From: Candidatus Latescibacterota bacterium
GTDB lineage: Bacteria > Latescibacterota > UBA2968 > UBA8231
Reading direction: 5' to 3'
DNA length: 64,000 bases
Assembly: GCA_965243025.1 (NCBI GenBank)
Contig: CBDETY010000003.1
Location: 6,496,001-6,560,000, forward strand
Shown: positions 1-64,000 of the stretch, piece after piece
Layout: each line of letters opens with the position of its first letter
How positions within the stretch are numbered: position 1 is the stretch's first letter
Program-made: the position numbers and the translations under genes
Notes under the pieces: generated by a model
Database searches by the model: none
Seen by the model: only the letters and a program-made list of their open reading frames with translations
What the model was told of the DNA's origin: nothing

Positions 1-347
1 TGATCCTGTTCCATGCCGCTTTTCCGAACCGATTCGAGCTTCAACCGGTCGTGCCCACCGCCCGGGACGCAGTTACCGGAAAGTTCATCCTGCCGCAGGT
101 TCTGGAAGCGGCAGCCAGCAGCCCGGAGGGTGGGTTTGTGGAGTATCACTTCGACGATCCCGACGACGACTCCGACAGCGCCGATGTTCCCAAGGTGGGG
201 TATGCCCGCGAGTTCAAAGGGGAAATCCAGAGGGCGGACGGAAGCACCTCCCCAACCCACTACGTCATTGGCTCGGGCTTCTACTCACCCGGTCCGACCA
301 GTATCCAGCCGGCTTCCTGGGGACAGATCAAGGATGAGCGATTTTGA
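1..347 (+). CDS. 3' end of secreted Cache-domain protein (starts before window), ends in SWxxIK motif
   Basis: Frame open from base 3: ILFHAAFPNRFELQP...RDAVTGKFILPQVLEAA..PEGGFVEYHFDDP...PKVGYAREF...IGSGFY, closely similar to the Cache region of 56540..58348; C-terminus PTSIQPASWGQIKDERF. Confidence 0.8.
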   Translation, partial: ILFHAAFPNRFELQPVVPTARDAVTGKFILPQVLEAAASSPEGGFVEYHFDDPDDDSDSADVPKVGYAREFKGEIQRADGSTSPTHYVIGSGFYSPGPTSIQPASWGQIKDERF

Positions 348-525
348 GGACTCCTTTCCTTGGCGTTGATATCACAGTAACGGCAGCCAGACCGGAAATG
401 AAGACAAGAAAACGGGTATCGTCCTGTGGTGGTGGTGTCCCGAGTTGGAAGATCCAGATCCCAATACCGCAGATAACTTTTTCCCGAATCGATTTGGGGA
501 TTTTAGCGTGCCTTTTCTGTGCTGA

Positions 526-1107
526 ATGAGAACTATTTTGATTTTCATAGTTTCTACACTATTAATTAACCTCAGCTTTGGAGCTGGAGATTTAATTGAG
601 ACAACGTTTAAAGATTTTGAACGGCTTGAGATTTATTTGAAGGATGATTCTCCCGAAGACGGCAGGAAAGGCGGAGCGCTTTTCGCCTTCGAGCTTCGAA
701 TCTATGATTTTCAGAAAAATGAAACAAAATACACCGAACTTGATACTTACCCCTTAGTCGAAGGAGCGTTTTTCATTCAGGGAGGATTTCAGAAAGCAGG
801 GTATTTGGCCGCTGACGGGGCGGAGGAGATCTATTTGCTTTTTGATTTTGAAGACCTGAATTACACCGGACCTGAGCCCAGCGAGGTGAATCGGATGGTT
901 ATCGAGTTGTCGGTGGCTAATGATTACTCTATCGAAGTTTTCCTGAACGGGATGCCGGAATGGGAGGTTAGCGCTTTTGGGAATGTAAAAGACCTATCCA
1001 ATAAAACTGTCGTCCTTTTGGAGATTGTCCCAAAGGCAGAAGACACCTCTATTGAAGCCCTGTCCTGGGCGGGGATAAAGAACGCCTTCAATAATGCAGG
1101 CCCCTGA
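526..1107 (+). CDS. Secreted hypothetical protein, low GC, ends in SWxxIK motif
   Basis: Hydrophobic signal peptide MRTILIFIVSTLLINLSFG; C-terminus DTSIEALSWAGIKNAF; visibly AT-rich. Confidence 0.75.
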   Translation: MRTILIFIVSTLLINLSFGAGDLIETTFKDFERLEIYLKDDSPEDGRKGGALFAFELRIYDFQKNETKYTELDTYPLVEGAFFIQGGFQKAGYLAADGAEEIYLLFDFEDLNYTGPEPSEVNRMVIELSVANDYSIEVFLNGMPEWEVSAFGNVKDLSNKTVVLLEIVPKAEDTSIEALSWAGIKNAFNNAGP

Positions 1108-1199
1108 CCTCGGCCTCATCCCCGGCTGTGTCCCGTGAGGGCTTGCGGGGAACACCTCGTGCAGGCTCTCTCGGGCCTCCCGTTTCCATTGCGCAATAA

Positions 1200-3855
1200 A
1201 GTTGGGATGCAGGTTATGGTTGGCAGCGACTCGGCCATCCGGCTGGCGACGTCTCCCCCCTCGCGGGGGACGACCTGGTCGATTACGTCCGGAACACCTC
1301 CGTCGACTGTCTCGGGCGCACTCTCCTTATCGTCGACAACCCGTCGATAAGAGCCGACGTACCCACCATCTTCAGCAATGCCAACATGCAGTCGGTGCTC
1401 GCGGGAATCGAAGAGTCGGCCGCGGCATACGACGGGACCAACGGCACCGGGATGCTGCAGCTCTGGCGTTTCGTCCAGATCGGCTACAACTACCACAGGT
1501 ATTTCCCGGAAGAGTCCGGGGTGGGACGGTTCGATGCGGCGACCGACCGCGCCTACCTCGCCGCGTCGGACGCCTTTGCGGGCGCCGACCAATTCAATGG
1601 CCCCAACGACGAGGCCGCCCAGATCTTGTACTACTACTTCGAGGTTGCATTCGCCGCCGGGCTGCGGCCAAATCACCTGCCGCCGATCAAACAGGTTCTG
1701 TCCGGGTTTACACCGGAACGGGCAGCCAGCGAGTCGGAGATATGCCGGGAGGAGGACGGGGGTGTTCGATATTGCGATGTAGTTGCTCCCCAGCGCTGGG
1801 CCTTCGAGACGGTATTGCGCCGGGTAGTGGGATCCTTTGTCGACAGAGACGAAGGAATCATCGCACACGGGGACTTCCATCAAGCCCTGGAACAGGACCC
1901 GGAATTCGTCGACGTCATCCTGAAGGTGACACGCTACGACTTTTACTTTCTCGTTGAAGAAACAATCCCTTTACCCCGCGGCTGCGCTTTTTGGAAAGGG
2001 CCATCCGGATACTCGTCCGGTTGGCCTGGATGGACAGCCTGAGGGAACCCGCGGTCGCGGCGTTAACCTCCGTTCTCTCCTGGCACGAGCGTCTCAGCAG
2101 TCCCTTTCTGGTCGCGGCCAAGGCCCTGGAAGATCTGGTCGACTGCGAGAGCCTGAACATCTGCCGGGAAGCGCTGGAGAGGGAAATTCTCGCCCAGGCT
2201 GTTCCCAACACCTATCCCTTCGACGACGGTGCCATCCTGTTTCAGACTTCCCTGGACCAGGAGGAAGTGGAGCCTTGGTACTACGAACTCAAGCAGGTGC
2301 AGGCCCAGTTCCACCGTCTTGTTGAAACCGATGAGGTCGTAGAGGAGGACAGGGACGTTTTCACCGCCAGGATCTACGACACCCGGTTGGATTACACGCC
2401 GTTTGAAGCATACCTGACCGGCGCGGACACCAGGGGCATTCACAGTGGGGGTGCCTATGGCGGCGGCCTCATGCGCACCTACCTGGAATGGGTACCCGGG
2501 GAAGCCAAAGACGGTTTTGAGGAGACACTTCGGCACGAGTACGCGCACTATCTGGCCGACCGCTTCGGACTGCAGAACTTTGACCCCTGGTTCAATGAAG
2601 GGTTGGCCGAGTTCCTGGTCGGCAGCACCCAGGCCGAGGGCGTGCGCCGTGGATGTGGATTGGGTGCCGCCGCAGGTGGACCTGGAAACCATTCTGATCA
2701 ACGACAGCGGTGATTTGCGCGCGAACATGAATAGATCCCTCAACCTGTTCGTGGGTCTGCGCTTTTCTGACGAAGTGGCTTCCAACGTCGTGTTGACCTG
2801 GACCGCCAGCATGCCTTTACGCCTGGAGGAAGCCCAGAGGTATGACACTGCTTCCCAGTGCGTAATTGTCGCAACAACCGAAACGACTGGCACTTTCGAC
2901 TGCGGCCAGGTCCTGGATGGGGAACCGGGCCTGGTTATCACGATGCTTTTCACCCCGTTGCAGCCGGGCCTGCTCGATTTCTCCGTTGAATTCTCCGCGG
3001 ACGAAGAAGAGATCGAGCCCGCCAACAATATCCAGGTGCTTCGAGGTCTGGTGATCGCCCCGGACCCGAACAATCCTCCCCGGACTCTGACGAAGCTGTC
3101 CGGCGACAGTCAGGAGGAGCTGCCCCGCGAAGATCTTCCCCAACCCCTTACTGTGTCCGTGCTGGATCGGAACGGTTCGGCCTTTGCCGGGGCGATCGTC
3201 ACCTTCCAAGTCGCTTCGGGCGATGGGACACTTTCGGTGGAAACCGCCGTTACCGACACCGGCGGCCTCGCGGCAAGCACCCTGACCCTGGGAGTCCAGC
3301 CGGGAGAAAACACCGTCACCGTATCGGTGGCCGGCCTCGATCCGGTGACCTTCACCGCCACCGCAAAGGTTACCACCGACTTCGACGGCGACGGCGAGAC
3401 CGGCTTCTCCGACTTCTTCCTGTTCGCAGACGCCTTCGGCACCAGCGATCCCCGCTTCGACCTCGACAGCAGCGGCAGCGTCGACCTCGGCGACTTCTTC
3501 CTGCTGGCCGACCACTTCGGAAGATCCTGCCCGCGGCAAGCTGCTCGTCCTTGCCCGGGAGATGATCGGACTGCCCGACGGACCCCAGCTGCAGCAGAAC
3601 GCCCCTAACCCCTTCAACAGCCGTACCGTCATCTCCTGGTTTCAGCTGCGGTCGGGTCCTGCCCGAGTGGAGGTGTTCGCCCTGACCGGGCAGCGGGTGG
3701 CGGTGGTGCACCGGGAGCCCACAAAGGCCGGAATCCATCGGGTTCACTGGGACGGCCGCGACGACCAGGGCCGTCCCCTGGCCAGCGGGGTCTACCTGTA
3801 CCGGCTGGTTTCCGACCACGGGATTCAGACGCGCAAGCTCACCATGTTGAAATGA
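1200..3855 (+). pseudogene. Decayed M9 collagenase-like metallopeptidase with DUF11/Ig-like, EF-hand/dockerin-like and PNPFN (T9SS-A/FlgD-like) CTD
   Basis: Pieces in successive frames (1200-~1975, ~1975-~2645, ~2645-~3520, ~3520-3855); HEYAHY...PWFNEGLAEF gluzincin motif; DFDGDGETGFSDFFLFADAFG repeat; LQQNAPNPFN...WDGRD...SGVYLYRL; no signal peptide. Confidence 0.7.
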
Positions 3856-4028
3856 ACGGACAGAGTCCGAAACGCTCCTCCGGCGCAGCCACCATGACCG
3901 GGGGTCTTGCCGTCTTGCTGCTTGCTCCCGGTGTGCGAGCGGCCGCGCCTGAACTGTCGGTAGTGTAACCACCCCAAAAAAACCCTTGCGAGTGATAACT
4001 GATGTCGTTGTCTCAGCACCCGCTTCCG

Positions 4029-4946
4029 TCAAGGGCGTGGATGGTAGCTGCGGTGGACCTCGAGAAGGCGGTGGTCGGAGCGCCGCGCGTAGACCCGGGT
4101 CGTGGTGATCCGGGCGTGGCCGAGAAGCAGCTGGACGTCCTGCAGCGGGGCCCCTCCGTCGAGGAGATGGCTGGCGAAGCTGTGGCGCAGCACCGCGGGG
4201 CTGACACGGCGGGTTATTCCGGCGGCATCGGCGGCGGCGCGGAGGATCTTCCACACCCCCATGCGCGACAGCGGGCGTCCCGCGGAGTTGACGAAGAACG
4301 CCGGGCAGTCGGTGCGGGTCACCAGGCCGGGACGGCCGCGTTCCAGGTAGCGGCCCAGGGCGAGGACCGCCTGCCGTCCGAGGGGAACGGCGCGCGGCCT
4401 GCCGCCGGCGCGGACGCGGACCAGCGCCTCGTCGAGCTGCAGCCAGGAGCGCTCGAGCGCGATCAGTTCCGACACCCGCAACCCCGCGGCGTAGAGGAGC
4501 TCGAGAATGGCGCGGTTTCTCAGTTCGAGCGGGGAGTCTCCCCTGGCCCCGTCGAGAAGGCGCTCGGCTTCTTCCACCGACAGCACCTCCGGTGACCGGC
4601 GTTCGACTCCGGGCGCTTCGAGCACTTCCGTCGGATCGGACCGGCACACTCCCTCGAGCAGAAGAAAGCGGTGAAACCCGCGAATGCTGCTGAGGTTGCG
4701 GGCGATCGTGGCGGGGCTGAAACCGGCGTCGACGAGCTTGCCGAGGGTACGCCGCAACAGCTCTTCCGTTATCGACTGGAGGTCGGTCACGCCCCAGCAG
4801 TGGAGACCCGCCAGGTATCGCCGCAGGTCGCGGCGGTACGCCGTCCTGGTGCCGGGGGTGAGCTGCTGCCGGTCGAGGAACCGCTCCAGGACCATCTCGA
4901 AAGGCGGCGGAACCTCGCTTCCTGTCGCTGCCTCCGGCTTCGTCAT
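4029..4946 (-). CDS. xerD: Tyrosine recombinase XerD
   Basis: SAM-like N-domain, LLYAAGLRVSEL, LRHSFASHLL..GA.L..VQ.LLGH...TT.VY; overlaps uvrC stop. Confidence 0.9.
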   Translation of the reverse strand: MTKPEAATGSEVPPPFEMVLERFLDRQQLTPGTRTAYRRDLRRYLAGLHCWGVTDLQSITEELLRRTLGKLVDAGFSPATIARNLSSIRGFHRFLLLEGVCRSDPTEVLEAPGVERRSPEVLSVEEAERLLDGARGDSPLELRNRAILELLYAAGLRVSELIALERSWLQLDEALVRVRAGGRPRAVPLGRQAVLALGRYLERGRPGLVTRTDCPAFFVNSAGRPLSRMGVWKILRAAADAAGITRRVSPAVLRHSFASHLLDGGAPLQDVQLLLGHARITTTRVYARRSDHRLLEVHRSYHPRP

Positions 4947-6805
4947 CCCCGTTCCCCGGCCGCTTCCGCACCGGTGGCGGCAGCGCCCCGCAGATGGGAC
5001 TTGAGGTCGCGGGCGAGCTTGAGGCTGAACCCCTTGACCTCGGCGATCTGGTCGACCTCGGCGTCGACGATCCGCTGCACCGAGCCGAACTTCTGCAGCA
5101 GCGCGGTCCTTCGTTTGGGGCCGATCCCGGGGATTCGATCAAGCGCCGAAGTCAGGGTGCGTTTGCCGCGAAGCTTGCGGTGATAGGCCAGGGCGAAGCG
5201 GTGCGCCTCGTCCCTGAGCACCTGCAGCAGCCGCAGGCTGGCCGAAGTCCTCGGCAGCAGCAGGCTGTCCCCGGCGCCGGGCAGGAACAATTCCTCCAGC
5301 CTCTTGGCGAGGCCGACGGCCGGCTGATCGGTGAGGCCCAGCTGCCGCAAGGCCTCCACGGCGCTGGCCAGCTGTCCCTTGCCGCCGTCGATCATCAACA
5401 GGTCCGGGAGCTCCTCCCCCCGTTCCGCGAGGCCGCGGAAGCGGCGCAGGACGACCTCGCGGACGCTGGCGAAGTCGTCGGCGCCCTCGACGCCTTTCAC
5501 CCTGAAGTGGCGGTACTCGCTGCGCCTGGGCTTGCCGTCGACCATGCAGACGACCGACCCGACGCTGTCGGTGCCCTGAAAGTTGGAGATGTCTATTCCC
5601 TCGATCCGGCGCGGCGGACGCGGCAGGCCGAGGTCGCGCTGCAGGGCGGCGACCGACTGCGGGACCTGGCCCTTGCGCAGCTCCCGCTTGAGCCGGCGCT
5701 CCTCGAGGAGATGGGCGGCGTTCTCGTCCGCCATCTCCTGGGCCCTGGCCTTGATGCCCCGCCGGCTCACCGCGAGACGCACCCGGGCCCCGGCCTTGGC
5801 CGACAGCCATTCGGCGATCATGCCGGCTTCCTCGACGTCGACGCTGAGGTGGACCTGGCGCGGAGTGAAGTCGGTCTGCAGGTAGAACTGGCGCACGAAT
5901 GCCGACATGATCTCGGCGTCGGAATGCTCGATGATGCCGCTGAGGAAGTGGTGTTTCTGCCCGAGCAGGCGCCCTTCGCGAACCTCGAGGACCGCGCAGC
6001 AGGCGTCGTCGTCGCTGCGCGCCAGCCCGATCACGTCGCGGTCGACGGCTTCGTCGTACATCACCTTCTGGCGCCGCTGCATCATCTGCAGGGCCCGCAG
6101 CTGGTCGCGGCAGCGGGCGGCTCCCTCGAAGCGCAGCTCGGCGGCGGCCTTTTCCATGCGGGCCTCGAGCTCCCTGACGATCGAGGCGTTGTCCCCCTTG
6201 AGGAAGCGCACCGCCTGGTCGACGTGGCGCCGGTACTCGTCGCGGCCGGTCAGTCCCTCGCAGGGCCCCTCGCAACGCCGGATCTGGTATTCGAGGCAGA
6301 GCTTGACCTTTTCGGAAGGGAGCGGGTAATCGCAGCTCCTGACCGGGAAGATCTTGTGCATCAGCTCGAGGGCGGTGTGCATGGCGCGCACGTTGCTGTA
6401 CGGTCCGAGGTAGCGCGACCCGTCCCGGACGAGGTTGCGGGTCGCGAAGATGCGGGGGAATGCCTCGTCGGTGATGCGGATGAAGGGGTATTTCTTGTCG
6501 TCCTTGAGGTGGACGTTGTAGCGCGGACGGTGGGCCTTGATCTGGTTGGCTTCGAGAACGAGAGCCTCCTGCTCGGTCTCGGTGACGATGTAGTCGACGT
6601 CGGTTACTCTGCGCAGCAGGGCCTCGAGCCGGGGCATTCCCTGGCCGGCCCCTTCCTGGAAATAGGAGCGCACGCGGCTGCGCAGGCTCTTCGCCTTTCC
6701 GATGTACTGGTACCGCCCCTCGGCGTTCTTCATCAGGTAGACGCCGGGGCGGTGCGGGAGGGCGTCCAGCTTGAGACGCAGCTCCTGGGGCAGGGAGGAT
6801 TTCAT
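4943..6805 (-). CDS. uvrC: Excinuclease ABC subunit C
   Basis: GIY-YIG (PGVYLM..YIGKAKSLRSRVRSYF), RIEGIDISN, IDGGKGQL, RDEAHRFA, HhH tail; start MKSSLPQ. Confidence 0.97.
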   Translation of the reverse strand: MKSSLPQELRLKLDALPHRPGVYLMKNAEGRYQYIGKAKSLRSRVRSYFQEGAGQGMPRLEALLRRVTDVDYIVTETEQEALVLEANQIKAHRPRYNVHLKDDKKYPFIRITDEAFPRIFATRNLVRDGSRYLGPYSNVRAMHTALELMHKIFPVRSCDYPLPSEKVKLCLEYQIRRCEGPCEGLTGRDEYRRHVDQAVRFLKGDNASIVRELEARMEKAAAELRFEGAARCRDQLRALQMMQRRQKVMYDEAVDRDVIGLARSDDDACCAVLEVREGRLLGQKHHFLSGIIEHSDAEIMSAFVRQFYLQTDFTPRQVHLSVDVEEAGMIAEWLSAKAGARVRLAVSRRGIKARAQEMADENAAHLLEERRLKRELRKGQVPQSVAALQRDLGLPRPPRRIEGIDISNFQGTDSVGSVVCMVDGKPRRSEYRHFRVKGVEGADDFASVREVVLRRFRGLAERGEELPDLLMIDGGKGQLASAVEALRQLGLTDQPAVGLAKRLEELFLPGAGDSLLLPRTSASLRLLQVLRDEAHRFALAYHRKLRGKRTLTSALDRIPGIGPKRRTALLQKFGSVQRIVDAEVDQIAEVKGFSLKLARDLKSHLRGAAATGAEAAGERG

Positions 6806-6969
6806 GCGCTTCCCACGTCGATGCGGGCGACTGGCCGGGGGACCGAACGGGCTCTCCGAAATATAGATACCTGAAACCCGTTCTCCACAGGCGGTCGTTC
6901 CCGGTCGGTCCGGCGGTTTCCGGCCTTTGCAGGGGCTGGAGAAATGCGGGGCCGCCGCGACCTGTGAGC

Positions 6970-7090
6970 GGATCCGTCCCGGTTTGGACGCGAATGGCAG
7001 GGGATGCAACCAATCGGGAGGACCTCCCGTCCGCTGGACCGGGCGCCCGCGCCTCGGAGCGGGTTCATCCGGTTATCGACGGGGATTCAA
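6970..7090 (+). ncRNA. Candidate structured RNA (6S-like), tentative
   Basis: Ends pair imperfectly (gatccgtc..ccgg / ccgg..gacggggatt); internal hairpins gggaggacctccc and gtccgctggac; segment gggcgccc...agcgggttca resembles the 6S RNA 3' strand. Confidence 0.25.
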
Positions 7091-7191
7091 TCGGGCTGTC
7101 CGGCGACTGCCGGACGACCTGCGGTCTGTGGGGACCGGCGGCCGTGCCTGCACATGAAGGGCATTTTCAGGCGGAGCCCGGCCCCCCTTCC

Positions 7192-8391
7192 TCAGCGAAA
7201 GACCTGGAGCAGGATCGTCTTGAGGTAGCGGCCTTCGGGAAAGGCGGGGTCGACCGGATGGTCGGGGGGGTGCAGGTTGCAGGCCAGGACCCGGGCCTGC
7301 ACTCGCGCTCCCGCCGCGGCGCGGCGCACGACCTGGAAGAACTCCTCCTGCGATATGCGGGTGGAGCAGGAAGAGGTCATCAGGAAACCGCCGTCGGCGG
7401 CCAGCTTCATCGCGTTGCGGTTGAGCTTGATGTAGACGCCGGTGGCGGTCTTGACGTCGCGGCTGCGGCGCACCAGGGCGGGGGGGTCGAGGACGACAGC
7501 GTCGAACCTGGGCCCGCGCTCCGACAGCTGCTCCAGCATCGGAAACAGGTCGGCGACGACCTGGCAGTGGCGCCGGGAATCTCCGCTGTTGGCGCCGACG
7601 TTCCGCGCCGCCAGTGCGGCGGCGTCCCTGGCGATGTCGACGCTGACCACGGACCGGGCGCCCCCCTTGGCGGCATGGGCGGCGAAGCCGCCGGTGTACC
7701 CGAAGCAGTCGAAGGCGGAGCGGCCTGCGGCGTAGCGCCCCAGAAGCATCCGGTTGCCGCGCTGATCGAGAAAGAAACCGGTCTTCTGCCCGCGGCGGAC
7801 GTCGACGCACAGGCTCACGGCACCCTCCCGGATCTCAATCAGCCGCGGCGGCTGCTCGCCGCGGAGGTGGCCGGAGCGGCGGTCCTTCAGGCCGTCCGCC
7901 CGCCGCGTGCCGACGTCGCTGCGCTCGTGGATCCCCCTGGGTTCGACCACCTCCTCGAGGACGTCGAGGATCTCGGAGCGCAGCAGCTCCATCCCCCAGG
8001 TGTGGAACTGCACCACGAGGTAGCCGGCGTAGTCGTCGACGACGAGGCCGGGCAGGCCGTCGTTCTCCCCGTGGACGAGACGGACCGCGTCGGTGGTGGC
8101 GGCCAGCTCGGGGTTGCCGCGGCGGACCAGGACCGACCTGCGGATCGCCCGTGCCAGGAAACCGCGGTCGATGCCGCAATCGCGATCCCTGGTCAACACG
8201 CGGACGGCGATGGTCGAGTGGGGATTGTAGTAGCCGCGGGCGACGAACCGCGATCTGAAGTCGCACACGTCGACGATTTCCCCGGGGGCGACATGTGGGG
8301 CCGCCGCAACGGCGCCGCTGTACACCCAGGGATGCCCCCTGATCAGCAGGCGTTCGCTGTTGCGGCGGAGCTCGAGTTCCGGATAGCCCAT
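7192..8391 (-). CDS. rlmI: RlmI/RlmK-like class I SAM-dependent rRNA methyltransferase
   Basis: PUA domain GHPWVYSG, HGENDGLPGLVVD, GQKTGFFLDQR, FGYTGGF, LDPP, HPPDHP...PEGRYLK. Confidence 0.85.
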   Translation of the reverse strand: MGYPELELRRNSERLLIRGHPWVYSGAVAAAPHVAPGEIVDVCDFRSRFVARGYYNPHSTIAVRVLTRDRDCGIDRGFLARAIRRSVLVRRGNPELAATTDAVRLVHGENDGLPGLVVDDYAGYLVVQFHTWGMELLRSEILDVLEEVVEPRGIHERSDVGTRRADGLKDRRSGHLRGEQPPRLIEIREGAVSLCVDVRRGQKTGFFLDQRGNRMLLGRYAAGRSAFDCFGYTGGFAAHAAKGGARSVVSVDIARDAAALAARNVGANSGDSRRHCQVVADLFPMLEQLSERGPRFDAVVLDPPALVRRSRDVKTATGVYIKLNRNAMKLAADGGFLMTSSCSTRISQEEFFQVVRRAAAGARVQARVLACNLHPPDHPVDPAFPEGRYLKTILLQVFR

Positions 8392-8590
8392 GGGCAAGGT
8401 GCTCGCGTCAGTCTGAAACCAGGGGACCGCGGAAAAAGAGACGGTCCTGACGAGGGAACTGCGGTGGAGGAGGCGGTCGACGCCGCCTCCTGCCCGCGCG
8501 CGCAAGCAAGGCTGCGAACGGCGGCGGGATTCGCCCCTGCAGGCCCTATTGTCCTGTCCCGGAATCAGGCTGCAAGATATCGACGGGGCA

Positions 8591-9934
8591 CTAGTTGAGG
8601 TGGCGTTTCACCTGGTCCCTGGCGACGGCAAGCAGATCCTCCTCCTCGACGCAGAAGATGCGGAAGATCTTCGCCTGGTCTTCGAAGTTGTCGAGAAGGG
8701 ACTCCCGCAGCCGGGAGACTTCGGGGTCCTCGAAAGCCAGCGGGTCCGCCTTGCCGCTGGGCGCCGCGTCGCCGAAAAAGACCCTGAGATCGACCTCGGG
8801 GCTTTTGTCGAACCGGGGGATGTCGATCAGGATTTCGCTGCCGTTCATGCGCCGTTTCAGGCGGTCGCCGAAGAGCCGGCTGAGCTCGATCTCCTTCGAT
8901 CGGCGCTTGTCCGGGTGCTGGTAGAGGTCGTAGAAGTAGTGCAGGAGCCGCTGCTTGCGCTCTCCCGGGAAGATGAAGCTGGCCACCTTGTAGAGCCGGC
9001 GCCGCTGGACCCCCCCCAACAGAACGGCTGCTCCCTCGAGTCCGAGACGCTCCTGTTCCGCCCTCAGGATCCTCATCAGCTCCCCTTCGGTGACGCCGTG
9101 GAAGTCGCCGTGGGCGATGCGGCAATCGGGGTGGACCAGGACGTCCTGAAGGGAGCGCTTGAACATCGCCGTGGCCGCGCGCACCGTGTGGTGCCAGTAG
9201 ACGTTCCGGTACATCTGGTAGTTCGTGAAAACCAGCGACTCGACCGCCGAGACTCCCTTGCTGGTGATCGCCAGGCGCCGCCGCCGGGGGTCGTATTTGA
9301 TCGCCGATATCAGCCGGTCCCTGTTCACGCTTTCGCCGAAGGGGACGCCGCAGAACAGGGAGTCGCGCAGCAGGTAGTCGATCTTGTCGGGATCGAGGGT
9401 GCCGCTGAGGATGTTTGCCAACAGCAGGTCGCGCGCCGGGATCTCGCGGTCCTTGGCCTTGTAATCGATGACGTTCGCCACCCTCGCAGGATCGACGCCG
9501 ACCTCCTTCCGCAAAACCCGGCTGACGCCGCCGGATTCGTCCTCTATGATCCGGCGCGCGTGTTTTTCGTGGTCGACGAAGAAAGGCATCAGCTCTTCGA
9601 GGGTGTGCGAGAACGGGTAGTGACCGATGTCGTGAAGCAGCGTAGCGGCGAGAAAGACGCGGACGTCCTCATCGGCGAGCTCGAGGGGCGGATCGGACCT
9701 GACGAGGCGGGCGAGGAACTGCTTGGCGAGGTGGTAGACTCCGAGGGAATGCTCGAAGCGGGAGTGCCGCGCTCCCGGATAGACGAGGTGGACGAACCCG
9801 AGCTGGGTGATGTTGCGAAGGCGCTGGAACTCCTCGGTGTCGATCAGGGCGAGGAGCGGATCGGGAGTATGGATGTACCCCCAGACCGGGTCGCGGATGG
9901 CTTTGCTCTCTTCTTCCAGCCAGGGATGTCGCAT
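8591..9934 (-). CDS. HD-domain phosphohydrolase (dNTP triphosphohydrolase/SAMHD1-like)
   Basis: IRDPVWG, FQRLR.I.QLG, HSRFEHSLGV, LLHDIGH.PFSH, LDPDKIDYLLRDS, VYWH. Confidence 0.88.
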   Translation of the reverse strand: MRHPWLEEESKAIRDPVWGYIHTPDPLLALIDTEEFQRLRNITQLGFVHLVYPGARHSRFEHSLGVYHLAKQFLARLVRSDPPLELADEDVRVFLAATLLHDIGHYPFSHTLEELMPFFVDHEKHARRIIEDESGGVSRVLRKEVGVDPARVANVIDYKAKDREIPARDLLLANILSGTLDPDKIDYLLRDSLFCGVPFGESVNRDRLISAIKYDPRRRRLAITSKGVSAVESLVFTNYQMYRNVYWHHTVRAATAMFKRSLQDVLVHPDCRIAHGDFHGVTEGELMRILRAEQERLGLEGAAVLLGGVQRRRLYKVASFIFPGERKQRLLHYFYDLYQHPDKRRSKEIELSRLFGDRLKRRMNGSEILIDIPRFDKSPEVDLRVFFGDAAPSGKADPLAFEDPEVSRLRESLLDNFEDQAKIFRIFCVEEEDLLAVARDQVKRHLN

Positions 9935-9941
9935 CGGGCGC

Positions 9942-9970
9942 AATCTATCCAGCCCCCATTACCCTGTCAA
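9942..9970 (-). promoter_or_regulatory. Sigma70-type promoter for HD gene (probably leaderless)
   Basis: Minus strand TTGACA(9970-9965)-17 nt-TAGATT(9947-9942); ATG at 9934 follows 7 nt later. Confidence 0.65.
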
Positions 9971-9975
9971 CGAAA

Positions 9976-10004
9976 TTGACAGGTGCTCGGAAAGCCTGTA
10001 ATTT
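9976..10004 (+). promoter_or_regulatory. Sigma70-type promoter for ndk-fab operon
   Basis: TTGACA(9976-9981)-17 nt-TAATTT(9999-10004). Confidence 0.65.
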
Positions 10005-10017
10005 GAACGACTTGCCC

Positions 10018-10052
10018 GCGGCCGGAAGATGGAAACAGCCGGCCGTTTTTTT
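10018..10052 (+). terminator. Terminator-like hairpin in ndk leader
   Basis: GCGGCCGG-13 nt loop-CCGGCCGT followed by a T run. Confidence 0.45.
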
Positions 10053-10094
10053 GTGTTTGGTCGACAGAACCGAAGACCCGGAAAGAGAACGAAC

Positions 10095-10499
10095 GTGGCC
10101 ACGGAGCGGACCTTGTTGATCGTCAAGCCGGACGCGGTGGGCAAAGCCGCAACCGGCCGGATCCTGGCGCGCCTCGAAGCCGAGGGGTTTGCGATCCGCG
10201 CCCTCGGAATGACGCGGCTCACCAGGGAACGGGCGGCTGAATTCTACGACATCCACAAGGAGCGCCCCTTTTTCGGCGAGCTGGTGGAATTCATGACTTC
10301 CGGCAGCATCGTTCCGGCCCTGCTCGAACGCGACGACGCCGTCGCCCACCTGCGCGCCTTCATCGGCGAAACGGACAGCGCCAGGGCCGCCCCGGGGACC
10401 ATCCGCCGCGACTTCGGCACCGACGTGCAATGCAATGCCGTTCACGCTTCGGATTCGCTGGAGAACGCAAAAAGGGAAATCGGCTTTTTCTTCGGCTAG
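10095..10499 (+). CDS. ndk: Nucleoside diphosphate kinase
   Basis: ERTLLIVKPDAV, HKERPFF, PGTIR.DFG, NAVHASDS; GTG start. Confidence 0.96.
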   Translation: MATERTLLIVKPDAVGKAATGRILARLEAEGFAIRALGMTRLTRERAAEFYDIHKERPFFGELVEFMTSGSIVPALLERDDAVAHLRAFIGETDSARAAPGTIRRDFGTDVQCNAVHASDSLENAKREIGFFFG

Positions 10500-10508
10500 C
10501 AATGGAAT

Positions 10509-11087
10509 ATGGCCTCCGGAGGAACAGACGGCGGGCGGACCGATGCCGTTAACGCCCACCTCCTTCTGGACGACTTCGAGGAGGGCAGGACCGAATTCGA
10601 GACGCCCCTGCAGGCTGCGGCGCTCGACCTCAGCGACCGCAACTTCGACCTGTCGCCCCGGGTTCTGCTGCGGCTTTCGGTGCAGCGGTTCCTGCAGACG
10701 TTCACCGTAAAGGGGACCGTCTCTTTCGAGATCGGCGGGGAGTGCTGCCGCTGTCTGGCCGCGGTGCAGAAGTCTTTCGAAGCGGAAGTGGAGGTCCTGA
10801 TCCAGCGCCGCGAGGTCGGCGCCGACCTCCTGGAGGCGGCCGAAGAGGAGGATGACGTCGAGATCGTCGACCCGGGCGCCAGGGTCGTCGACCTCACCGG
10901 CCGGGTGCGGGACGCCGTAGCCCTCGAGTGGCCGATGAGAGTCTACTGCCGCGAGGACTGCAAGGGGCTCTGCTCGAGCTGCGGCCACGACCTCAACGAA
11001 GGGGCGTGCGGCTGCTCCCGGGAGCGGACCGACCCGCGCTGGGAGGCCCTGGAAGGACTGGCGGCGAAACAATCGCGAAGCACGTAG
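10509..11087 (+). CDS. yceD: DUF177/YceD family protein
   Basis: C.RCL, P..YCREDCKGLC..CG.DLN..C.C, DPRW; sits before rpmF. Confidence 0.9.
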   Translation: MASGGTDGGRTDAVNAHLLLDDFEEGRTEFETPLQAAALDLSDRNFDLSPRVLLRLSVQRFLQTFTVKGTVSFEIGGECCRCLAAVQKSFEAEVEVLIQRREVGADLLEAAEEEDDVEIVDPGARVVDLTGRVRDAVALEWPMRVYCREDCKGLCSSCGHDLNEGACGCSRERTDPRWEALEGLAAKQSRST

Positions 11088-11102
11088 ATACGGAGGAATC
11101 CC

Positions 11103-11285
11103 GTGGCAGCAGTACCCAAGAGACGGATATCCCGAACGCGCCGGGACAAGAGGAGGACGCACTGGAAGCTGCGCCGTCCCGCGCTGACCCTTTGCGCGAA
11201 CTGCGGGCAGCCGGCCCGGCCCCATCGGATCTGCAGGAGCTGCGGCTTCTACCGGGGACGCGAGTACGCCGAGCCTGAGGTCTGA
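11103..11285 (+). CDS. rpmF: 50S ribosomal protein L32 (zinc-ribbon form)
   Basis: AVPKRR.SRTRRDKRR, CANC...PHRIC.SCG.Y; SD ggagg upstream. Confidence 0.95.
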   Translation: MAAVPKRRISRTRRDKRRTHWKLRRPALTLCANCGQPARPHRICRSCGFYRGREYAEPEV

Positions 11286-12314
11286 TTGCCCGGGCAGCTG
11301 CTGCCGACGCGAGGACGAGAGGGTTCCCGGCGCACCGGGCGGTGCGCCGCGGTGACCGCTGTCGAACGCTACCTTCCCGACCGGGTCGTCACCAACGCCG
11401 AGATTGCCGAGACCGTAGAAACCTCCGACGCCTGGATCCGCGAGCGCACCGGGATCGCCGAGCGCCGCATCCTCGACGCCCTCCCCACCTCTCACATGGC
11501 CACCGAGGTGGCGGGGAGCATCCTCGCAAAACGCGACCTCGACCCGGGTGATCTCGACCTGATCATCGTCGCGACGATCACCCCGGACATGGTCTTTCCC
11601 GCCACCGCCTGCCTCGTCCAGGACCGCATCGGGGCCCGGCGCGCATGGGGCTACGATCTCTCCGCCGCCTGCGCCGGCTTCGTCTACGCCGTGGTAGCGG
11701 GAGCCCAGTTCATCGAATCGGGGGCGCACGAAAGGGTGCTGGTCATCGGCGCCGACAAGATGAGCGCCATCACCGATCAGGAGGACCGCTCGACCTGCGT
11801 GCTGTTCGGCGACGGGGCCGGCGGAGTGCTGCTCGAGCCCGCGGAAGAGGGGCTGATCGATTTCGAGCTGCACTGCGACGGCTCGGGAAGGGAAGATCTG
11901 TACATGCCGGGCGGCGGCAGCCTGCACCCCGCTTCGCGCGAATCGGTCGACAGGCGCCTGCACTTCGTGCACCAGGACGGCAAGGCGGTCTACAAGTTCG
12001 CCGTCATGAGGATGGCCGAAGTCTCCGTGGACCTGCTGGAGCGCAACGGTTTCGGTGTCGACGACCTGGCGCTGTTCGTCCCCCACCAGGCGAATCTGCG
12101 CATTATCACCGCCACCGCCGAGCGCATGGGCCTGCCGATGGAGAAGGTGATGGTCAACATCGAGCGCTACGCCAACACGACAGCGGCAACCGTTCCGATC
12201 GCCCTTTCGGAAGCGGTCGACCAGGGGCGGGTCAAGCGCGGCGACCTCGTGCAGCTCACCGCCGTCGGCGGCGGCCTGACCTGGGGCAGCGCCCTGCTGC
12301 GCTGGACGCTCTGA
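11286..12314 (+). CDS. fabH: 3-oxoacyl-ACP synthase III
   Basis: TSDAWIRERTGI.ERR, AACAGF, LFGDGAG, PHQAN, YANT, GGGLTWG. Confidence 0.95.
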   Translation: MPGQLLPTRGREGSRRTGRCAAVTAVERYLPDRVVTNAEIAETVETSDAWIRERTGIAERRILDALPTSHMATEVAGSILAKRDLDPGDLDLIIVATITPDMVFPATACLVQDRIGARRAWGYDLSAACAGFVYAVVAGAQFIESGAHERVLVIGADKMSAITDQEDRSTCVLFGDGAGGVLLEPAEEGLIDFELHCDGSGREDLYMPGGGSLHPASRESVDRRLHFVHQDGKAVYKFAVMRMAEVSVDLLERNGFGVDDLALFVPHQANLRIITATAERMGLPMEKVMVNIERYANTTAATVPIALSEAVDQGRVKRGDLVQLTAVGGGLTWGSALLRWTL

Positions 12315-12321
12315 TTTTTCC

Positions 12322-13272
12322 GTGGCCGGCCTTGCGTTCCTGTTTCCGGGCCAGGCTTCCCAGGCCGTGGGCATGGGTCGCGACCTCTGTGAACGGTACC
12401 CGCTGGCGCGGGCCCGTTTCGAAGAAGCGGAAGATGTCCTGTCGCTGCCGCTGCGGCGTCTGTGTTTCGAAGGGCCTCTGGAGGAGCTCGAGCAGACCGC
12501 GGTCACGCAGCCGGCGGTCTTCGTGCACAGCGCCGCCGCCGCCGAAGTCCTGGCGCAACAGGGGGTCGAGCCGGCCTGCGCAGCCGGCCACAGTCTCGGC
12601 GAATACTCCGCCCTGACCGCCGCCGGAGTTTTCGATTTCGCCACCGCCGTCGGCCTGGTCCAGGAGCGCGGCCGACTGATGCAGGAAGCCGGCGAGAGGC
12701 GCCCCGGAACCATGGCGGCCATCATCGGTCTCGAGGATACCCGGGTCGCCCGGCTGTGCCGGGAGGCGTCGCCGGACGGGGACGCGGTTCCGGCGAACTT
12801 CAACGCCCCCGGACAGGTGGTCATCTCGGGAACCGCCGCCGCGGTCGCCGCGGTATGCGAGGCCGCCGCGCCCGCGGGGGCCAGACGGGTGGTGCCCCTC
12901 GAGGTCAGCGGGGCTTTTCATTCCAGGCTGATGCAATCGGCAGCGGACGAGATGAGCGCCCGCCTGCGGGAGGTCGAGATGAGCCCGCCGGCGGTGCCGG
13001 TGGTGACCAACGCCGGAGCGCAGGCGACCGAAGACGTCGGCGATCTGCGGAGGCAGCTGCTGCAACAGATCCTGGCGCCGGTGCGCTGGACGGAGTGCGT
13101 AAGGGCGATCGCCGCCCGCGGCATCGCCGCCGCCGCCGAGGTCGGGCCGGGAAGCGTTCTCAAGGGACTGGTGCGGCGCATCGACAGGAAGATGACGGTT
13201 GTTTCCGCAGGCACTGCGGCGGAGATAGAGGACCTCACGGGTAAAAACGCCAAGGCGGACAGCGATGGCTGA
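12322..13272 (+). CDS. fabD: Malonyl-CoA:ACP transacylase
   Basis: LFPGQ.SQ, GHSLGEY, VSGAFHS, PVRW. Confidence 0.95.
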   Translation: MAGLAFLFPGQASQAVGMGRDLCERYPLARARFEEAEDVLSLPLRRLCFEGPLEELEQTAVTQPAVFVHSAAAAEVLAQQGVEPACAAGHSLGEYSALTAAGVFDFATAVGLVQERGRLMQEAGERRPGTMAAIIGLEDTRVARLCREASPDGDAVPANFNAPGQVVISGTAAAVAAVCEAAAPAGARRVVPLEVSGAFHSRLMQSAADEMSARLREVEMSPPAVPVVTNAGAQATEDVGDLRRQLLQQILAPVRWTECVRAIAARGIAAAAEVGPGSVLKGLVRRIDRKMTVVSAGTAAEIEDLTGKNAKADSDG

Positions 13273-14029
13273 GGAGAACGGCAACGGCAGGATGAAGGGG
13301 AAATCGGCACTGGTTACCGGCGGATCCCGGGGTATCGGGCGCGCCATCGCCCTGCGGCTCGCCGCCGAAGGGGCCAACGTGGCGGTGTGCGCCCGCAACG
13401 AAGAGGCCGCCGCAGCCACCGCCGCCGAGGTCGCGCGCGCCGGGGTCGGCAGCCTGTCGCGGGGGGTCGACGTCTCCGATGCCGGCCAGGTGAAGGACCT
13501 GGTTGCGGCGACCATCGCCGAGTTCGGAGCCGTCGACATTCTCGTCAACAACGCCGGCATCGCCAGGGACAACCTCACCCTGAGGCTGCAGGAGGCCGAC
13601 TGGGACGCGGTGCTGGAGATCAACCTCAAGGGGGCGTTCCTCTGCTGCAAGGCGGCGGCGCGGTCGATGATGAAGGCGCGGGCGGGCCGCATCATCAACA
13701 TCTCCTCGGTCGTCGGCCTCGCCGGGAACGCCGGGCAGCCCAACTACGCGGCCTCGAAGGCCGGCCTGCTCGGATTCACGAAGAGCTTGGCGCGGGAGCT
13801 CGCCCCCCGCAACATCACGGTCAACGCCGTGGCTCCGGGACTGGTCCCCGACACCGGGATGACCACCGGCCTCGGGGAAGAGGCAGTCGAGCAGCTGCTG
13901 TCCCACGTCCCCCTCGGGCGCCCAGGCTCGGTGCAGGACGTCGCCGCTGCGGTCGCCTTTCTCGCTTCGGAAGAAGCGGCATACATCACAGGTCACGTGT
14001 TGACTGTCGACGGAGGGATGACGATGTAG
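13265..14029 (+). CDS. fabG: 3-oxoacyl-ACP reductase
   Basis: TGGSRGIG, NNAGI.RD, YAASK, VDGGM. Confidence 0.95.
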   Translation: MAEENGNGRMKGKSALVTGGSRGIGRAIALRLAAEGANVAVCARNEEAAAATAAEVARAGVGSLSRGVDVSDAGQVKDLVAATIAEFGAVDILVNNAGIARDNLTLRLQEADWDAVLEINLKGAFLCCKAAARSMMKARAGRIINISSVVGLAGNAGQPNYAASKAGLLGFTKSLARELAPRNITVNAVAPGLVPDTGMTTGLGEEAVEQLLSHVPLGRPGSVQDVAAAVAFLASEEAAYITGHVLTVDGGMTM

Positions 14030-14058
14030 CGATCCCGGCCCGGAGCGCCGGCAGCAGG

Positions 14059-14080
14059 GTCGCCGGAGGGCGGCGTTTTT
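14059..14080 (+). terminator. Possible intrinsic terminator after fabG
   Basis: GTCGCC-GGAG-GGCGGC then GTTTTT. Confidence 0.4.
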
Positions 14081-14179
14081 AGTTGGCTTTATGAACCGCA
14101 CCGCAATATATATAGTTGAACTTTCGCGAAGATCAGCAACGAAGATTGCCGTCAAGACAAGAGCAGGAGGATTGAGTAA

Positions 14180-14419
14180 ATGGCAACAATAGATGAGCGG
14201 GTCCGGGATCTCATCGTCGAACAACTCGGCGTGAATGCCGACCAGGTTACCCCGGCAGCGTCCTTTGTCGACGATCTCGGGGCCGACTCCCTCGACACCG
14301 TGGAGCTGGTGATGGCCTTCGAGGAGGAGTTCGGGATCGATATTCCGGACGAGGACGCCGAAAAGATGTCCGTCGTCAGCGACGCCATCAAATACCTCGA
14401 AGAAAACAGCAAAGCCTAG
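14180..14419 (+). CDS. acpP: Acyl carrier protein
   Basis: [20 protein letters not shown]; SD aggagg. Confidence 0.97.
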
Positions 14420-14471
14420 TGCCTGCCTGCGCACTTCCGCGTGAATTCGGTCGCGGCGGGTTACCGGGTTC

Positions 14472-15734
14472 ATGGCGACGACACTGTCCGTGTCCAGGCG
14501 CAGAGTAGCGGTCACCGGCGCCGGAGTCCTCGCCCCCAACGGCAACGGCATCGAGGCCTTCTGGAAGGCCCTGATCGCCGGCCGTTCCGGCATCGGCGCA
14601 ATCACCCGGTGGGACACCTCCCGGCACAAGGTGAAGATCGCCGGCGAACTCAAGGGGTTCGATCCGGGTCAGTCGCTCGACCACCGGGAAGTGCGCCGCA
14701 ACGATCCCTTCGTCCACTACGCCGTCCACACCGCGGTCGAGGCGGCGACGCGAGCCGGGATCGGGGCCGGTTCCGTCGATCCCGAGCGCATGGGGGTGAT
14801 ATTCGGGTCGGGTATCGGCGGCATCTCCACCCTCGAAGAACAGCACGACGTCCTGAACGACAGGGGGCCGGGCCGCATCAGTCCCTTCTTCGTCCCCTCG
14901 ATGATAAGCGACATGTCCGCGGGGATGATCTCGATCAAGCTGGGCGCCAAGGGACCCAACTACACCACGGTTTCGGCCTGCTCCTCGGCCGCCCACGCGA
15001 TTGGCGAGGCGGCGCGCAAGATCCAGTACGGCGAGGCCGAGGTGATGATTGCCGGGGGTACAGAGGCCGCGGTCACCCCGTTCTCGGTAGCCGGCTTCGC
15101 CGCCTCGCGCGCCCTGGCGGTGCGCAACGAAGAACCGGAACGGGCGAGCCGGCCCTTCGACGCCGAACGGAACGGGTTCGTGCTCGGGGAAGGGGCCGGG
15201 GCCGTCGTGCTCGAGGAGCTCGACCATGCCACGGCGCGGGGTGCCGACGTTCTGGGTGAATTTCTCGGGCTCGGTTTCACCGCCGATGCCTACCACATCA
15301 CCGACATGGCCCCGGAAGGAGAGGGAGGGGCGCGGGCGATGCGCATCGCTCTGGAAGACGCCGGTCTGTCCCCGGACGCAATCGACTACGTAAACGCCCA
15401 CGGGACATCGACGATCGTCGGAGATCCTCAGGAAACAGCGGCGATCCGCAACGTGTTCGGGGCCCGCGCCCGCAACGGACTGGCGGTGAGCTCCACGAAG
15501 TCGATGACCGGGCACCTGCTGGGAGCGGCCGGCGCCATAGAGAGCATCGCCTGCCTGCTGGCGCTCGCCAACGGCGTGCTGCCGCCGACGATCAACTACG
15601 AAAAACCCGACCCCGAATGCGACCTCGACTACGTCCCCAACGAGGCGCGCGATGCGGACATCCGCTACGCCCTCAACAATTCCTTCGGTTTCGGGGGCCA
15701 CAACGTCGCCCTCATCTTCGGACGCCTCGACTGA
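14472..15734 (+). CDS. fabF: 3-oxoacyl-ACP synthase II
   Basis: [43 protein letters not shown]. Confidence 0.96.
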
Positions 15735-15811
15735 CCCCGCAGCTTCCCGGAAAACCGGGCACAGCACCTGCCGGGCACCCATTTTCAGCTCCCGGAATCG
15801 CACAGCACCTC

Positions 15812-16582
15812 ATGGGATGGTTTTCCGCACTGTTCAGCCGCCGCCGGTTGGCGAAATCCCGGGTATCGGACCCGACCGGCATGCTGGGGGAGTTGGAGCG
15901 GCGCCTCGGGTACCGCTTCCGCAACCGGGAACTGCTGCTCACCGCGCTCAAACACCGCTCCTGGGTGTACGCCCTGCAGGGGAGCGGCGTCGAGTCCAAC
16001 GAGCGTCTCGAGTACCTCGGCGACGCCGTTCTCGACCTGCTGGTCGCCGAAGAGCTGTTCCGGCGCCACCAGGACCGCCGCGAGGGCGACCTCACCAAGA
16101 TGAAGTCCCTCGTCGTCAGCCGCCCCGTCCTCGCCCGCAAGGCGCGCGGCATCGAGCTCGGGCGTTTCGTGCTGCTGAGCCAGGAGGAGCGCAAGGTCGG
16201 GGGAGCGGACCAGGACTCCATTCTCAGCGACGCCTTCGAGGCCGTGATCGGCGCCATGTACCTCGACGGCGGGCTGGAAGGGCCCCGGCGTTTCGTCGAG
16301 GGGGAAGTGATGGGGGATTTCGAAGAGCTTCACCAGCGCGAGGACTCCATCAACTTCAAGAGCCGGCTGCTCGAGTACATACAGAGCCTGGGGTCGGGAT
16401 ATCCGAGGTACCACGTGCAGGAGGAGAAGGGGCCGGATCACGACAAGGTGTTCAGCGTGTCCGTCTCGGTCACCGGGGAGGAGGTGGGGTTCGGAAGCGG
16501 CAGGAGCAAGAAGGAAGCGCAGCAGATGGCGGCCAGGGACGCCCTGCTCAAGCTCGGGCAGTTGAGAGGCGACGAGCCGTGA
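15812..16582 (+). CDS. rnc: Ribonuclease III
   Basis: NERLEYLGDAVL, DAFEAVIGAMYLD, dsRBD GPDH.K.F...SKKEA.Q. Confidence 0.95.
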   Translation: MGWFSALFSRRRLAKSRVSDPTGMLGELERRLGYRFRNRELLLTALKHRSWVYALQGSGVESNERLEYLGDAVLDLLVAEELFRRHQDRREGDLTKMKSLVVSRPVLARKARGIELGRFVLLSQEERKVGGADQDSILSDAFEAVIGAMYLDGGLEGPRRFVEGEVMGDFEELHQREDSINFKSRLLEYIQSLGSGYPRYHVQEEKGPDHDKVFSVSVSVTGEEVGFGSGRSKKEAQQMAARDALLKLGQLRGDEP

Positions 16583-17523
16583 CTGCCGCGAAGGAAACAT
16601 GGCGCTTCCTCGATACCGGGGCTTCGCCCGGCGACTTCAACATGCAGGCTGACGCGGTACTTCTCGACGCCGTCGGCGCCGGCCGCAGCCCCTCGGTGCT
16701 GCGGCTCTACCGCTGGGAACCGCCCGCCATATCCCTGGGGTACAACCAGGACCCCCGGCGGGAGCTCGATCTGCAGCGGGTTGGCAGCGCCGGCATCGAC
16801 GTGGTGCCCCGGCTCACCGGCGGGCGCGCCGTCCTTCACTGGGAGGAGTTGACCTACAGCGTGATCTGCCGCGAGGGATGCGGCCGTCTCGGGGCCTCTC
16901 CCGGTGCCGCGTACCGCGAGATCGGACGCGCCCTGGTGGCCGGACTGCGGGCCTTCGGCGCCCCGGTCGACCTGCACCGCCAGGAGGCGGGACAGGGCGG
17001 CCGCTCGACCCCTGAGGCCCCCAAGCCCCCCTGCTTCGCCAGCACCTCCAGGTGGGAGGTTACCTGCCGGGGCCGCAAGCTCGTCGGCAGCGCCCAGCGC
17101 CGGATTCGCGGGGCGATACTTCAGCACGGCTCGATCCTCACCGGTCCCCGGCACCTCCTCCTCGGCGGTTTCCTGCGGGCTGCGGAAAACCGCGGTCCGA
17201 TCGCGGACCTTCCCGTCGCCCCGTCGAGGGCGGTCCGCAACTCCGGCCCGTCGCCATCGGCCGCAACGGAAATGTCGTCGTACCCCTGCACCATCCGGCC
17301 ACCGGGTTCATCGACCAGCACGCACCTGGGAGAAATAACCGGGGAGCCGGTCGACATTCCCTTTCTGTCCGCCTGTATCGTCCGCGGGTTCGGCGGCTGT
17401 CTGGAGATCGGCCTGAGGGACAGCGCCCTTGCCGCAGGCGAGCGGGAGGAAATCGAACGCCGCTGCGGGGGGCTCCGGGAAGCGGACGAACCGGCCGCGG
17501 TCGAAGCCGGAGCGCGGCGATGA
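16579..17523 (+). CDS. Lipoate-protein ligase/octanoyltransferase (LplA/LipM family)
   Basis: NM..D, LRLYRW...[29 protein letters not shown]. Confidence 0.85.
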
Positions 17524-18509
17524 GCGCCGCTGTCCGGGGGGCCGGCCCGGTCGTCGAAGTCGAAGGCCTGCGCACCAGCTTTTACGGCGACGACGGCATC
17601 GGCCTCGCTGTCGACGGCGTGTCGTTCTCACTCTGCAAGGGAGAAACCCTGGGCCTGGTGGGAGAGAGCGGCTGCGGCAAGAGCGTCACCGCCCTGTCGG
17701 TCATGCGCCTGGTTCGCGAGCCTCCGGGCCGCATCGAGGCCGGCCGCATCGCCGTCAACGGCCGCGATCTCACGGCGTTGTCGGAGCAGGAGATGTGCCG
17801 CATACGGGGGGACGAGGTCGCCATGATCTTCCAGGAGCCGATGTCGAGTCTGAACCCGGTTCTCACCTGCGGTTTCCAGATCATGGAAGCGGTGATGCTG
17901 CACCAGGACGCCTCCAGGGCGGAGGCGCGCGAGCGCGCCGTCGAGATGCTGAAGCTGGTCGGCATTCCCGCTCCCGAGCAGCGCATCGACGAGTATCCCC
18001 ACCAGCTGAGCGGCGGCATGCGGCAGCGGATCATGATCGCCATGGCCCTCTCCTGCAACCCGGACGTGCTGATCGCCGACGAACCGACGACCGCCCTCGA
18101 CGTCACCATACAGGCGCAGATCCTCGAATTGCTGCAACGGCTCCAGGAAGAGCTCGACATGGCCATCCTGCTGATCACCCACGATCTCGGGGTGGTCGCC
18201 GAGGTCGCCGACCGGGTGGCGGTGATGTACGCCGGCAGGATCGTGGAGACCGCCGGGACCGGGGAACTCTTCGCATCCCCGCGGCACCCCTACACGCGGG
18301 GACTGCTGCGCTCGATACCCGGACTCGAGGAGGAGCGGGAGCGGCTCGACATCATCCCCGGCTCGGTCCCGGACGCCCGCGACATCCCTGCCGGCTGCGC
18401 CTTCCATCCCCGCTGCCCCCTGGCCGACGACAACTGCCGGCGACAGCGCCCGCAACCGGAGGAAGCGGCGCCCGGGCACCTCGTGAGCTGCTGGAAAGCG
18501 GATGACTGA
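17520..18509 (+). CDS. oppD: Oligopeptide/dipeptide ABC ATPase OppD/DppD
   Basis: [35 protein letters not shown] tail. Confidence 0.88.
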
Positions 18510-19551
18510 AGCGGATCTGCCACTGATTCAGGCAAAGGGCCTGAAGAAGCATTTCGAGGTCCGCAAGGGGTTGTGGGGCCGGGTCAGCGGGCACGTCCGC
18601 GCCGTCGACGGCGTGTCGCTTTCGGTATGGCCCGGGGAAACCGTCGGAGTGGTCGGCGAGAGCGGCTGCGGCAAGACCACCCTCGGAAGGCTGATCCTGC
18701 GCCTGCTCGAGCCGACCGCCGGGGAGGTCTTCTTTCGCGGGCGCAACCTCGGCTCCCTGAGGGCGGGCGAGCTGCGCCGCCTGAGGCGGCGCATGCAGAT
18801 CGTCTTCCAGGACCCGTACGGATCCCTCAACCCGCGCATGACCGTCGGCTCGATCATCGGCGAGGGCCTGCTCATTCACGGTCTTGCCGAGGGGGCGGCG
18901 GTCGAATCCCGGGTCGCCGGGCTGCTCGACATGGTCGGGCTTCCCGCCTCCTCGGCGCGCCGCTACCCGCACGAGTTCAGCGGCGGACAGCGCCAGCGCA
19001 TCGGCATCGCCAGGGCCCTGTCGGTCGAGCCCGAGTTCATCGTCGCCGACGAACCGGTCTCCGCCCTCGACGTGTCGGTACAGGCCCAGATCATCAACCT
19101 TCTCCAGGACATTCAGCGCGACCTGGGGCTCACCTACCTTTTCATCGCCCACGACCTCAGTGTCGTGCGCCATATCTCGGACAGGGTGGCGGTGATGTAC
19201 CTCGGCAGAATTGTCGAAATGGCGCCGCGGAACGAGCTTTATCGCCGGCCCTCGCACCCCTACACCCGCGCGCTGCTGTCGGCGGTCCCGATGCCCGATC
19301 CGGCCCGGCGCCGCGGCCGCAGGACTCTCGAAGGGGATGTCCCGAACCCGGCGGCGGTGCCGCCGGGGTGTCCGTTTCACCCGCGCTGCCCCGAACGCAC
19401 CGATGTCTGCACGCGCGTCGTCCCCGAGCTGGGGGAGGTGGAGGGGGAAGGCCGCCAGGTCGCCTGCCTGCTGCGCCATCCCGGCGGGACGGAAGCGGGG
19501 GCGGACGCAACGAACCCCGGCCGGCCGCCACCGGCGGCTGACGGACTGTAG
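18502..19551 (+). CDS. oppF: Oligopeptide/dipeptide ABC ATPase OppF/DppF
   Basis: [36 protein letters not shown]. Confidence 0.88.
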
Positions 19552-19569
19552 CAACGGAGCTTACAGCAT

Positions 19570-21378
19570 ATGATGACCAAGCTGCGAGAGAGCACGGGCA
19601 TAATCATGTGGATCGTGATCCTCGCTTTCGTGGGACTGATCGTCGTCGAGTGGGGCGCCGACTATTCCGGCACCGCCCGCTCCCGTTCCGACGCCGTCGG
19701 AGTGATCAACGGTCAGGAAGTCTCCCTGAAACTCTTCCAGCAGGCGCTGCGCAACGCCGCGCGCCAGCGCGGCCGCGAGGAACGCGGCGACGACGGCGCC
19801 CTCGTGCGCGAGGTGTGGCAGGCGATCGTCAACGAGACCATCGTCAGCCAGGAGCTCGAGCGCCTCGGCATCGAAATCACCGACGAGGAGCTGGCCACCT
19901 ACACCCGCGAGGCGCCGCCGCAGCCCGTCCAGGAGATCGAGGTGTTCCAGACGGACGGGGAGTTCGACCCGCAGCTGTACCAGCAGTTCCTCAACGACCA
20001 GAGCACTTTCGCCGACGCCAGGAACCGCCAGTTCATCATGCAGATCGAGCGCATGTGGGAGAACCAGCTGCTCAACCACCGCCTGCAGACGCTGCTGATG
20101 GAGACCGTCCGCGTCAGCGCCCCGGAGGTGCGCAAGCACTACGTCGACCGCAACGAAAAGGTCAGGGTCGAGTACGTGTTCTCCCCCTCGGCGTCCCCCT
20201 CCGAGGGCGGGACCGAGCTCGAGGAAGCGGAAATCGAGGCGGAGTACTCGGCCAGCGCCGACGACTACCGGCACGGCAGGCAGGTGAAAATCCGCTACGT
20301 CCTGTTCCCGCGCGTCCCCAGCGCCGCGGATTCGGCCGACATCGAGAAGCAGGCCCACAGCCTTCGCGAAGACATCCTCGCCGGGACGGATTTCGCCGAG
20401 CTGGCCGAGGCGATGTCGGAGGACGAGGGCAGCGCCGCCAGCGGCGGCGACCTCGGCACTTTCGGCCGCGGCCGCATGGTGGCCCCGTTCGAGGAGGCGG
20501 TTTTCGCCCTCGAACCCGGGGAGGTGTCGCAGCCGGTGCTGACCCGGTTCGGCTGGCACCTGATCAAGCTCGAGGAACGCCTCGAGGAGGACGGGGAGGA
20601 GAAGGTCCGGGCGCGGCACATCCTGCTGAAGTTCACCCCGTCGCAGTCGACCGAAGACTCCATCCACGAGGCGGCTTCCGACTTCCGCGAGCTCGCAGCG
20701 GACCGCGGAATAGACGCCGCGTCCGAAATCGAGGGGGTCGAGGTGCGCGATCCCGGATGGGTGCCGCCGGGGAGCGTGATCCCCGGGCTCGGGCTGGGGA
20801 CCGGTTGGGTGGTCAACCTGTTCTTCGACAGCGAGGTCGGCGCGGTCAGCCGGGTCGGCAGCGTCGAGGGGTCGTTCTGGGTAGCCCAACTGGTCGAGGC
20901 CCGGGAGGAAGGGGTGGCCCCTTTTGAGGAGGTCAAGTCCCGGGTAGAGCGCTCCCTGCAGGGGCGCAAGCGCGCCGAGGCGGCTGGGGAGGTGCTGCGG
21001 GAGATCCGCGGAGCGGTGCTCGGCGGAGGGGACCTGGCCGCGGCGGCCGCGGCCAACGGACTGGAACTCAGCGAGACCGGGCCGTTCGCGCGCGCCGACT
21101 TCGTCCCGGGGGTCGGCCGCAACACCGAATTGACCAGGGCGGCGTTCGCCATGCAGCCGGGCGAGCTGAGCGACCTCGTCGTCGCCCGCAACGGCGCTTA
21201 CCTGCTCAGGGTGATCGAAAAGACCCCGATCGACGAGGGGGCGTTTCTCGACGGGCGCGAAGCCCTCCTCGACGAGCTGCTGCAGGAGCGCCGGAACGAG
21301 GCCCTCCAGGTATGGCTGTCCCAGTTCTACGCCGCCGCCGAGATCGAGGACAACAGACACCTTTTCTACACCTTCTAG
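19570..21378 (+). CDS. ppiD: PpiD-like membrane-anchored peptidyl-prolyl isomerase/chaperone
   Basis: N-terminal TM, SurA-N-like region, parvulin FAELA...SED..SA..GGDLG.F..G.MV..FEEAVF, T.FGWHLI. Confidence 0.8.
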
Positions 21379-21418
21379 TCAAGCACCCGCAGCAGCTTCC
21401 ATCTGCAAGGAGAGCCAG

Positions 21419-22327
21419 ATGCCAGCGTCACCCGAAAGCACCAGGATAGGATTCATAGGACTGGGGATCATGGGGGCTCCCATGGCCCGCAACCTGATGG
21501 CGGCAGGATACTCGCTCAAGGTCTACAACCGCAGCGACCGCCCCCGGGTCCAGGAGGTGGTCGACGCCGGAGGGGAGCGGGTGGCGACGCCGGAGGAGGC
21601 GGCCCGCGGCAGCCAGGTCGTCATCACCATCGTCACCGACACCCCGGACGTCGAGGCGGTCATCCTCGGCGAGAACGGGGTGATCGCCGGAGTGGAGGAG
21701 GGGGCCGCCGTCATCGACATGAGCACCGTGTCCCCCCGCGTCACCCGCGAGATCGCCGCGGCCCTGAAGGAGAAGGGGGTCGACATGCTCGACGCCCCGG
21801 TCAGCGGCGGCGACGTCGGCGCCCGGCAGGGAACGCTGTCGATCATGGTCGGCGGCGAGCAGCAGGTTTTCGACGAGTGCCTCCCGGTGTTCGAGGCGAT
21901 GGGAAAGAACATCAACCTGATCGGCGGCAACGGGGCCGGACAGGTGACCAAGCTCTGCAACCAGATCGGCGTCGCCGTGGCCAACCTCGCCATGGCGGAA
22001 GCGCTGATGCTCGCGGCGGCCTCCGATCTCGACGTCGGCAAGGTGGTCGAGGCGATCAGCGGCGGAGCGGCCGGTTCCTGGCAGCTGACCAACCTGGGAC
22101 CCCGCGTCCTGCAGGGGGACTTCGACCCGGGCTTCATGGTGCGCCTGCAGCAGAAGGACCTCAAGCTGGTCCTCGAATCGGCGAACGACGTCAAGCTCGC
22201 CCTGCCGGCGGTCAGCATCGCCCACCAGTACTTCAACATCGTCGAGCGCATGGGGTGCGCCGACGAGGGCACCCAGGCCCTGATCAAGGCGTACGAAGCG
22301 CAGGCGCGGAGAGAGGCGCGAAGCTGA
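21419..22327 (+). CDS. Beta-hydroxyacid dehydrogenase (tartronate semialdehyde reductase/3-hydroxyisobutyrate DH family)
   Basis: IGFIGLGIMG.PMA.NL, DAPVSGG, G.GQ..KLCNQ, KDL. Confidence 0.88.
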   Translation: MPASPESTRIGFIGLGIMGAPMARNLMAAGYSLKVYNRSDRPRVQEVVDAGGERVATPEEAARGSQVVITIVTDTPDVEAVILGENGVIAGVEEGAAVIDMSTVSPRVTREIAAALKEKGVDMLDAPVSGGDVGARQGTLSIMVGGEQQVFDECLPVFEAMGKNINLIGGNGAGQVTKLCNQIGVAVANLAMAEALMLAAASDLDVGKVVEAISGGAAGSWQLTNLGPRVLQGDFDPGFMVRLQQKDLKLVLESANDVKLALPAVSIAHQYFNIVERMGCADEGTQALIKAYEAQARREARS

Positions 22328-22330
22328 AGG

Positions 22331-23122
22331 ATGGACCTGAAGAAAGTCGGGGTCCTGCTGCGCGACGGAGAGCAGACCTATCCGCTCTCCGAGCTCGACG
22401 ACCTCTTCGCGAGGCGCGGCATTTCCCTTGCCCCCCTGAAGTGGGACGAGACCCCGCCCGGAGATCTCGACATGGTCATGGCCATGGGCGGGGACGGCAC
22501 CGTCCTCAAGGCCCTCGACCTGTTCTGCACCGGGCCGGTGCTGGCGGTCAACTTCGGCACCACCGGATTCCTGACCGCCGCCGACCGCGACGACCTCGAC
22601 CAAGTGCTGACCCTGCTCCTCGAGGGGAACTACCTGGTCAGCGAGCGCCTGGTCCTCGAGTGCCGGCATCCGCACGGGGTGACGCGGTCGATCAACGAGA
22701 TCATCGTGCGCCTCACCGGGAGCGGCTTCCTCTACATCGACGTTTCCGTGAACGGCACCAAGATCCGCACCATCAAGGGGGACGGGGTAGTGGTCGGCAC
22801 CCCGACCGGAAGCACCGGTTTCCTGCTTTCAGCCGGGGCTCCCATCGTGATGCCCGACGTCCGCTGCCTGATGCTCGACGGCATCAACGAGCACAACTTC
22901 ACCTCGCGCTCGCTGATCCTCGCACCCGACTGCAGTATCGAGCTGCACGTCAGCGACGAGACCCGCGATCACGGGGTCCATATCGCCGCGGACGGGCGCC
23001 ATCTGGGCAGCCTGAGCCCCGGGGACGACGTGCAGATCGTCCAGTCGGCGACCACGGCCAGGCTGATCTACTTCCAGGACAGCTACTTCTTCAACAACCT
23101 CTCCTCGAAGCTGGGCTGGTAG
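22331..23122 (+). CDS. nadK: NAD(+) kinase
   Basis: GGDGT, G..GFL, NE, GDG.VV.TPTGST. Confidence 0.88.
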   Translation: MDLKKVGVLLRDGEQTYPLSELDDLFARRGISLAPLKWDETPPGDLDMVMAMGGDGTVLKALDLFCTGPVLAVNFGTTGFLTAADRDDLDQVLTLLLEGNYLVSERLVLECRHPHGVTRSINEIIVRLTGSGFLYIDVSVNGTKIRTIKGDGVVVGTPTGSTGFLLSAGAPIVMPDVRCLMLDGINEHNFTSRSLILAPDCSIELHVSDETRDHGVHIAADGRHLGSLSPGDDVQIVQSATTARLIYFQDSYFFNNLSSKLGW

Positions 23123-23169
23123 CCTCCGGCGGAGCCGCCCCGGCGTGGGAGCGCCATACGGCCCCCTGG

Positions 23170-24684
23170 CTACAGGATGCCGAGGCGGCCCGGCGCCTCC
23201 GCGTCGAGCAGGCGCTCCGGCGGCAGGACGAGGTTGAGCTCGCGGACCTCCCCTGCAGAGAGCCCGGCGAGCCTGTCCACGAGGCCGAGAAAGCGGCCGA
23301 TCTCCTCCTCTTCGGCGAGGCCGGCGGTGAGGGTGCGCAGCTTGCGCTCGTACTCTCCCCGCCGGAAGGGGCGGGCGCCGAACGAGTGGGCGTTCGGATT
23401 GTCGAGGCGTACGCCGATCCGGGAACCGTCGTTCATCACCACCACCACCTCGGCCCCGAACTTCTTGCGCGACGGGTCGAGGTCGTGGTAGGCGGCCGTC
23501 CACTCCGCCGCCTCCTCGGTGCGTATCCGGTGCCACAGGCGCACCGTCGAGGCGCGGTGGGCCCGTTCGGAGGTGTAGCTGTCGACGTGATGCCAGGCCC
23601 CGTCCTCCCAGGCCACCGCCAGGATGTACATGGCGCTGTGGTCGAGGGTCTCGCGCGAGGCGTCCGGGTCCATCTTCTGCGGGTCGTTGGCGCCGCTGCC
23701 GATGACGTTGTGGGTGTGATGGGAGGTGCGGATCACCACTTGGGCGACCTCGGCGGGGTCGAGCCGCCGCGCGTGCAGGGTAAACCCCAGGTCGATCAGC
23801 GCCTGCGCCTGGTACTCGGCCGAGTGTTCCTTCGTATAGGACTGCAGGATGGCCGTCAACGGCTCTCCCGGGGATGGCAGCGGCACGGAGTACTCCGCGT
23901 CCGGTCCGGAGAGCAGCCAGGCGATGACGGCGTCGCGGCCTTCGTAAATCGGCGAGGGGGCCTTCTCCCCGAGCCTGGCGCGCCCCGCCGCCTCGATGGC
24001 GGTCTTGCCCGCCTGTGCCGGGGCGTACGCCTTCCAGCTGGTTATGTCCCCCTTGCGCGACTGCCGCGTGGCGCAGCCGAGGTGGACGCTCTGGTTGACC
24101 GCCTGGAAGATCTCCTCCGCCGGCATTTCCAGCATGGTGCCGATGCCGGCGGCGACCGCGGGGGCCAGGTGGGCGACGTGGTCGATCTTGTGCTCGTGCA
24201 GGCAGATCCCGGTCACCAGCGCCATCTGCGTCTCGTAGGCGGTGGCGATCCCCAGGGCCAGTTTTCGCCCGTCGCGCCCGGTCTGCTGGGCGACCGCGAG
24301 GAGGCCGGGGATGGTGTCGCCGGGATGGGAGTAGTCGGCGGCGAGGTAGCAGTCGTGCATGTCGAGCTCGCGCACCGCCACCCCGTTGGCCAGGGCCGCC
24401 CACTCGCAGTGGAAGGTGCGTTCCCCGGCGACCCCGAACAGCGAGGCGCCGGTCCCGGGGTGGGGGTACCCGAGGGCCAGCAGGCGGGCGTTGCGCACCG
24501 GGGGGCGGTTGACGGCGGCGACGGCGACCGCGGCGTTGTCGATCAGGCGGTTGCCGATCATTTCGGCGACCTCGGCCTCGAGGGAGCGGTTTCCCGCGGC
24601 CATGGCGGCGATCTTCCAGGCGAGCTGTTCCTCCCTGGGGAGCACGGCCCCTTCGGCGTGGGTCCTTGCGACGACGGCTGGCAT
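23170..24684 (-). CDS. prpD: MmgE/PrpD family 2-methylcitrate dehydratase
   Basis: ANGVAVRELD.HD, YSHP.D, LHEHKIDHVAH, SWKAYAP, KEHSAEYQ, SRETLDHS. Confidence 0.88.
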   Translation of the reverse strand: MPAVVARTHAEGAVLPREEQLAWKIAAMAAGNRSLEAEVAEMIGNRLIDNAAVAVAAVNRPPVRNARLLALGYPHPGTGASLFGVAGERTFHCEWAALANGVAVRELDMHDCYLAADYSHPGDTIPGLLAVAQQTGRDGRKLALGIATAYETQMALVTGICLHEHKIDHVAHLAPAVAAGIGTMLEMPAEEIFQAVNQSVHLGCATRQSRKGDITSWKAYAPAQAGKTAIEAAGRARLGEKAPSPIYEGRDAVIAWLLSGPDAEYSVPLPSPGEPLTAILQSYTKEHSAEYQAQALIDLGFTLHARRLDPAEVAQVVIRTSHHTHNVIGSGANDPQKMDPDASRETLDHSAMYILAVAWEDGAWHHVDSYTSERAHRASTVRLWHRIRTEEAAEWTAAYHDLDPSRKKFGAEVVVVMNDGSRIGVRLDNPNAHSFGARPFRRGEYERKLRTLTAGLAEEEEIGRFLGLVDRLAGLSAGEVRELNLVLPPERLLDAEAPGRLGIL

Positions 24685-24706
24685 CGGCAGCGGTGGGGCG
24701 GGCGGC

Positions 24707-25507
24707 TCAGCGGCCGCGGGAAGGGACGAAGACAGCGGACTGGTTGTAGGGAATCACGAGCGCCCCGACGCCGCCGGGAAGGTGGGCCGCCCACTCGTGC
24801 GGATCGTAGTCGCGCGCCGTGAAGCAGCCGTAATGGGCAGGCACCGCGGTCTCGATCCCGATGGCGGCCGCCATCTCCGCGGAACCCTCGAAGAACGGGA
24901 ACTCACCTTCCGCCGGGTGATTGGTCAGCAGGCCGATGTCGGGGCGCAGGTCGCGGACCGCGGCAACCAGTTCGGCGTGGCTGGCGAAGTTGTTGATCGG
25001 GTCGCCCGACACGTACACCCGCACCGCTCCCGTATCGACGACGTACCCGAGGTGCTGGACGTCGGGAGGTTCGATGCCGTTGGCCGGATCCCCGGCCGGG
25101 GGCTTGGCGTACACCGCGTGGAACGCCATCCCTGCCGCGGAGGCGGAATCCCCGGCAGCCACCGGGGTGATCGAGGCGTCGGGAATCCCGGCCGCGGCGA
25201 CCGCCTCGGCGCTTTCCGACGGGCCGACGACGGCCAGGCCGGGGTTGGCGCCGCGGATGCGCTCGATCGACTCGATGCAGGTGTGGTCGCCGTGGTTGTG
25301 CGTCAGGAGCACGCAATCGGTGCGCAGCGATTCCTCCATCAGCGGCGGGCGCGGATGAATGAAGGCTTCCGGGGACCGCTCGCGGGGGAAATAGGGGTCG
25401 ACCTGGACGATCTCACCGGAACTGTTCCTGAGACCGAAGCTGCTCTGGCCGAACCAGTGGATGCCGACGCCGTTTTCGGGCACGACGAGGTCTTCGAAAG
25501 GATGCAT
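24707..25507 (-). CDS. MBL-fold metallo-hydrolase (UlaG-like)
   Basis: W.GQSSF, VDPY, THNHGDH, GY...SGD, P.HY..F. Confidence 0.85.
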   Translation of the reverse strand: MHPFEDLVVPENGVGIHWFGQSSFGLRNSSGEIVQVDPYFPRERSPEAFIHPRPPLMEESLRTDCVLLTHNHGDHTCIESIERIRGANPGLAVVGPSESAEAVAAAGIPDASITPVAAGDSASAAGMAFHAVYAKPPAGDPANGIEPPDVQHLGYVVDTGAVRVYVSGDPINNFASHAELVAAVRDLRPDIGLLTNHPAEGEFPFFEGSAEMAAAIGIETAVPAHYGCFTARDYDPHEWAAHLPGGVGALVIPYNQSAVFVPSRGR

Positions 25508-25830
25508 TGTTCTCTCTTTCCGTGAGTAGTTGCCCGGGTCGACGGCGGGGCAGGACGGCCCGGGTTGCTGCGAATTTCCAGGCCGGGGGCCGAAGGCTCG
25601 GAAACGGCGAGGCGAGGGTTTCGCCATCGCCTTTGATTGCAGGTGGATTCGGTGGCCGCTCCGGCAACCTGGGAAATCGATACCTTTGCGTCAAGGGTGA
25701 AGGGCAGAGCCTCATAATTGCCATCCCCTGTAAAAACAGTATCTTAGTCGAAATCAAGCCAAGCGGCGCGCCGGTGTCTTTCCACCGGAAGGAAACCGGA
25801 GACCAACCCCCACAGCGACGGAGAGAAGCG

Positions 25831-26139
25831 ATGGCGAGAGTAGGGTTCCGCATGAACCTCAAGCCGGGAAACGAGGCGGAGTACAAAAAGCGGCACGACG
25901 AGATCTGGCCGGAGCTGACCCGGCTTCTCCACGATACCGGCATAAGGAACTACACGATCTTCCGCGACGGCCTGACCCTTTTCGCATACCTCGAGATCGA
26001 CGACCCGGCCGCCCTCGACGAGCTGCCGGACAAGGAGCTGATGCGCAAATGGTGGGTCTACATGGAGCCGCTGATGGTCTACAACGACGACTCCACCCCG
26101 GCGGTCACCATGCTCGAAGAGGCGTTTCACCAGGACTGA
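25831..26139 (+). CDS. rhaM: L-rhamnose mutarotase
   Basis: F.M.LKPG...EY.KRHDEIWPE, GIRNY.IF, KWW..M. Confidence 0.88.
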   Translation: MARVGFRMNLKPGNEAEYKKRHDEIWPELTRLLHDTGIRNYTIFRDGLTLFAYLEIDDPAALDELPDKELMRKWWVYMEPLMVYNDDSTPAVTMLEEAFHQD

Positions 26140-26149
26140 CGCCTCCCGG

Positions 26150-27424
26150 ATGAGCACCGCCACCCTTTTCGACAGGCAGTACGAGAGACGCAAGGCCGGT
26201 CTGCTCGGCGATGTGGTCGAGCGTCTGCGCGGCCGCTACACCCCGGAGGAGACCGCGGCGCTGCGCATCGACCCGGTCGACCCGGAGATCCTGTCGCAGC
26301 GCTCCGGGCGCGGTTTCGTCAACCGGGACATCCTCGAAACCCTGCTCGGCAACCTGCTGGAGTGCGTTGCACCGGGGTCCCACAACGCGGTCGCCCCCCA
26401 GGCCAAGCAGGAGCTCTCCTCCGCCCTCGGGGAAGTCGCCGACCAGGTCTACGCCATGGTCGCCCAGTCGCTGCTGGCAGCCGGCGAGGAGGAGCGCCTC
26501 GAGGAAGGGGCCCTGGCGGCGACCTTCGCCCTGCTCTGGGAGCTCCCCGAGCTCAAGGAGCGCTCGCGGTGGAACCGCTTCGCCTCGCTGAAGGATCCGG
26601 CGGTCTGGGACGCCTACCTGCTGCATACCTGCGGACTTTCCCCCGGGGAGCTCGCCGGGCTCGACTTCGGCCGGCACCTCGACAAGGCCATAGCCGAACG
26701 GGACTTCGGCCTCTACCGCGAGTTTCTGAAATCCCTGAAGTGCGACTTCATCTTCGACTACCAGATGCAGCTGGTGATGAGCACCTACCCGGGCTGGCGG
26801 GTGCTCTTCTACCACGACGTCGCCCACTCCCTGACGCGCTCGGGAGAGGTCGCCGGCAACCCGCAGCTGACCCGCCTGCCGGTTCCCCTGCTGCCGCGCG
26901 CGATCGCCGAGCTGGCGGGACGCTACTACCAGGCCGACATCCACCCGGAGACGGAGATCGGGGACGCCATCTTCTTCGACCACCCCCACCGCGGCATCAC
27001 CACCGGTCAGACCGGCGTCATCGGTTCCGGCTGCCACCTGATGCCCTGCACCCTCGGCGGACTGTCGCGGCGGCTGCGGCGCCGCCACCCCAGGCTGGGG
27101 GACAGCGTCTTCATCGGCACCGACGCCAACCTGATCGGCCCGGTGATCATCGGCGACCGCTCGGTGATCGGGGCCAACACCGAGGTCTACGGTTTCGTCG
27201 AAGTTGGGCGCGACTGCCGCATCGGGTCCTCGGTGGTCGTGGGAACGGTCAAGTCGACCGACGCGAGCCCCGGGCGCGTGCTGGTGGGGGACGGCGTCAG
27301 GATCGGCGACGGCACGATCGTCGAGAACGAGTCGCCGCTGGACCTCGTCATCCCCGGCGGCGCGCAGATCCAGGCGCGCAGCCACGTCGTCAACCGGGAG
27401 GGGGCCCCCGAGTTCGTCGGGTAG
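26150..27424 (+). CDS. Divergent serine O-acetyltransferase-like LbH protein with long N-terminal extension
   Basis: YPG...HDVAH.L, PLLPR.IAE.A, DIHP...IG...FFDH, TLGG...RHP.LGD.V.IG, extra hexapeptide coils. Confidence 0.7.
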   Translation: MSTATLFDRQYERRKAGLLGDVVERLRGRYTPEETAALRIDPVDPEILSQRSGRGFVNRDILETLLGNLLECVAPGSHNAVAPQAKQELSSALGEVADQVYAMVAQSLLAAGEEERLEEGALAATFALLWELPELKERSRWNRFASLKDPAVWDAYLLHTCGLSPGELAGLDFGRHLDKAIAERDFGLYREFLKSLKCDFIFDYQMQLVMSTYPGWRVLFYHDVAHSLTRSGEVAGNPQLTRLPVPLLPRAIAELAGRYYQADIHPETEIGDAIFFDHPHRGITTGQTGVIGSGCHLMPCTLGGLSRRLRRRHPRLGDSVFIGTDANLIGPVIIGDRSVIGANTEVYGFVEVGRDCRIGSSVVVGTVKSTDASPGRVLVGDGVRIGDGTIVENESPLDLVIPGGAQIQARSHVVNREGAPEFVG

Positions 27425-27530
27425 CAAGAGGAACCGAAGCACCAAGCGACCCTGCCTTCCGCAGCCAAGGCCAAGGCAGAACACCAGCCTTGTCCTTTGG
27501 ACTCCGGCCGCTTGCTCACCGGAGTTCGAA

Positions 27531-28148
27531 CTATGTTACCACTTCTGTGATGGCCTCGCGGAAATTCACAAAGCTACGGGAACTGCTGCAGTCCGGGTTG
27601 ATATGCGGGGCAATGGCACCTGCGGCTTCTACCTTGCGCAGCCCGTTCCGGAAGTAACCACTGGTCTGTAGGATGCGTTCAAACGCCTCCCATGTTCCAT
27701 CCTTTATCGCATCGGGGTTGCGAAAAAGTGGCCGCTTGGGCACGGTCGGTGACACCCTCGGATAGGCCCTCTTTACGGCATTCCAGTCGCCGAAGTACCA
27801 AGCTTCAAGTTCCTCAATTGCAATGCGATTCACCACTTGCCAAGGGCCCCGGGAGCCCGAGCGAGTGTGCAACCCCGCTCCGTTCGCAGCGGTCTCAAGC
27901 CTTAGCTTCAGATCATGGCAATCATCCTCGTCGCGATCGACTACCACGACGATGCGCCCATAATTCAATGGCCAGTGAGCATAGCCTTTCAGGCGCGCAT
28001 GTAATTTATCCAACAGGTCGGGCTTGCCCTGAAACGCATGGATGCGGAAGGTCCAGTGCTCCGGGAGCAACCGGGGAAGTAAACCATTAAGAAATGCCTC
28101 CATTGAAGGCTCTTCTACCAAGAATTCCAGATGGTGATACGTCATCAT
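27531..28148 (-). CDS. DUF4276-family TOPRIM-like protein
   Basis: [31 protein letters not shown]; overlaps ATPase stop. Confidence 0.8.
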
Positions 28149-29407
28149 TTATCACTTCTCGATGGTTCAGTGACTCCGCCTTGGTTGACTAGTGGGTCGC
28201 CCAGGTTGAAGTAACCCTCCATCCACAAGTGACCGAGCAGTGCGCCTTGATCCCTAAATGCACGAACTTCCTCTATATCCGCGACGCGTTGCGTGTGGGT
28301 ATAGCCTTCTTCGTCGCGCCAGAGGACGCGCACCTCTTCAGGCCGCAAGGCGTTTAGGAAAAAAGGGGAATGTGTGGTGACCAACAGCTGAGTTTGTTCA
28401 CCGGCTGCGCGGCACTCTTCGGCGAGCTCCAGAAGCAGCCGAGGATGGAGGAAGTTTTCCGGCTCCTCGATGCCGATAAAGGGTGGTGGTGCCGGGTCGT
28501 GAAGCAGGACCAAATAGGCAAGCAGTTTGAGAGTGCCGTCGGAAGCGAACCGAGCCAACACCGGGTTGGTGAAAGGGGCGTCCTTGATTTGCAACAGCAG
28601 CCGGCCGTCGGGCATGGTATCGGCCAATACCTTCTCAACGCGCGGTACCCGCCGGCGCAGGATGGCGAAGACTTCCTCAAGCCTCTCTGGGTGCTGCTCT
28701 GCCAAGTATTGGATTACGTTGGCGAGATTGTCGCCCGTCTTGCTCAATTGTTCCTGCGGTCCGGATTCGGGCTGGCCGCGCGCGCTGTCCGACGAAAGGT
28801 AGGACACATGCCAGCCTGTAATGAACTGACGCAGTGCGGCAACTCGTGGGTGATCGGCGAACTGACCCAAGGCATTGACAGCAAGCAGGTCCGGAGCGTT
28901 AAGGGGGATTTCTATCCGCTGGTCTTCTTCGTCTGGTTGGTCACCGCTGACGGCCCTTCCTTGGCCTTGTTCGTATTGGAGAAACCGAAAAGGTTTTCCC
29001 CGTTGGAACCGCCGCCATTGCAGCCATTCTTCGACTACGACGGGGGTCCCTTTCCGTTCATCAACCGCCAAGTGATAGGTGATAAGTGGTCTGCCAGGCT
29101 GCTCTCGGTATTTTATCTCGATAACCACCGGTCCCTCCGCTCCCCGCGACACAAGTTCTTTCCCCCGTCCACGCTTATCCCATGCGCGTCGCAGCCCCAT
29201 TTCGAAACATTCGGCAAGAAACGCGAACACGTCGAATACGGTGGATTTGCCACTGCCGTTGGGGCCAAGCAGAACGGTTAGAGGAGTCAGGTTCCTGAAC
29301 TCGACATTCCGGAGGACACGAAAATTCTGCACCTTCAGGTATTCAACACGTGGTGGAGAGGTGCTTTTTAATGTCAGGTTCATTTTCACCCTCGTTTCTG
29401 GCGGCAT
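28145..29407 (-). CDS. AAA_21/ABC-type ATPase
   Basis: [12 protein letters not shown] signature, IEEPEN.LHP, TTHSP. Confidence 0.88.
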
Positions 29408-29473
29408 TATCGAGTTCTTGAATTTCTACAATTCAAAGTAATGAAAAATACCGGGAGAACCCGCCCCCCGGCT

Positions 29474-30427
29474 TCAGAATCCGCAGCGCTCCGCCGCCCT
29501 GAAGAACGGCTCCGAGACCGCCATGGCCCCCCGGAAAGGAAGGTCGCCCGTCATCGGGTGGACGCAGAGCAGGCGGCAGCCGTTCTCCATCGCCCGCACC
29601 ATGTTGTCCTCGATATCCCCGGGGTCCTCCATCGAGCCGCTGCCCACCACCCGTCCGAGGTGAACGCCCCGGTCGGCGGCGGCGCGGAAGAGCGCGTCGA
29701 TGGCGTCCTCCACCTCGGGGAGGTCCCCCTCGCGCAGGATGGCGTCGAAAGGGCCGACAAACCCGCAGGCCTTGTTGCGGCCCTGGGCGGCCATCAGGTC
29801 GAGCAGGCGGTCGCGCAGGCCGGTATCGGTGATGTACTCGGCGGTTTCGAACTGCAGCCAGCCCTGGGTTTCGGTTTCGGCGCCGCGCAGGGAGTCCGGG
29901 GTGAAGCACATGGTGCGGTCGCCGGTGCGCACCGGGTAGCCGCCGCGGTCGACGGCTGTCGCCTGCCCGGGCACGGGGAACTGGACCGACCGGTAGAACA
30001 CCTCGGCCTCCTCGTAGGTGGTTCCGTACGGCCTCATGGTGCCGCGCGCCCCGAGCTGGAAGGCGTCGCCGTGGGAGCTCAGGGCCTCGCGGTGCAGGCG
30101 CTGGATCGCCAGCAGACCGAGGCGGCACTCGGCGGCGTTCTGCTCGGTCCCGTACCAGCCTTCGCGCTGCCGGTGCTCGGCGTCGTTGACGATCCAGGAA
30201 AACCCCGCCTTGGCCCAGGCGTGGGCCTCGCTCTCGCGGAACTGGTGCCAGGGGATGTCGTTGAAGATCCCGAGCAGGGGAGGGGTCTCGGCGACCGTGG
30301 CATGGCGGTCGAGAACCTCCTTCAGCGGGTTGCGGCCCGGGTGGGAAACGTAGGCGTGGGCCCGGCGGGCGAACTCCTCGACCTTGAGCGGGCGCGAGCC
30401 GCCGACCGCCTCGATGGCAGTTGTCAT
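29474..30427 (-). CDS. Divergent HpcH/HpaI aldolase/citrate-lyase-like protein
   Basis: GFSWIVNDAEH, GARG.M.P, Q.ET, FVGPFD. Confidence 0.6.
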   Translation of the reverse strand: MTTAIEAVGGSRPLKVEEFARRAHAYVSHPGRNPLKEVLDRHATVAETPPLLGIFNDIPWHQFRESEAHAWAKAGFSWIVNDAEHRQREGWYGTEQNAAECRLGLLAIQRLHREALSSHGDAFQLGARGTMRPYGTTYEEAEVFYRSVQFPVPGQATAVDRGGYPVRTGDRTMCFTPDSLRGAETETQGWLQFETAEYITDTGLRDRLLDLMAAQGRNKACGFVGPFDAILREGDLPEVEDAIDALFRAAADRGVHLGRVVGSGSMEDPGDIEDNMVRAMENGCRLLCVHPMTGDLPFRGAMAVSEPFFRAAERCGF

Positions 30428-30428
30428 C

Positions 30429-31178
30429 TCAGTCCTTTCCGTGAGCGGCCCGCTCGCGAGCCGCTCTCTGGTCTTTTGGAAACCGGCAGCCGCGGCGCAG
30501 ACAACAGCCGCGGCAATCCGGCGTTGCGCGGCAGCGTTCGACCGCGTGCCGCACCAGGAGAGCGTGGTACTCCTCGAACAGACCGGCGTCTGCCGGCAGC
30601 GCCGAGGTGAACAGGGTCTGCAGCTCCTCGTAGCCGGCGCCGTTTCCGGTCCAGCCGAGGCGGGAGCAGATGCGCCGCGTGTACGCGTCGACGACGAAGC
30701 AGGGATGGCGGCCGGCGTACAGCAGGATGGAGTCCGCGGTCTCGGGTCCGATCCCCTTGAGGGAGAGCAGCTCGCCGCGCAGGGAATCGGTGGGCCGGCG
30801 CAGCATCGCCGCCGTGCTGCCCCCGTAGTTCTCCACCACGTGGCCGGCGAGGCCGTGCAGCCGCTCTGCCTTCTGGTTGTAGTACCCGGAAGACCGGATC
30901 ACCTCGGCGAGCTGTCCGACCGCAAGGCCGCGCAGCCGCCGGGGAGTGCGGATCCGCCGCCGGGCGAGGGCGGCCAGCGCCTGCTCGGCGTTGCGCCAGG
31001 AGGTGTTCTGCGTGAGGACCGCCCCGACGACGATCTCCCAGCGCTCGCGGTCGCTCAAGCGGCGCCGGGTCGCGCCCGGGTAGTACCGGGGGGTGATCTC
31101 GTTTTTCGGGGTCGTCGGCCACCAGCCCTGGGGGCCGTAGCAGTCGTGGAGTCTTCTGAACAGGGTGCGCGGTTTCAA
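30429..31178 (-). CDS. Endonuclease III-related HhH-GPD DNA glycosylase
   Basis: YGPQ.WWP, GAVLTQNT.W.N, SGYYNQKA, KGIGPETADSILLYA, VDAYT, C-terminal Cys cluster. Confidence 0.88.
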   Translation of the reverse strand: MKPRTLFRRLHDCYGPQGWWPTTPKNEITPRYYPGATRRRLSDRERWEIVVGAVLTQNTSWRNAEQALAALARRRIRTPRRLRGLAVGQLAEVIRSSGYYNQKAERLHGLAGHVVENYGGSTAAMLRRPTDSLRGELLSLKGIGPETADSILLYAGRHPCFVVDAYTRRICSRLGWTGNGAGYEELQTLFTSALPADAGLFEEYHALLVRHAVERCRATPDCRGCCLRRGCRFPKDQRAARERAAHGKD

Positions 31179-31268
31179 GACCCGGAAAATCGCCCGCCCG
31201 GCTCTGGCAGGTCAAGGCGAGCGCGGCTAAATTGACCGCCCTCGCAACGAACCGGAAGGGGTGAAATC

Positions 31269-32357
31269 ATGACGGAAAAGACTTACAGGGCCGCGGCCAT
31301 CGGCCACACCGGGGCCGGCGGCTTCGGACACGGGCTGCATCAGGCGTACGAAGGGAACGAACGCGTCGAATTCGTCGCCGTGAGCGACCCCGACGAGGAG
31401 GGGCGGGCAAAGGCTCAGCAGGAAACCGGGGCCCCGCGATCCTACGCCGATCACGAGCGGATGCTCGCCGCCGAGGAGCTGGACATCGTCAGCGTCGGCC
31501 CGCGCTGGCCCGTCAGCCACGTCGAGCTGGTGACCGCCTGCATGGAGGCCGGAGCCCACGTGTACTGCGAGAAACCGATGACCTCCAACCTCGCCGACGG
31601 AGACCTCCTGGTCGCCAGGGCGGAGCAGCTGGGAAAGAAGATCGCCGTCGCCCACCAGGGGGTGTACCTGCCGCAAGCGGGCGCCGTGAGGAAGGCGATC
31701 GAAGGCGGCATTATCGGCGACGTGCAGGCGGTGTACGCCCACGGCAAGCAGGACCGGCGCGGCGGCGGGGAAGACATGATGGTGCTGGGGACCCACCTGT
31801 TCAACATGATGCGGTACTTCCTGGGCGACGTGCGCTGGATGTCGGGGCACGTCAGCGTCGGGGGCCGGGAGGCCACCCCTGCCGACGTGCGCGAGCCGAC
31901 CGAGCCGATAGGGCCGGTGGCCGGGGACAGCATTTATTCCTACTTCGCCTTCGAGTCGGGGGTCAGCGGCCATTTCGATTCCCGCGTCGAGGCTTCCGGG
32001 GGCGACGGCATGCGCATGGGCATGGAGATCGTCGGCAGGGGCGGCATCATCGCGCTTCGGGGCGGGAGCCCGGACGCGGCGATGCTGTACCCCCACGGGA
32101 CCTTCACGCCCGGCGATCCCGGCCAGCGCTGGGTGCCGCTGCTCGAGCCCGGGGACGGCTCGCTGGGGACGGGCAACCAGCTGGCGATCATCGACCTGAT
32201 AGAGGCGGTCGAGAAGGACCGCAAGCCGGTCTCGGGCGCCTCGGACGCGGTCGCCGCCCTCGAGATGATCCTCGGGGCCTACGAGTCCCACATCACCGGG
32301 GGGCGGGTGGCGATGCCGATGGCGAACCGCAGCCATCCCCTGGCGGGCTGGAAGTGA
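31269..32357 (+). CDS. Gfo/Idh/MocA oxidoreductase
   Basis: Rossmann N-terminus, HVYCEKP, GTH.. Confidence 0.88.
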   Translation: MTEKTYRAAAIGHTGAGGFGHGLHQAYEGNERVEFVAVSDPDEEGRAKAQQETGAPRSYADHERMLAAEELDIVSVGPRWPVSHVELVTACMEAGAHVYCEKPMTSNLADGDLLVARAEQLGKKIAVAHQGVYLPQAGAVRKAIEGGIIGDVQAVYAHGKQDRRGGGEDMMVLGTHLFNMMRYFLGDVRWMSGHVSVGGREATPADVREPTEPIGPVAGDSIYSYFAFESGVSGHFDSRVEASGGDGMRMGMEIVGRGGIIALRGGSPDAAMLYPHGTFTPGDPGQRWVPLLEPGDGSLGTGNQLAIIDLIEAVEKDRKPVSGASDAVAALEMILGAYESHITGGRVAMPMANRSHPLAGWK

Positions 32358-33811
32358 CGATGCCGGGCGGCGCCGTCCCGCACGAGGTCATCCCCAGCTC
32401 GAACCTGCCGCCGGTCTCGTACCGCGACCTGCCGGAAGCGCCTCCCTGGAAGAGGATGATCGGCCCGAGCCTGCTGCTGCTCGGGCTTTCGATCGGCAGC
32501 GGCGAGTTCGTGCTGTGGCCCTACATCTCCTACAAGTTCGGCTTCGCCGTGTTCTGGGCCTGCATGGTCGGCATCACCACCCAGTACTTCATCAACATGG
32601 AGATCGAGCGCTGGACCCTGGCGACCGGCGAGACCGCGATCACCGGGTTCTGCCGCCTCTGGAAGCACTGGGCCGGCATCTTCCTGCTGTGCAACATCGT
32701 CCCCTGGGTGTGGCCCGGCTGGGCCTCCGGGGCGGCGACGATAATGACCTGGGAGCTGGGGGGCGGCGAGGGGGTGCGGGTCGCCTACTCGATCGCCAGC
32801 CTGATCGCCGTCGGCCTGGCGCTGACCCTGGGCCCGGTGGTCTACAACACCGTCGAGAAGATCCAGATGGTTCTGATCGCCCTGATCTTCCTGGCGATGA
32901 CCGCCCTGTTCTTCCTCGTCGTGAAGGCGACCCACGTCGCCGACATGGTTTCAGGCATCCTCAACGTCGGCCACGTTCCCGAGGGAATGGAGCTGCCCCT
33001 GCTGCTCGGCGCCATTGCCTTCGCCGGGGCCGGCGGGACGATGAACCTCGTGCAGAGCGCCTATGTGCGCGAGAAGGGGTACGCCATGGGCCGCTTCGCC
33101 GGTCGCCTGACGAGCCCGCTGACGGGAAGGGAGGAGGTCGTCGCCGGGGTCGGCTACCACTTCGAGGCGACCCCGGAAAACGCCCGCCGCTGGGGCGCCT
33201 GGTGGAAGGCGGCCAACAGGGAGCACCTGCTCAGCTTCTACGCGCTGTCGGTCATCTCGCTGATGATGCTGTCCCTCATCGCCTACGCGACGACCCGCGA
33301 ACTGCCGGAGCTCGCCAGCGGGATCGGCTTCATCCGCGTCGAGGGGGAGTTCATCGGCGAGCGCTACGGGGCCCTGTTCGAGCACGCCTTCCTGTGGATG
33401 GGAGTCGCCATCCTGCTGACCACGGAGCTGGGGCTGCTGGACGCCTGCGCCCGCATCTCGACCGACATCATCAAGGTGAACTGGCTGCGCGACAACGAGC
33501 GCTGGCCCGACAACCGGCTCTACTTCGTCCTGCTGTGGGGGCAGATCGCACTCGGCTGCATCATCATGCTGGCGGGCCTGGCGGTTCCCGGCTTCACCCA
33601 GCCGCTGGTGCTGCTCGTGCTCAGCGCCTCGCTGAACGGGGGGGTGATGCTGCTCTACTCGGTGCTGCTGCTGTGGATGAACAACCGCGTCCTCGGGGCG
33701 GGACTGAAGATGTCGGTGATCCGGTTCGGCGCCATCGTCTGGTCCTGCGCCTTCTTCGGGTACTTCACCATCATCACCCTGAACAACCAGCTGCCGAAGC
33801 TGTTCGACTGA
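32354..33811 (+). CDS. Nramp-superfamily (YcsG-like) secondary transporter
   Basis: IGPS......IGSGE..LWP, ERWTLATGET, AFAGAGG; about 11 TM segments. Confidence 0.75.
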   Translation: MTMPGGAVPHEVIPSSNLPPVSYRDLPEAPPWKRMIGPSLLLLGLSIGSGEFVLWPYISYKFGFAVFWACMVGITTQYFINMEIERWTLATGETAITGFCRLWKHWAGIFLLCNIVPWVWPGWASGAATIMTWELGGGEGVRVAYSIASLIAVGLALTLGPVVYNTVEKIQMVLIALIFLAMTALFFLVVKATHVADMVSGILNVGHVPEGMELPLLLGAIAFAGAGGTMNLVQSAYVREKGYAMGRFAGRLTSPLTGREEVVAGVGYHFEATPENARRWGAWWKAANREHLLSFYALSVISLMMLSLIAYATTRELPELASGIGFIRVEGEFIGERYGALFEHAFLWMGVAILLTTELGLLDACARISTDIIKVNWLRDNERWPDNRLYFVLLWGQIALGCIIMLAGLAVPGFTQPLVLLVLSASLNGGVMLLYSVLLLWMNNRVLGAGLKMSVIRFGAIVWSCAFFGYFTIITLNNQLPKLFD

Positions 33812-33967
33812 GGCGCTCCCGGTGCTCCGGGAATGCGGGGGAGGCCGAACCTCGGCCGGATGCCGGGGGTTGACAGGCCCGGCCGCGTACCGGCTTTCCA
33901 AGACAGCGCCAGGACGGCGGAAGGCTGTTGTCGGGGCGTATCAGCGCGACCCCGAGCAACGGCATCT

Positions 33968-35290
33968 TCACCCGTTCACCCACGTCATCCGGCCAATGGA
34001 GCGTTCGAGATCCTTCAACCACTGTTCGGGCTCGATGGGAAGGGGAAGTTCCGGCGAGGAACAGGGACGTATCCTGCCGACTTCGAGCCGGGCTTGTCGT
34101 CGAGTGAGGGGACAATCGAGGCGCTCCAGGCGGGCGTCTTCCGGCAACTGCTGTTCCCAGTAACTCCGGTTCTCGACCCACGCCATCACTTCAGCGAGTC
34201 TTTCGGCGTCCCCGGGATGGGCAACGAGACGTGAAAAACCCGATATGATTTCTCTCGGGTCTTCCTGCGGATTCTTCAAAAGCCTTCCATAGGCATAGGT
34301 GTTGGAAATCTGCAGGCAGGGCAGGTAGAGATTCCCCATCACCCGGTCGATCCCTGTTCGTTGAAGCCGCTGCAGTATCTCCCGAATGTACCGGACTTCA
34401 CTATGGACGATCCCCCAGGAAGCCTGCCGGTAAGGATCGTCATCCATCGCGAAATGAGGCCATGCCTGCACGTCCCTTCCCGTCGACCGGAATGCCGCGA
34501 TCTCCCCTGCAGTCGGGAAGACGGGTGTTCGGGATTCCCCGCCATAAGAGGAAAAAGCCAGAGGTCGGTACAGATGATGGCAGGGTAGGCCGAGATGAGT
34601 GTTCTTCGGCATCCCGCTCAATCCCTCCATGACTTCACGGGAGCCGGCGATCTCCCGATCGTAGAACAGTTTCCACCCGGCTTCGTGGCGTACCTCGTTC
34701 CAGTATCCGATACTCCAGGTGTTGGCGTAGAGCCGGGCCCGGGAATTGAGCTGTTCGAGATACCCTGCAAGGGCCTGGACGTAGCGTAGAAAATCGGCGG
34801 GGGAACAGACCCCGCACCGACACCCGCCCCAATCCGCTGCGAACTCCTCGAAAAAATCAGCCTCCCGGTACGTCTTCATATACCATTTCTGCAGCTCGAC
34901 GGTCCTTTCAAAGTTCTCCGGAACCTGGGGACAGAGTTCCACCGCCCGGTCGTTCAACTGATGGCTCGGTTCCTCTCCATCGGGTACCGTGCTGACCACG
35001 GTGTTGGTCAGGATGTATCCGAGCTTCATCCCCAGGGAGTGAACCATCTCCAGAACCTTGAGCCGGTCTGATATCCTTCTCCTCTCCATCCAGGTCGAGG
35101 GAGTCCGGTTGAATTCCAACATCGTGGCAAATTCCACCGCATTGATTCCACAAGCATGGAGCCACCGGATCTCTTTCAGCCAGGACTCCTCGTCCCAGTA
35201 AAGCGGAGCGTGCCACGGGGGGTCTGCTGAAAAACCGTCGTGGAAATAGATTCCCCCAACGAGGAAGGGGACGGGGGGTTCCTTTGTCAC
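33968..35290 (-). CDS. Hypothetical GH-like TIM-barrel protein, lower GC
   Basis: W...W...I.WL...GIN motif, DWGGC.C..C; end of overlapping minus-strand operon. Confidence 0.6.
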   Translation of the reverse strand: MTKEPPVPFLVGGIYFHDGFSADPPWHAPLYWDEESWLKEIRWLHACGINAVEFATMLEFNRTPSTWMERRRISDRLKVLEMVHSLGMKLGYILTNTVVSTVPDGEEPSHQLNDRAVELCPQVPENFERTVELQKWYMKTYREADFFEEFAADWGGCRCGVCSPADFLRYVQALAGYLEQLNSRARLYANTWSIGYWNEVRHEAGWKLFYDREIAGSREVMEGLSGMPKNTHLGLPCHHLYRPLAFSSYGGESRTPVFPTAGEIAAFRSTGRDVQAWPHFAMDDDPYRQASWGIVHSEVRYIREILQRLQRTGIDRVMGNLYLPCLQISNTYAYGRLLKNPQEDPREIISGFSRLVAHPGDAERLAEVMAWVENRSYWEQQLPEDARLERLDCPLTRRQARLEVGRIRPCSSPELPLPIEPEQWLKDLERSIGRMTWVNG

Positions 35291-35356
35291 GACCTCACCT
35301 CTGCCGGTTGCGGCAACAGTGCGATTACTGAAGTTCCGAGCGATTGCGCGAGAGGT

Positions 35357-36706
35357 TCACTGCCGGCTCTCCCCGGCAACCCCGCGCTTGCCGGCCCGTG
35401 CCGCGGCAAGGGCCTCGTCGAACTGCCTGCGAAGCCTGGAACCGGGTGCTGCAAGGGCTCGCCCCTCGGCAAAGGCGATCAGCGCTTCGTCAGTCCGCCC
35501 CGCCTTCTGCAGACCCGACCCGTATACGAGGTGGACGGAGGCGTTCGAGGGAGCTTCTGCAAGGGCGCGCCGGTAGTAGGTGAGCGCTTCGGCTCCGCGA
35601 TCGGTCAAGTCGAGAACACTGCCCATGTTGACCAATGCGGGAACGAAGGACGAGTCGGCCGCGACGGCGCGCTCGTAGAAGGCTGCGGCATCGCCGTAGC
35701 GCGAGCTCTCGCTGAGCCGGTTGCCGATTCGATGCAGCATGGGGGCGTCCGCGGGCGCCAGCTGGGCGGCGCGACTGAACTTGTTGAGCGCTTCGTCCCA
35801 ATATCCGTGGCGGGCGAAGAACTCGCCCAGCGCCAGGTGGTGAGCCGGATTCCCGGGAACGTCGAGAATGGAGGAGCGCAGCTTTCTCATCAACCTGGGA
35901 GCCTCGCTGGAAGCCTCGCCGCCGCCGATCTCCTGCAGGCGGCGGAAACGGGCCAGCGCCGAGTCGGCGAGCCCCTGCAGGGCTCCCCTTCGGGCCAGTA
36001 CGGACAAGCGGTACAGGGATTCTTCGAAACCGATGTCGAGACCGGCGGCTTTGCGGTACGCCTCGAGCGCCGCTTCGGGTTCGCCGACCGCTTCCAGGGC
36101 GCGGCCGAGTAAAAAGGCGTGTGTGGCATCGCCGGGAAAAAGGCGGCTCGCTTCCCGTACCGCCGCGACGGCTGCTTCCGGGCGCTCCGTCGCCAGGTAC
36201 AATTCCGACAGCCGGCGGTGTACGGAATGCCAGTCCGGCTTCAGCTCCAGGGCTCTCTTCAGAGTCGCCTCCGCCCGGCCGAACTGGCCGAGCCTGGAGT
36301 AAATGGCGCCCAGGTTCAGATGGATGGTCGCCGAGCCGGGTTCATGCCTGAGAGCCCTTTCGAGAGCCCTGGTAGCGGCCTGATACCGCCCTTGAGACGC
36401 TTCCGCCGAAGCCAGCAGGTTGTTCAGGTCGGCCGAGGTTGAATCCAGGGCAAGGCCGGCTGCCGCCGCCGCCGCGGCCTCGGGAAAGCGCCTGGCCTCC
36501 AGTAAACCTTTTGCCTCCCCCAGATACTGCTGCAGCTGCTCGCCCTTTTCCCGGTAACTGTTCCCGGAATCCTGCTCCGCCGGTTCGCACCCCGACGACA
36601 GGGCCCACACGGCCGCAGCGGCGGATGCCAATCCGGATCCGGGTCCCCGTCTCCAGCCGCGCCGCATCCGTCCCCGCCCTGCGGCATCCGGCCTGTGGAC
36701 CCTCAC
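35357..36706 (-). CDS. Tetratricopeptide repeat protein (possible lipoprotein)
   Basis: Multiple TPR helices; AAAAVWALSSGC lipobox-like segment. Confidence 0.8.
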   Translation of the reverse strand: MRVHRPDAAGRGRMRRGWRRGPGSGLASAAAAVWALSSGCEPAEQDSGNSYREKGEQLQQYLGEAKGLLEARRFPEAAAAAAAGLALDSTSADLNNLLASAEASQGRYQAATRALERALRHEPGSATIHLNLGAIYSRLGQFGRAEATLKRALELKPDWHSVHRRLSELYLATERPEAAVAAVREASRLFPGDATHAFLLGRALEAVGEPEAALEAYRKAAGLDIGFEESLYRLSVLARRGALQGLADSALARFRRLQEIGGGEASSEAPRLMRKLRSSILDVPGNPAHHLALGEFFARHGYWDEALNKFSRAAQLAPADAPMLHRIGNRLSESSRYGDAAAFYERAVAADSSFVPALVNMGSVLDLTDRGAEALTYYRRALAEAPSNASVHLVYGSGLQKAGRTDEALIAFAEGRALAAPGSRLRRQFDEALAAARAGKRGVAGESRQ

Positions 36707-38037
36707 GGGGTCAGCACCCGCAGCACGTCATCGATGATCGAAAGCGCCTCATCGATGTCGGCGCGGGTGTGCGCGGCCGAGATGCCGATATGGCTCACCG
36801 CCGGGATCCAGAGCCCGCGCCGGTAGGCTTCAACGAAGAGCCGATGGGCGAGCGCCACGTCCCGGCGCGCCGCGTCTCCATAGCTGAGGGGTTCCTCCTC
36901 GATGCCGAAAAGCAGGGTGAAGCGAGCCCCGAGCGCCTGGACACGCCCCTTGACCCCCCGGCGCGCCAGGCATTCGCGCAGGCCCCCGTAGAGGTACTCA
37001 CAGTCGGCCAGCAGCGTGGGATAGAAGTCCGGCTCAGTGATGACCTCGAGGAAGGCTCCGGTCGCCATGACCGGCAGCAGCTGCCCGACAAAGGTGCCCG
37101 AATGCACCACCGGGCCCAGGGGCAGGATCTGTTCCATGAGGTCGCGGCGCCCGCCGAAGGCGCTCATGGCGGTGCCCCCGCCCAGCGTTTTGCCGACGGT
37201 CGCGAGATCGGGCGTGACGCCGTAGAGACCCTGGATGCAGTCGGGACCGGTCTTGAAGGAGGAGAGGATCTCGTCGAAGATCAGCAGGACGCCGTAGCGG
37301 CGGGTGAGCTCGCGGAGGTGCTCGAGGTATCCGGGCAGGGGCAGGATGCCGCCGGCATTGTAGTTCACCGGTTCGAGGATTACTGCGGCGATCTCGTCGT
37401 GGTGCCTGGCCAGGGTCTGCTCGACGGCCTCGAAGTCGTTGAAAGGCAGCACGTGAACGAATTCCTTCATCACCTCCGGAAAGCCCGGCGACTCGACGTG
37501 CAGGTTGGGGAGCGCCTTGTCGAGGGGGGGGCTCATGTTGTACTGCAGGTATTCGTTGTACCCGTGGAAGTGTCCTTCGAACTTGACGATCCTGTCGCGC
37601 CCGGTAGCGGCGCGCGCGAGCTTGACCACGTGCCAGGTCGTTTCCGTTCCCGAGCCGCTGAGGCGCACCATGTCGAAGGCGGGGATGATCTCGCACAGCT
37701 TCCTGGCGGTGCGGATGTGCTCCTCGGTCTCGAGGGCGCACAGGTTCCCCATCTCGATCGCCTGCTGAAGAGCGGCGGAGATGCGCGGGTGGCCGTGGCC
37801 GAGGAGGGCGGCGCCGAAGGAGGTCTGGAAGTCGATGAACTCGCGGCCCTCGATATCCCAGATCCTGCTGCCCCGGGCGCGGCGCACGTAGAAGGGGTGG
37901 CCCATTTCCCGGTTCGCGCTCCGGCCGGGACCGCTGACGCCGCCAGGCAGGTAGCGCTGGCCGACTTCGTACAGCGTCCGGCTGTCGCGGGCGGGACTGT
38001 CAGGGGATCGGGCGGGGAATGTTGTCGGTGTGGTCAT
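36703..38037 (-). CDS. Class III PLP aminotransferase (GSA-aminomutase-like)
   Basis: PGGVS, D.EG..FID, SGTE, KFEGHFHG, LIFDE, GK.LGGG, HSGT. Confidence 0.88.
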   Translation of the reverse strand: MTTPTTFPARSPDSPARDSRTLYEVGQRYLPGGVSGPGRSANREMGHPFYVRRARGSRIWDIEGREFIDFQTSFGAALLGHGHPRISAALQQAIEMGNLCALETEEHIRTARKLCEIIPAFDMVRLSGSGTETTWHVVKLARAATGRDRIVKFEGHFHGYNEYLQYNMSPPLDKALPNLHVESPGFPEVMKEFVHVLPFNDFEAVEQTLARHHDEIAAVILEPVNYNAGGILPLPGYLEHLRELTRRYGVLLIFDEILSSFKTGPDCIQGLYGVTPDLATVGKTLGGGTAMSAFGGRRDLMEQILPLGPVVHSGTFVGQLLPVMATGAFLEVITEPDFYPTLLADCEYLYGGLRECLARRGVKGRVQALGARFTLLFGIEEEPLSYGDAARRDVALAHRLFVEAYRRGLWIPAVSHIGISAAHTRADIDEALSIIDDVLRVLTP

Positions 38038-38068
38038 GGCACTGCCTCCTCCGTGCGGCCAGGGTCGT

Positions 38069-39586
38069 TCACAGGAGCGCTGCTGCGTCGTTCACGGGAG
38101 CGCTGCCTGGTTGAGTGGCGCGGTCGGTTTCACGACCCGGTTTCCCGGCTGTCGCGGGAGCCGCGCCCAACGCTCGCCGCGCCGCTTTCCCGGCGGCCAC
38201 GAGCAGCTGATCGGAGCGGTGATGGTGCGCTGGGGGCAGGTGGTGGAGCTTGCGGGCGTGGGTGGGTTCCCGGCCGGACTCGGCCTGCGCCCGGGTGGTG
38301 CACAGGCGGCCGCTGTCGCCGTTGGCGTGGCTGATGACCAGAGCCGGCCCGGGCAGGTCGGCTTCGATCTGCCAGCCGCTCTCGCACATGACCTCCCCGG
38401 GCAGGCCGACCAGGTGGAGCTCCCCCAGCCGGAAGGCCTGAATCTCCATGCGCGGGATCGCCGGCAGCGGTCCTTGCGCTCCCGCGAGAACGGGGCGCCC
38501 CCGATCCGCGTCCGTCAGCGGCTGTCCCGCAAGGTCGGGGTGCCGGCGGAAGGCCGGGGCCCTGCCCCCCGTGGACAACGCCGCGAGCTGCCGGTCCCGG
38601 AACGCTTCGGTCGACGGAAGGGCCACCGTCACCGTCACCGCCGCCAGGTCGATGGCCGCGGTGCTCCGGGGCGTGCTCTCGACCGCCTTTACCGCAGCGG
38701 CCCCCAACTGCCGCCCGAAGCGGTGCGCGTCCGCCTTGGCGCCAGGGCGGAAGGCCTTCCCGTCGGGAGTGGTCAGACGCGGCTGCAGATCACCCGAGCA
38801 GCCTTGAGCGAAAAGAGCGAGGGTGCCGGGGCCGTCCGGCAGACCGGTACCCGAGGCGGGTCCGCCGCCGCAGGCCTCCTCGACGAAGGTCTGGGCAACG
38901 CCGGGGTAGTCGGGGCTGATCTCCAGGTTGTCCATGACCGTCGGCCGGCAACTGTAGGCAAACAGCACCGCCCGGGGCGGCGGCGCCGGCCGGTCGGTCG
39001 CCGGGGGCTTCGCGCCATCCAGGATCGTGACGACCCGCACCCGATGGTCGACCCGCCCGCCGGGGTTCGGACCGGGCCCGGTCCGGCCATCAGCGGGAAG
39101 GCGTCGGTTGACGGCAAAGCCGGCGGTGCTCTCGCCGCAGCCCAACCGCGCCGGCCGCATGACGCGGACCGCCATCGCCGCGGCGCCGGCCACGGCTCGT
39201 ACCATGGGATCGACGTAGTGCGGATCGATGTAGTGCGGATCGATGCCGTCGCCGGTGGCGGAGCCCCGGGCATCGCCCCGGGTGCCCCGGACGTGCGGAC
39301 CGGCGTGCGTGTGCGAGCAGGCCAGCATGACGCGGTCGCCGGGGATGTCGGCCGCTTCGGCGATGGCGGCGCGCATCGCCGCCGCGGTCGTCCGGTCCAG
39401 TCCGAACAGGTCGAGGGTTACCAGGCCGACCCGCGTGGCGCCGTCGCCGAGAACGAGGGCCTTGGCGTAAAGGTCACGGTGGACACCGATCGATGGTTCG
39501 CCGCGCGTGCAGCCCTGGAGGAAGCAGCCCACAGGCGGCGTGATGTTCACCGCCGCTGTTCCCGCCTGCAGGTCAGGCCCGCTCAT
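38069..39586 (-). CDS. Neutral/alkaline ceramidase-like amidohydrolase paralogue (degenerate)
   Basis: G.A..NITPP, L.AKALV, SHTHAGP, ISPDYPG, QGC.GD, LPGE; several conserved residues substituted. Confidence 0.7.
   Translation of the reverse strand: MSGPDLQAGTAAVNITPPVGCFLQGCTRGEPSIGVHRDLYAKALVLGDGATRVGLVTLDLFGLDRTTAAAMRAAIAEAADIPGDRVMLACSHTHAGPHVRGTRGDARGSATGDGIDPHYIDPHYVDPMVRAVAGAAAMAVRVMRPARLGCGESTAGFAVNRRLPADGRTGPGPNPGGRVDHRVRVVTILDGAKPPATDRPAPPPRAVLFAYSCRPTVMDNLEISPDYPGVAQTFVEEACGGGPASGTGLPDGPGTLALFAQGCSGDLQPRLTTPDGKAFRPGAKADAHRFGRQLGAAAVKAVESTPRSTAAIDLAAVTVTVALPSTEAFRDRQLAALSTGGRAPAFRRHPDLAGQPLTDADRGRPVLAGAQGPLPAIPRMEIQAFRLGELHLVGLPGEVMCESGWQIEADLPGPALVISHANGDSGRLCTTRAQAESGREPTHARKLHHLPPAHHHRSDQLLVAAGKAARRALGAAPATAGKPGRETDRATQPGSAPVNDAAALL
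39207..39245. repeat. 15-bp tandem repeat (x2.6) encoding IDPHY
   Basis: ggatcgacgtagtgc ggatcgatgtagtgc ggatcgatg. Confidence 0.85.
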
Positions 39587-39607
39587 GCCGACACTTCCTG
39601 CCGGGGC

Positions 39608-41077
39608 TCACGCACCTGGCCCACCCGCCGCGGCCGGCTGCTCCTCGGGTTCCCGGTCGAACACCCGCGCCGCCACCTCCCGGCCGGCGCGCACCAGCCG
39701 GTGCTCGTTGGCAGGGTCGTACTGGGCGGGGTGCATGTACAGCATCCAGGAGAAGGCCGGCTCGTAGCCGCCGCCCTCGTACGAAGCCTGGGTGCAGAAG
39801 TAGCCGTGATTCCCGTTGGTGTAGCCGAGGACGAGAGATGGGCCGGGGATCGCCTGCTCGATCTGAAAACCGATCTCCGCGAAAGTCTCACCCGGAAGGC
39901 CGACGAGGCACAGGTCGCCGACCCGCAATGCCTGCACCTCGACCTCGATACCCTCGGGCAGCGGGCCCTCCTGCAGTCGCTCGAGGACGATTTCCGCCCA
40001 CATCTGGTCCCCGAACTGGCGCCCGGTGACATCGAGGTGGCCGCTGAGGTTGGCCGTATCTCCGGCAGCGGCGATCCGTTCGAGCTCGGCGCGCGTGGGG
40101 AGACGGGTATAAGGCAGGAGGAGCCGGGTACTGGCAACCCGCACGGGGCCCGCGGCGGCCGCGGCCGCGGTCTCCTCGCACACCTTGACCGCCTCGGCGC
40201 CGAGGATGCGGCCGAGCCTGTGCGCGTCCTGCTTGGTGCCGGCGCGAAAACGGCGGCCATCCTCGAAGGTCAGGTTGGGGCGGATATCGCCGCAGCACCC
40301 CTGTGCGAAGAGGGCGAGGGTGCCGGGGCCGTCGGGCAGGCCCGTGCCGGAGGTGGGTCCGCCGCCGTAGGCCTGCTCGACGAAGGCCTGGGCAACGCCG
40401 GGAAAGTCGGGGCTGATCTCCAGGTTTTCCTGCGCCATGATCGTCGGATGGCAGGTGAACTGCACGACGACCGCCTGCGGGGCCGGGGCGGGGCGTTCGC
40501 CGCCGTGGCTCTCATGGGCCGCCAGGTCGACGATCTTCAGCACGTTGACCCGGTGGTCGACGACCCCTTCGGGATTGGGGGCCAGCATCGTCCCTTCCGG
40601 GGTCGGCAGGCGGCGGCTGATGTTGAACTCCGCTTTTCCCACGCCGAAGCCGAGGGCGGCCGGGCGCCGCCGGCGGTCCGCCATGGCCACCAGACCGCCG
40701 ATCTTCTTGGCCAGCTCGCGGGCGAAGTCGAGGTCCGCGGGATTGCCCCAGGCCCGGCCCCACGGGTCGAGGCCGATTCCCTGGACGGTGGGGCCGCCGT
40801 GGCTGTGCGAGGCATTGATCAGCACGTGGGCGGCCGGAATGTCCGTCCAGCGCGAAACCTCGGCGCGCATCTCGGCAACGTGCCCCTGCTCCAGTCCGAT
40901 CAGGTCCGTGGTGACGAACGCCGCCTTGGCCGCGCCGTCGTCGAAGACGAGGGCCTTGGCGTAGATATCCAGGTGGATGCCGATCGACGGCTGACCGCGG
41001 GTGTAGCCTTGCAGGTAGTTCCCCACCGGTGCGGTGATATTGACGGCGGCAGCACCGATCTGAAGTGGTGAAGACAT
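39608..41077 (-). CDS. Neutral/alkaline ceramidase-like amidohydrolase
   Basis: SHSHGGP, FTCHPT, ISPDFPG, QGCCGD, LPGE.F, GY.NG..GY, GGYE; SD aggagg. Confidence 0.8.
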   Translation of the reverse strand: MSSPLQIGAAAVNITAPVGNYLQGYTRGQPSIGIHLDIYAKALVFDDGAAKAAFVTTDLIGLEQGHVAEMRAEVSRWTDIPAAHVLINASHSHGGPTVQGIGLDPWGRAWGNPADLDFARELAKKIGGLVAMADRRRRPAALGFGVGKAEFNISRRLPTPEGTMLAPNPEGVVDHRVNVLKIVDLAAHESHGGERPAPAPQAVVVQFTCHPTIMAQENLEISPDFPGVAQAFVEQAYGGGPTSGTGLPDGPGTLALFAQGCCGDIRPNLTFEDGRRFRAGTKQDAHRLGRILGAEAVKVCEETAAAAAAGPVRVASTRLLLPYTRLPTRAELERIAAAGDTANLSGHLDVTGRQFGDQMWAEIVLERLQEGPLPEGIEVEVQALRVGDLCLVGLPGETFAEIGFQIEQAIPGPSLVLGYTNGNHGYFCTQASYEGGGYEPAFSWMLYMHPAQYDPANEHRLVRAGREVAARVFDREPEEQPAAAGGPGA

Positions 41078-41403
41078 GTGATGCTGTTCCTCCTGTCGAG
41101 GCAGGGCACCGGTCACCCTGGCGGGGGGACGCATGAACTTGCCGCGCGCCGGCCCATGGAGTCGGGGAAAGCTGTCCCGGACTGGTTATAGCAACCCTTT
41201 GGGGGTCAGTCAACAGGGGGGAGGCAGGCAAGGTGGCTGGAAGGTTGCACAAGTGGCCGCAGGGCGAAGATTCGCCGGGGTCGGGACTGGCACCAACACA
41301 GTTGCGAAATCCGAAAAACAGCTTGATGAGGGGGGGAGGGGTTTATATTTTGGCCGCCAAAATCTCCGGGAAGTGCGTTCATCTCTCACAAAGGAGAAAT
41401 CAG

Positions 41404-42375
41404 ATGATGTCCGGGAGAAATTGCACGCGTTTCACAGCGGCGGCCGTCGCAACGGTCGTTGCCTTGATGGGAGCCGCCGAGGCCCAGTGGGAGCGGGCCA
41501 AGGTTTACGACCTCCCGAAGTTCACGCAGCCCCCCGTCCTCGACGGGGACCGCTTCACGGTGGAGGACGAGTGGGCGGGCACCCTGGCCCTCGAGTGCTC
41601 CCCCTCGGTGGTGTCGGCGGACGGCGGCGAGTTCGGCTGGCGCGACGCTGAAAACCAGTGGAGCAACGTCAGCGCCAACCAGCTGGTCCAGAGCGAAGGC
41701 GAGGATGGGGCCATCGCCCGCACCGACGCCGACCTCTGGACCCTGATCTACCACGCATGGGACGACGATGCCGTCTACTTCTTCGTCGAGACCCGCGACA
41801 ACGTGCGCGACGTCTCCGACGGGGGCGCGGAGCCGTTCCTGTGGTGGGAGCGCGACAGCATAACCATCCATTTCGACCTGCTCAACGAGGACATCAACTA
41901 CGATCAGGCGACCGACACCTTCAGCGGCACAGGCTACAACGCCATCAACTTCGTGGCCGCGCCGATGAACTCGAGCGAAGTGACCCGCACTTACGAGAAC
42001 ATCGTGCAGGGCAAGCGGGAATTTCACCAGGATCCCGACATCCTCGAGGGAATGGAGTACGGGTTCCGCGATGCCGGCGACGAGTTCGGCGGCGAAGCCG
42101 ACTACACGATCGAAGGCAGGGTCACCTGGGATGCCCTGGTGCGGGGCGGCAACCTGCCCTCCCCGCCGGAGGCGGGCTCCGAAATGGGCTTCTCGTGGAT
42201 CCCCCTGGATCCCGACAACGACGAGTCGTACGGCGGACAGCTGCAGTGCGAGGGCTGGATCCCCGAGCTGGCGACCTACTCCACCTGGATCTTCTCCGAG
42301 ACGCCTGCCGGACCTTCGGCGACGGCGGTGGAAGAGGATTCCTGGGCTGACATCAAGAAAACCTTCGTCGACTAG
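41404..42375 (+). CDS. Secreted CBM9/DOMON-like sugar-binding protein with SWxxIK tail (copy 1)
   Basis: Signal peptide ending AEA; PPVLDG..EW, AWDDDA.YFF.E.RD, WERDS, Y.IEG..W..L; SD aaggag. Confidence 0.75.
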   Translation: MMSGRNCTRFTAAAVATVVALMGAAEAQWERAKVYDLPKFTQPPVLDGDRFTVEDEWAGTLALECSPSVVSADGGEFGWRDAENQWSNVSANQLVQSEGEDGAIARTDADLWTLIYHAWDDDAVYFFVETRDNVRDVSDGGAEPFLWWERDSITIHFDLLNEDINYDQATDTFSGTGYNAINFVAAPMNSSEVTRTYENIVQGKREFHQDPDILEGMEYGFRDAGDEFGGEADYTIEGRVTWDALVRGGNLPSPPEAGSEMGFSWIPLDPDNDESYGGQLQCEGWIPELATYSTWIFSETPAGPSATAVEEDSWADIKKTFVD

Positions 42376-42397
42376 TTCCGTTTCTTTCAGTGTTGGC

Positions 42398-42452
42398 CGT
42401 CCCGGCCGCATTCCGGAGCGGGCCATGGCTCGCCTCCGTTGCGGCCGGGACG
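42398..42452 (+). other. Long stem-loop between binding-protein and transporter genes
   Basis: cgtcccggccgca...tgcggccgggacg outer arms with inner cggag/ctccg pairing. Confidence 0.7.
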
Positions 42453-42508
42453 CGTTGTTTCCCCGACCCGGGGCGGAAGGCGCATAAAGCTGCCATGGCG
42501 GACACTCG

Positions 42509-44530
42509 TTGCCCGGAGTAGCGGCCGAGGTCGACGACGTGTCCTGGCCACCCGGATCCGTACGGCGAGTGCCGGAGTGCGCCCCGAGGGCATCCGGGCT
42601 GACCGTCCGGTCGATGACCCTGGGCCTGGCGCTCGTCCTGGCCGTGTGCATCGGGGGGCCCTGCTCCCTGTGGGTGATCGGTTCCAACGATTTCACCTGG
42701 TCCCACTTTCCCGACGGCGTCGGGATTCCCTTTCTGTTCCTGGTAGCGGGGAACATCATTCTCCGTTGGCTGCGGCCCGGATGGGTCCTGAGCCCCGCCG
42801 AGCTCATCACCATCATCGTCATGGGTCTGGTGGTGACCGGGATCCCGATCTTCCTGGTCGGCTACCTCCTCTCGATCCCGACCACGCCCCACTACTTCGC
42901 CTCGCCCGAAAACCAATGGGGCAGGTACGTCGTGCCCTACCTGCCCGACTGGCTGCTGCCGAGCAACGAGGGGCTCGCCATGACGTGGTTCTTCGAAGGC
43001 CTGCCCTTCGGACAGCCCGTGCCGTGGTCGACCCTGCTGCAGGCCTGGGTCTTCCCCCTTGCCATGTGGCTCACCTTCATCGGCGCCCTCTACTTCGCCT
43101 GCTTCGTCCTCGTCGTCATCCTGCGCAAGCAATGGGTCGAGCGGGAGCGGCTGGACTTCCCCCTCATGCGGGTGCCGGAGGCGCTGCTGGAGAGGGGGAC
43201 GGGGTCGTCCCCGGTTCCCGCCCTGCTTCGCAGCCGGGTATTCTGGATCGGTGCCGCCCTCCCGCTGGGCATCATTCTGTGGAACATCTCCGGCTATTTC
43301 TACCACTTCATCCCCCAGATTCCCTTCCACTATCAGGTTCAGGTCGCCCGCGGCTTCCCGACCATGGAGTTCAACCTGAACGGCCCCATCATCGGGTTCA
43401 TGTACTTCGTGAACCTCAACGTGTCGTTCAGCATCTGGTTCTTCTACCTGCTGACGACGGTGGAAGAGGGAATCTTCAATCGCTTCGGCATCGGCGTCAC
43501 CGAGGGGAATGCCTTCGTCTGGGGGCTGCCTTCGACGTCGTGGCAGAGCTGGGGGGCCTTCGTTTTCATGGTCCTCTGGGGGCTGTGGATGGCCCGGAGC
43601 CATCTGCGGGACGTGATTCGCAAGGCCCTGGACTCCCGTCACCCCGTGGACGACCGCGGGGAGCTGCTGCCCTACCGGATCGCCGTGACGGGCTTTGCCG
43701 TCGCCCTCCTCTACATGCTGGTGTGGCTCAATCGGGCCGGGATGTCCTGGCCGGTGGCGGGCCTGTTCCTCGCGTGCGTGCTGATCGCCTATCTCGGCAT
43801 CACCCGCCTGGTGATACAGGGAGGAGTCTACTTCGTGTCTACCCCGGTGGTGGCCCAGGCGATGACGATGGAGACCTTCGGCGCCAACGCGATCTCGCCT
43901 CATGGACTGGGGGCTCTCGGGTTGAGCTACTCGTTCTTCGGCGACGTCCAGTCGGTGTTCATGCCGTCGGCCGCCCACGCCGCGCGGCTCCGCGACAGGA
44001 TGCAGGTCGGGCGAACCGGGCTGTCGGTTGCCATCCTGCTCGCCGTGGTCGTGGGGTTCGCCGCATCCATCGGCTGCATCCTCTACATGGGGTACGACCA
44101 GGGGGCTTCCAACTTCAACTCCTGGTTCTACCGGGTCTCCTCCGGCGCCGGTGTGCTGACCTTCAACGACGTCATGGGCAAGGTCAAGAACCCCGCAGGA
44201 CCGGACGGCTCCAAGCTCGGTTTCTTCGGCGCCGGCGGCTTGCTGATGGGCGCGTTGACTTTCATGCAGTACCGCTTCCCGTGGTGGCCGCTCCATCCCA
44301 TCGGGCTGACCATCGCATCGGTGTGGATGATCCGGCGCCAGGCCGCCGCCATCTTCCTGGCGTGGTCGGCGAAGACCGTCATCCTGCGCTTCGGCGGCCT
44401 CGAGCTCTACCGCCGGGCGGCGCCGTTCTTCATCGGGCTCATCCTGGGGCAGTGGATCGGGGTGGGAATCTCGTTCGTCGTCGATCTCCTGTTCTTCTAC
44501 GGGGACGGCCATGTCATCATGCATGCGTGA
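42509..44530 (+). CDS. DUF6785/DUF6784 multi-TM putative transporter (copy 1)
   Basis: EL..I, YFA.PEN.W, RKQWVERERL.FP, SFSIWFFYLL, RFPWWPLHPIG, LR.GG..LYRRA.PFF.GL. Confidence 0.8.
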   Translation: MPGVAAEVDDVSWPPGSVRRVPECAPRASGLTVRSMTLGLALVLAVCIGGPCSLWVIGSNDFTWSHFPDGVGIPFLFLVAGNIILRWLRPGWVLSPAELITIIVMGLVVTGIPIFLVGYLLSIPTTPHYFASPENQWGRYVVPYLPDWLLPSNEGLAMTWFFEGLPFGQPVPWSTLLQAWVFPLAMWLTFIGALYFACFVLVVILRKQWVERERLDFPLMRVPEALLERGTGSSPVPALLRSRVFWIGAALPLGIILWNISGYFYHFIPQIPFHYQVQVARGFPTMEFNLNGPIIGFMYFVNLNVSFSIWFFYLLTTVEEGIFNRFGIGVTEGNAFVWGLPSTSWQSWGAFVFMVLWGLWMARSHLRDVIRKALDSRHPVDDRGELLPYRIAVTGFAVALLYMLVWLNRAGMSWPVAGLFLACVLIAYLGITRLVIQGGVYFVSTPVVAQAMTMETFGANAISPHGLGALGLSYSFFGDVQSVFMPSAAHAARLRDRMQVGRTGLSVAILLAVVVGFAASIGCILYMGYDQGASNFNSWFYRVSSGAGVLTFNDVMGKVKNPAGPDGSKLGFFGAGGLLMGALTFMQYRFPWWPLHPIGLTIASVWMIRRQAAAIFLAWSAKTVILRFGGLELYRRAAPFFIGLILGQWIGVGISFVVDLLFFYGDGHVIMHA

Positions 44531-44698
44531 ACGCTGCGCAATGCCGCGAAGCAGCTCACCCTGCGGTGCCTCTCGACACGAGGGGGACGCAGATGGATTG
44601 CCGGGGCCTCCCGTGCGAGGTCGGGTGGGCGGGAGAGTTGCCGAAAACTCCGCGGCTTTCGGAAGAATTGAGGGGCGGCCCCGCCCGGGAGGTGTCTC

Positions 44699-46177
44699 AT
44701 GCCTGACAAACTGATCGGGATGTACGTCCACCAGCACTGGCCGTACAACCACCCCTACGCCGCCCGCACCTGGTCTCTGGAGGACTGGCGCGGATACGCC
44801 GACGGCCTCCGCCGGATCGGGTTCAATTCGATAATGATCTGGCCCATGCTCGAGACCATGCCCTCGCCGCTCACCGGGAGCGACAGGGCCTGTCTCGAGA
44901 AGGTGGGGGATGTGATCGGGATGCTGAAGGGGGAATTCGGCATGCGGGTAGTCACCGCGCTCTGTCCGAATGTCGCCGCCGTCGATGAGGTGGCGGCCCG
45001 GACCTCCTGCAAGGACAGGCACTTCTTCCACTGCGACATCCGCGTGAACCCCGCCGACCCCGTGGCGCTCGACCGGATGCTGCGGTGGCGCGAGGAGATC
45101 CTCGCTCCTCTGAGGGAGACCGACGCCATCTCCATCATCGACAGCGACCCCGGGGGGTACCCGGGCTCCACGAACGAGGAGTTCGTTCACCTGCTCGCCG
45201 AACACCGGAAGCTGTTCGACCGACTCCGGCCGGGGATCGAGCTGATCTACTGGGTCCACGCGGGATGGGAGGCCTACAGCCGCTTCTACGAGACCGGGAA
45301 GTTCGAGTTCGGCCTCGAGGAGGAGTTCGTCGACACCCTGAAGCGCCTGGCGGAGATCGATCCCGAGCCCTGGGGCATCGCCAACGGCCTCGAGTTCGCC
45401 GAGCCGCTGGGTCTCCGGGACCGCGTTCTCGGTTTCAACTACGGGGCCATCGAGGGGGAGCCGACGTTTCCCCTTACGAACTTCACCCCTGAGAGCGCCC
45501 GCGAGATCGGAGCCAGGGACATGCCGAGGGGGGTCCTGGGAAACGCCCAGACCCACTGTGTTCAGCTGCCGAACACCTTTGCCTTCGCCCGCGGCGCTCA
45601 GGGCAACCCCGTAGAAGACGGTGACGTGCTGGAGTTCGCCGCAGGGCTGCTCCCGGACCACGCCGGGCTGATCCTGAGCTCCTGGAAGGCCATGGAGGCG
45701 GGCGAGCCGAAGATGCAGGCCGAACTCTCCGCCAGCCTGGAGGAGATTCAGGGAAACGATCTCAGGTCGGGTGAACTGGGCGGGCTGCTCCTGGGAAGCC
45801 CGCGTCGATTTCTCAACGACCTGGTCCTTCAGCTGAGGCTGAAGGCGGCCTGCGGGGACCTGTGCGCGGCGATTCACAGCGGTGCCGGTCACAGGGACGC
45901 GCTGCAGCGGTTCGTCTTTGCAGCAGACCTGTGGCAGGCCAAACACGGTTACCGAAACCGCTGGGAGTGGCCGGAGCTCGCGGCCGCCCTCGAGAAACTC
46001 GGAAACCGGGAGATCGATCGCGCACTGGATCAGTGGGTCGGTGAAGGCGAGGGTTTCGCCTTCGTGAAATCCCGCTACTTCCGTGAAGAGACTCAAACCC
46101 TGACCCTGCTCCAGGCGCTGAAGCGCGCGTTCATCGGAGAGGCGAACCTGGGGGGGCAGGGGGCCTGGGGTGATTAA
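44699..46177 (+). CDS. Hypothetical GH-like TIM-barrel protein
   Basis: GMYVHQHW.YNHPYA.RTW..EDW..Y.D.L...GFN, DSDPGG. Confidence 0.65.
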   Translation: MPDKLIGMYVHQHWPYNHPYAARTWSLEDWRGYADGLRRIGFNSIMIWPMLETMPSPLTGSDRACLEKVGDVIGMLKGEFGMRVVTALCPNVAAVDEVAARTSCKDRHFFHCDIRVNPADPVALDRMLRWREEILAPLRETDAISIIDSDPGGYPGSTNEEFVHLLAEHRKLFDRLRPGIELIYWVHAGWEAYSRFYETGKFEFGLEEEFVDTLKRLAEIDPEPWGIANGLEFAEPLGLRDRVLGFNYGAIEGEPTFPLTNFTPESAREIGARDMPRGVLGNAQTHCVQLPNTFAFARGAQGNPVEDGDVLEFAAGLLPDHAGLILSSWKAMEAGEPKMQAELSASLEEIQGNDLRSGELGGLLLGSPRRFLNDLVLQLRLKAACGDLCAAIHSGAGHRDALQRFVFAADLWQAKHGYRNRWEWPELAAALEKLGNREIDRALDQWVGEGEGFAFVKSRYFREETQTLTLLQALKRAFIGEANLGGQGAWGD

Positions 46178-46243
46178 ACCGGTCAGGTTCGTTGCCTCGT
46201 CCGTGACGATTGAACCCGAAGCCGACAGATAAGGAACCCGGCC

Positions 46244-48007
46244 ATGCGTTGCTTCCATTTTCTGCTTGCCGCCGCGCTGTTCGCCGCCTGTGACGGAGAT
46301 CCCCTTTCGGACCGGGGGCTCGGGGGCCTCGCCGCCGGTGCCGCGCCGGCTCCTTCGGGTTGGAGCGGCGAGCCCTGGGCGGAGGAGCGGGGTGTCTACA
46401 CCTTCGTCCTCGGCACCTACCACGCCCCCTGGGGAAACAGAGATTGGACCTTCGATCAGTGGAGGAGCTACGTCGATTTCCTCGCGTTTCTCGGCCTGAA
46501 CCACTTTCAGGTGATGCGCGCTCCCTGGTCGGAGCGGCCGGCGGAGACCGCGATGGAAGAGGAGAAGGAAAGGCTCTGGCGCGATGTATTGGCCCACGCC
46601 CGGAGCCGGGGCATGCGAACCTCCGTGATCCTGAGCTCGACGTTTCACGGCACGCCGGGAAACCCGTGGCACATTCTGTCCCCCAACAGTCCGGACCATC
46701 CCCACTGGCAGACGCTGCTGGCGGATTATGCCTACTTCGCCGAGCGCTATGGCGAGACGGTCGACGAGTGGCACTTCGGCGTCGAAGACCCCGGCGGCTG
46801 CCCGCGATGCTCCGGATCGGGTTGGGCCGGTTTCACCCCCACGGAGGAGTGCAATCCCGAAAACCCCGTCTGCACGCAGTCCGACCTCTTCGCCCTGATG
46901 CTGGAGGGGCGCCGCCTGGCGCGCCAACACAATCCCGACGCCGAGATCGTGGCCCAGACCTGGGCGGCCGGACACGGGAGCTGGTGGGCGCCCGACCCGG
47001 GTCACGGGGACACGGTCGACAACTTCCTGAGACTCGCCCGGGACCTGCCCGAAACGGTCGCGATCGGCACGCACGGTCACGAGCTGGAGCTGACCGAACG
47101 TCTCCGGGAGGGATCGGGCCGCGTGCTCGTCGCCTGGCCCTTCTATCTGCTCGACCACGAGTTCAGCGCCGGCATGACGCGGATGCACTTTGCGTGGACG
47201 AACGGGTACCTGCGAAGGCTCAAGGAGTCCGGGTTCCGCTCAATAGTGCCGCACGTCACCCATCCCGTCTTCCTCGCGCCCATGCTCTACGTGTACGCGG
47301 GATGGCTCCACGACATCGATCGCGATCCCCGGGAGCTCCTGGAGGAGTTTTCAGCCCACCTGGTCGGGGGAAACGGGGACGCCGCCGAGCTGGCGGCAGC
47401 GATGTATGAGCTGGGGATGTTCTGGGATCGCATTGTCGGCATCGCCAACTGGGACCCCTCCATCTTCCTCCCCCTCGAAGAAACACCCCCCCACCGCGGC
47501 CGCTACACGGAGGAGACGATCGAGCGCATCGACCTGGCCCGCGAGGCGATGCGAGCCGTCGGCCCGGCGCGTCCGGAGAGCGGGATGCCGATGGTGGTGA
47601 CGCCCGGGGAGTGGGTGGGAATGCTCCGGGACCAGATCGAGATCACCTGGAACTACGCGCACTTCGATCAGCTCCTCGATGCCGCCGCCGCGGCGGATGC
47701 GGCGGCCGGGCGCATCGGGGCGGGCGGCGGGACTCTGACCCGTGCAGAGGCGGAGCTGTTTGTCGAAGAGCTGGGAGACGGGCGCTTTCTCGCGCGCGAG
47801 GCGTTGCAGGAGGCTCTCGAGTACCAGCACATGTATTGGCCGAACCCGACCCAGTGGGCTTCGCCCTTCGGTCTCATCTACGAGTCCCTCGCCGGGATAA
47901 CCCACCGCGCCGTGGTATTCGAGGAGAGCTCCCTGAGGATCGAAGGAGGCGCGCTCGTTTTGGATCACCCCGGCGGGGAGACCGTCACCTGGCATATCGC
48001 CGAGTGA
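46244..48007 (+). CDS. Hypothetical GH-like lipoprotein
   Basis: Lipobox LAAALFAAC; RGVY...W.F.QW..YVD.L...GLN, EDPGGC..C. Confidence 0.65.
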   Translation: MRCFHFLLAAALFAACDGDPLSDRGLGGLAAGAAPAPSGWSGEPWAEERGVYTFVLGTYHAPWGNRDWTFDQWRSYVDFLAFLGLNHFQVMRAPWSERPAETAMEEEKERLWRDVLAHARSRGMRTSVILSSTFHGTPGNPWHILSPNSPDHPHWQTLLADYAYFAERYGETVDEWHFGVEDPGGCPRCSGSGWAGFTPTEECNPENPVCTQSDLFALMLEGRRLARQHNPDAEIVAQTWAAGHGSWWAPDPGHGDTVDNFLRLARDLPETVAIGTHGHELELTERLREGSGRVLVAWPFYLLDHEFSAGMTRMHFAWTNGYLRRLKESGFRSIVPHVTHPVFLAPMLYVYAGWLHDIDRDPRELLEEFSAHLVGGNGDAAELAAAMYELGMFWDRIVGIANWDPSIFLPLEETPPHRGRYTEETIERIDLAREAMRAVGPARPESGMPMVVTPGEWVGMLRDQIEITWNYAHFDQLLDAAAAADAAAGRIGAGGGTLTRAEAELFVEELGDGRFLAREALQEALEYQHMYWPNPTQWASPFGLIYESLAGITHRAVVFEESSLRIEGGALVLDHPGGETVTWHIAE

Positions 48008-48222
48008 AGAGGCCGGCCCGAAGCGAAAGCGCAGCAGGAGGCAGGGCCGGCGGCATCGCTGCCCGGGCGGACCGGCTCCGCACAGCTCCCGCTTCGAGGA
48101 CCTGCGGCATGCGGCTTTGAAGCGAACCGGCCGATGCGGAAAGATGCGATGGCCTGGTCGATGTCAGGGGTGGGCGAAGTGCCCTCCCGTTTCAGAATCC
48201 AACCCGCAAGACAGCGAAACCG

Positions 48223-49800
48223 TCATACCCGATAGGCGAACAGTTTGGCCCCGAGCATGCGCACCCGGATCCCGACCGCCTCGCCCGCGGCCGATATGTC
48301 GGAACGGCCCTTCCAGGTCACCACCCGGTCCTCGCAGTCGCCGGTCAGGCGGTCGCACTCCTCGAAGGTGAACCCCGGCAGCGGGTCGGCGTCGGGCTGC
48401 ATCAGCGACGGCAGCTTTTCGAGCAGCTCTATCTGAATCCATCCGCCAGGCTCGCAGCGGTAGTTGAGGCGCAGCTCGTCGTGGACGCGGAACAGCGAGG
48501 GCAGGGAAAAGCCTCCCTCGGTGTCGGCGCGGATCCCGCAGAACCGGTGGGGGCGCCAGCGCGCCCAGCGGATCTGCTGCGGCTGCCGCGACGGGAAGAG
48601 CTCGGGAAGCTTCGCCTCCGGGCAGTCGTGGATGACGGAGAAGGAGGCGTAGGGACAGGCCCAGTACCCGTCGGGCAGCTCGACGATGCCGCTGCGCCAG
48701 AAGTGGGCCATGCACTCGTCGCCGTCCCCCTCGGCACCCAGCGGCAGGACCGGCCGGCGCTCGGGGCGCGACCAGTAGAGGCCGTCGCGGCTGAAGGCGA
48801 TCTGGCCGTCGATGGTGCTGGCGATCTGGTGGTACACCGGGATGAGCATGCCGTGCAGGTCGTCGCGGCCCGGGTAGGGGAAGTAGTTGGCGCCGTAGAA
48901 GCTGATGTCGGGCGGGTCCCCGGTGTCGGGGTGGTGGACGAGCTTGGGAGCGGGCCAGCTGGTGAAGTCGTCGGTGCGCGAGAAGCCGATGGTGCGGATC
49001 TGCATCCCCTGCTCGAGCCGGTTGACGCCGATGCCGTCGGGGAGCCCGGCGGGGTACCCCATCAACTGGATGTAGCAGAAGTAGCCGCCGCGGTGCTCGT
49101 CGTACCGGGCGGATATGCCGCCGTTGACGGGCCGCCTCGCCAGCGGCTCGGGCAGCGGCGTCCAGCGCAGGCCGTCGGGCGAGGTCCAGGCGAGCATGTC
49201 GCCGGCGATCTCCGCCCTGGGCCCGCTGTAATCGGCCTGCTCCTGCTCCGCCCTGATGCGCCGGGAGGGTTCCTCTCCCGACAGCTCCTCTCCGGTATCC
49301 GGGTCCCACCAGTACATGCGCCCCCCCATCGCCTTGAAGCGCTCTTCGGGAGGGGCGCTCGGATCCTCGAAGATTCCGGTGGTTCCCTCGCACGGGCGGG
49401 AGACCAGGTTGTTCCGGGTCGAGCCGTTGAACTCGACCTCCCCGAGCTCGGGCCGCGTCCAGCGGTAGGCGTCGTCGCTGACCGCGTAACACTGGCCTGC
49501 CGCGCTGCCGTAGAGCATGTGGAGGCGCCCGTCCCGCTTCCAGACGTAGAGCGGCGAGAGGTGGATGCCCTCCCACTCCGTCTCCGCCCGCAGGATCGGC
49601 TCCGACTTCAGCGCCTCCTCGATTTCGAAGCGGATCCCCAGCGGGGCGTCGTAGAGCTCGAGCTCGCCATCCCTGCTGGAGCCGCGGTGCCCGGGGAAGA
49701 CGTCGATCATGTCGACCAGGGGGCTCCAGGCCCCGGAGTTGAGGCGGATGCGCGGCGGGCGCCGTCTGGGGTCAGTGCTGTCGATGGTGCTGTCGGTCAT
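48223..49800 (-). CDS. Hypothetical beta-propeller (GH32/GH43-like) protein
   Basis: Asp-box-like motifs YAVSDD...W.RP, TSPDG..W, SRT.DF..W, FSRDG..W.RP; C-terminal beta-sandwich KLFAY. Confidence 0.65.
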   Translation of the reverse strand: MTDSTIDSTDPRRRPPRIRLNSGAWSPLVDMIDVFPGHRGSSRDGELELYDAPLGIRFEIEEALKSEPILRAETEWEGIHLSPLYVWKRDGRLHMLYGSAAGQCYAVSDDAYRWTRPELGEVEFNGSTRNNLVSRPCEGTTGIFEDPSAPPEERFKAMGGRMYWWDPDTGEELSGEEPSRRIRAEQEQADYSGPRAEIAGDMLAWTSPDGLRWTPLPEPLARRPVNGGISARYDEHRGGYFCYIQLMGYPAGLPDGIGVNRLEQGMQIRTIGFSRTDDFTSWPAPKLVHHPDTGDPPDISFYGANYFPYPGRDDLHGMLIPVYHQIASTIDGQIAFSRDGLYWSRPERRPVLPLGAEGDGDECMAHFWRSGIVELPDGYWACPYASFSVIHDCPEAKLPELFPSRQPQQIRWARWRPHRFCGIRADTEGGFSLPSLFRVHDELRLNYRCEPGGWIQIELLEKLPSLMQPDADPLPGFTFEECDRLTGDCEDRVVTWKGRSDISAAGEAVGIRVRMLGAKLFAYRV

Positions 49801-49949
49801 CGGGCGTCTCCATGTGAGGCGTGAAGTTCGAATAACGGAAACTGCGGCGCTGCTGATTGCGGTGAGGGGAGTTGAGGGACGCTTCTGCCGGGCACCCCCT
49901 GCCACGATGCCGGCGGTCGATCAGGGAAGTCGCCAACGCTCCCTCGGGA

Positions 49950-50210
49950 TCGGCAGTGCGCGGCATAGGGACCGGCTCCTTGCCCTTTCGGCGAACAACA
50001 GGTCGCGGGTCAGCCTCGCCTTGTGCTCCTGCGCCGAAGGCTGCGCCCACAGGTTGTCGACCCCATGGGACCGGTTCGAGGTCGAACAGCTCGCCGTATG
50101 CACGGTGGAAATAAACGCTGAGCTTGCAGGGGCTGTCGACTCAGGTCTTCTGGTGGATGGTGTCGGGCTCGTGGCGATTCTCGACGACGGCGTGGTCGCG
50201 GGCGGTCTCC
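49950..50210 (-). pseudogene. C-terminal remnant of a sulfatase
   Basis: Across frames: RDHAVVENRHEPDTIHQKT*..KLSVY...YGELFDLE / VDNLW / LLFAE / GKEP..MPR; internal stop and frameshifts. Confidence 0.65.
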
Positions 50211-50296
50211 CGCTCGCCGTGCCGACACCGCGTGATCGGTCCAGTCATCGAAGCCGGCCCTGGAATACCCGCTGCACGGAGAGACGACGGCTCCCT

Positions 50297-50401
50297 TGCT
50301 GCGGGATCGGCGGCATGCTGGCCTACGGGTTCGTGCGCGCCCGTTGTGAGGACTGCGGGGCGAGCCAAGCCGTTGCCTTTTTCTGCAAGAAGCGGGTGTT
50401 C
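50297..50401 (+). mobile_element. IS91-family transposase zinc-binding domain remnant
   Basis: CG....LAYGFVRARCEDCG....VAFFCKKR.F matches the IS91 Zn-finger pattern CG..GF..RC..C...VAFSCK.R.F. Confidence 0.65.
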
Positions 50402-50573
50402 CGGCCAGAAAAAGCCGCCCTCGAGAGGGGGCTCCTTTATTTCATGTACAGCAACAATTTTCGGCCACTTACCTATCAATTTATGGTTGACCATCGGACC
50501 CCCACGTCACAGACTTTCCAGGAGGCCGTCACTCGTTGCTACTTGTCGGTTGGGCTCGAGAGGACACTCACCA

Positions 50574-53258
50574 ATGCGCAAAATTCGCGGGACACGGGAC
50601 CTCCGGCTGCGCGGTCTTGTCCTCGCGGCCTGGTGCGGCGTGGGACCGCTTGCGGACGACGCGCACGCCCAGAGCGGCCACAGCCTCCGCGGCAACGCCG
50701 TGGTCGTCGAGGGCGAGTCCCACTGGAATAACTGGAGCTTCCCGGCCGGCACGCTCAAGATAGACGCAGGCGGTGTGCGCCCTCGACTTTGGCGCCGGCA
50801 CACCAACGCCGTCCGCGACATCGTCGACAACCTCCGCTTCAACCCTCCCGATTATCTGAACAAGAAATCCCCGGATGAAATCGAGCTGCTCGACGCCGTC
50901 GACGCGGGCTCGAACAAGGCTGCGGTCGCCAATCTGTTCGACGGCGACATGACGACCTACTGGGAGCCCGAGTTTCCCGAAGGTGTGACTGCGGAGACTC
51001 TGGACCAGCACGGCTGGTTTGCCGTGGACCTGGGCCATTTGCTCACCGGGAACCGAATCGTGCTGCGCTTTGTCGACGAGGGTCTCGGCGATCCGTTCCG
51101 CCTGTTCGAGGTGATGGTTTCCGACGGTCAGAAGCCGGTGAAGGCGCTGGGGGGCGACGCGCTCGATTACACGCGCACATACCAGACGCTGCACCCCAAC
51201 CTCGGCGAGCGCGTCACTGAGATCGATCTCGCGAACCTGCCGGTCGCGGAGCGACGCAAGCGGCTCGTGCGGCTCGTCCAGGTCGTAGTCACCGGCTCTG
51301 CACTGGCGCGCGGGCGCGAGATCTCACGGGATGAGTACGAACGTTTGAGGACCGAAGCGCCGCAGGACACCGGTATGGTCGAGTACAGCAAGAGCCTCGA
51401 GTCCGGAGGTGAGCTCGCGGTAACGAGAGAGCTCTACGATAAACTCGAAGAGGGCCTGCGCGGGCCGATCCGCTATTTCCGCAGGGAGTTGCCGCGCCTC
51501 GCCGAGCTCGAAGTCTGGAGCGAGGGCGACGACATCTTCAAGGAGACCCTCTCCCGGGGCGGCCACTTTTCCCATACGACCACCCACATCCTCGGCGCTG
51601 CCGAGCTCAATCCTCAACTGCTGCTCGATGGGGAGATCGAGACGTATCAGGCCTTCCAGATGATGGCGTCGGGACTGCCGGACGCCTCGTTCCTCGTCGA
51701 TCTCGTAGTCGATCTCGGATCGTTTTTCTGGATCGAAGCGGAGCGCATAGTGCTCAATTTCCGCCCCAGCATATTTGCCTTCACGTTCGGTGAGCTTGCT
51801 CTCGATTTCTCCGACGGCGCGCGCGAAGCTGACGGATCGCTCAAATGGCACAGGCGTGCCTTCACTGCCGGCATCCCCAGGCGCGCGTCAAGCACCGGCT
51901 CGGTGCATCTGTACGCCTTCGACTTCGAACCCGTGAAAGCCCGCTTCTTGCGCATGCAGTACCGGCGTGCGGGAATCAACTCGTACCCGGGGGGGACCAC
52001 CACCGCCTTCATGGGCGAGATACAGTTGCACGGTCGGGGGTACCAGCCGCAGGTCGAGCTGACCTCCGATCTCGTTCAACTGGGCGGCAGCCGCAATCTC
52101 TCCACGATCGAGTGGGTCGCCGACACTCCGCCGGGAACGCGCGTCGAGCTGCAGACCCGCACGGGAAACACCCTCGACACCCTGCTGCACTACTACAAGT
52201 CCGACGGCACCGAGATCAGCGAAGCCCAGTACAACAAGATCCGCATCAAGTCGCAGAAGGGTCCCATCGTGCCCGAGGAGGTCGCCGGCTCCGACTGGGA
52301 ACCCTGGAGCGAGCCGTACGAAATCGCCGGCGGCAGCCAGGTCACGTCACCGTCGCCGCGCAGGCTGCTGAAGATCAGGGCCACGCTGCACTCCGATGAT
52401 CCAGACGTTCACGCGACCCTCAGGGAGGTGCGCCTCAATTTCTCCGAGCCGGTAGCCGACCGGTTGCTGGGTCGTCTGGTGCCCACGCGCGTCGATTCGC
52501 CCGGGGTAGAAGGCGCTTTTTCGCTTTTCGTCGATCTCGAATCCCAGGCCAATCCGTTCGACGAATTCCTGCTGCGCGCACCGCCAGGCATGAAGCTCGC
52601 ATTCGACCCCTCGCGCGAGCACGTGTTTGCGGGGCCCGCTTCTGCGTTTGGGGATCGCGCCGACCCGAAGGCAGACGGCCCGACCGATCGGACGGTCGGC
52701 GACGTTCAGGTCCTGGCGACCGGCGACAGCCTCCAGCTGTCGTTTGCGCCCGTGAGGTCTGGCGTGGAGGTAGTGCGCGTCGATTTCCGGGGCACGCTGT
52801 TCTCGAGCGGGGGGCGACTCCAGGCACTGATGCGCAACTCCGACGACGGCGTGTGGCAGCGGGTCGACGAGGAGGTCACGCGCACTTCCCTGCAGCTCGT
52901 CGCTCAGCCACGGCGCAAGGTGCTCTTCGGATCGCTGGAGCTCGATCCACCGGCGTTCTCCCCGAACGACGACGGCCTCAACGACGCCGTAAAGTTCAAC
53001 TTCACGTTGATGCTCGTCGGCATAAGCGCGGCGGTCGAGGTCGAGATCTTCGATCTGACCGGCCGCCGGCTCAGGCGTCTCGAAGAGCAGCGCCCTGTCA
53101 GTGCGGGCACATACTCGATCGCCTGGGACGGCCGCGACGAGGCGGGTGTAGTGGTTCCCCCGGGCCTGTACGCCGCCCGAGTTCGTCTCGATTCCGACAC
53201 GGAAGGAGCGTCGATCGTCAGCCGGGACCTTCTGCGTAATGTAGCGGTGGTCTACTGA
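50574..53258 (+). CDS. Large secreted protein with discoidin-like repeats and FlgD/CHU_C-like CTD
   Basis: Signal peptide ending AHA; two LxDGD..T units, W.PWS.PY, SPSPRR, FSPNDDGLND...WDGRD..G..VPPG.Y. Confidence 0.75.
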   Translation: MRKIRGTRDLRLRGLVLAAWCGVGPLADDAHAQSGHSLRGNAVVVEGESHWNNWSFPAGTLKIDAGGVRPRLWRRHTNAVRDIVDNLRFNPPDYLNKKSPDEIELLDAVDAGSNKAAVANLFDGDMTTYWEPEFPEGVTAETLDQHGWFAVDLGHLLTGNRIVLRFVDEGLGDPFRLFEVMVSDGQKPVKALGGDALDYTRTYQTLHPNLGERVTEIDLANLPVAERRKRLVRLVQVVVTGSALARGREISRDEYERLRTEAPQDTGMVEYSKSLESGGELAVTRELYDKLEEGLRGPIRYFRRELPRLAELEVWSEGDDIFKETLSRGGHFSHTTTHILGAAELNPQLLLDGEIETYQAFQMMASGLPDASFLVDLVVDLGSFFWIEAERIVLNFRPSIFAFTFGELALDFSDGAREADGSLKWHRRAFTAGIPRRASSTGSVHLYAFDFEPVKARFLRMQYRRAGINSYPGGTTTAFMGEIQLHGRGYQPQVELTSDLVQLGGSRNLSTIEWVADTPPGTRVELQTRTGNTLDTLLHYYKSDGTEISEAQYNKIRIKSQKGPIVPEEVAGSDWEPWSEPYEIAGGSQVTSPSPRRLLKIRATLHSDDPDVHATLREVRLNFSEPVADRLLGRLVPTRVDSPGVEGAFSLFVDLESQANPFDEFLLRAPPGMKLAFDPSREHVFAGPASAFGDRADPKADGPTDRTVGDVQVLATGDSLQLSFAPVRSGVEVVRVDFRGTLFSSGGRLQALMRNSDDGVWQRVDEEVTRTSLQLVAQPRRKVLFGSLELDPPAFSPNDDGLNDAVKFNFTLMLVGISAAVEVEIFDLTGRRLRRLEEQRPVSAGTYSIAWDGRDEAGVVVPPGLYAARVRLDSDTEGASIVSRDLLRNVAVVY

Positions 53259-53399
53259 CGCGCGACAACCATGGGGCGACTGCGCGGCGATTTGCGCCCG
53301 GTGAAACGGCGGTAGAGCCTTACGGATAGTGGGGCTGCGCGATAAAGTCTCTGCGGGACCGTTTCCGGCGAGGCCTCCTTCGAGCTGTCGAGGTTTGGC

Positions 53400-55412
53400 A
53401 TGAGGATACTGGCGACAACATGCATTGCAGCGCTCGCGCTGATGCTCGCAGGCCGCGACCTTGCTGCTCTGACCATCGTCCGCATCGGCGGCCAGGGGCT
53501 ACCGGGCCCTGAACGCGCCAACGACGAGGGGGTCAACTTCGTCCAGCTCACCTGGGAAGAGGCCACGGGCGGTGATTTCGGTTCCACGCGCCTGATCACC
53601 TTCGACGGCGGCTCGATCTCCCCGGTGTTCGCCCCGAAAGACCACAACCTGACGCCGGGCATCCGCGACAACGGCGGCAGCATTCGCAGCTCGACCGCGA
53701 CCGGGCACCTGCTGAACGAAGAGCAGCTCGACAACCTGTTCGACGGCGATCCGGAGACGGTGTACTTCGGTCTCACAGGGATGGGCGACGAGGCTGCCCC
53801 CGGCGGACGGTTTGCCTACAGCATGTACGATCCCGGCTGCGACTGCTGGCTCGACTACAAGCTCCTGGTCTTCGATCTGGGTGCTCCCTACAACGTTGGT
53901 CGCATTCACTTTCACACGCGTCCCGACCGCGCGCTCGATCGCTTCATACCGGCGTTGACTGTGGGTACATCGACAGACAACCCCAGAAAACCCGGTGAGG
54001 TCGATGCCAGAGACAGAGACGTGAGGAAGTTCAAACTCGGGGGATCTCGGCGGGAACTCTGGACGGACCTGGACCACATCGAGTTCGACATCTTGTACGA
54101 GGATTTCGAGAACACCGGGGCTGCCTTCGACCTCAAAACCGGGGGACCGCTCCAGGGGATCATCCTGTTCGCTCCCCTCGACCACTGGGAAATTGCCGAG
54201 TTCGAGATCTACGGTGGTGGGTTCGTGCCGCGCGCGGAATACATCTCGGACATAATCGACCTGGGGCGGCCATCGAGTGTGGACGCCGTGTCGTGGGGCG
54301 GTGAGGTAGCGCCCGGAGCCAGAGTCGAGATCAGTGCGCGCAGCGGCGCTGACGAGGACCCGAATCACTATTGGCGCAACACCTTTCTAGGAGACCGGCG
54401 GTCTCGTTTCGACGCCGACGGAGAGGAGTTGACCTTCAACACCTACCGCAGGCTCGAGGGCGGCGAGGCGGCCGGTATCTCACCTGACAGCGAGAACTGG
54501 GAGTTCTGGACGGCGCCCGCAGACTTTTCCGTGGAGGGACTCGCTCTGACGGCCACGTCGCCGCACGAGTACGCACAGTTCTCCATCGACTTCGAATCCG
54601 GCAACGATGCGGGCAGCCGCCTCGACTACATCCAGTTCGAGGTCACCCAGCCGCCGATCGCATCGCGCGTCGTAGGCGAGATTGTCCCGCTGGAGGCGCG
54701 CCTCGGAGAGGTCACGGAGTTCACCTACAAGCTGCGGCCCGTCGTTCTCCTGGAAGACTCGGGGTTCGACAGCATCCAGATCCACACTCCCATTGCTCCT
54801 GCCGCCATCGATGCCGTGCGCATCGCCTCGCGAACGCTGGGTGAGGAGGAGTACGAAGTCGTTCCCTACAACGGCCGGTTCGTCGTCGTCCGGGTGCCGT
54901 TCGTCGACATTCAGGCCTCGGGTGAGCTGATCGAGATCGACTTCCGCGCCGAAGTGTTCCAGGCTTCCACGTTGTTCCCGGGCAGAGTGTTCGACAGCAC
55001 TCGCCCGCAGGAAGTTCGCCACCGCGTCGAGCCGGGGGACGCAGACCCGCTGGTGGGCGCCGGCAGCCTTACCGTCAGGGCGGAGCGGGGAAGCGGTCGC
55101 GCCATCGAGCGCCTGCGCGTGTCCGCCCTGACTCCAAATGGCGATGGGATCAACGACCTGCTGCAGATCGAGTACGACCTGGTCAATCTCGCCGGGAGCG
55201 TACCTGTCGCCCTGGAGGTGTTCACACTGGCTGGCATTCCGGTCGCCACCCTGGACACGGATTCAGGTGGGAGCGGGCGTTTCACCAGCTCGTGGGACGG
55301 CCGTTCCGGCGCGAGTGAGCGAGTGCCGCCCGGCCTCTACCTTCTGCGCCTTACCGTTCGGGCCGATTCGGGAACCGACCGCGCCGTCGCTGCCGTTCCC
55401 CTCGCCTTCTGA
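53400..55412 (+). CDS. Secreted paralogue with discoidin-like domain and FlgD/CHU_C-like CTD
   Basis: Signal peptide; LFDGDPET, EIAEFEIYG.G, S.IIDLG, GEI.P, TPNGDG.ND...WDGR...VPPG.Y. Confidence 0.75.
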   Translation: MRILATTCIAALALMLAGRDLAALTIVRIGGQGLPGPERANDEGVNFVQLTWEEATGGDFGSTRLITFDGGSISPVFAPKDHNLTPGIRDNGGSIRSSTATGHLLNEEQLDNLFDGDPETVYFGLTGMGDEAAPGGRFAYSMYDPGCDCWLDYKLLVFDLGAPYNVGRIHFHTRPDRALDRFIPALTVGTSTDNPRKPGEVDARDRDVRKFKLGGSRRELWTDLDHIEFDILYEDFENTGAAFDLKTGGPLQGIILFAPLDHWEIAEFEIYGGGFVPRAEYISDIIDLGRPSSVDAVSWGGEVAPGARVEISARSGADEDPNHYWRNTFLGDRRSRFDADGEELTFNTYRRLEGGEAAGISPDSENWEFWTAPADFSVEGLALTATSPHEYAQFSIDFESGNDAGSRLDYIQFEVTQPPIASRVVGEIVPLEARLGEVTEFTYKLRPVVLLEDSGFDSIQIHTPIAPAAIDAVRIASRTLGEEEYEVVPYNGRFVVVRVPFVDIQASGELIEIDFRAEVFQASTLFPGRVFDSTRPQEVRHRVEPGDADPLVGAGSLTVRAERGSGRAIERLRVSALTPNGDGINDLLQIEYDLVNLAGSVPVALEVFTLAGIPVATLDTDSGGSGRFTSSWDGRSGASERVPPGLYLLRLTVRADSGTDRAVAAVPLAF

Positions 55413-55507
55413 TCGCCGGGGCCGGATAGCCCGATCGTCGCGGTTTTGCTACGATCGCGAGCGGACTTCAATCTTCCAGCGCTGCGGGATAGTCTGGTCG
55501 ATCGCAG

Positions 55508-55891
55508 TTACGTCTGCATTATCTGGATCAGGTTGCCGCAGGTGTCGTCAAAGACCGCAATAGTGACGTTGGCCAATTCTGTTGGCTCCATCGTAAAAGC
55601 TACGCCCAGTAACTTCAGTTTCTCATACTCTGCACGGATGTCCATAACGCTGAAGGACGCCGCCGGGATGCCCTGGTCAAATATCCCTTTCTGATATTCC
55701 TGTGCTACCGGGTTGTCATTTGGTTCAAGCAGAAGCTCGGTTCCATCCGGGTCATCGGGCGAGACGACGGTAAGCCACTTGAATTCCCCCACAGGCAAGT
55801 CATGCTTCTTCACAAAGCCGAGGGTTTCCGTGTAGAACCTCAGAGCTTCGTCCTGGTCACTTACGAAGACGCTGGTGAGTGTAATGCGCAT
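55508..55891 (-). CDS. VOC/glyoxalase family protein
   Basis: TSVFV.DQ..AL.FYT..LGF, WLTV, FDDTCGNLIQ. Confidence 0.9.
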   Translation of the reverse strand: MRITLTSVFVSDQDEALRFYTETLGFVKKHDLPVGEFKWLTVVSPDDPDGTELLLEPNDNPVAQEYQKGIFDQGIPAASFSVMDIRAEYEKLKLLGVAFTMEPTELANVTIAVFDDTCGNLIQIMQT

Positions 55892-55918
55892 ATCCGGCCT
55901 CCTTTTCTTTTCATAGTG

Positions 55919-56191
55919 TCACTTGAGCCATCGGTTCACGGCAGCCCTGAGGGGTTCATCGTCGAAGACAAGCATCCGATACTTGCCACGCTTCTCTGAG
56001 CTTACGAGCCCTGCTTGTTCCAGGAGATCAATGTGCTTGGCCAGGGCCTGTCGGGAGATGGCGACTTCATGCCGCATGATCAAGCGCCCCGTGAGCTCGT
56101 AAAGCGTCTGCTCCCTGCGCTCAGAGAGCTCGTCCAGCATCAACCTCCGTGTTGGGTCCGCGAGTGCCTTGAAGACCAGGTCTTTGTGCAT
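55919..56191 (-). CDS. ArsR/SmtB-family transcriptional regulator
   Basis: VFKALADPTRR..L..L, SRQA..KH..LLE.AGLV...K.G. Confidence 0.9.
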   Translation of the reverse strand: MHKDLVFKALADPTRRLMLDELSERREQTLYELTGRLIMRHEVAISRQALAKHIDLLEQAGLVSSEKRGKYRMLVFDDEPLRAAVNRWLK

Positions 56192-56199
56192 GCGCGCAT

Positions 56200-56229
56200 A
56201 CAATACGCAACCACAGGGTTGCATGTCAA
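56200..56229 (-). promoter_or_regulatory. Leaderless promoter with palindromic ArsR operator
   Basis: Minus strand TTGACA-18 nt-TATTGT, ATG follows 8 nt later; spacer holds GCAACC-N4-GGTTGC (56207-56222). Confidence 0.7.
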
Positions 56230-56539
56230 GGGGCGATTTCCCAGGCTGGCAGGAACCACATCCCCAGTCATTTGCGGGATTGGGTGAAGTGGGTCGTGCG
56301 ACCGTACCGCAAGCTGCCGGGCGCGGCACCGAATCAAGCACCTTCCGGTGGCGAGTCCGTCACAATCGTGGACAGAGAGGTAAAAGTACCTTGGGCGGAT
56401 TTTGCGTTTGCGTGGCGGGTAGAATTCACCTAACGTGCGTTCGCCGATTCGGCCGGAGGCCAAAGCTCCGTTTCTCAGAGCGAGGTCTACCAGTCGTAGT
56501 CTCCAAAGTGACTTTCTCTTTCCGGAAAGGAGAACCGTG

Positions 56540-58348
56540 ATGGTGAAGGCTCGAACCCTGTTCAATCCAGCATCCCTGATTCCTGTAGCCGCTCTGCTCG
56601 TGCTGGCTGGCGTCTTTTCCAATGCGCCTCCCGCCCTGGCAGATTGTCCACCCCCTCCCGGCGTGACATCCCCTGTGGCACCGAGCGTGACGGCGCAACA
56701 GGTGGAAGACGGCAGCGCTGCCCTGAAGGAATTCACGCTGGCCGCGAGGGAACAATTCGTCATGCAGCTCGAGACGGCTGAGAATCTGGGACAAGTGGTA
56801 TACTATGGATGTCTCTTCCGGCAAGAGGGGAGCTATTGGCATTCCGGTTCCACCTACCTCGTAATAATGAGGGCGGATGGCAGTGTTTTGATCCACGCGA
56901 AGAACATGGCATTGTCGAGCAGGCGACTCAACCCCCTTATTTATGCAGAGATCCTTTCTGCCCTGGGAGTACCCTCAACCGTTCTGGCCAACCTGGCATC
57001 TCCCGATTCTGCAATTGCCGTCCAGGCTAAGGCCGAAGTGGTTGATATATTGTCGCAAGAACCGGATGCCGCATTCGATGCGACCACCCCTGTACAAGAC
57101 CTGCGACCTGCCATACCGGGTGCCTCCGGCTATGCCGCCACATATTTGTCGGACTTTTTCAGAGGTCCGCTTGTGATGATAGCCGGTTTCGAGCTCAATG
57201 AAACTCATGTAATTGAAGAAGAGATCGATCACATTACCCCGGCCATTACCGCCAGGGACGTGGTAGATCGAGAAACCCTGAAAGCCTTCGTAACGGCAGC
57301 AGGGGAGTACTGTCTCGAACTTCGGAAAACCGGAAATTTCCCGGGTGGGATAGCCAGGATCGCACTTCGGGATCCGGACGGGCCCTGGAGACACGGTTCC
57401 GTGTACCTCTATGTCCTGGATACTACGAGCAACGTAATCCAAATACACGCTGCGTTTCCGAACAGGTACGAGCTTCGACCTCTGATAGCGACCGTCCGGG
57501 ACGCGGTTACCGGAGAACTCATACTACCGCAGGTCATCGAAGCGGCGAAAAGTGACCCGGAAGGCGGCTTCGTGGAGTATTACTTCGACGATCCCAATGA
57601 CGACACCGACAGCGCCGAAATCCCCAAGGTGGGATACGCACGCGAGTTCAAAACGCAAACCGAGTTAGGCGGAAGGGTAGTCCCGTACAACTTCATCATC
57701 GGGTCGGGGTTTTATGGGCGTGCGCCCGGTGTCGGGACGGGTCCCGGCACGGTCGTGGAGGCCACGGTGCTGGGCGACGCGGTGGAGGGGCTGGACGTCG
57801 GGTTTTCCCGCGCCATCGCCGGCCGTTCCCGCCATTACGCCTGGAAGGCGGTCACCGATGCCGACGGCCAGGCGACCCTGACCATTTCCGGCGGGAGGCA
57901 GGTGAGTGGTTTCTATGAGGCCCGTGCCCGCAACGCCGACGGCGAGGTCGTCGGACAGTGGCACAGCATTCCCCTGAATCGCGACAAACGCCAGGTCCTG
58001 GAACTGCCTCTGGGCGGCCTCATGAGGGTCGTACGGGTCGAGCCGTTGGCCGCGGCAAAGGCGGTGGCGTCGGCCAGCGGGCTTGCGCCCAATGTGCCCA
58101 ACCCCTTCAACAGCGAAACGCAGATTGCCTACCGCCTGTCCAATTCCGGCCCGGTGCAGCTGGTGGTCTACAATGTGCTGGGTCAGCCGGTGCGCACCCT
58201 GGTGGATGAGTTCCAGGCCGCCGGCTCCTACCAGGTCCAGTGGGATGCCCGCGACCAGCAGGGCGTCTCGCTGTCGTCAGGGATCTATATCACCCGCCTG
58301 AGCTACCCCGAGGGGGTGCAGACGCGCAGGCTGCTCTACCTCAAGTAG
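56540..58348 (+). CDS. Secreted double-Cache-domain protein with Ig-like region and PNPFN (T9SS-A/FlgD-like) CTD
   Basis: Signal peptide ending ALA; W.SGS.YL and W.HGS.YL Cache units, GGFVEYYFDDP, IGSGFY; N.PNPFN...WDARD..G...SG.Y; SD aaggag. Confidence 0.8.
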   Translation: MVKARTLFNPASLIPVAALLVLAGVFSNAPPALADCPPPPGVTSPVAPSVTAQQVEDGSAALKEFTLAAREQFVMQLETAENLGQVVYYGCLFRQEGSYWHSGSTYLVIMRADGSVLIHAKNMALSSRRLNPLIYAEILSALGVPSTVLANLASPDSAIAVQAKAEVVDILSQEPDAAFDATTPVQDLRPAIPGASGYAATYLSDFFRGPLVMIAGFELNETHVIEEEIDHITPAITARDVVDRETLKAFVTAAGEYCLELRKTGNFPGGIARIALRDPDGPWRHGSVYLYVLDTTSNVIQIHAAFPNRYELRPLIATVRDAVTGELILPQVIEAAKSDPEGGFVEYYFDDPNDDTDSAEIPKVGYAREFKTQTELGGRVVPYNFIIGSGFYGRAPGVGTGPGTVVEATVLGDAVEGLDVGFSRAIAGRSRHYAWKAVTDADGQATLTISGGRQVSGFYEARARNADGEVVGQWHSIPLNRDKRQVLELPLGGLMRVVRVEPLAAAKAVASASGLAPNVPNPFNSETQIAYRLSNSGPVQLVVYNVLGQPVRTLVDEFQAAGSYQVQWDARDQQGVSLSSGIYITRLSYPEGVQTRRLLYLK

Positions 58349-58368
58349 CGACGGACGGCACGTGGAGT

Positions 58369-60413
58369 ATGAATCCTCCCAGGAAGCGTGGTGGTTACTT
58401 TGTCGAAGACCCGGGGCAGGGGTGGAAGAAAGACTGGAAGCCCGGCACACCGGCCGAATACATCCAGCCCGGGATTCCCCACTGCGACATGCCCGCCTAC
58501 CGTGGGGAGCGATACGAGGCCACGGTGCCGGACACGCTCGATCTGGCCGAACGGGTTCGACTCGCCATTCACGGCATGACGGAAAATACGCATCCCGGCT
58601 GCGATCACGACCTGTATTGCGGCGTGGAGTGGCTTCCGTCTCCGCGGATGCTGTCATCCGGGTATTCGAGCGCCGATGTCACGGTGAAGTTGAAAGAAAG
58701 CCGTGTGTCTGGCGCGAATCATGTGCGGCAGCGAACAGAACCTGCACGTCGATCGCGTCTGGATGGATGTGTGTCTGAAGCAGCAGGGGGATGACGGTCT
58801 GATCTATATCCCGGTCAAAGGCCGTCCTTGGGTGCTCGAAGGCCATCCGGAATATATATCCGGCGGCATTCCGGACATCGATCAGTGGATTTCTCCGTTT
58901 ATGAACGGCCAGATGCTGCGAAACATGTCCGGCTACGCGGCTCGGGACGGCAGCGTGTTCTGGCCGGATCGAATCCGAAGGATCGTTGATGGACTTACGG
59001 CGTTGGCCGTGGACGGGGGTGAGTTCGCCTACTTCTGGCCGGGCGCCCATTCGGCACACGGGCGCCCATTCGGCACAGAAGACTTACCCGCCGAATGTCA
59101 GGCCGCGGTTACATTTCTCACAGGTCGAGGTGTCTATGGTGACGCTCGGCTTGACCCTCGCTTACAGGCAGACCGGCTATGAGCCTGCCCTGAATCTGGC
59201 CCGTAAACTACACGCCTTCCAGAGACACTGTTTTTTCACGCCTGAAGGCGCCATGCTCACACCCCAGCAAGGGTCGGTGAAAGCGCACCTGCTCGCCCAC
59301 GTCAGGGGCATGATCTCGATGGCCGACTACGGTCTGATCGCGCAGGATGACGAGCTCCTGCAGTTCGCGGCCAGCACCTATGAATGGGCGCGGACCGGAG
59401 CGAACCAGGAGACCGGATACTTCCCGAACCTCCTCCCCTGTCCGGGCTGGAGGATGCCGGAGAGGATTTCCGGCGTGATGGGAAACTGGCCGGAGGGCAT
59501 CCAAGGCGGGCATTGGACCCTGAGCTCGGCGGAGGATTTCAATCCGTGCGAAGTCGCCGGCCTGGCGGGCATGGTCGGTGTGGCCCTCAAGCTGAGCGAT
59601 CCGGAAGACGGCATCGCCGATTACTGGGACGATGTGGATCGGTGGGTGCGAAACATGATCGCCGAATCGCAGATGTTGGATACCGATTGGGTCTACTATC
59701 TGCCCGGAACCAAAGGGGGTGAAAGCCTCCGGGTCGATGAGCCGGTCCAAGTCGGTCCGAACTGGACGACCGAGCGTGTGCCTGAACGCAACCTGGGCTC
59801 CTGGCCGACAGCCGCTCTGCCCAACGACTGGTGCGGGGAAGAGGGGAAAGGCGGCTATTCGTTCAGTCCGTGCGATACGGCCTGGGTCACACGGACCCTC
59901 TATTGGGTCTGGAAACAGATGCTGACCTACAGGCACAGAACGCTCTCGGTGCATCTGCTGTTCAACCGGGCTTCGCCCTGGGCGGATATCGACAGCTACG
60001 TCCCCTATCAGGGCCGGGTCGATATCAGGGTCAAACAGCCTCTCGATCTGTGCGTGCGGATTCCGGAGTGGGTGTCGCCTCCCGATGTCGGCGTTCGGAT
60101 CGTCGGTGGCGACCTTCGCGCTCGCGATCGAACCACGGCATTCGACGGTCGATATGTCCGGATCGGCTCTGTGCGACAGGACGATGTGGTAACGGTCGCG
60201 TTTCCGATACCCGAGCGGACCGACAGCGTGGACATCCGGATGGGGGGCAGTCACGGACAGTACAGCCTGGTGCGACGGGGCAACGATGTCGTATCGATAT
60301 TTCCCCGCGGACGGTACTATCCGTTTTACCAGCAGCGAGGCCACTACCGCACCGGCGAGCCGCGTTGGCGAAAGGTGGAGCGGTTTGTTTCGGATGAAAG
60401 CGTGGATCAATAG
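58369..60413 (+). pseudogene. Frameshifted GH127-like (alpha/alpha-barrel + beta-sandwich) hydrolase
   Basis: Three consecutive frames joined by +1 shifts near 58696 and 59060; VPDTLDLAER, CE, YWDDVDR..RN, VHLLFNRASPW, S..PY.G, VRIP.W. Confidence 0.65.
59041..59078. repeat. 19-bp tandem duplication causing frameshift
   Basis: gggcgcccattcggcacac gggcgcccattcggcacag. Confidence 0.9.
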
Positions 60414-60483
60414 GAGTGGGACCACAAGGTGGACTCGCGTTTCAGAAGGCGGAACCGACGACTGTTGGCAGGGCGAAGAATAA

Positions 60484-61437
60484 ATGAATCGTACCGCGAC
60501 TGTTGCACTGGTCAGCTACAGCCCGGTTGCGGGCGATGCTCCTGACCGGCTGGCCAAAACCCTCGAGAAAATGGGGATGCACATAACCCAGGCCGCCGCA
60601 CAAAAGGCCGATCTCGTGGTCTTTCCGGAGATCTGCTCTTATCTGGGTGCGCCCGACGCGTGGGTCTTTGAAGAGCTCGACGGGCCCACGGTTACGGCTA
60701 TGGCCGCTGCCGCCCGCACCCATTCGGTGTACGTTGTAATTCCGCAGGCCATCATGGAAGGCGGCAAGCGCCGCAACAGTTCCATCCTGATCGACCGGAC
60801 GGGCGAGATAGTTGGCGTGTATCACAAAAACGTGCCGACCCATCCAGAGCTGGACCTGGGCATCATCCCCGGCACTGAGACGCCTGTTTTTGAAACCGAC
60901 TTTGGCCGCCTCGCTTTGACCATCTGTTTTGATATCAACTACTGGGAAGTAGGACATGCAACCTGCGCTAACTGCCCCGAGCTGGTCGTCTGGTCATCCA
61001 TGTGGACGGGCGTGCGGATGATGAGCCGCTGGGCAATTGAGTTTGGTTTTTATATGGCGGGGGTATTTGCCGGCGGCGGCTCGTTTATTGATCCGGCCGG
61101 GAGGCTCATTTGCAGTGCGCCGCGCCGGACCAGCGATGCGACCGGCATGGCACCGCTGATCACTGCCAGGCTTGATCTGGATATGCGGGTGGTACATCAC
61201 GACGGCAACATCCAGCGCGTGCGGTCCTTGTTTGAGCGGTACGGTCCTGGCGCTGCAACGGCGGAGCATCTTGGTGACGAGTGTCTGTTGACGCTGCGCT
61301 CTTACTTGCCGCACAAGAGCACCGATGAATTAATCGCGGAGTTCGAGATCGAGCCGATGCGCGATTATCTGGCCAGGGTGCGTCGCGACCGGCAGCGCGC
61401 TCTGGACGGAACCTACCCGACTTCCCCCCATAGATGA
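60484..61437 (+). CDS. Carbon-nitrogen hydrolase (nitrilase superfamily)
   Basis: DLVVFPE, RNSS, YHK, ICFD catalytic triad motifs. Confidence 0.88.
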   Translation: MNRTATVALVSYSPVAGDAPDRLAKTLEKMGMHITQAAAQKADLVVFPEICSYLGAPDAWVFEELDGPTVTAMAAAARTHSVYVVIPQAIMEGGKRRNSSILIDRTGEIVGVYHKNVPTHPELDLGIIPGTETPVFETDFGRLALTICFDINYWEVGHATCANCPELVVWSSMWTGVRMMSRWAIEFGFYMAGVFAGGGSFIDPAGRLICSAPRRTSDATGMAPLITARLDLDMRVVHHDGNIQRVRSLFERYGPGAATAEHLGDECLLTLRSYLPHKSTDELIAEFEIEPMRDYLARVRRDRQRALDGTYPTSPHR

Positions 61438-61620
61438 GCAGGTAAGAATGCATGGATTTCACGAAAAAAGGTGATCGCTGCCTCTTTTTGAATCGCGGTC
61501 CTTGTTTCTCATCTTGTTCCGGGCTAAGATGATGGTACTCACAGGCGCGTCCGCGCACCTCGTGACAATCCGCCACGACACAACCCGGCGGCCGCGCCAC
61601 GTCACCCAGAGGAGGACGCC

Positions 61621-62577
61621 ATGCGCCCAGCCCTTCTTGTCGCCCTGGGTCTGGTCGGCACGCTGCTCGCGACCAACAGCCAAGCCCAGTGGGAAGACAC
61701 CAAGGTGTACCAGCTCCATAAATTCACCCAACCGCCGGTGCTGGACGGCAACCGCGCCACCGTGTCAGACGAGTGGGCCAACACCTTGGAACTGGAGTGC
61801 TCGCCCGAGGTCGTACTCGCAGACGGCGCCGAGTACGGATGGCGGGATGCCGAGTTACATGTAGGTAATATCAGCGCCAACCAGCTGAACCAGAGCGCGG
61901 GGGAGGACGGGACCATAGCCCGCACGAGCGACGACCTGTCCAGCGTAATCTGGCACGCCTGGGATGAGGACGCCTTCTATTTCTTCACCGAAGTCCGCGA
62001 CAACGTTCGCGACGTCGTCGGCGGCGGCGGCGACCCGACAGCGTGGTGGGAGCGCGACAGTTTGACCCTCATCCTCGATCTCCTCAACGAGGATGTCGGC
62101 GGGGCCGCTTTCGGGGAAAGAAACAACCAGAACTGGGTCAACTACGTCGCGGCGCCGCAGAACTCCAGCTCTGTGACCCGCACGCTCGGGGTCACCGTAC
62201 AGACGGCAATTGAGAATACTCAGGACGAGGATCTGCTCGAGGGCCTGGAGTATGGCTTCCGCGACGCCGGCGACGAGTTCGGCGGCGAAGCCGATTACGC
62301 GATCGAGGGCAAGATCAGCTGGGAGACGCTGGTGCGGGGCGGGAACCTGCCGCGCGCCCCGTCCGTGGGAGAGGAGATGGGTTTCAGCTGGATTCCCGTC
62401 GACCCGGACAACGACGAGGCTTACGGCGGCCAGCTGCAGTGCGAAGGATTCATTCCCAACCAGGCAACTTACTCCACCTGGATCTTTTCCGACATCGCCG
62501 CCGGACCGGGTTCTTCTTCTGCCACGGCCGTGGAGGAGGACAGCTGGGCGCGAATCAAGGCCTCTTTCGCGCAATAG
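61621..62577 (+). CDS. Secreted CBM9/DOMON-like sugar-binding protein with SWxxIK tail (copy 2)
   Basis: Close paralogue of 41404..42375 (KFTQPPVLDG, LECSP, SANQL, WWERDS, GFRDAGDEFGGEADY); SD ggagg. Confidence 0.78.
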   Translation: MRPALLVALGLVGTLLATNSQAQWEDTKVYQLHKFTQPPVLDGNRATVSDEWANTLELECSPEVVLADGAEYGWRDAELHVGNISANQLNQSAGEDGTIARTSDDLSSVIWHAWDEDAFYFFTEVRDNVRDVVGGGGDPTAWWERDSLTLILDLLNEDVGGAAFGERNNQNWVNYVAAPQNSSSVTRTLGVTVQTAIENTQDEDLLEGLEYGFRDAGDEFGGEADYAIEGKISWETLVRGGNLPRAPSVGEEMGFSWIPVDPDNDEAYGGQLQCEGFIPNQATYSTWIFSDIAAGPGSSSATAVEEDSWARIKASFAQ

Positions 62578-62610
62578 TAATCCGGGAGACGCCTCTCCTG
62601 AACTTCTACG

Positions 62611-62645
62611 TGCCCCGGTAGTCGTCTGTGCCGGCTGCCGGGGCA
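62611..62645 (+). other. 14-bp stem-loop between binding-protein and transporter genes
   Basis: tgccccggtagtcg-7 nt-cggctgccggggca, fully paired with G-U. Confidence 0.7.
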
Positions 62646-62877
62646 TCTCTGTACGCGCCAGCTCCCACGCCCGGGCAGCCGCTGCCCGGTTCCGGGGGAT
62701 CTCACGGGAATCGCGACAATGCCTGCGCCCGGGCGACCCCCCGCCAATCGGAATGTAGAAGACGCGCGGGGGAGCCACTGGCCGCCCCCGCCTCCCGGGC
62801 ACTGACGCCTGGCGCCGCCGTCCACGCGGTGGGTGGACTCACCTGACCGAGCTGTATTGAGCGTGTCATTCCCACCG

Positions 62878-64000
62878 ATGCAGCCGGGCGCCGCCGCGGA
62901 ACGCTCCCCGGACCCGGCGGCCAGATCCCACTCCGGGCTTACCTGGCGCTCTCTGCTCCTGGGGCTCATCCAGGTATTCATAGTCTGCGCCGGCGCTCCG
63001 TTTTCGCTGTGGGTGGTGGGTGCGTCGGAGATCACCTGGTCCTACTTCCCCGTCGGCGTGGGCTTTCCCTTCCTGTGCCTGGTTCTCGTCAACAGCCTGT
63101 TGAGAACCCTCGGACCCGGCTGGGCTCTGCAGCCGGCCGAGCTCATCACCATCGCCGTCATGGGACTGGTGGTAACGGGCATACCCATCTTCATGGTCGG
63201 GTATGTGATGGCCATCCCCACGACTCCCCACTACTTCGCATCCCCCGAGAACCAGTGGGGGGAACACGTCTTGCCGCACCTGCCGTCGTGGCTCGTACCG
63301 AGCAACGAGGCCAATGCAATGGCCTGGTTCTTCGAGGGCCTTCCACTGGGCGAGCCGGTGCCGTGGGCGGCTCTCTTCCAGGCCTGGGTCATGCCTCTGT
63401 TCTGGTGGTTGACCTTCATCTGGACCCTCTACCTGGTGTCCTTCTGCATGGTCGTAGTCATGCGCAGGCAGTGGGTGGAGCGGGAACGTCTGGCGTTTCC
63501 CCTCATGCAGGTGCCTCGAGCCCTGGTGGAAGACCTGGGAGGATTTTCTCGATTCCCTCCTCTCTTGAGCCAGAAGTTGTTCTGGGCCGGGGCATCGATC
63601 CCCCTTGCCCTGATCCTGTGGAACGTGGCCGGGTACTTCCTCCACTACCTTCCCGCCATACCCTATCAGTACGTCGTGGACATCGGCCGGGACTTTCCCC
63701 CGCTGAACATCAGTCTCAACGGTCCTATCATCGGCATCACATACTTTGCCAACCTCAACGTATCGTTCAGCATCTGGTTCTTCTACCTCCTGACCATGGT
63801 CCAGGAGGGCCTGTTCAACCGGTTCGGGATGGGGATTACCGGCACCGACACCTTCGTCTGGGGCCTGCCATCGACATCCTGGCAGAGCTGGGGTGCCTTC
63901 GTCGTGATGGTCCTGTGGGGATTGTGGCGGGCGCGCAGCCATCTCGGCGACGTGGCGCGCAAGGCGTGGCGGCCCGATCACGCGGTGGACGATACACGCG
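62878..64000 (+). CDS. DUF6785 multi-TM putative transporter (copy 2, runs off window)
   Basis: MQPGAA...SGLTWRSLLLGL...HYFASPENQWG...QWVERERLAFP...SFSIWFFYLL; paralogue of 42509..44530. Confidence 0.8.
   Translation, partial: MQPGAAAERSPDPAARSHSGLTWRSLLLGLIQVFIVCAGAPFSLWVVGASEITWSYFPVGVGFPFLCLVLVNSLLRTLGPGWALQPAELITIAVMGLVVTGIPIFMVGYVMAIPTTPHYFASPENQWGEHVLPHLPSWLVPSNEANAMAWFFEGLPLGEPVPWAALFQAWVMPLFWWLTFIWTLYLVSFCMVVVMRRQWVERERLAFPLMQVPRALVEDLGGFSRFPPLLSQKLFWAGASIPLALILWNVAGYFLHYLPAIPYQYVVDIGRDFPPLNISLNGPIIGITYFANLNVSFSIWFFYLLTMVQEGLFNRFGMGITGTDTFVWGLPSTSWQSWGAFVVMVLWGLWRARSHLGDVARKAWRPDHAVDDTR

Follow-up and report, generated by a model that had tools for sequence, protein, structure and literature searches.

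How can one and the same protein body come to carry two different C-terminal tails? The question is raised by two tandem-Cache genes in the window, i.e. the whole stretch of 64,000 nucleotides from the genome (G000) of a sponge-symbiotic Candidatus Latescibacterota bacterium which was analysed here. One protein ends in a short peptide, below called the tag, the other in an Ig-like region plus a C-terminal sorting domain (CTD). The first-pass annotation had described a divergence of the two proteins at the motif GSGFY; its coordinates, its sequences and the point of divergence were confirmed by the open reading frames (ORFs), BLAST and a paralogue alignment. The features are:

1..347, + strand: 3' end of the tag-ended tandem-Cache gene (sequence, paralogue alignment, model fold)
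294..347, + strand: short tag P-T-S-I-Q-P-A-S-W-G-Q-I-K-D-E-R-F and stop (tag HMM, i-E 5.8e-4; pLDDT under 50)
526..1107, + strand: 193-aa signal-peptide protein ending in the tag variant ...D-T-S-I-E-A-L-S-W-A-G-I-K-N-A-F-N-N-A-G-P-stop (ORF, tag HMM)
41401..42375, + strand: CBM9-like secreted protein, tag end ...T-A-V-E-E-D-S-W-A-D-I-K-K-T-F-V-D-stop
50124-53258 and 53400-55412, + strand: two further CTD-ended proteins
56540..57715, + strand: signal peptide and tandem-Cache body up to GSGFY, GC3 0.61 (Pfam, alignment, GC3)
57716..57748, + strand: Gly/Pro linker G-R-A-P-G-V-G-T-G-P-G, where body and tail histories part (alignment, sliding identity)
57746..58045, + strand: Ig-like beta-sandwich, first strand T-V-V-E-A-T-V-L (strand E11-19 of the tail model, sequence)
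58100..58348, + strand: T9SS type A / FlgD_ig-type CTD and stop (HMMs, GC3, model)
61621..62577, + strand: CBM9-like secreted protein, tag end ...T-A-V-E-E-D-S-W-A-R-I-K-A-S-F-A-Q-stop

The ORF at the start of the window (3..347, +) is open at its 5' end, and its C-terminus reads ...IGSGFYSPGPTSIQPASWGQIKDERF-stop. The complete gene, which encodes 403 aa, has its start 865 nt upstream of the window; the protein begins signal-peptide-like. The second gene (ORF 56435/56540..58348, +) continues beyond the shared Cache body with about 210 extra residues. Over 409 aa the two bodies share 52.3% identity (E 5.9e-118). In an AlphaFold model the tag-ended body was confidently folded (pLDDT 81) into two helix-plus-sheet modules, and Foldseek matched this model to the sCache chemoreceptor domains 5g4y, 4k08 and 2qhk (prob 1.0, TM to target 0.62-0.64, E 2e-4 to 5e-4). 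Model and matches agree on a Cache fold of the PAS-like kind, including a long helix at the N-terminus. The Pfam family dCache_2 was borderline, with 21.1-21.6 bits for the tag form and 30.2 bits for the CTD-ended window gene at a cut-off of 26.5; more distant paralogues reached 69-162 bits. As a whole, the findings are probably best explained if both genes encode members of a secreted tandem-Cache family of a sensor or ligand-binding type, which has no membrane anchor and carries a separable C-terminal address.

The long tail was identified by profile and by model. It scored 36.6 bits with FlgD_ig (cut-off 27) and 34.3 bits with TIGR04183 (cut-off 23), covering residues 520-598 of 602; PF18962 remained below its cut-off (20 vs 27). 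In an AlphaFold model of the tail, residues 129-209 formed seven strands (block pLDDT 69-89) arranged as a beta-sandwich, and the linker residues 1-9 had a pLDDT under 50. Judged by HMMs and model, the long tail is a T9SS type A CTD and thus a member of a described class (TIGR04183 / PF18962, FlgD_ig-like PF13860); cleavage by PorU and secretion are predicted.

The short tail is of another kind. Residues 387-403 of the 403-aa model had a pLDDT under 50 and no secondary structure. A Pro/Gly linker precedes S-W-G-Q-I-K, four more residues and the stop, which fits the pattern [ST]-W-[GA]-x-[IVL]-K. Within G000 the window tag was found by the tag HMM with an i-E of 5.8e-4, as a diverged copy of a genome-wide tag, [TS]-A-V-E-x-x-[ST]-W-[GA]-R-I-K-A-S-L. 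As a module it consists of a linker, T-A-V-E-x-x-[ST]-W-G-x-I-K, 3-6 residues and the stop, about 17 residues altogether.

Six close paralogues in G000, one in the tag form and five in the Ig+CTD form, were aligned, and the two window proteins diverged directly after GSGFY. The common part does not end there, however; a linker and a T-x-V-E strand are present in both tail types. The Ig module started with T-x-V-E/D/K in 11/11 cases and this stretch is the first strand of the tail model; T-V-V-E in the Ig module corresponds to T-A-V-E in the first half of the tag. [TS][AS]V[EQ] was present at most 45 residues before the CTD in 14/181 CTD proteins vs 0.7% of control windows. Probably the Gly/Pro/Glu-rich linker together with the T-x-V-E strand, the common start of both modules, serves as the recombination joint.

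The histories of bodies and tails were compared in quick-search IQ-TREE trees with AU tests. The four tag-ended rows among 21 did not form one clade (AU p 1.75e-10). All five G000 tails constituted a single clade (99*), and the body-tree pair G000_6493045 plus G160_L045 was rejected when forced on the tail alignment (AU p 4.7e-54). In sliding windows the G000_6493045 body had an identity of 0.89-0.98 with its G160 orthologue vs 0.52-0.85 with the G000 paralogue, and for the tail the relation was reversed. Nucleotide identity in sliding windows crossed over at the GSGFY column. Two G160 tails were 100% identical over three windows. Between G000 and G160, PorV gave a baseline of 70% identity, the Cache bodies 94% and 89%. 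Within G000, identity at synonymous sites was 0.73-0.85 for tails vs 0.56-0.73 for bodies, a modest excess and a less clear signal than that of trees and sliding windows. By trees and identity profiles, then, tails are homogenised within each genome and bodies keep a separate history, partly exchanged between genera.

This bears on a compositional break which the first-pass annotation had placed near 57720. The break is real. In 200-nt windows GC was 0.53-0.565 over 56800-57699 and 0.65-0.73 over 57600-57899, and GC3 rose from 0.606 in the body to 0.853 in the tail of gene 56540..58348. Does the step record that this Cache gene recently received a foreign Ig+CTD tail in a single graft? The gene has the sharpest GC3 step of the five paralogues (0.61 to 0.85), and with paralogue G000_26003 it shares 84% identity in the tail at 60% in the body, as a graft would predict. 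Yet GC3 stepped in the same direction in all five G000 paralogues and in the orthologues from G130, G133, G150 and G160. Moreover, the usual GC3 of window genes is 0.8-0.9; the tail fits this range and the body is the odd part. The single clade of the G000 tails fits ongoing conversion among resident copies, not one import. A single graft is thus quite unlikely, and the step does not date one recent event in this gene. We suggest that the higher GC3 of the tail reflects repeated conversion, and that the lower GC3 of the body reflects a separate, partly foreign history of the bodies.

In which direction were tails exchanged? In one lineage, represented by G127 and G131, a patch of about 52 nt comprising tag and stop is located inside a CTD-type gene, and Ig/CTD remnants follow 3' of the stop. 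The insert is flanked by a 10-nt direct repeat. Then come 75 nt of the Ig start, nearly identical to intact genes; in G131 remnants of the Ig middle and of the CTD end are also recognisable downstream of the stop. The tag-ended body of G127_L022 is 90-91% identical to those of the CTD-ended G000_6493045 and G160_L045. DNA 93-97% identical to the tag over about 30 nt was found in other Cache genes, three of them on the same contig at a distance of 2.5-4.7 kb, and the patch was probably copied from one of these neighbouring tag-ended genes. The alignments and trees show Ig+CTD replaced by the tag more than once. After entry of a patch with tag and stop into a CTD-type gene, the remaining Ig+CTD would be left to decay. 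Wherever a direction was readable, it led from CTD to tag; a CTD grafted onto a tag form was not seen. In G000, no CTD remnant was found up to 700 nt downstream of tag genes (0/134; controls 0/670) and no donor copy of the window tag beyond the conserved core of 18-20 nt; so the direction of the swap in the window gene is inferred from five of six paralogues and from the other lineage.

The proposal of a natural tail swap, in which tails recombine onto cargo at the junction, is thus supported by tree discordance, the identity crossover and the patch with its Ig/CTD remnants, as well as by the presence of the same Ig+CTD module on four non-Cache bodies. The C-terminal address is very probably modular and recombining. 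The usual module would be the Ig-like domain plus T9SS type A CTD, the alternative an unstructured tag of about 17 residues.

How widespread is the tag? In G000, 134 ORFs ended in a tag, 181 in a CTD and none in both (stop-to-stop calls, not gene-caller models). The pattern [ST]W..[IVLM]K had 207 matches in 56,895 six-frame ORFs of at least 60 aa; 152 were within 25 residues of the stop and 126 within 10. Chance does not account for the short tail. W and K were invariant in 133/133 copies and five further positions strongly conserved; T/S occupied position -7 in 130/133, A position -6 in 106 and V position -5 in 120. In 110/133 copies the stop followed 3-6 residues after K, with no hydrophobic stretch; the variant here has an A-S-L ending plus one to three acidic residues. 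A crude score assigned a signal-peptide-like start to 120 of the 134 tag-ended ORFs.

Outside G000, four more families in the same phylum carried the tag: f6, f7 and f9 (14/14 loci checked) as well as f12 (7 profile matches). Judged by eye, about 49 of 112 loci carried it in records labelled Eisenbacteria, Fermentibacteria, Poribacteria, Gemmatimonadota and Latescibacterota. Neither Pfam nor NCBIfam matched the tag in any of 11 tag-ended proteins, even with E allowed up to 1. A homologue search with the C-terminal 40 residues of one such protein gave two candidates and one match, in its own cluster, the word index being blind to so short a tag. No paper or family model for a WGxIK-type tag was found in the literature and family databases searched.

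Is the short tail a mere scar of truncated, decaying genes, devoid of a function of its own? In G127 and G131 the tag form did arise by an event which cut off and inactivated Ig+CTD. However, invariance of W and K with five more conserved positions, 134 copies on 21 clusters of intact bodies, recurrence of the tag in several phyla with its distance to the stop unchanged and the confident model fold of the tag-ended body render a scar highly improbable. The tag rather appears to serve the cell envelope as a functional address or docking label.

The first-pass annotation had considered both tails as functionally equivalent export modules. In this form the proposal was not supported. By BLAST the tag occurred on 21 clusters of bodies, including CBM9-like, Cache, PD40 propeller, fasciclin, Temptin_C and lamin-tail domain proteins, with 101 of the 134 copies in one CBM9-like family. 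Two clusters were exclusive, one of 101 members with tags only and one of 91 with CTDs only. Median ORF length was 327 aa for tag-ended and 791 aa for CTD-ended proteins. Such largely disjoint cargo, with tag cargo about half as long, fits different destinations as well as equivalence. The missing fold of the tag and T9SS-bearing lineages which lack it also argue against equivalence as stated. The expectation that other cargo alternates between the tails did hold at the level of domains, where five tag-ended proteins matched CTD-ended ones.

Does the tag operate in a T9SS setting? G000 has two PorU matches above cut-off (621 and 615 bits, cut-off 420) and three when PorU-family members are counted at E 1e-30 or below. 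A PorV-like barrel gene adjoins one PorU; it is below its cut-off (95.6 + 49.4 bits vs 250). On these PorU and PorV-like matches T9SS machinery is present. In tag-bearing genomes of other phyla PorU-like genes were found in 5/5, two of them above cut-off. Conversely, families f2-f4 (56 genomes) had no PorU match above cut-off, and five tag-pattern matches there were read and are not tags. As f2 and f4 retain a PorV-like gene, 'no T9SS, no tag' depends solely on the PorU cut-off; it amounts to at most one or two independent contrasts. The T9SS-bearing families f10 (two genomes) and f14 (one genome) had no tag profile match at 96-98% completeness, thus the tag is not a general requirement of T9SS. 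That the tag acts in a T9SS setting is accordingly close to an even call, on the lower side. In such a setting it could be a minimal signal or, slightly more likely, a docking element for small secreted proteins. The docking version would combine an orphan first strand with a short amphipathic W-x-x-I-K-x-x-L turn and engage a partner at the surface or outer membrane.

Alternatively, the tag might be an envelope retention or docking peptide unrelated to T9SS, such as a tether in the periplasm or an amphipathic anchor lying in the plane of the membrane, and a change from CTD to tag would then move a protein from the surface into the periplasm. The tag has neither motifs nor fold nor an HMM match of a CTD, T9SS-positive lineages without it exist, its cargo is small (median ORF 327 aa) and partly of typically periplasmic kind (PD40 propeller, Cache), and by helical-wheel reasoning W, I and L would share one face if W-G-R-I-K-A-S-L were helical. 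Against this, strict conservation across phyla points to one specific protein partner and not to generic membrane affinity, other cargo is typically extracellular (CBM9-like, fasciclin, lamin-tail domain), and PorU-like genes accompanied the tag in every tag-bearing lineage tested. We regard a role outside T9SS as doubtful.

A bolder and rather unlikely proposal can be formulated. The tag of about 17 residues would be a new minimal envelope-sorting or docking signal common to several uncultured phyla, which any secreted protein could acquire in evolution once about 50 nt are copied into its linker. Its T-A-V-E half would be an orphan first Ig/CTD strand, and through strand complementation tag-ended proteins would plug into a partner that is either displayed by T9SS or located in the outer membrane. 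If true, the cell surface would have two tiers, one of CTD proteins with a covalent anchor and one of lectins and sensors which are docked by the tag and can be exchanged.

A reader of the tag is expected in the tag-bearing families of the phylum and should be absent from T9SS-bearing families without tag. No reader protein was found. A second PorU was dropped as a candidate: 31 g14 genomes carry one or two PorU-family matches at E 1e-30 or below, mostly one, against three in G000, yet 31/31 were positive for the tag pattern. Neighbours of both window Cache genes were not suggestive (M9 peptidase fragment, Big_1 protein, glyoxalase, HTH regulator, CN hydrolase), and no pairing of tag genes with a conserved neighbour was seen.

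How does the tag compare with known sorting signals? Homologous extracytoplasmic domains with different C-terminal sorting signals in different proteins are known as 'choice-of-anchor' domains, and the homologous Cache bodies with different tails follow this pattern. In the tripartite signals PEP-CTERM, LPXTG and GlyGly-CTERM a motif precedes a membrane-spanning helix and a cluster of basic residues. The tag is not of this type, as at most a few polar residues follow K. Donor-strand complementation is established for chaperone-usher and type V pili; a likeness exists insofar as the tag's first half corresponds to strand A of the replaced Ig-like module, and we take this only as a lead.

Like T9SS type A CTDs, the tag is located at the extreme C-terminus of signal-peptide proteins after a flexible linker and is portable between unrelated cargo in genomes with PorU and PorV-like genes. 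Unlike these it has about 17 residues, lacks the B, D and E motifs, forms no beta-sheet in the model and is recognised by no HMM, and with a length below about 40 residues it does not belong to any described T9SS CTD type. According to PMC11969387, natural CTDs can shrink to three strands; 'short CTDs' of Prevotella intermedia have 40-55 residues, and work cited there found the 22 C-terminal residues of Hbp35 to be absolutely required. The tag is not half as long as the shortest CTD described. Type B CTDs (PMC12618676; see also PMC9143113) are a second T9SS signal class with dedicated PorP/SprF-type shuttles; they coexist with type A in one genome, with a partner and a final place of their own, and the same logic is proposed for the tag. 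A PorP/SprF adaptor as partner of the tag was dropped because, unlike for type B CTDs, there was no match in G000, and across 168 genomes of the phylum none exceeded the cut-off.

Sorting signals at the C-terminus determine what bacteria display at their surface, and in sponge symbionts this surface is the interface with the host. In evolutionary terms the W-G-x-I-K tag would be a functional alternative to a T9SS domain. New are the DNA fossils of the conversion from CTD to tag, the shared T-A-V-E joint and the discordance of body and tail. One sensor-like body, at least 90% identical, carries three different tails in three genera, a rare view of address-label exchange.

Two minor observations are added. 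The protein encoded at 526..1107, which has no Pfam or NCBIfam family match, is specified by a gene of low GC (GC3 0.48). Separately, Cache-type binding proteins move between co-resident symbiont genera and are refitted with local tails.

Two genes of the window encode tandem-Cache proteins which share a body up to the residues GSGFY and then part:

3..347, + strand: 3' part of the tag-ended Cache gene, a 5'-open ORF ending IGSGFYSPGPTSIQPASWGQIKDERF-stop
56540..58348, + strand: CTD-ended Cache gene, of the same architecture to GSGFY, with 210 more residues

Extension of the first ORF upstream into the source genome (G000; 6.8 Mb, 65.4% GC) yielded a complete protein of 403 aa with a signal-peptide-like start. 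Over 409 aa the two bodies had an identity of 52.3% (E 5.9e-118). This bore out the first-pass annotation in that one Cache body carries two tails. The CTD-type body matched dCache_2 with 30.2 bits (cut-off 26.5), the tag-ended protein with only 21.1-21.6 bits. An AlphaFold model of the latter (mean pLDDT 81, pTM 0.78) had two helix-plus-sheet modules and resembled the solved single-Cache sensor domains 5g4y, 4k08 and 2qhk (probability 1.0, TM to target 0.62-0.64). A membrane-spanning or output domain was found in neither protein; both are free secreted tandem-Cache proteins. The long tail, an Ig-like domain followed by a C-terminal domain (Ig+CTD), ends as an ordinary T9SS type A CTD: residues 520-598 of 602 matched Pfam FlgD_ig (36.6 bits, cut-off 27) and the NCBIfam T9SS type A sorting domain TIGR04183 (34.3 bits, cut-off 23).

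The short tail, a tag of about 17 residues with the core W-G-x-I-K, was a genome-wide C-terminal element in G000. Among 56,895 six-frame ORFs of at least 60 aa the pattern [ST]W..[IVLM]K matched 207 times, 152 of these within 25 residues of the stop. A profile derived from the pattern matches and an iterated CTD profile identified 134 ORFs with a C-terminal tag and 181 with a C-terminal CTD; none of them carried both. Conservation in 133 copies aligned on the Trp was as follows.

Conserved positions of the tag (position relative to Trp: residue, copies)
-7: T or S, 130/133
-6: A, 106/133
-5: V, 120/133
-4: E, 80/133
-1: S or T, 130/133
0: W, 133/133
+1: G or A, 133/133
+2: R, 101/133
+3: I, 112/133
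+4: K, 133/133
+5: A, 101/133

The Lys was 3-6 residues from the stop in 110 of the 133 copies. Judged from its sequence, the tag is conserved in the manner of a functional peptide. No Pfam or NCBIfam model covered it, even at E up to 1, and in the AlphaFold model its residues 387-403 had a pLDDT under 50 and were without secondary structure. The window tag, T-S-I-Q-P-A-S-W-G-Q-I-K-D-E-R-F, is a diverged copy of the genome-wide element. A signal-peptide-like start was scored in 120 of the 134 tag ORFs (crude hydrophobic-stretch score), and 63 had another tag gene within 3 kb. The gene at 526..1107, next to the window's tag-ended Cache gene, terminates in another tag variant. Its 193-aa product is without a family match, its GC3 is 0.48 within a 65% GC genome, and it looks recently acquired.

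Tag-ended bodies sorted into 21 BLAST clusters. The largest comprised 101 paralogous secreted proteins of ~320 aa with the mature N-terminus A-H-x-G-D-R-V-Y-P, often in tandem arrays (e.g. G000 C3:494863-505965, 2836379-2839222 and 5972502-5981654); it was present in 24/24 genomes of the window's taxonomic family and in 0/16 sister-family genomes. Three scanned members had no Pfam or NCBIfam match; in an Atlas feature search one member fell among clusters partly bearing CBM9_1. A direct CBM9_1 match was recorded for four further tag-ended proteins (three of four scanned). Other tag-ended bodies were Cache, PD40 propeller, fasciclin, Temptin_C and lamin-tail domains and several small family-less proteins. 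Median stop-to-stop length was 327 aa for tag ORFs and 791 aa for CTD ORFs. The initial proposal that the two tails are functionally equivalent was not upheld: the largely disjoint cargo sets and the unlike sizes suggest alternatives rather than equivalents.

The address end is a separable module which recombines at a fixed joint. The Ig+CTD composite occurred in 11 of the 181 CTD proteins, 7 of Cache type and 4 with other bodies. The tail of a WD40 propeller protein was 60% identical (E 2e-78), as was that of an unassigned ~215-aa body (60%, E 9e-83), in which the module starts T-A-V-E-A-T-V. In all 11 composites the Ig module began with T-x-V-[EDK], a stretch that formed the first strand (E11-19) when the long tail of the window gene was modelled with AlphaFold (pLDDT 72.6). 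The motif [TS][AS]V[EQ] was present at most 45 residues ahead of the CTD in a further 14 of the 181 CTD proteins, compared with 0.7% of 865 control windows. Since T-x-V-E starts are common to both tails, both start with the same short strand after a Gly/Pro/Glu-rich linker. In relatives, tag and Ig forms lose alignment at this point (S-T-V-T-R-T-E-A-T-W... versus S-T-V-T-R-T-E-V-E-A-T-V-L...). Possibly microhomology at the joint guides the exchanges.

Bodies and tails had separate histories. Fourteen Ig+CTD tails clustered by genome: the five G000 tails formed one side of a starred branch (99), and those of the relatives' genomes G160 and G167 grouped together. The body tree paired G000_6493045 with G160_L045 and G000_949863 with G160_L023 (96 and 99, both starred). 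Imposing this pairing on the tail alignment cost 102.4 log-likelihood units (AU p 4.7e-54). In 40-codon windows the body of G000_6493045 had an identity of 0.89-0.98 to its G160 partner versus 0.52-0.85 to a G000 paralogue; for its tail the values were 0.60-0.86 and 0.69-0.95, respectively, and the switch occurred at the GSGFY column. This discordance and the position of the switch supported the tail swap by recombination which the first-pass annotation had proposed. In the two adjacent Cache paralogues of G160 (contig C69, loci L023 and L045) body identity was 0.58-0.83 and the tails were 100% identical over three windows, ~100 codons of Ig-module DNA, which reads as a very recent conversion tract. 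At the protein level, bodies were 94% and 89% identical across genera and tails 66-67%; within a genome bodies were 65-67% and tails 83-89% identical. G000 PorV was 70-71% identical to PorV of G160/G167 and 65-66% to that of G127/G150. With bodies at 89-94% and PorV at 70%, similarity between genera is far greater for the Cache bodies than for a resident envelope gene. The likeness (G000:C3:6493045-6496347 versus G160 contig C69) suggests a recent exchange between co-resident sponge symbionts; very strong constraint on the bodies would be the alternative to such an exchange.

Both tails were found when those of the Cache paralogues were tabulated. The six close G000 paralogues had 1 tag and 5 Ig+CTD tails. 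Among more distant G000 Cache proteins two ended in Ig+CTD and one, a single Cache of 190 aa, in the tag. Relatives were surveyed at 30 loci from the same taxonomic family. Full-length Ig+CTD forms were present in G004, G127, G130, G132, G133, G136, G144, G150, G160 and G167, tag-ended relatives in G127, G150 and G131. A third group consisted of many single-Cache proteins of 210-400 aa with the C-terminus ...S-W-G-[QS]-L-K-.... A quick-search tree of 21 bodies required 4 changes to account for the four tag-ended rows, and starred branches forced at least 3. Constraining these rows together was 109.7 log-likelihood units worse (AU p 1.75e-10); therefore, the Cache family gained the tag more than once.

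Ig+CTD can give way to the tag without other change to the body. The tag-ended body of G127 was 90-91% identical to the CTD-ended bodies of both G000_6493045 and G160_L045 and is the cleanest case, one body with three tails. This gene (L022) terminates ...S-T-V-T-R-E-A-T-W-G-Q-L-K-S-R-F-stop. Right behind the stop, in another frame, follows V-T-R-T-E-V-E-A-T-V-L-G-D-A-V-E-G-L-T-V-E-F, the start of the Ig module, after which homology stops. Its DNA equals that of four intact CTD-type genes plus a ~52-nt insert bearing tag and stop; a 10-nt direct repeat is on both sides of the insert, and in the 75 nt 3' of it the gene hardly differs from the intact ones. In G131 (L033) remnants of the Ig middle and the CTD end persist past the tag stop, including the CTD's own stop. 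G150 (L047) has a downstream flank in common with G131, the remnants being lost. These fossils set the direction of the swap in the G127/G131 lineage, Ig+CTD replaced by tag. The tag-coding 30 nt were 93-97% identical to other Cache-gene tags in these relatives' genomes, and three of the matching copies share the contig of the G127 gene, at distances of 2.5-4.7 kb from it. The donor probably was a neighbouring tag-ended paralogue, from which, in the simplest reading, a short patch would have been carried by gene conversion or template switching into the linker of an Ig+CTD gene. In G000, CTD remnants were found behind 0/134 tag genes (controls 0/670), and a donor copy of the window's own tag was not found.

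A compositional break near ~57720, suspected earlier, was real and located at the junction. In 200-nt windows GC was 0.53-0.565 over 56800-57699, 0.65-0.73 over 57600-57899 and then 0.635-0.675 as far as the stop; GC3 climbed from 0.606 (body) to 0.853 (tail). It is not a mark of this one gene. GC3 rose from 0.68 to 0.78-0.79 in three of the other four G000 Ig+CTD paralogues and from 0.765 to 0.81 in the fourth, and orthologues stepped likewise (G130, 0.56 to 0.77; G150, 0.57 to 0.80; two G160 genes, 0.75 to 0.93 and 0.69 to 0.87; G133, 0.62 to 0.72). Because most window genes have a GC3 of 0.8-0.9 (rough gene calls), it is the body that stands out, and the tail is ordinary.

At the DNA level, the pattern encoding W-[GA]-R-I-K-A was present in 67/75 genomes of the window's family (f1) and matched 91 times in G000, versus 0 for the reversed control. 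Twenty matches outside this family were read individually. In families f6, f7 and f9 of the phylum 14/14 were true tags (...T-W-G-R-I-K-A-S-F-K-stop), in f5 one of two was doubtful, and none of four in f2 and f4 was a tag. The tag profile had 17 matches in one f9 genome and 7 in one f12 genome; two genomes of f10 and one of f14, 96-98% complete, gave no match. When named genome records across phyla were scanned for a single codon variant encoding T-W-G-R-I-K-A, at least 112 loci were returned; among the 112 matches listed, ~49 were C-terminal tags as judged from their flanks.

Tag loci among the matches listed
Eisenbacteria: 17
Poribacteria: 3
Fermentibacteria: 2
Latescibacterota: 2
Gemmatimonadota: 1, uncultured
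'bacterium' MAGs: ~21
Other labels: 3

The remaining listed matches were a Dehalococcoidia internal motif, a Paenibacillus/Cohnella protein and noise. T-W-G-R-I-K-A-M-F-N-D is a conserved internal motif of the Dehalococcoidia protein (loci L115-L187) and the Paenibacillus/Cohnella protein has a similar string; both are false positives wherever a tag search ignores the distance to the stop.

PorU was above cut-off in f1 and f5-f14 and in none of 56 genomes of f2-f4. The latter had only a partial match (a ~1,900-aa frame, PorU model positions 5-737) and kept a PorV-like gene; their T9SS may be remodelled or reduced. Five of five tag-bearing genomes of other phyla had PorU-like genes, two above cut-off. 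In addition to the PorV-like gene beside PorU, G000 has three more weak PorV-like matches (C3:2155250-2155729, 6485826-6486404 and 4735685-4736251), the second of which is 10 kb ahead of the window.

We infer that the tag is a sorting or docking label. It appears to occur only where PorU-like genes exist, a pattern of few contrasts weakened by kinship, and T9SS without the tag is common. A role tied to T9SS-type surfaces is the reading we favour, if tentatively; a T9SS-independent tether, its main rival, is rather unlikely. The tag could be a minimal T9SS-setting signal. Or it could consist of an orphan strand and a short W-x-x-I-K-x-x-L turn, which would dock small lectin-like and sensor-like proteins onto a partner. 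Homologous domains with alternating sorting signals are a known pattern ('choice-of-anchor'), which the window's Cache family resembles. The window adds a Latescibacterota-type expansion of the tag, conversion fossils in which the CTD is replaced by the tag, a joint common to both tails, and body/tail discordance with exchange between genera. No description of the tag itself was found in the paper texts searched or in four scans of family models. The shortest CTDs found in print are those of Prevotella intermedia, 40-55 residues with motifs B, D and E (PMC11969387); type B CTDs have dedicated PorP/SprF shuttles (PMC12618676).

Two further window loci deserve mention. The region 2445-3855 encodes a Big_1/invasin-like protein that also has a dockerin-like repeat. 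A frameshift near 3525 separates it from its CTD, which resumes out of frame in an ORF of 168 aa; the locus is either pseudogenic or misassembled. At 42509-44527 a DUF6785 plus DUF6784 protein (363 and 86 bits) has a CBM9-like gene with the tag on one side and two genes without assignment on the other.
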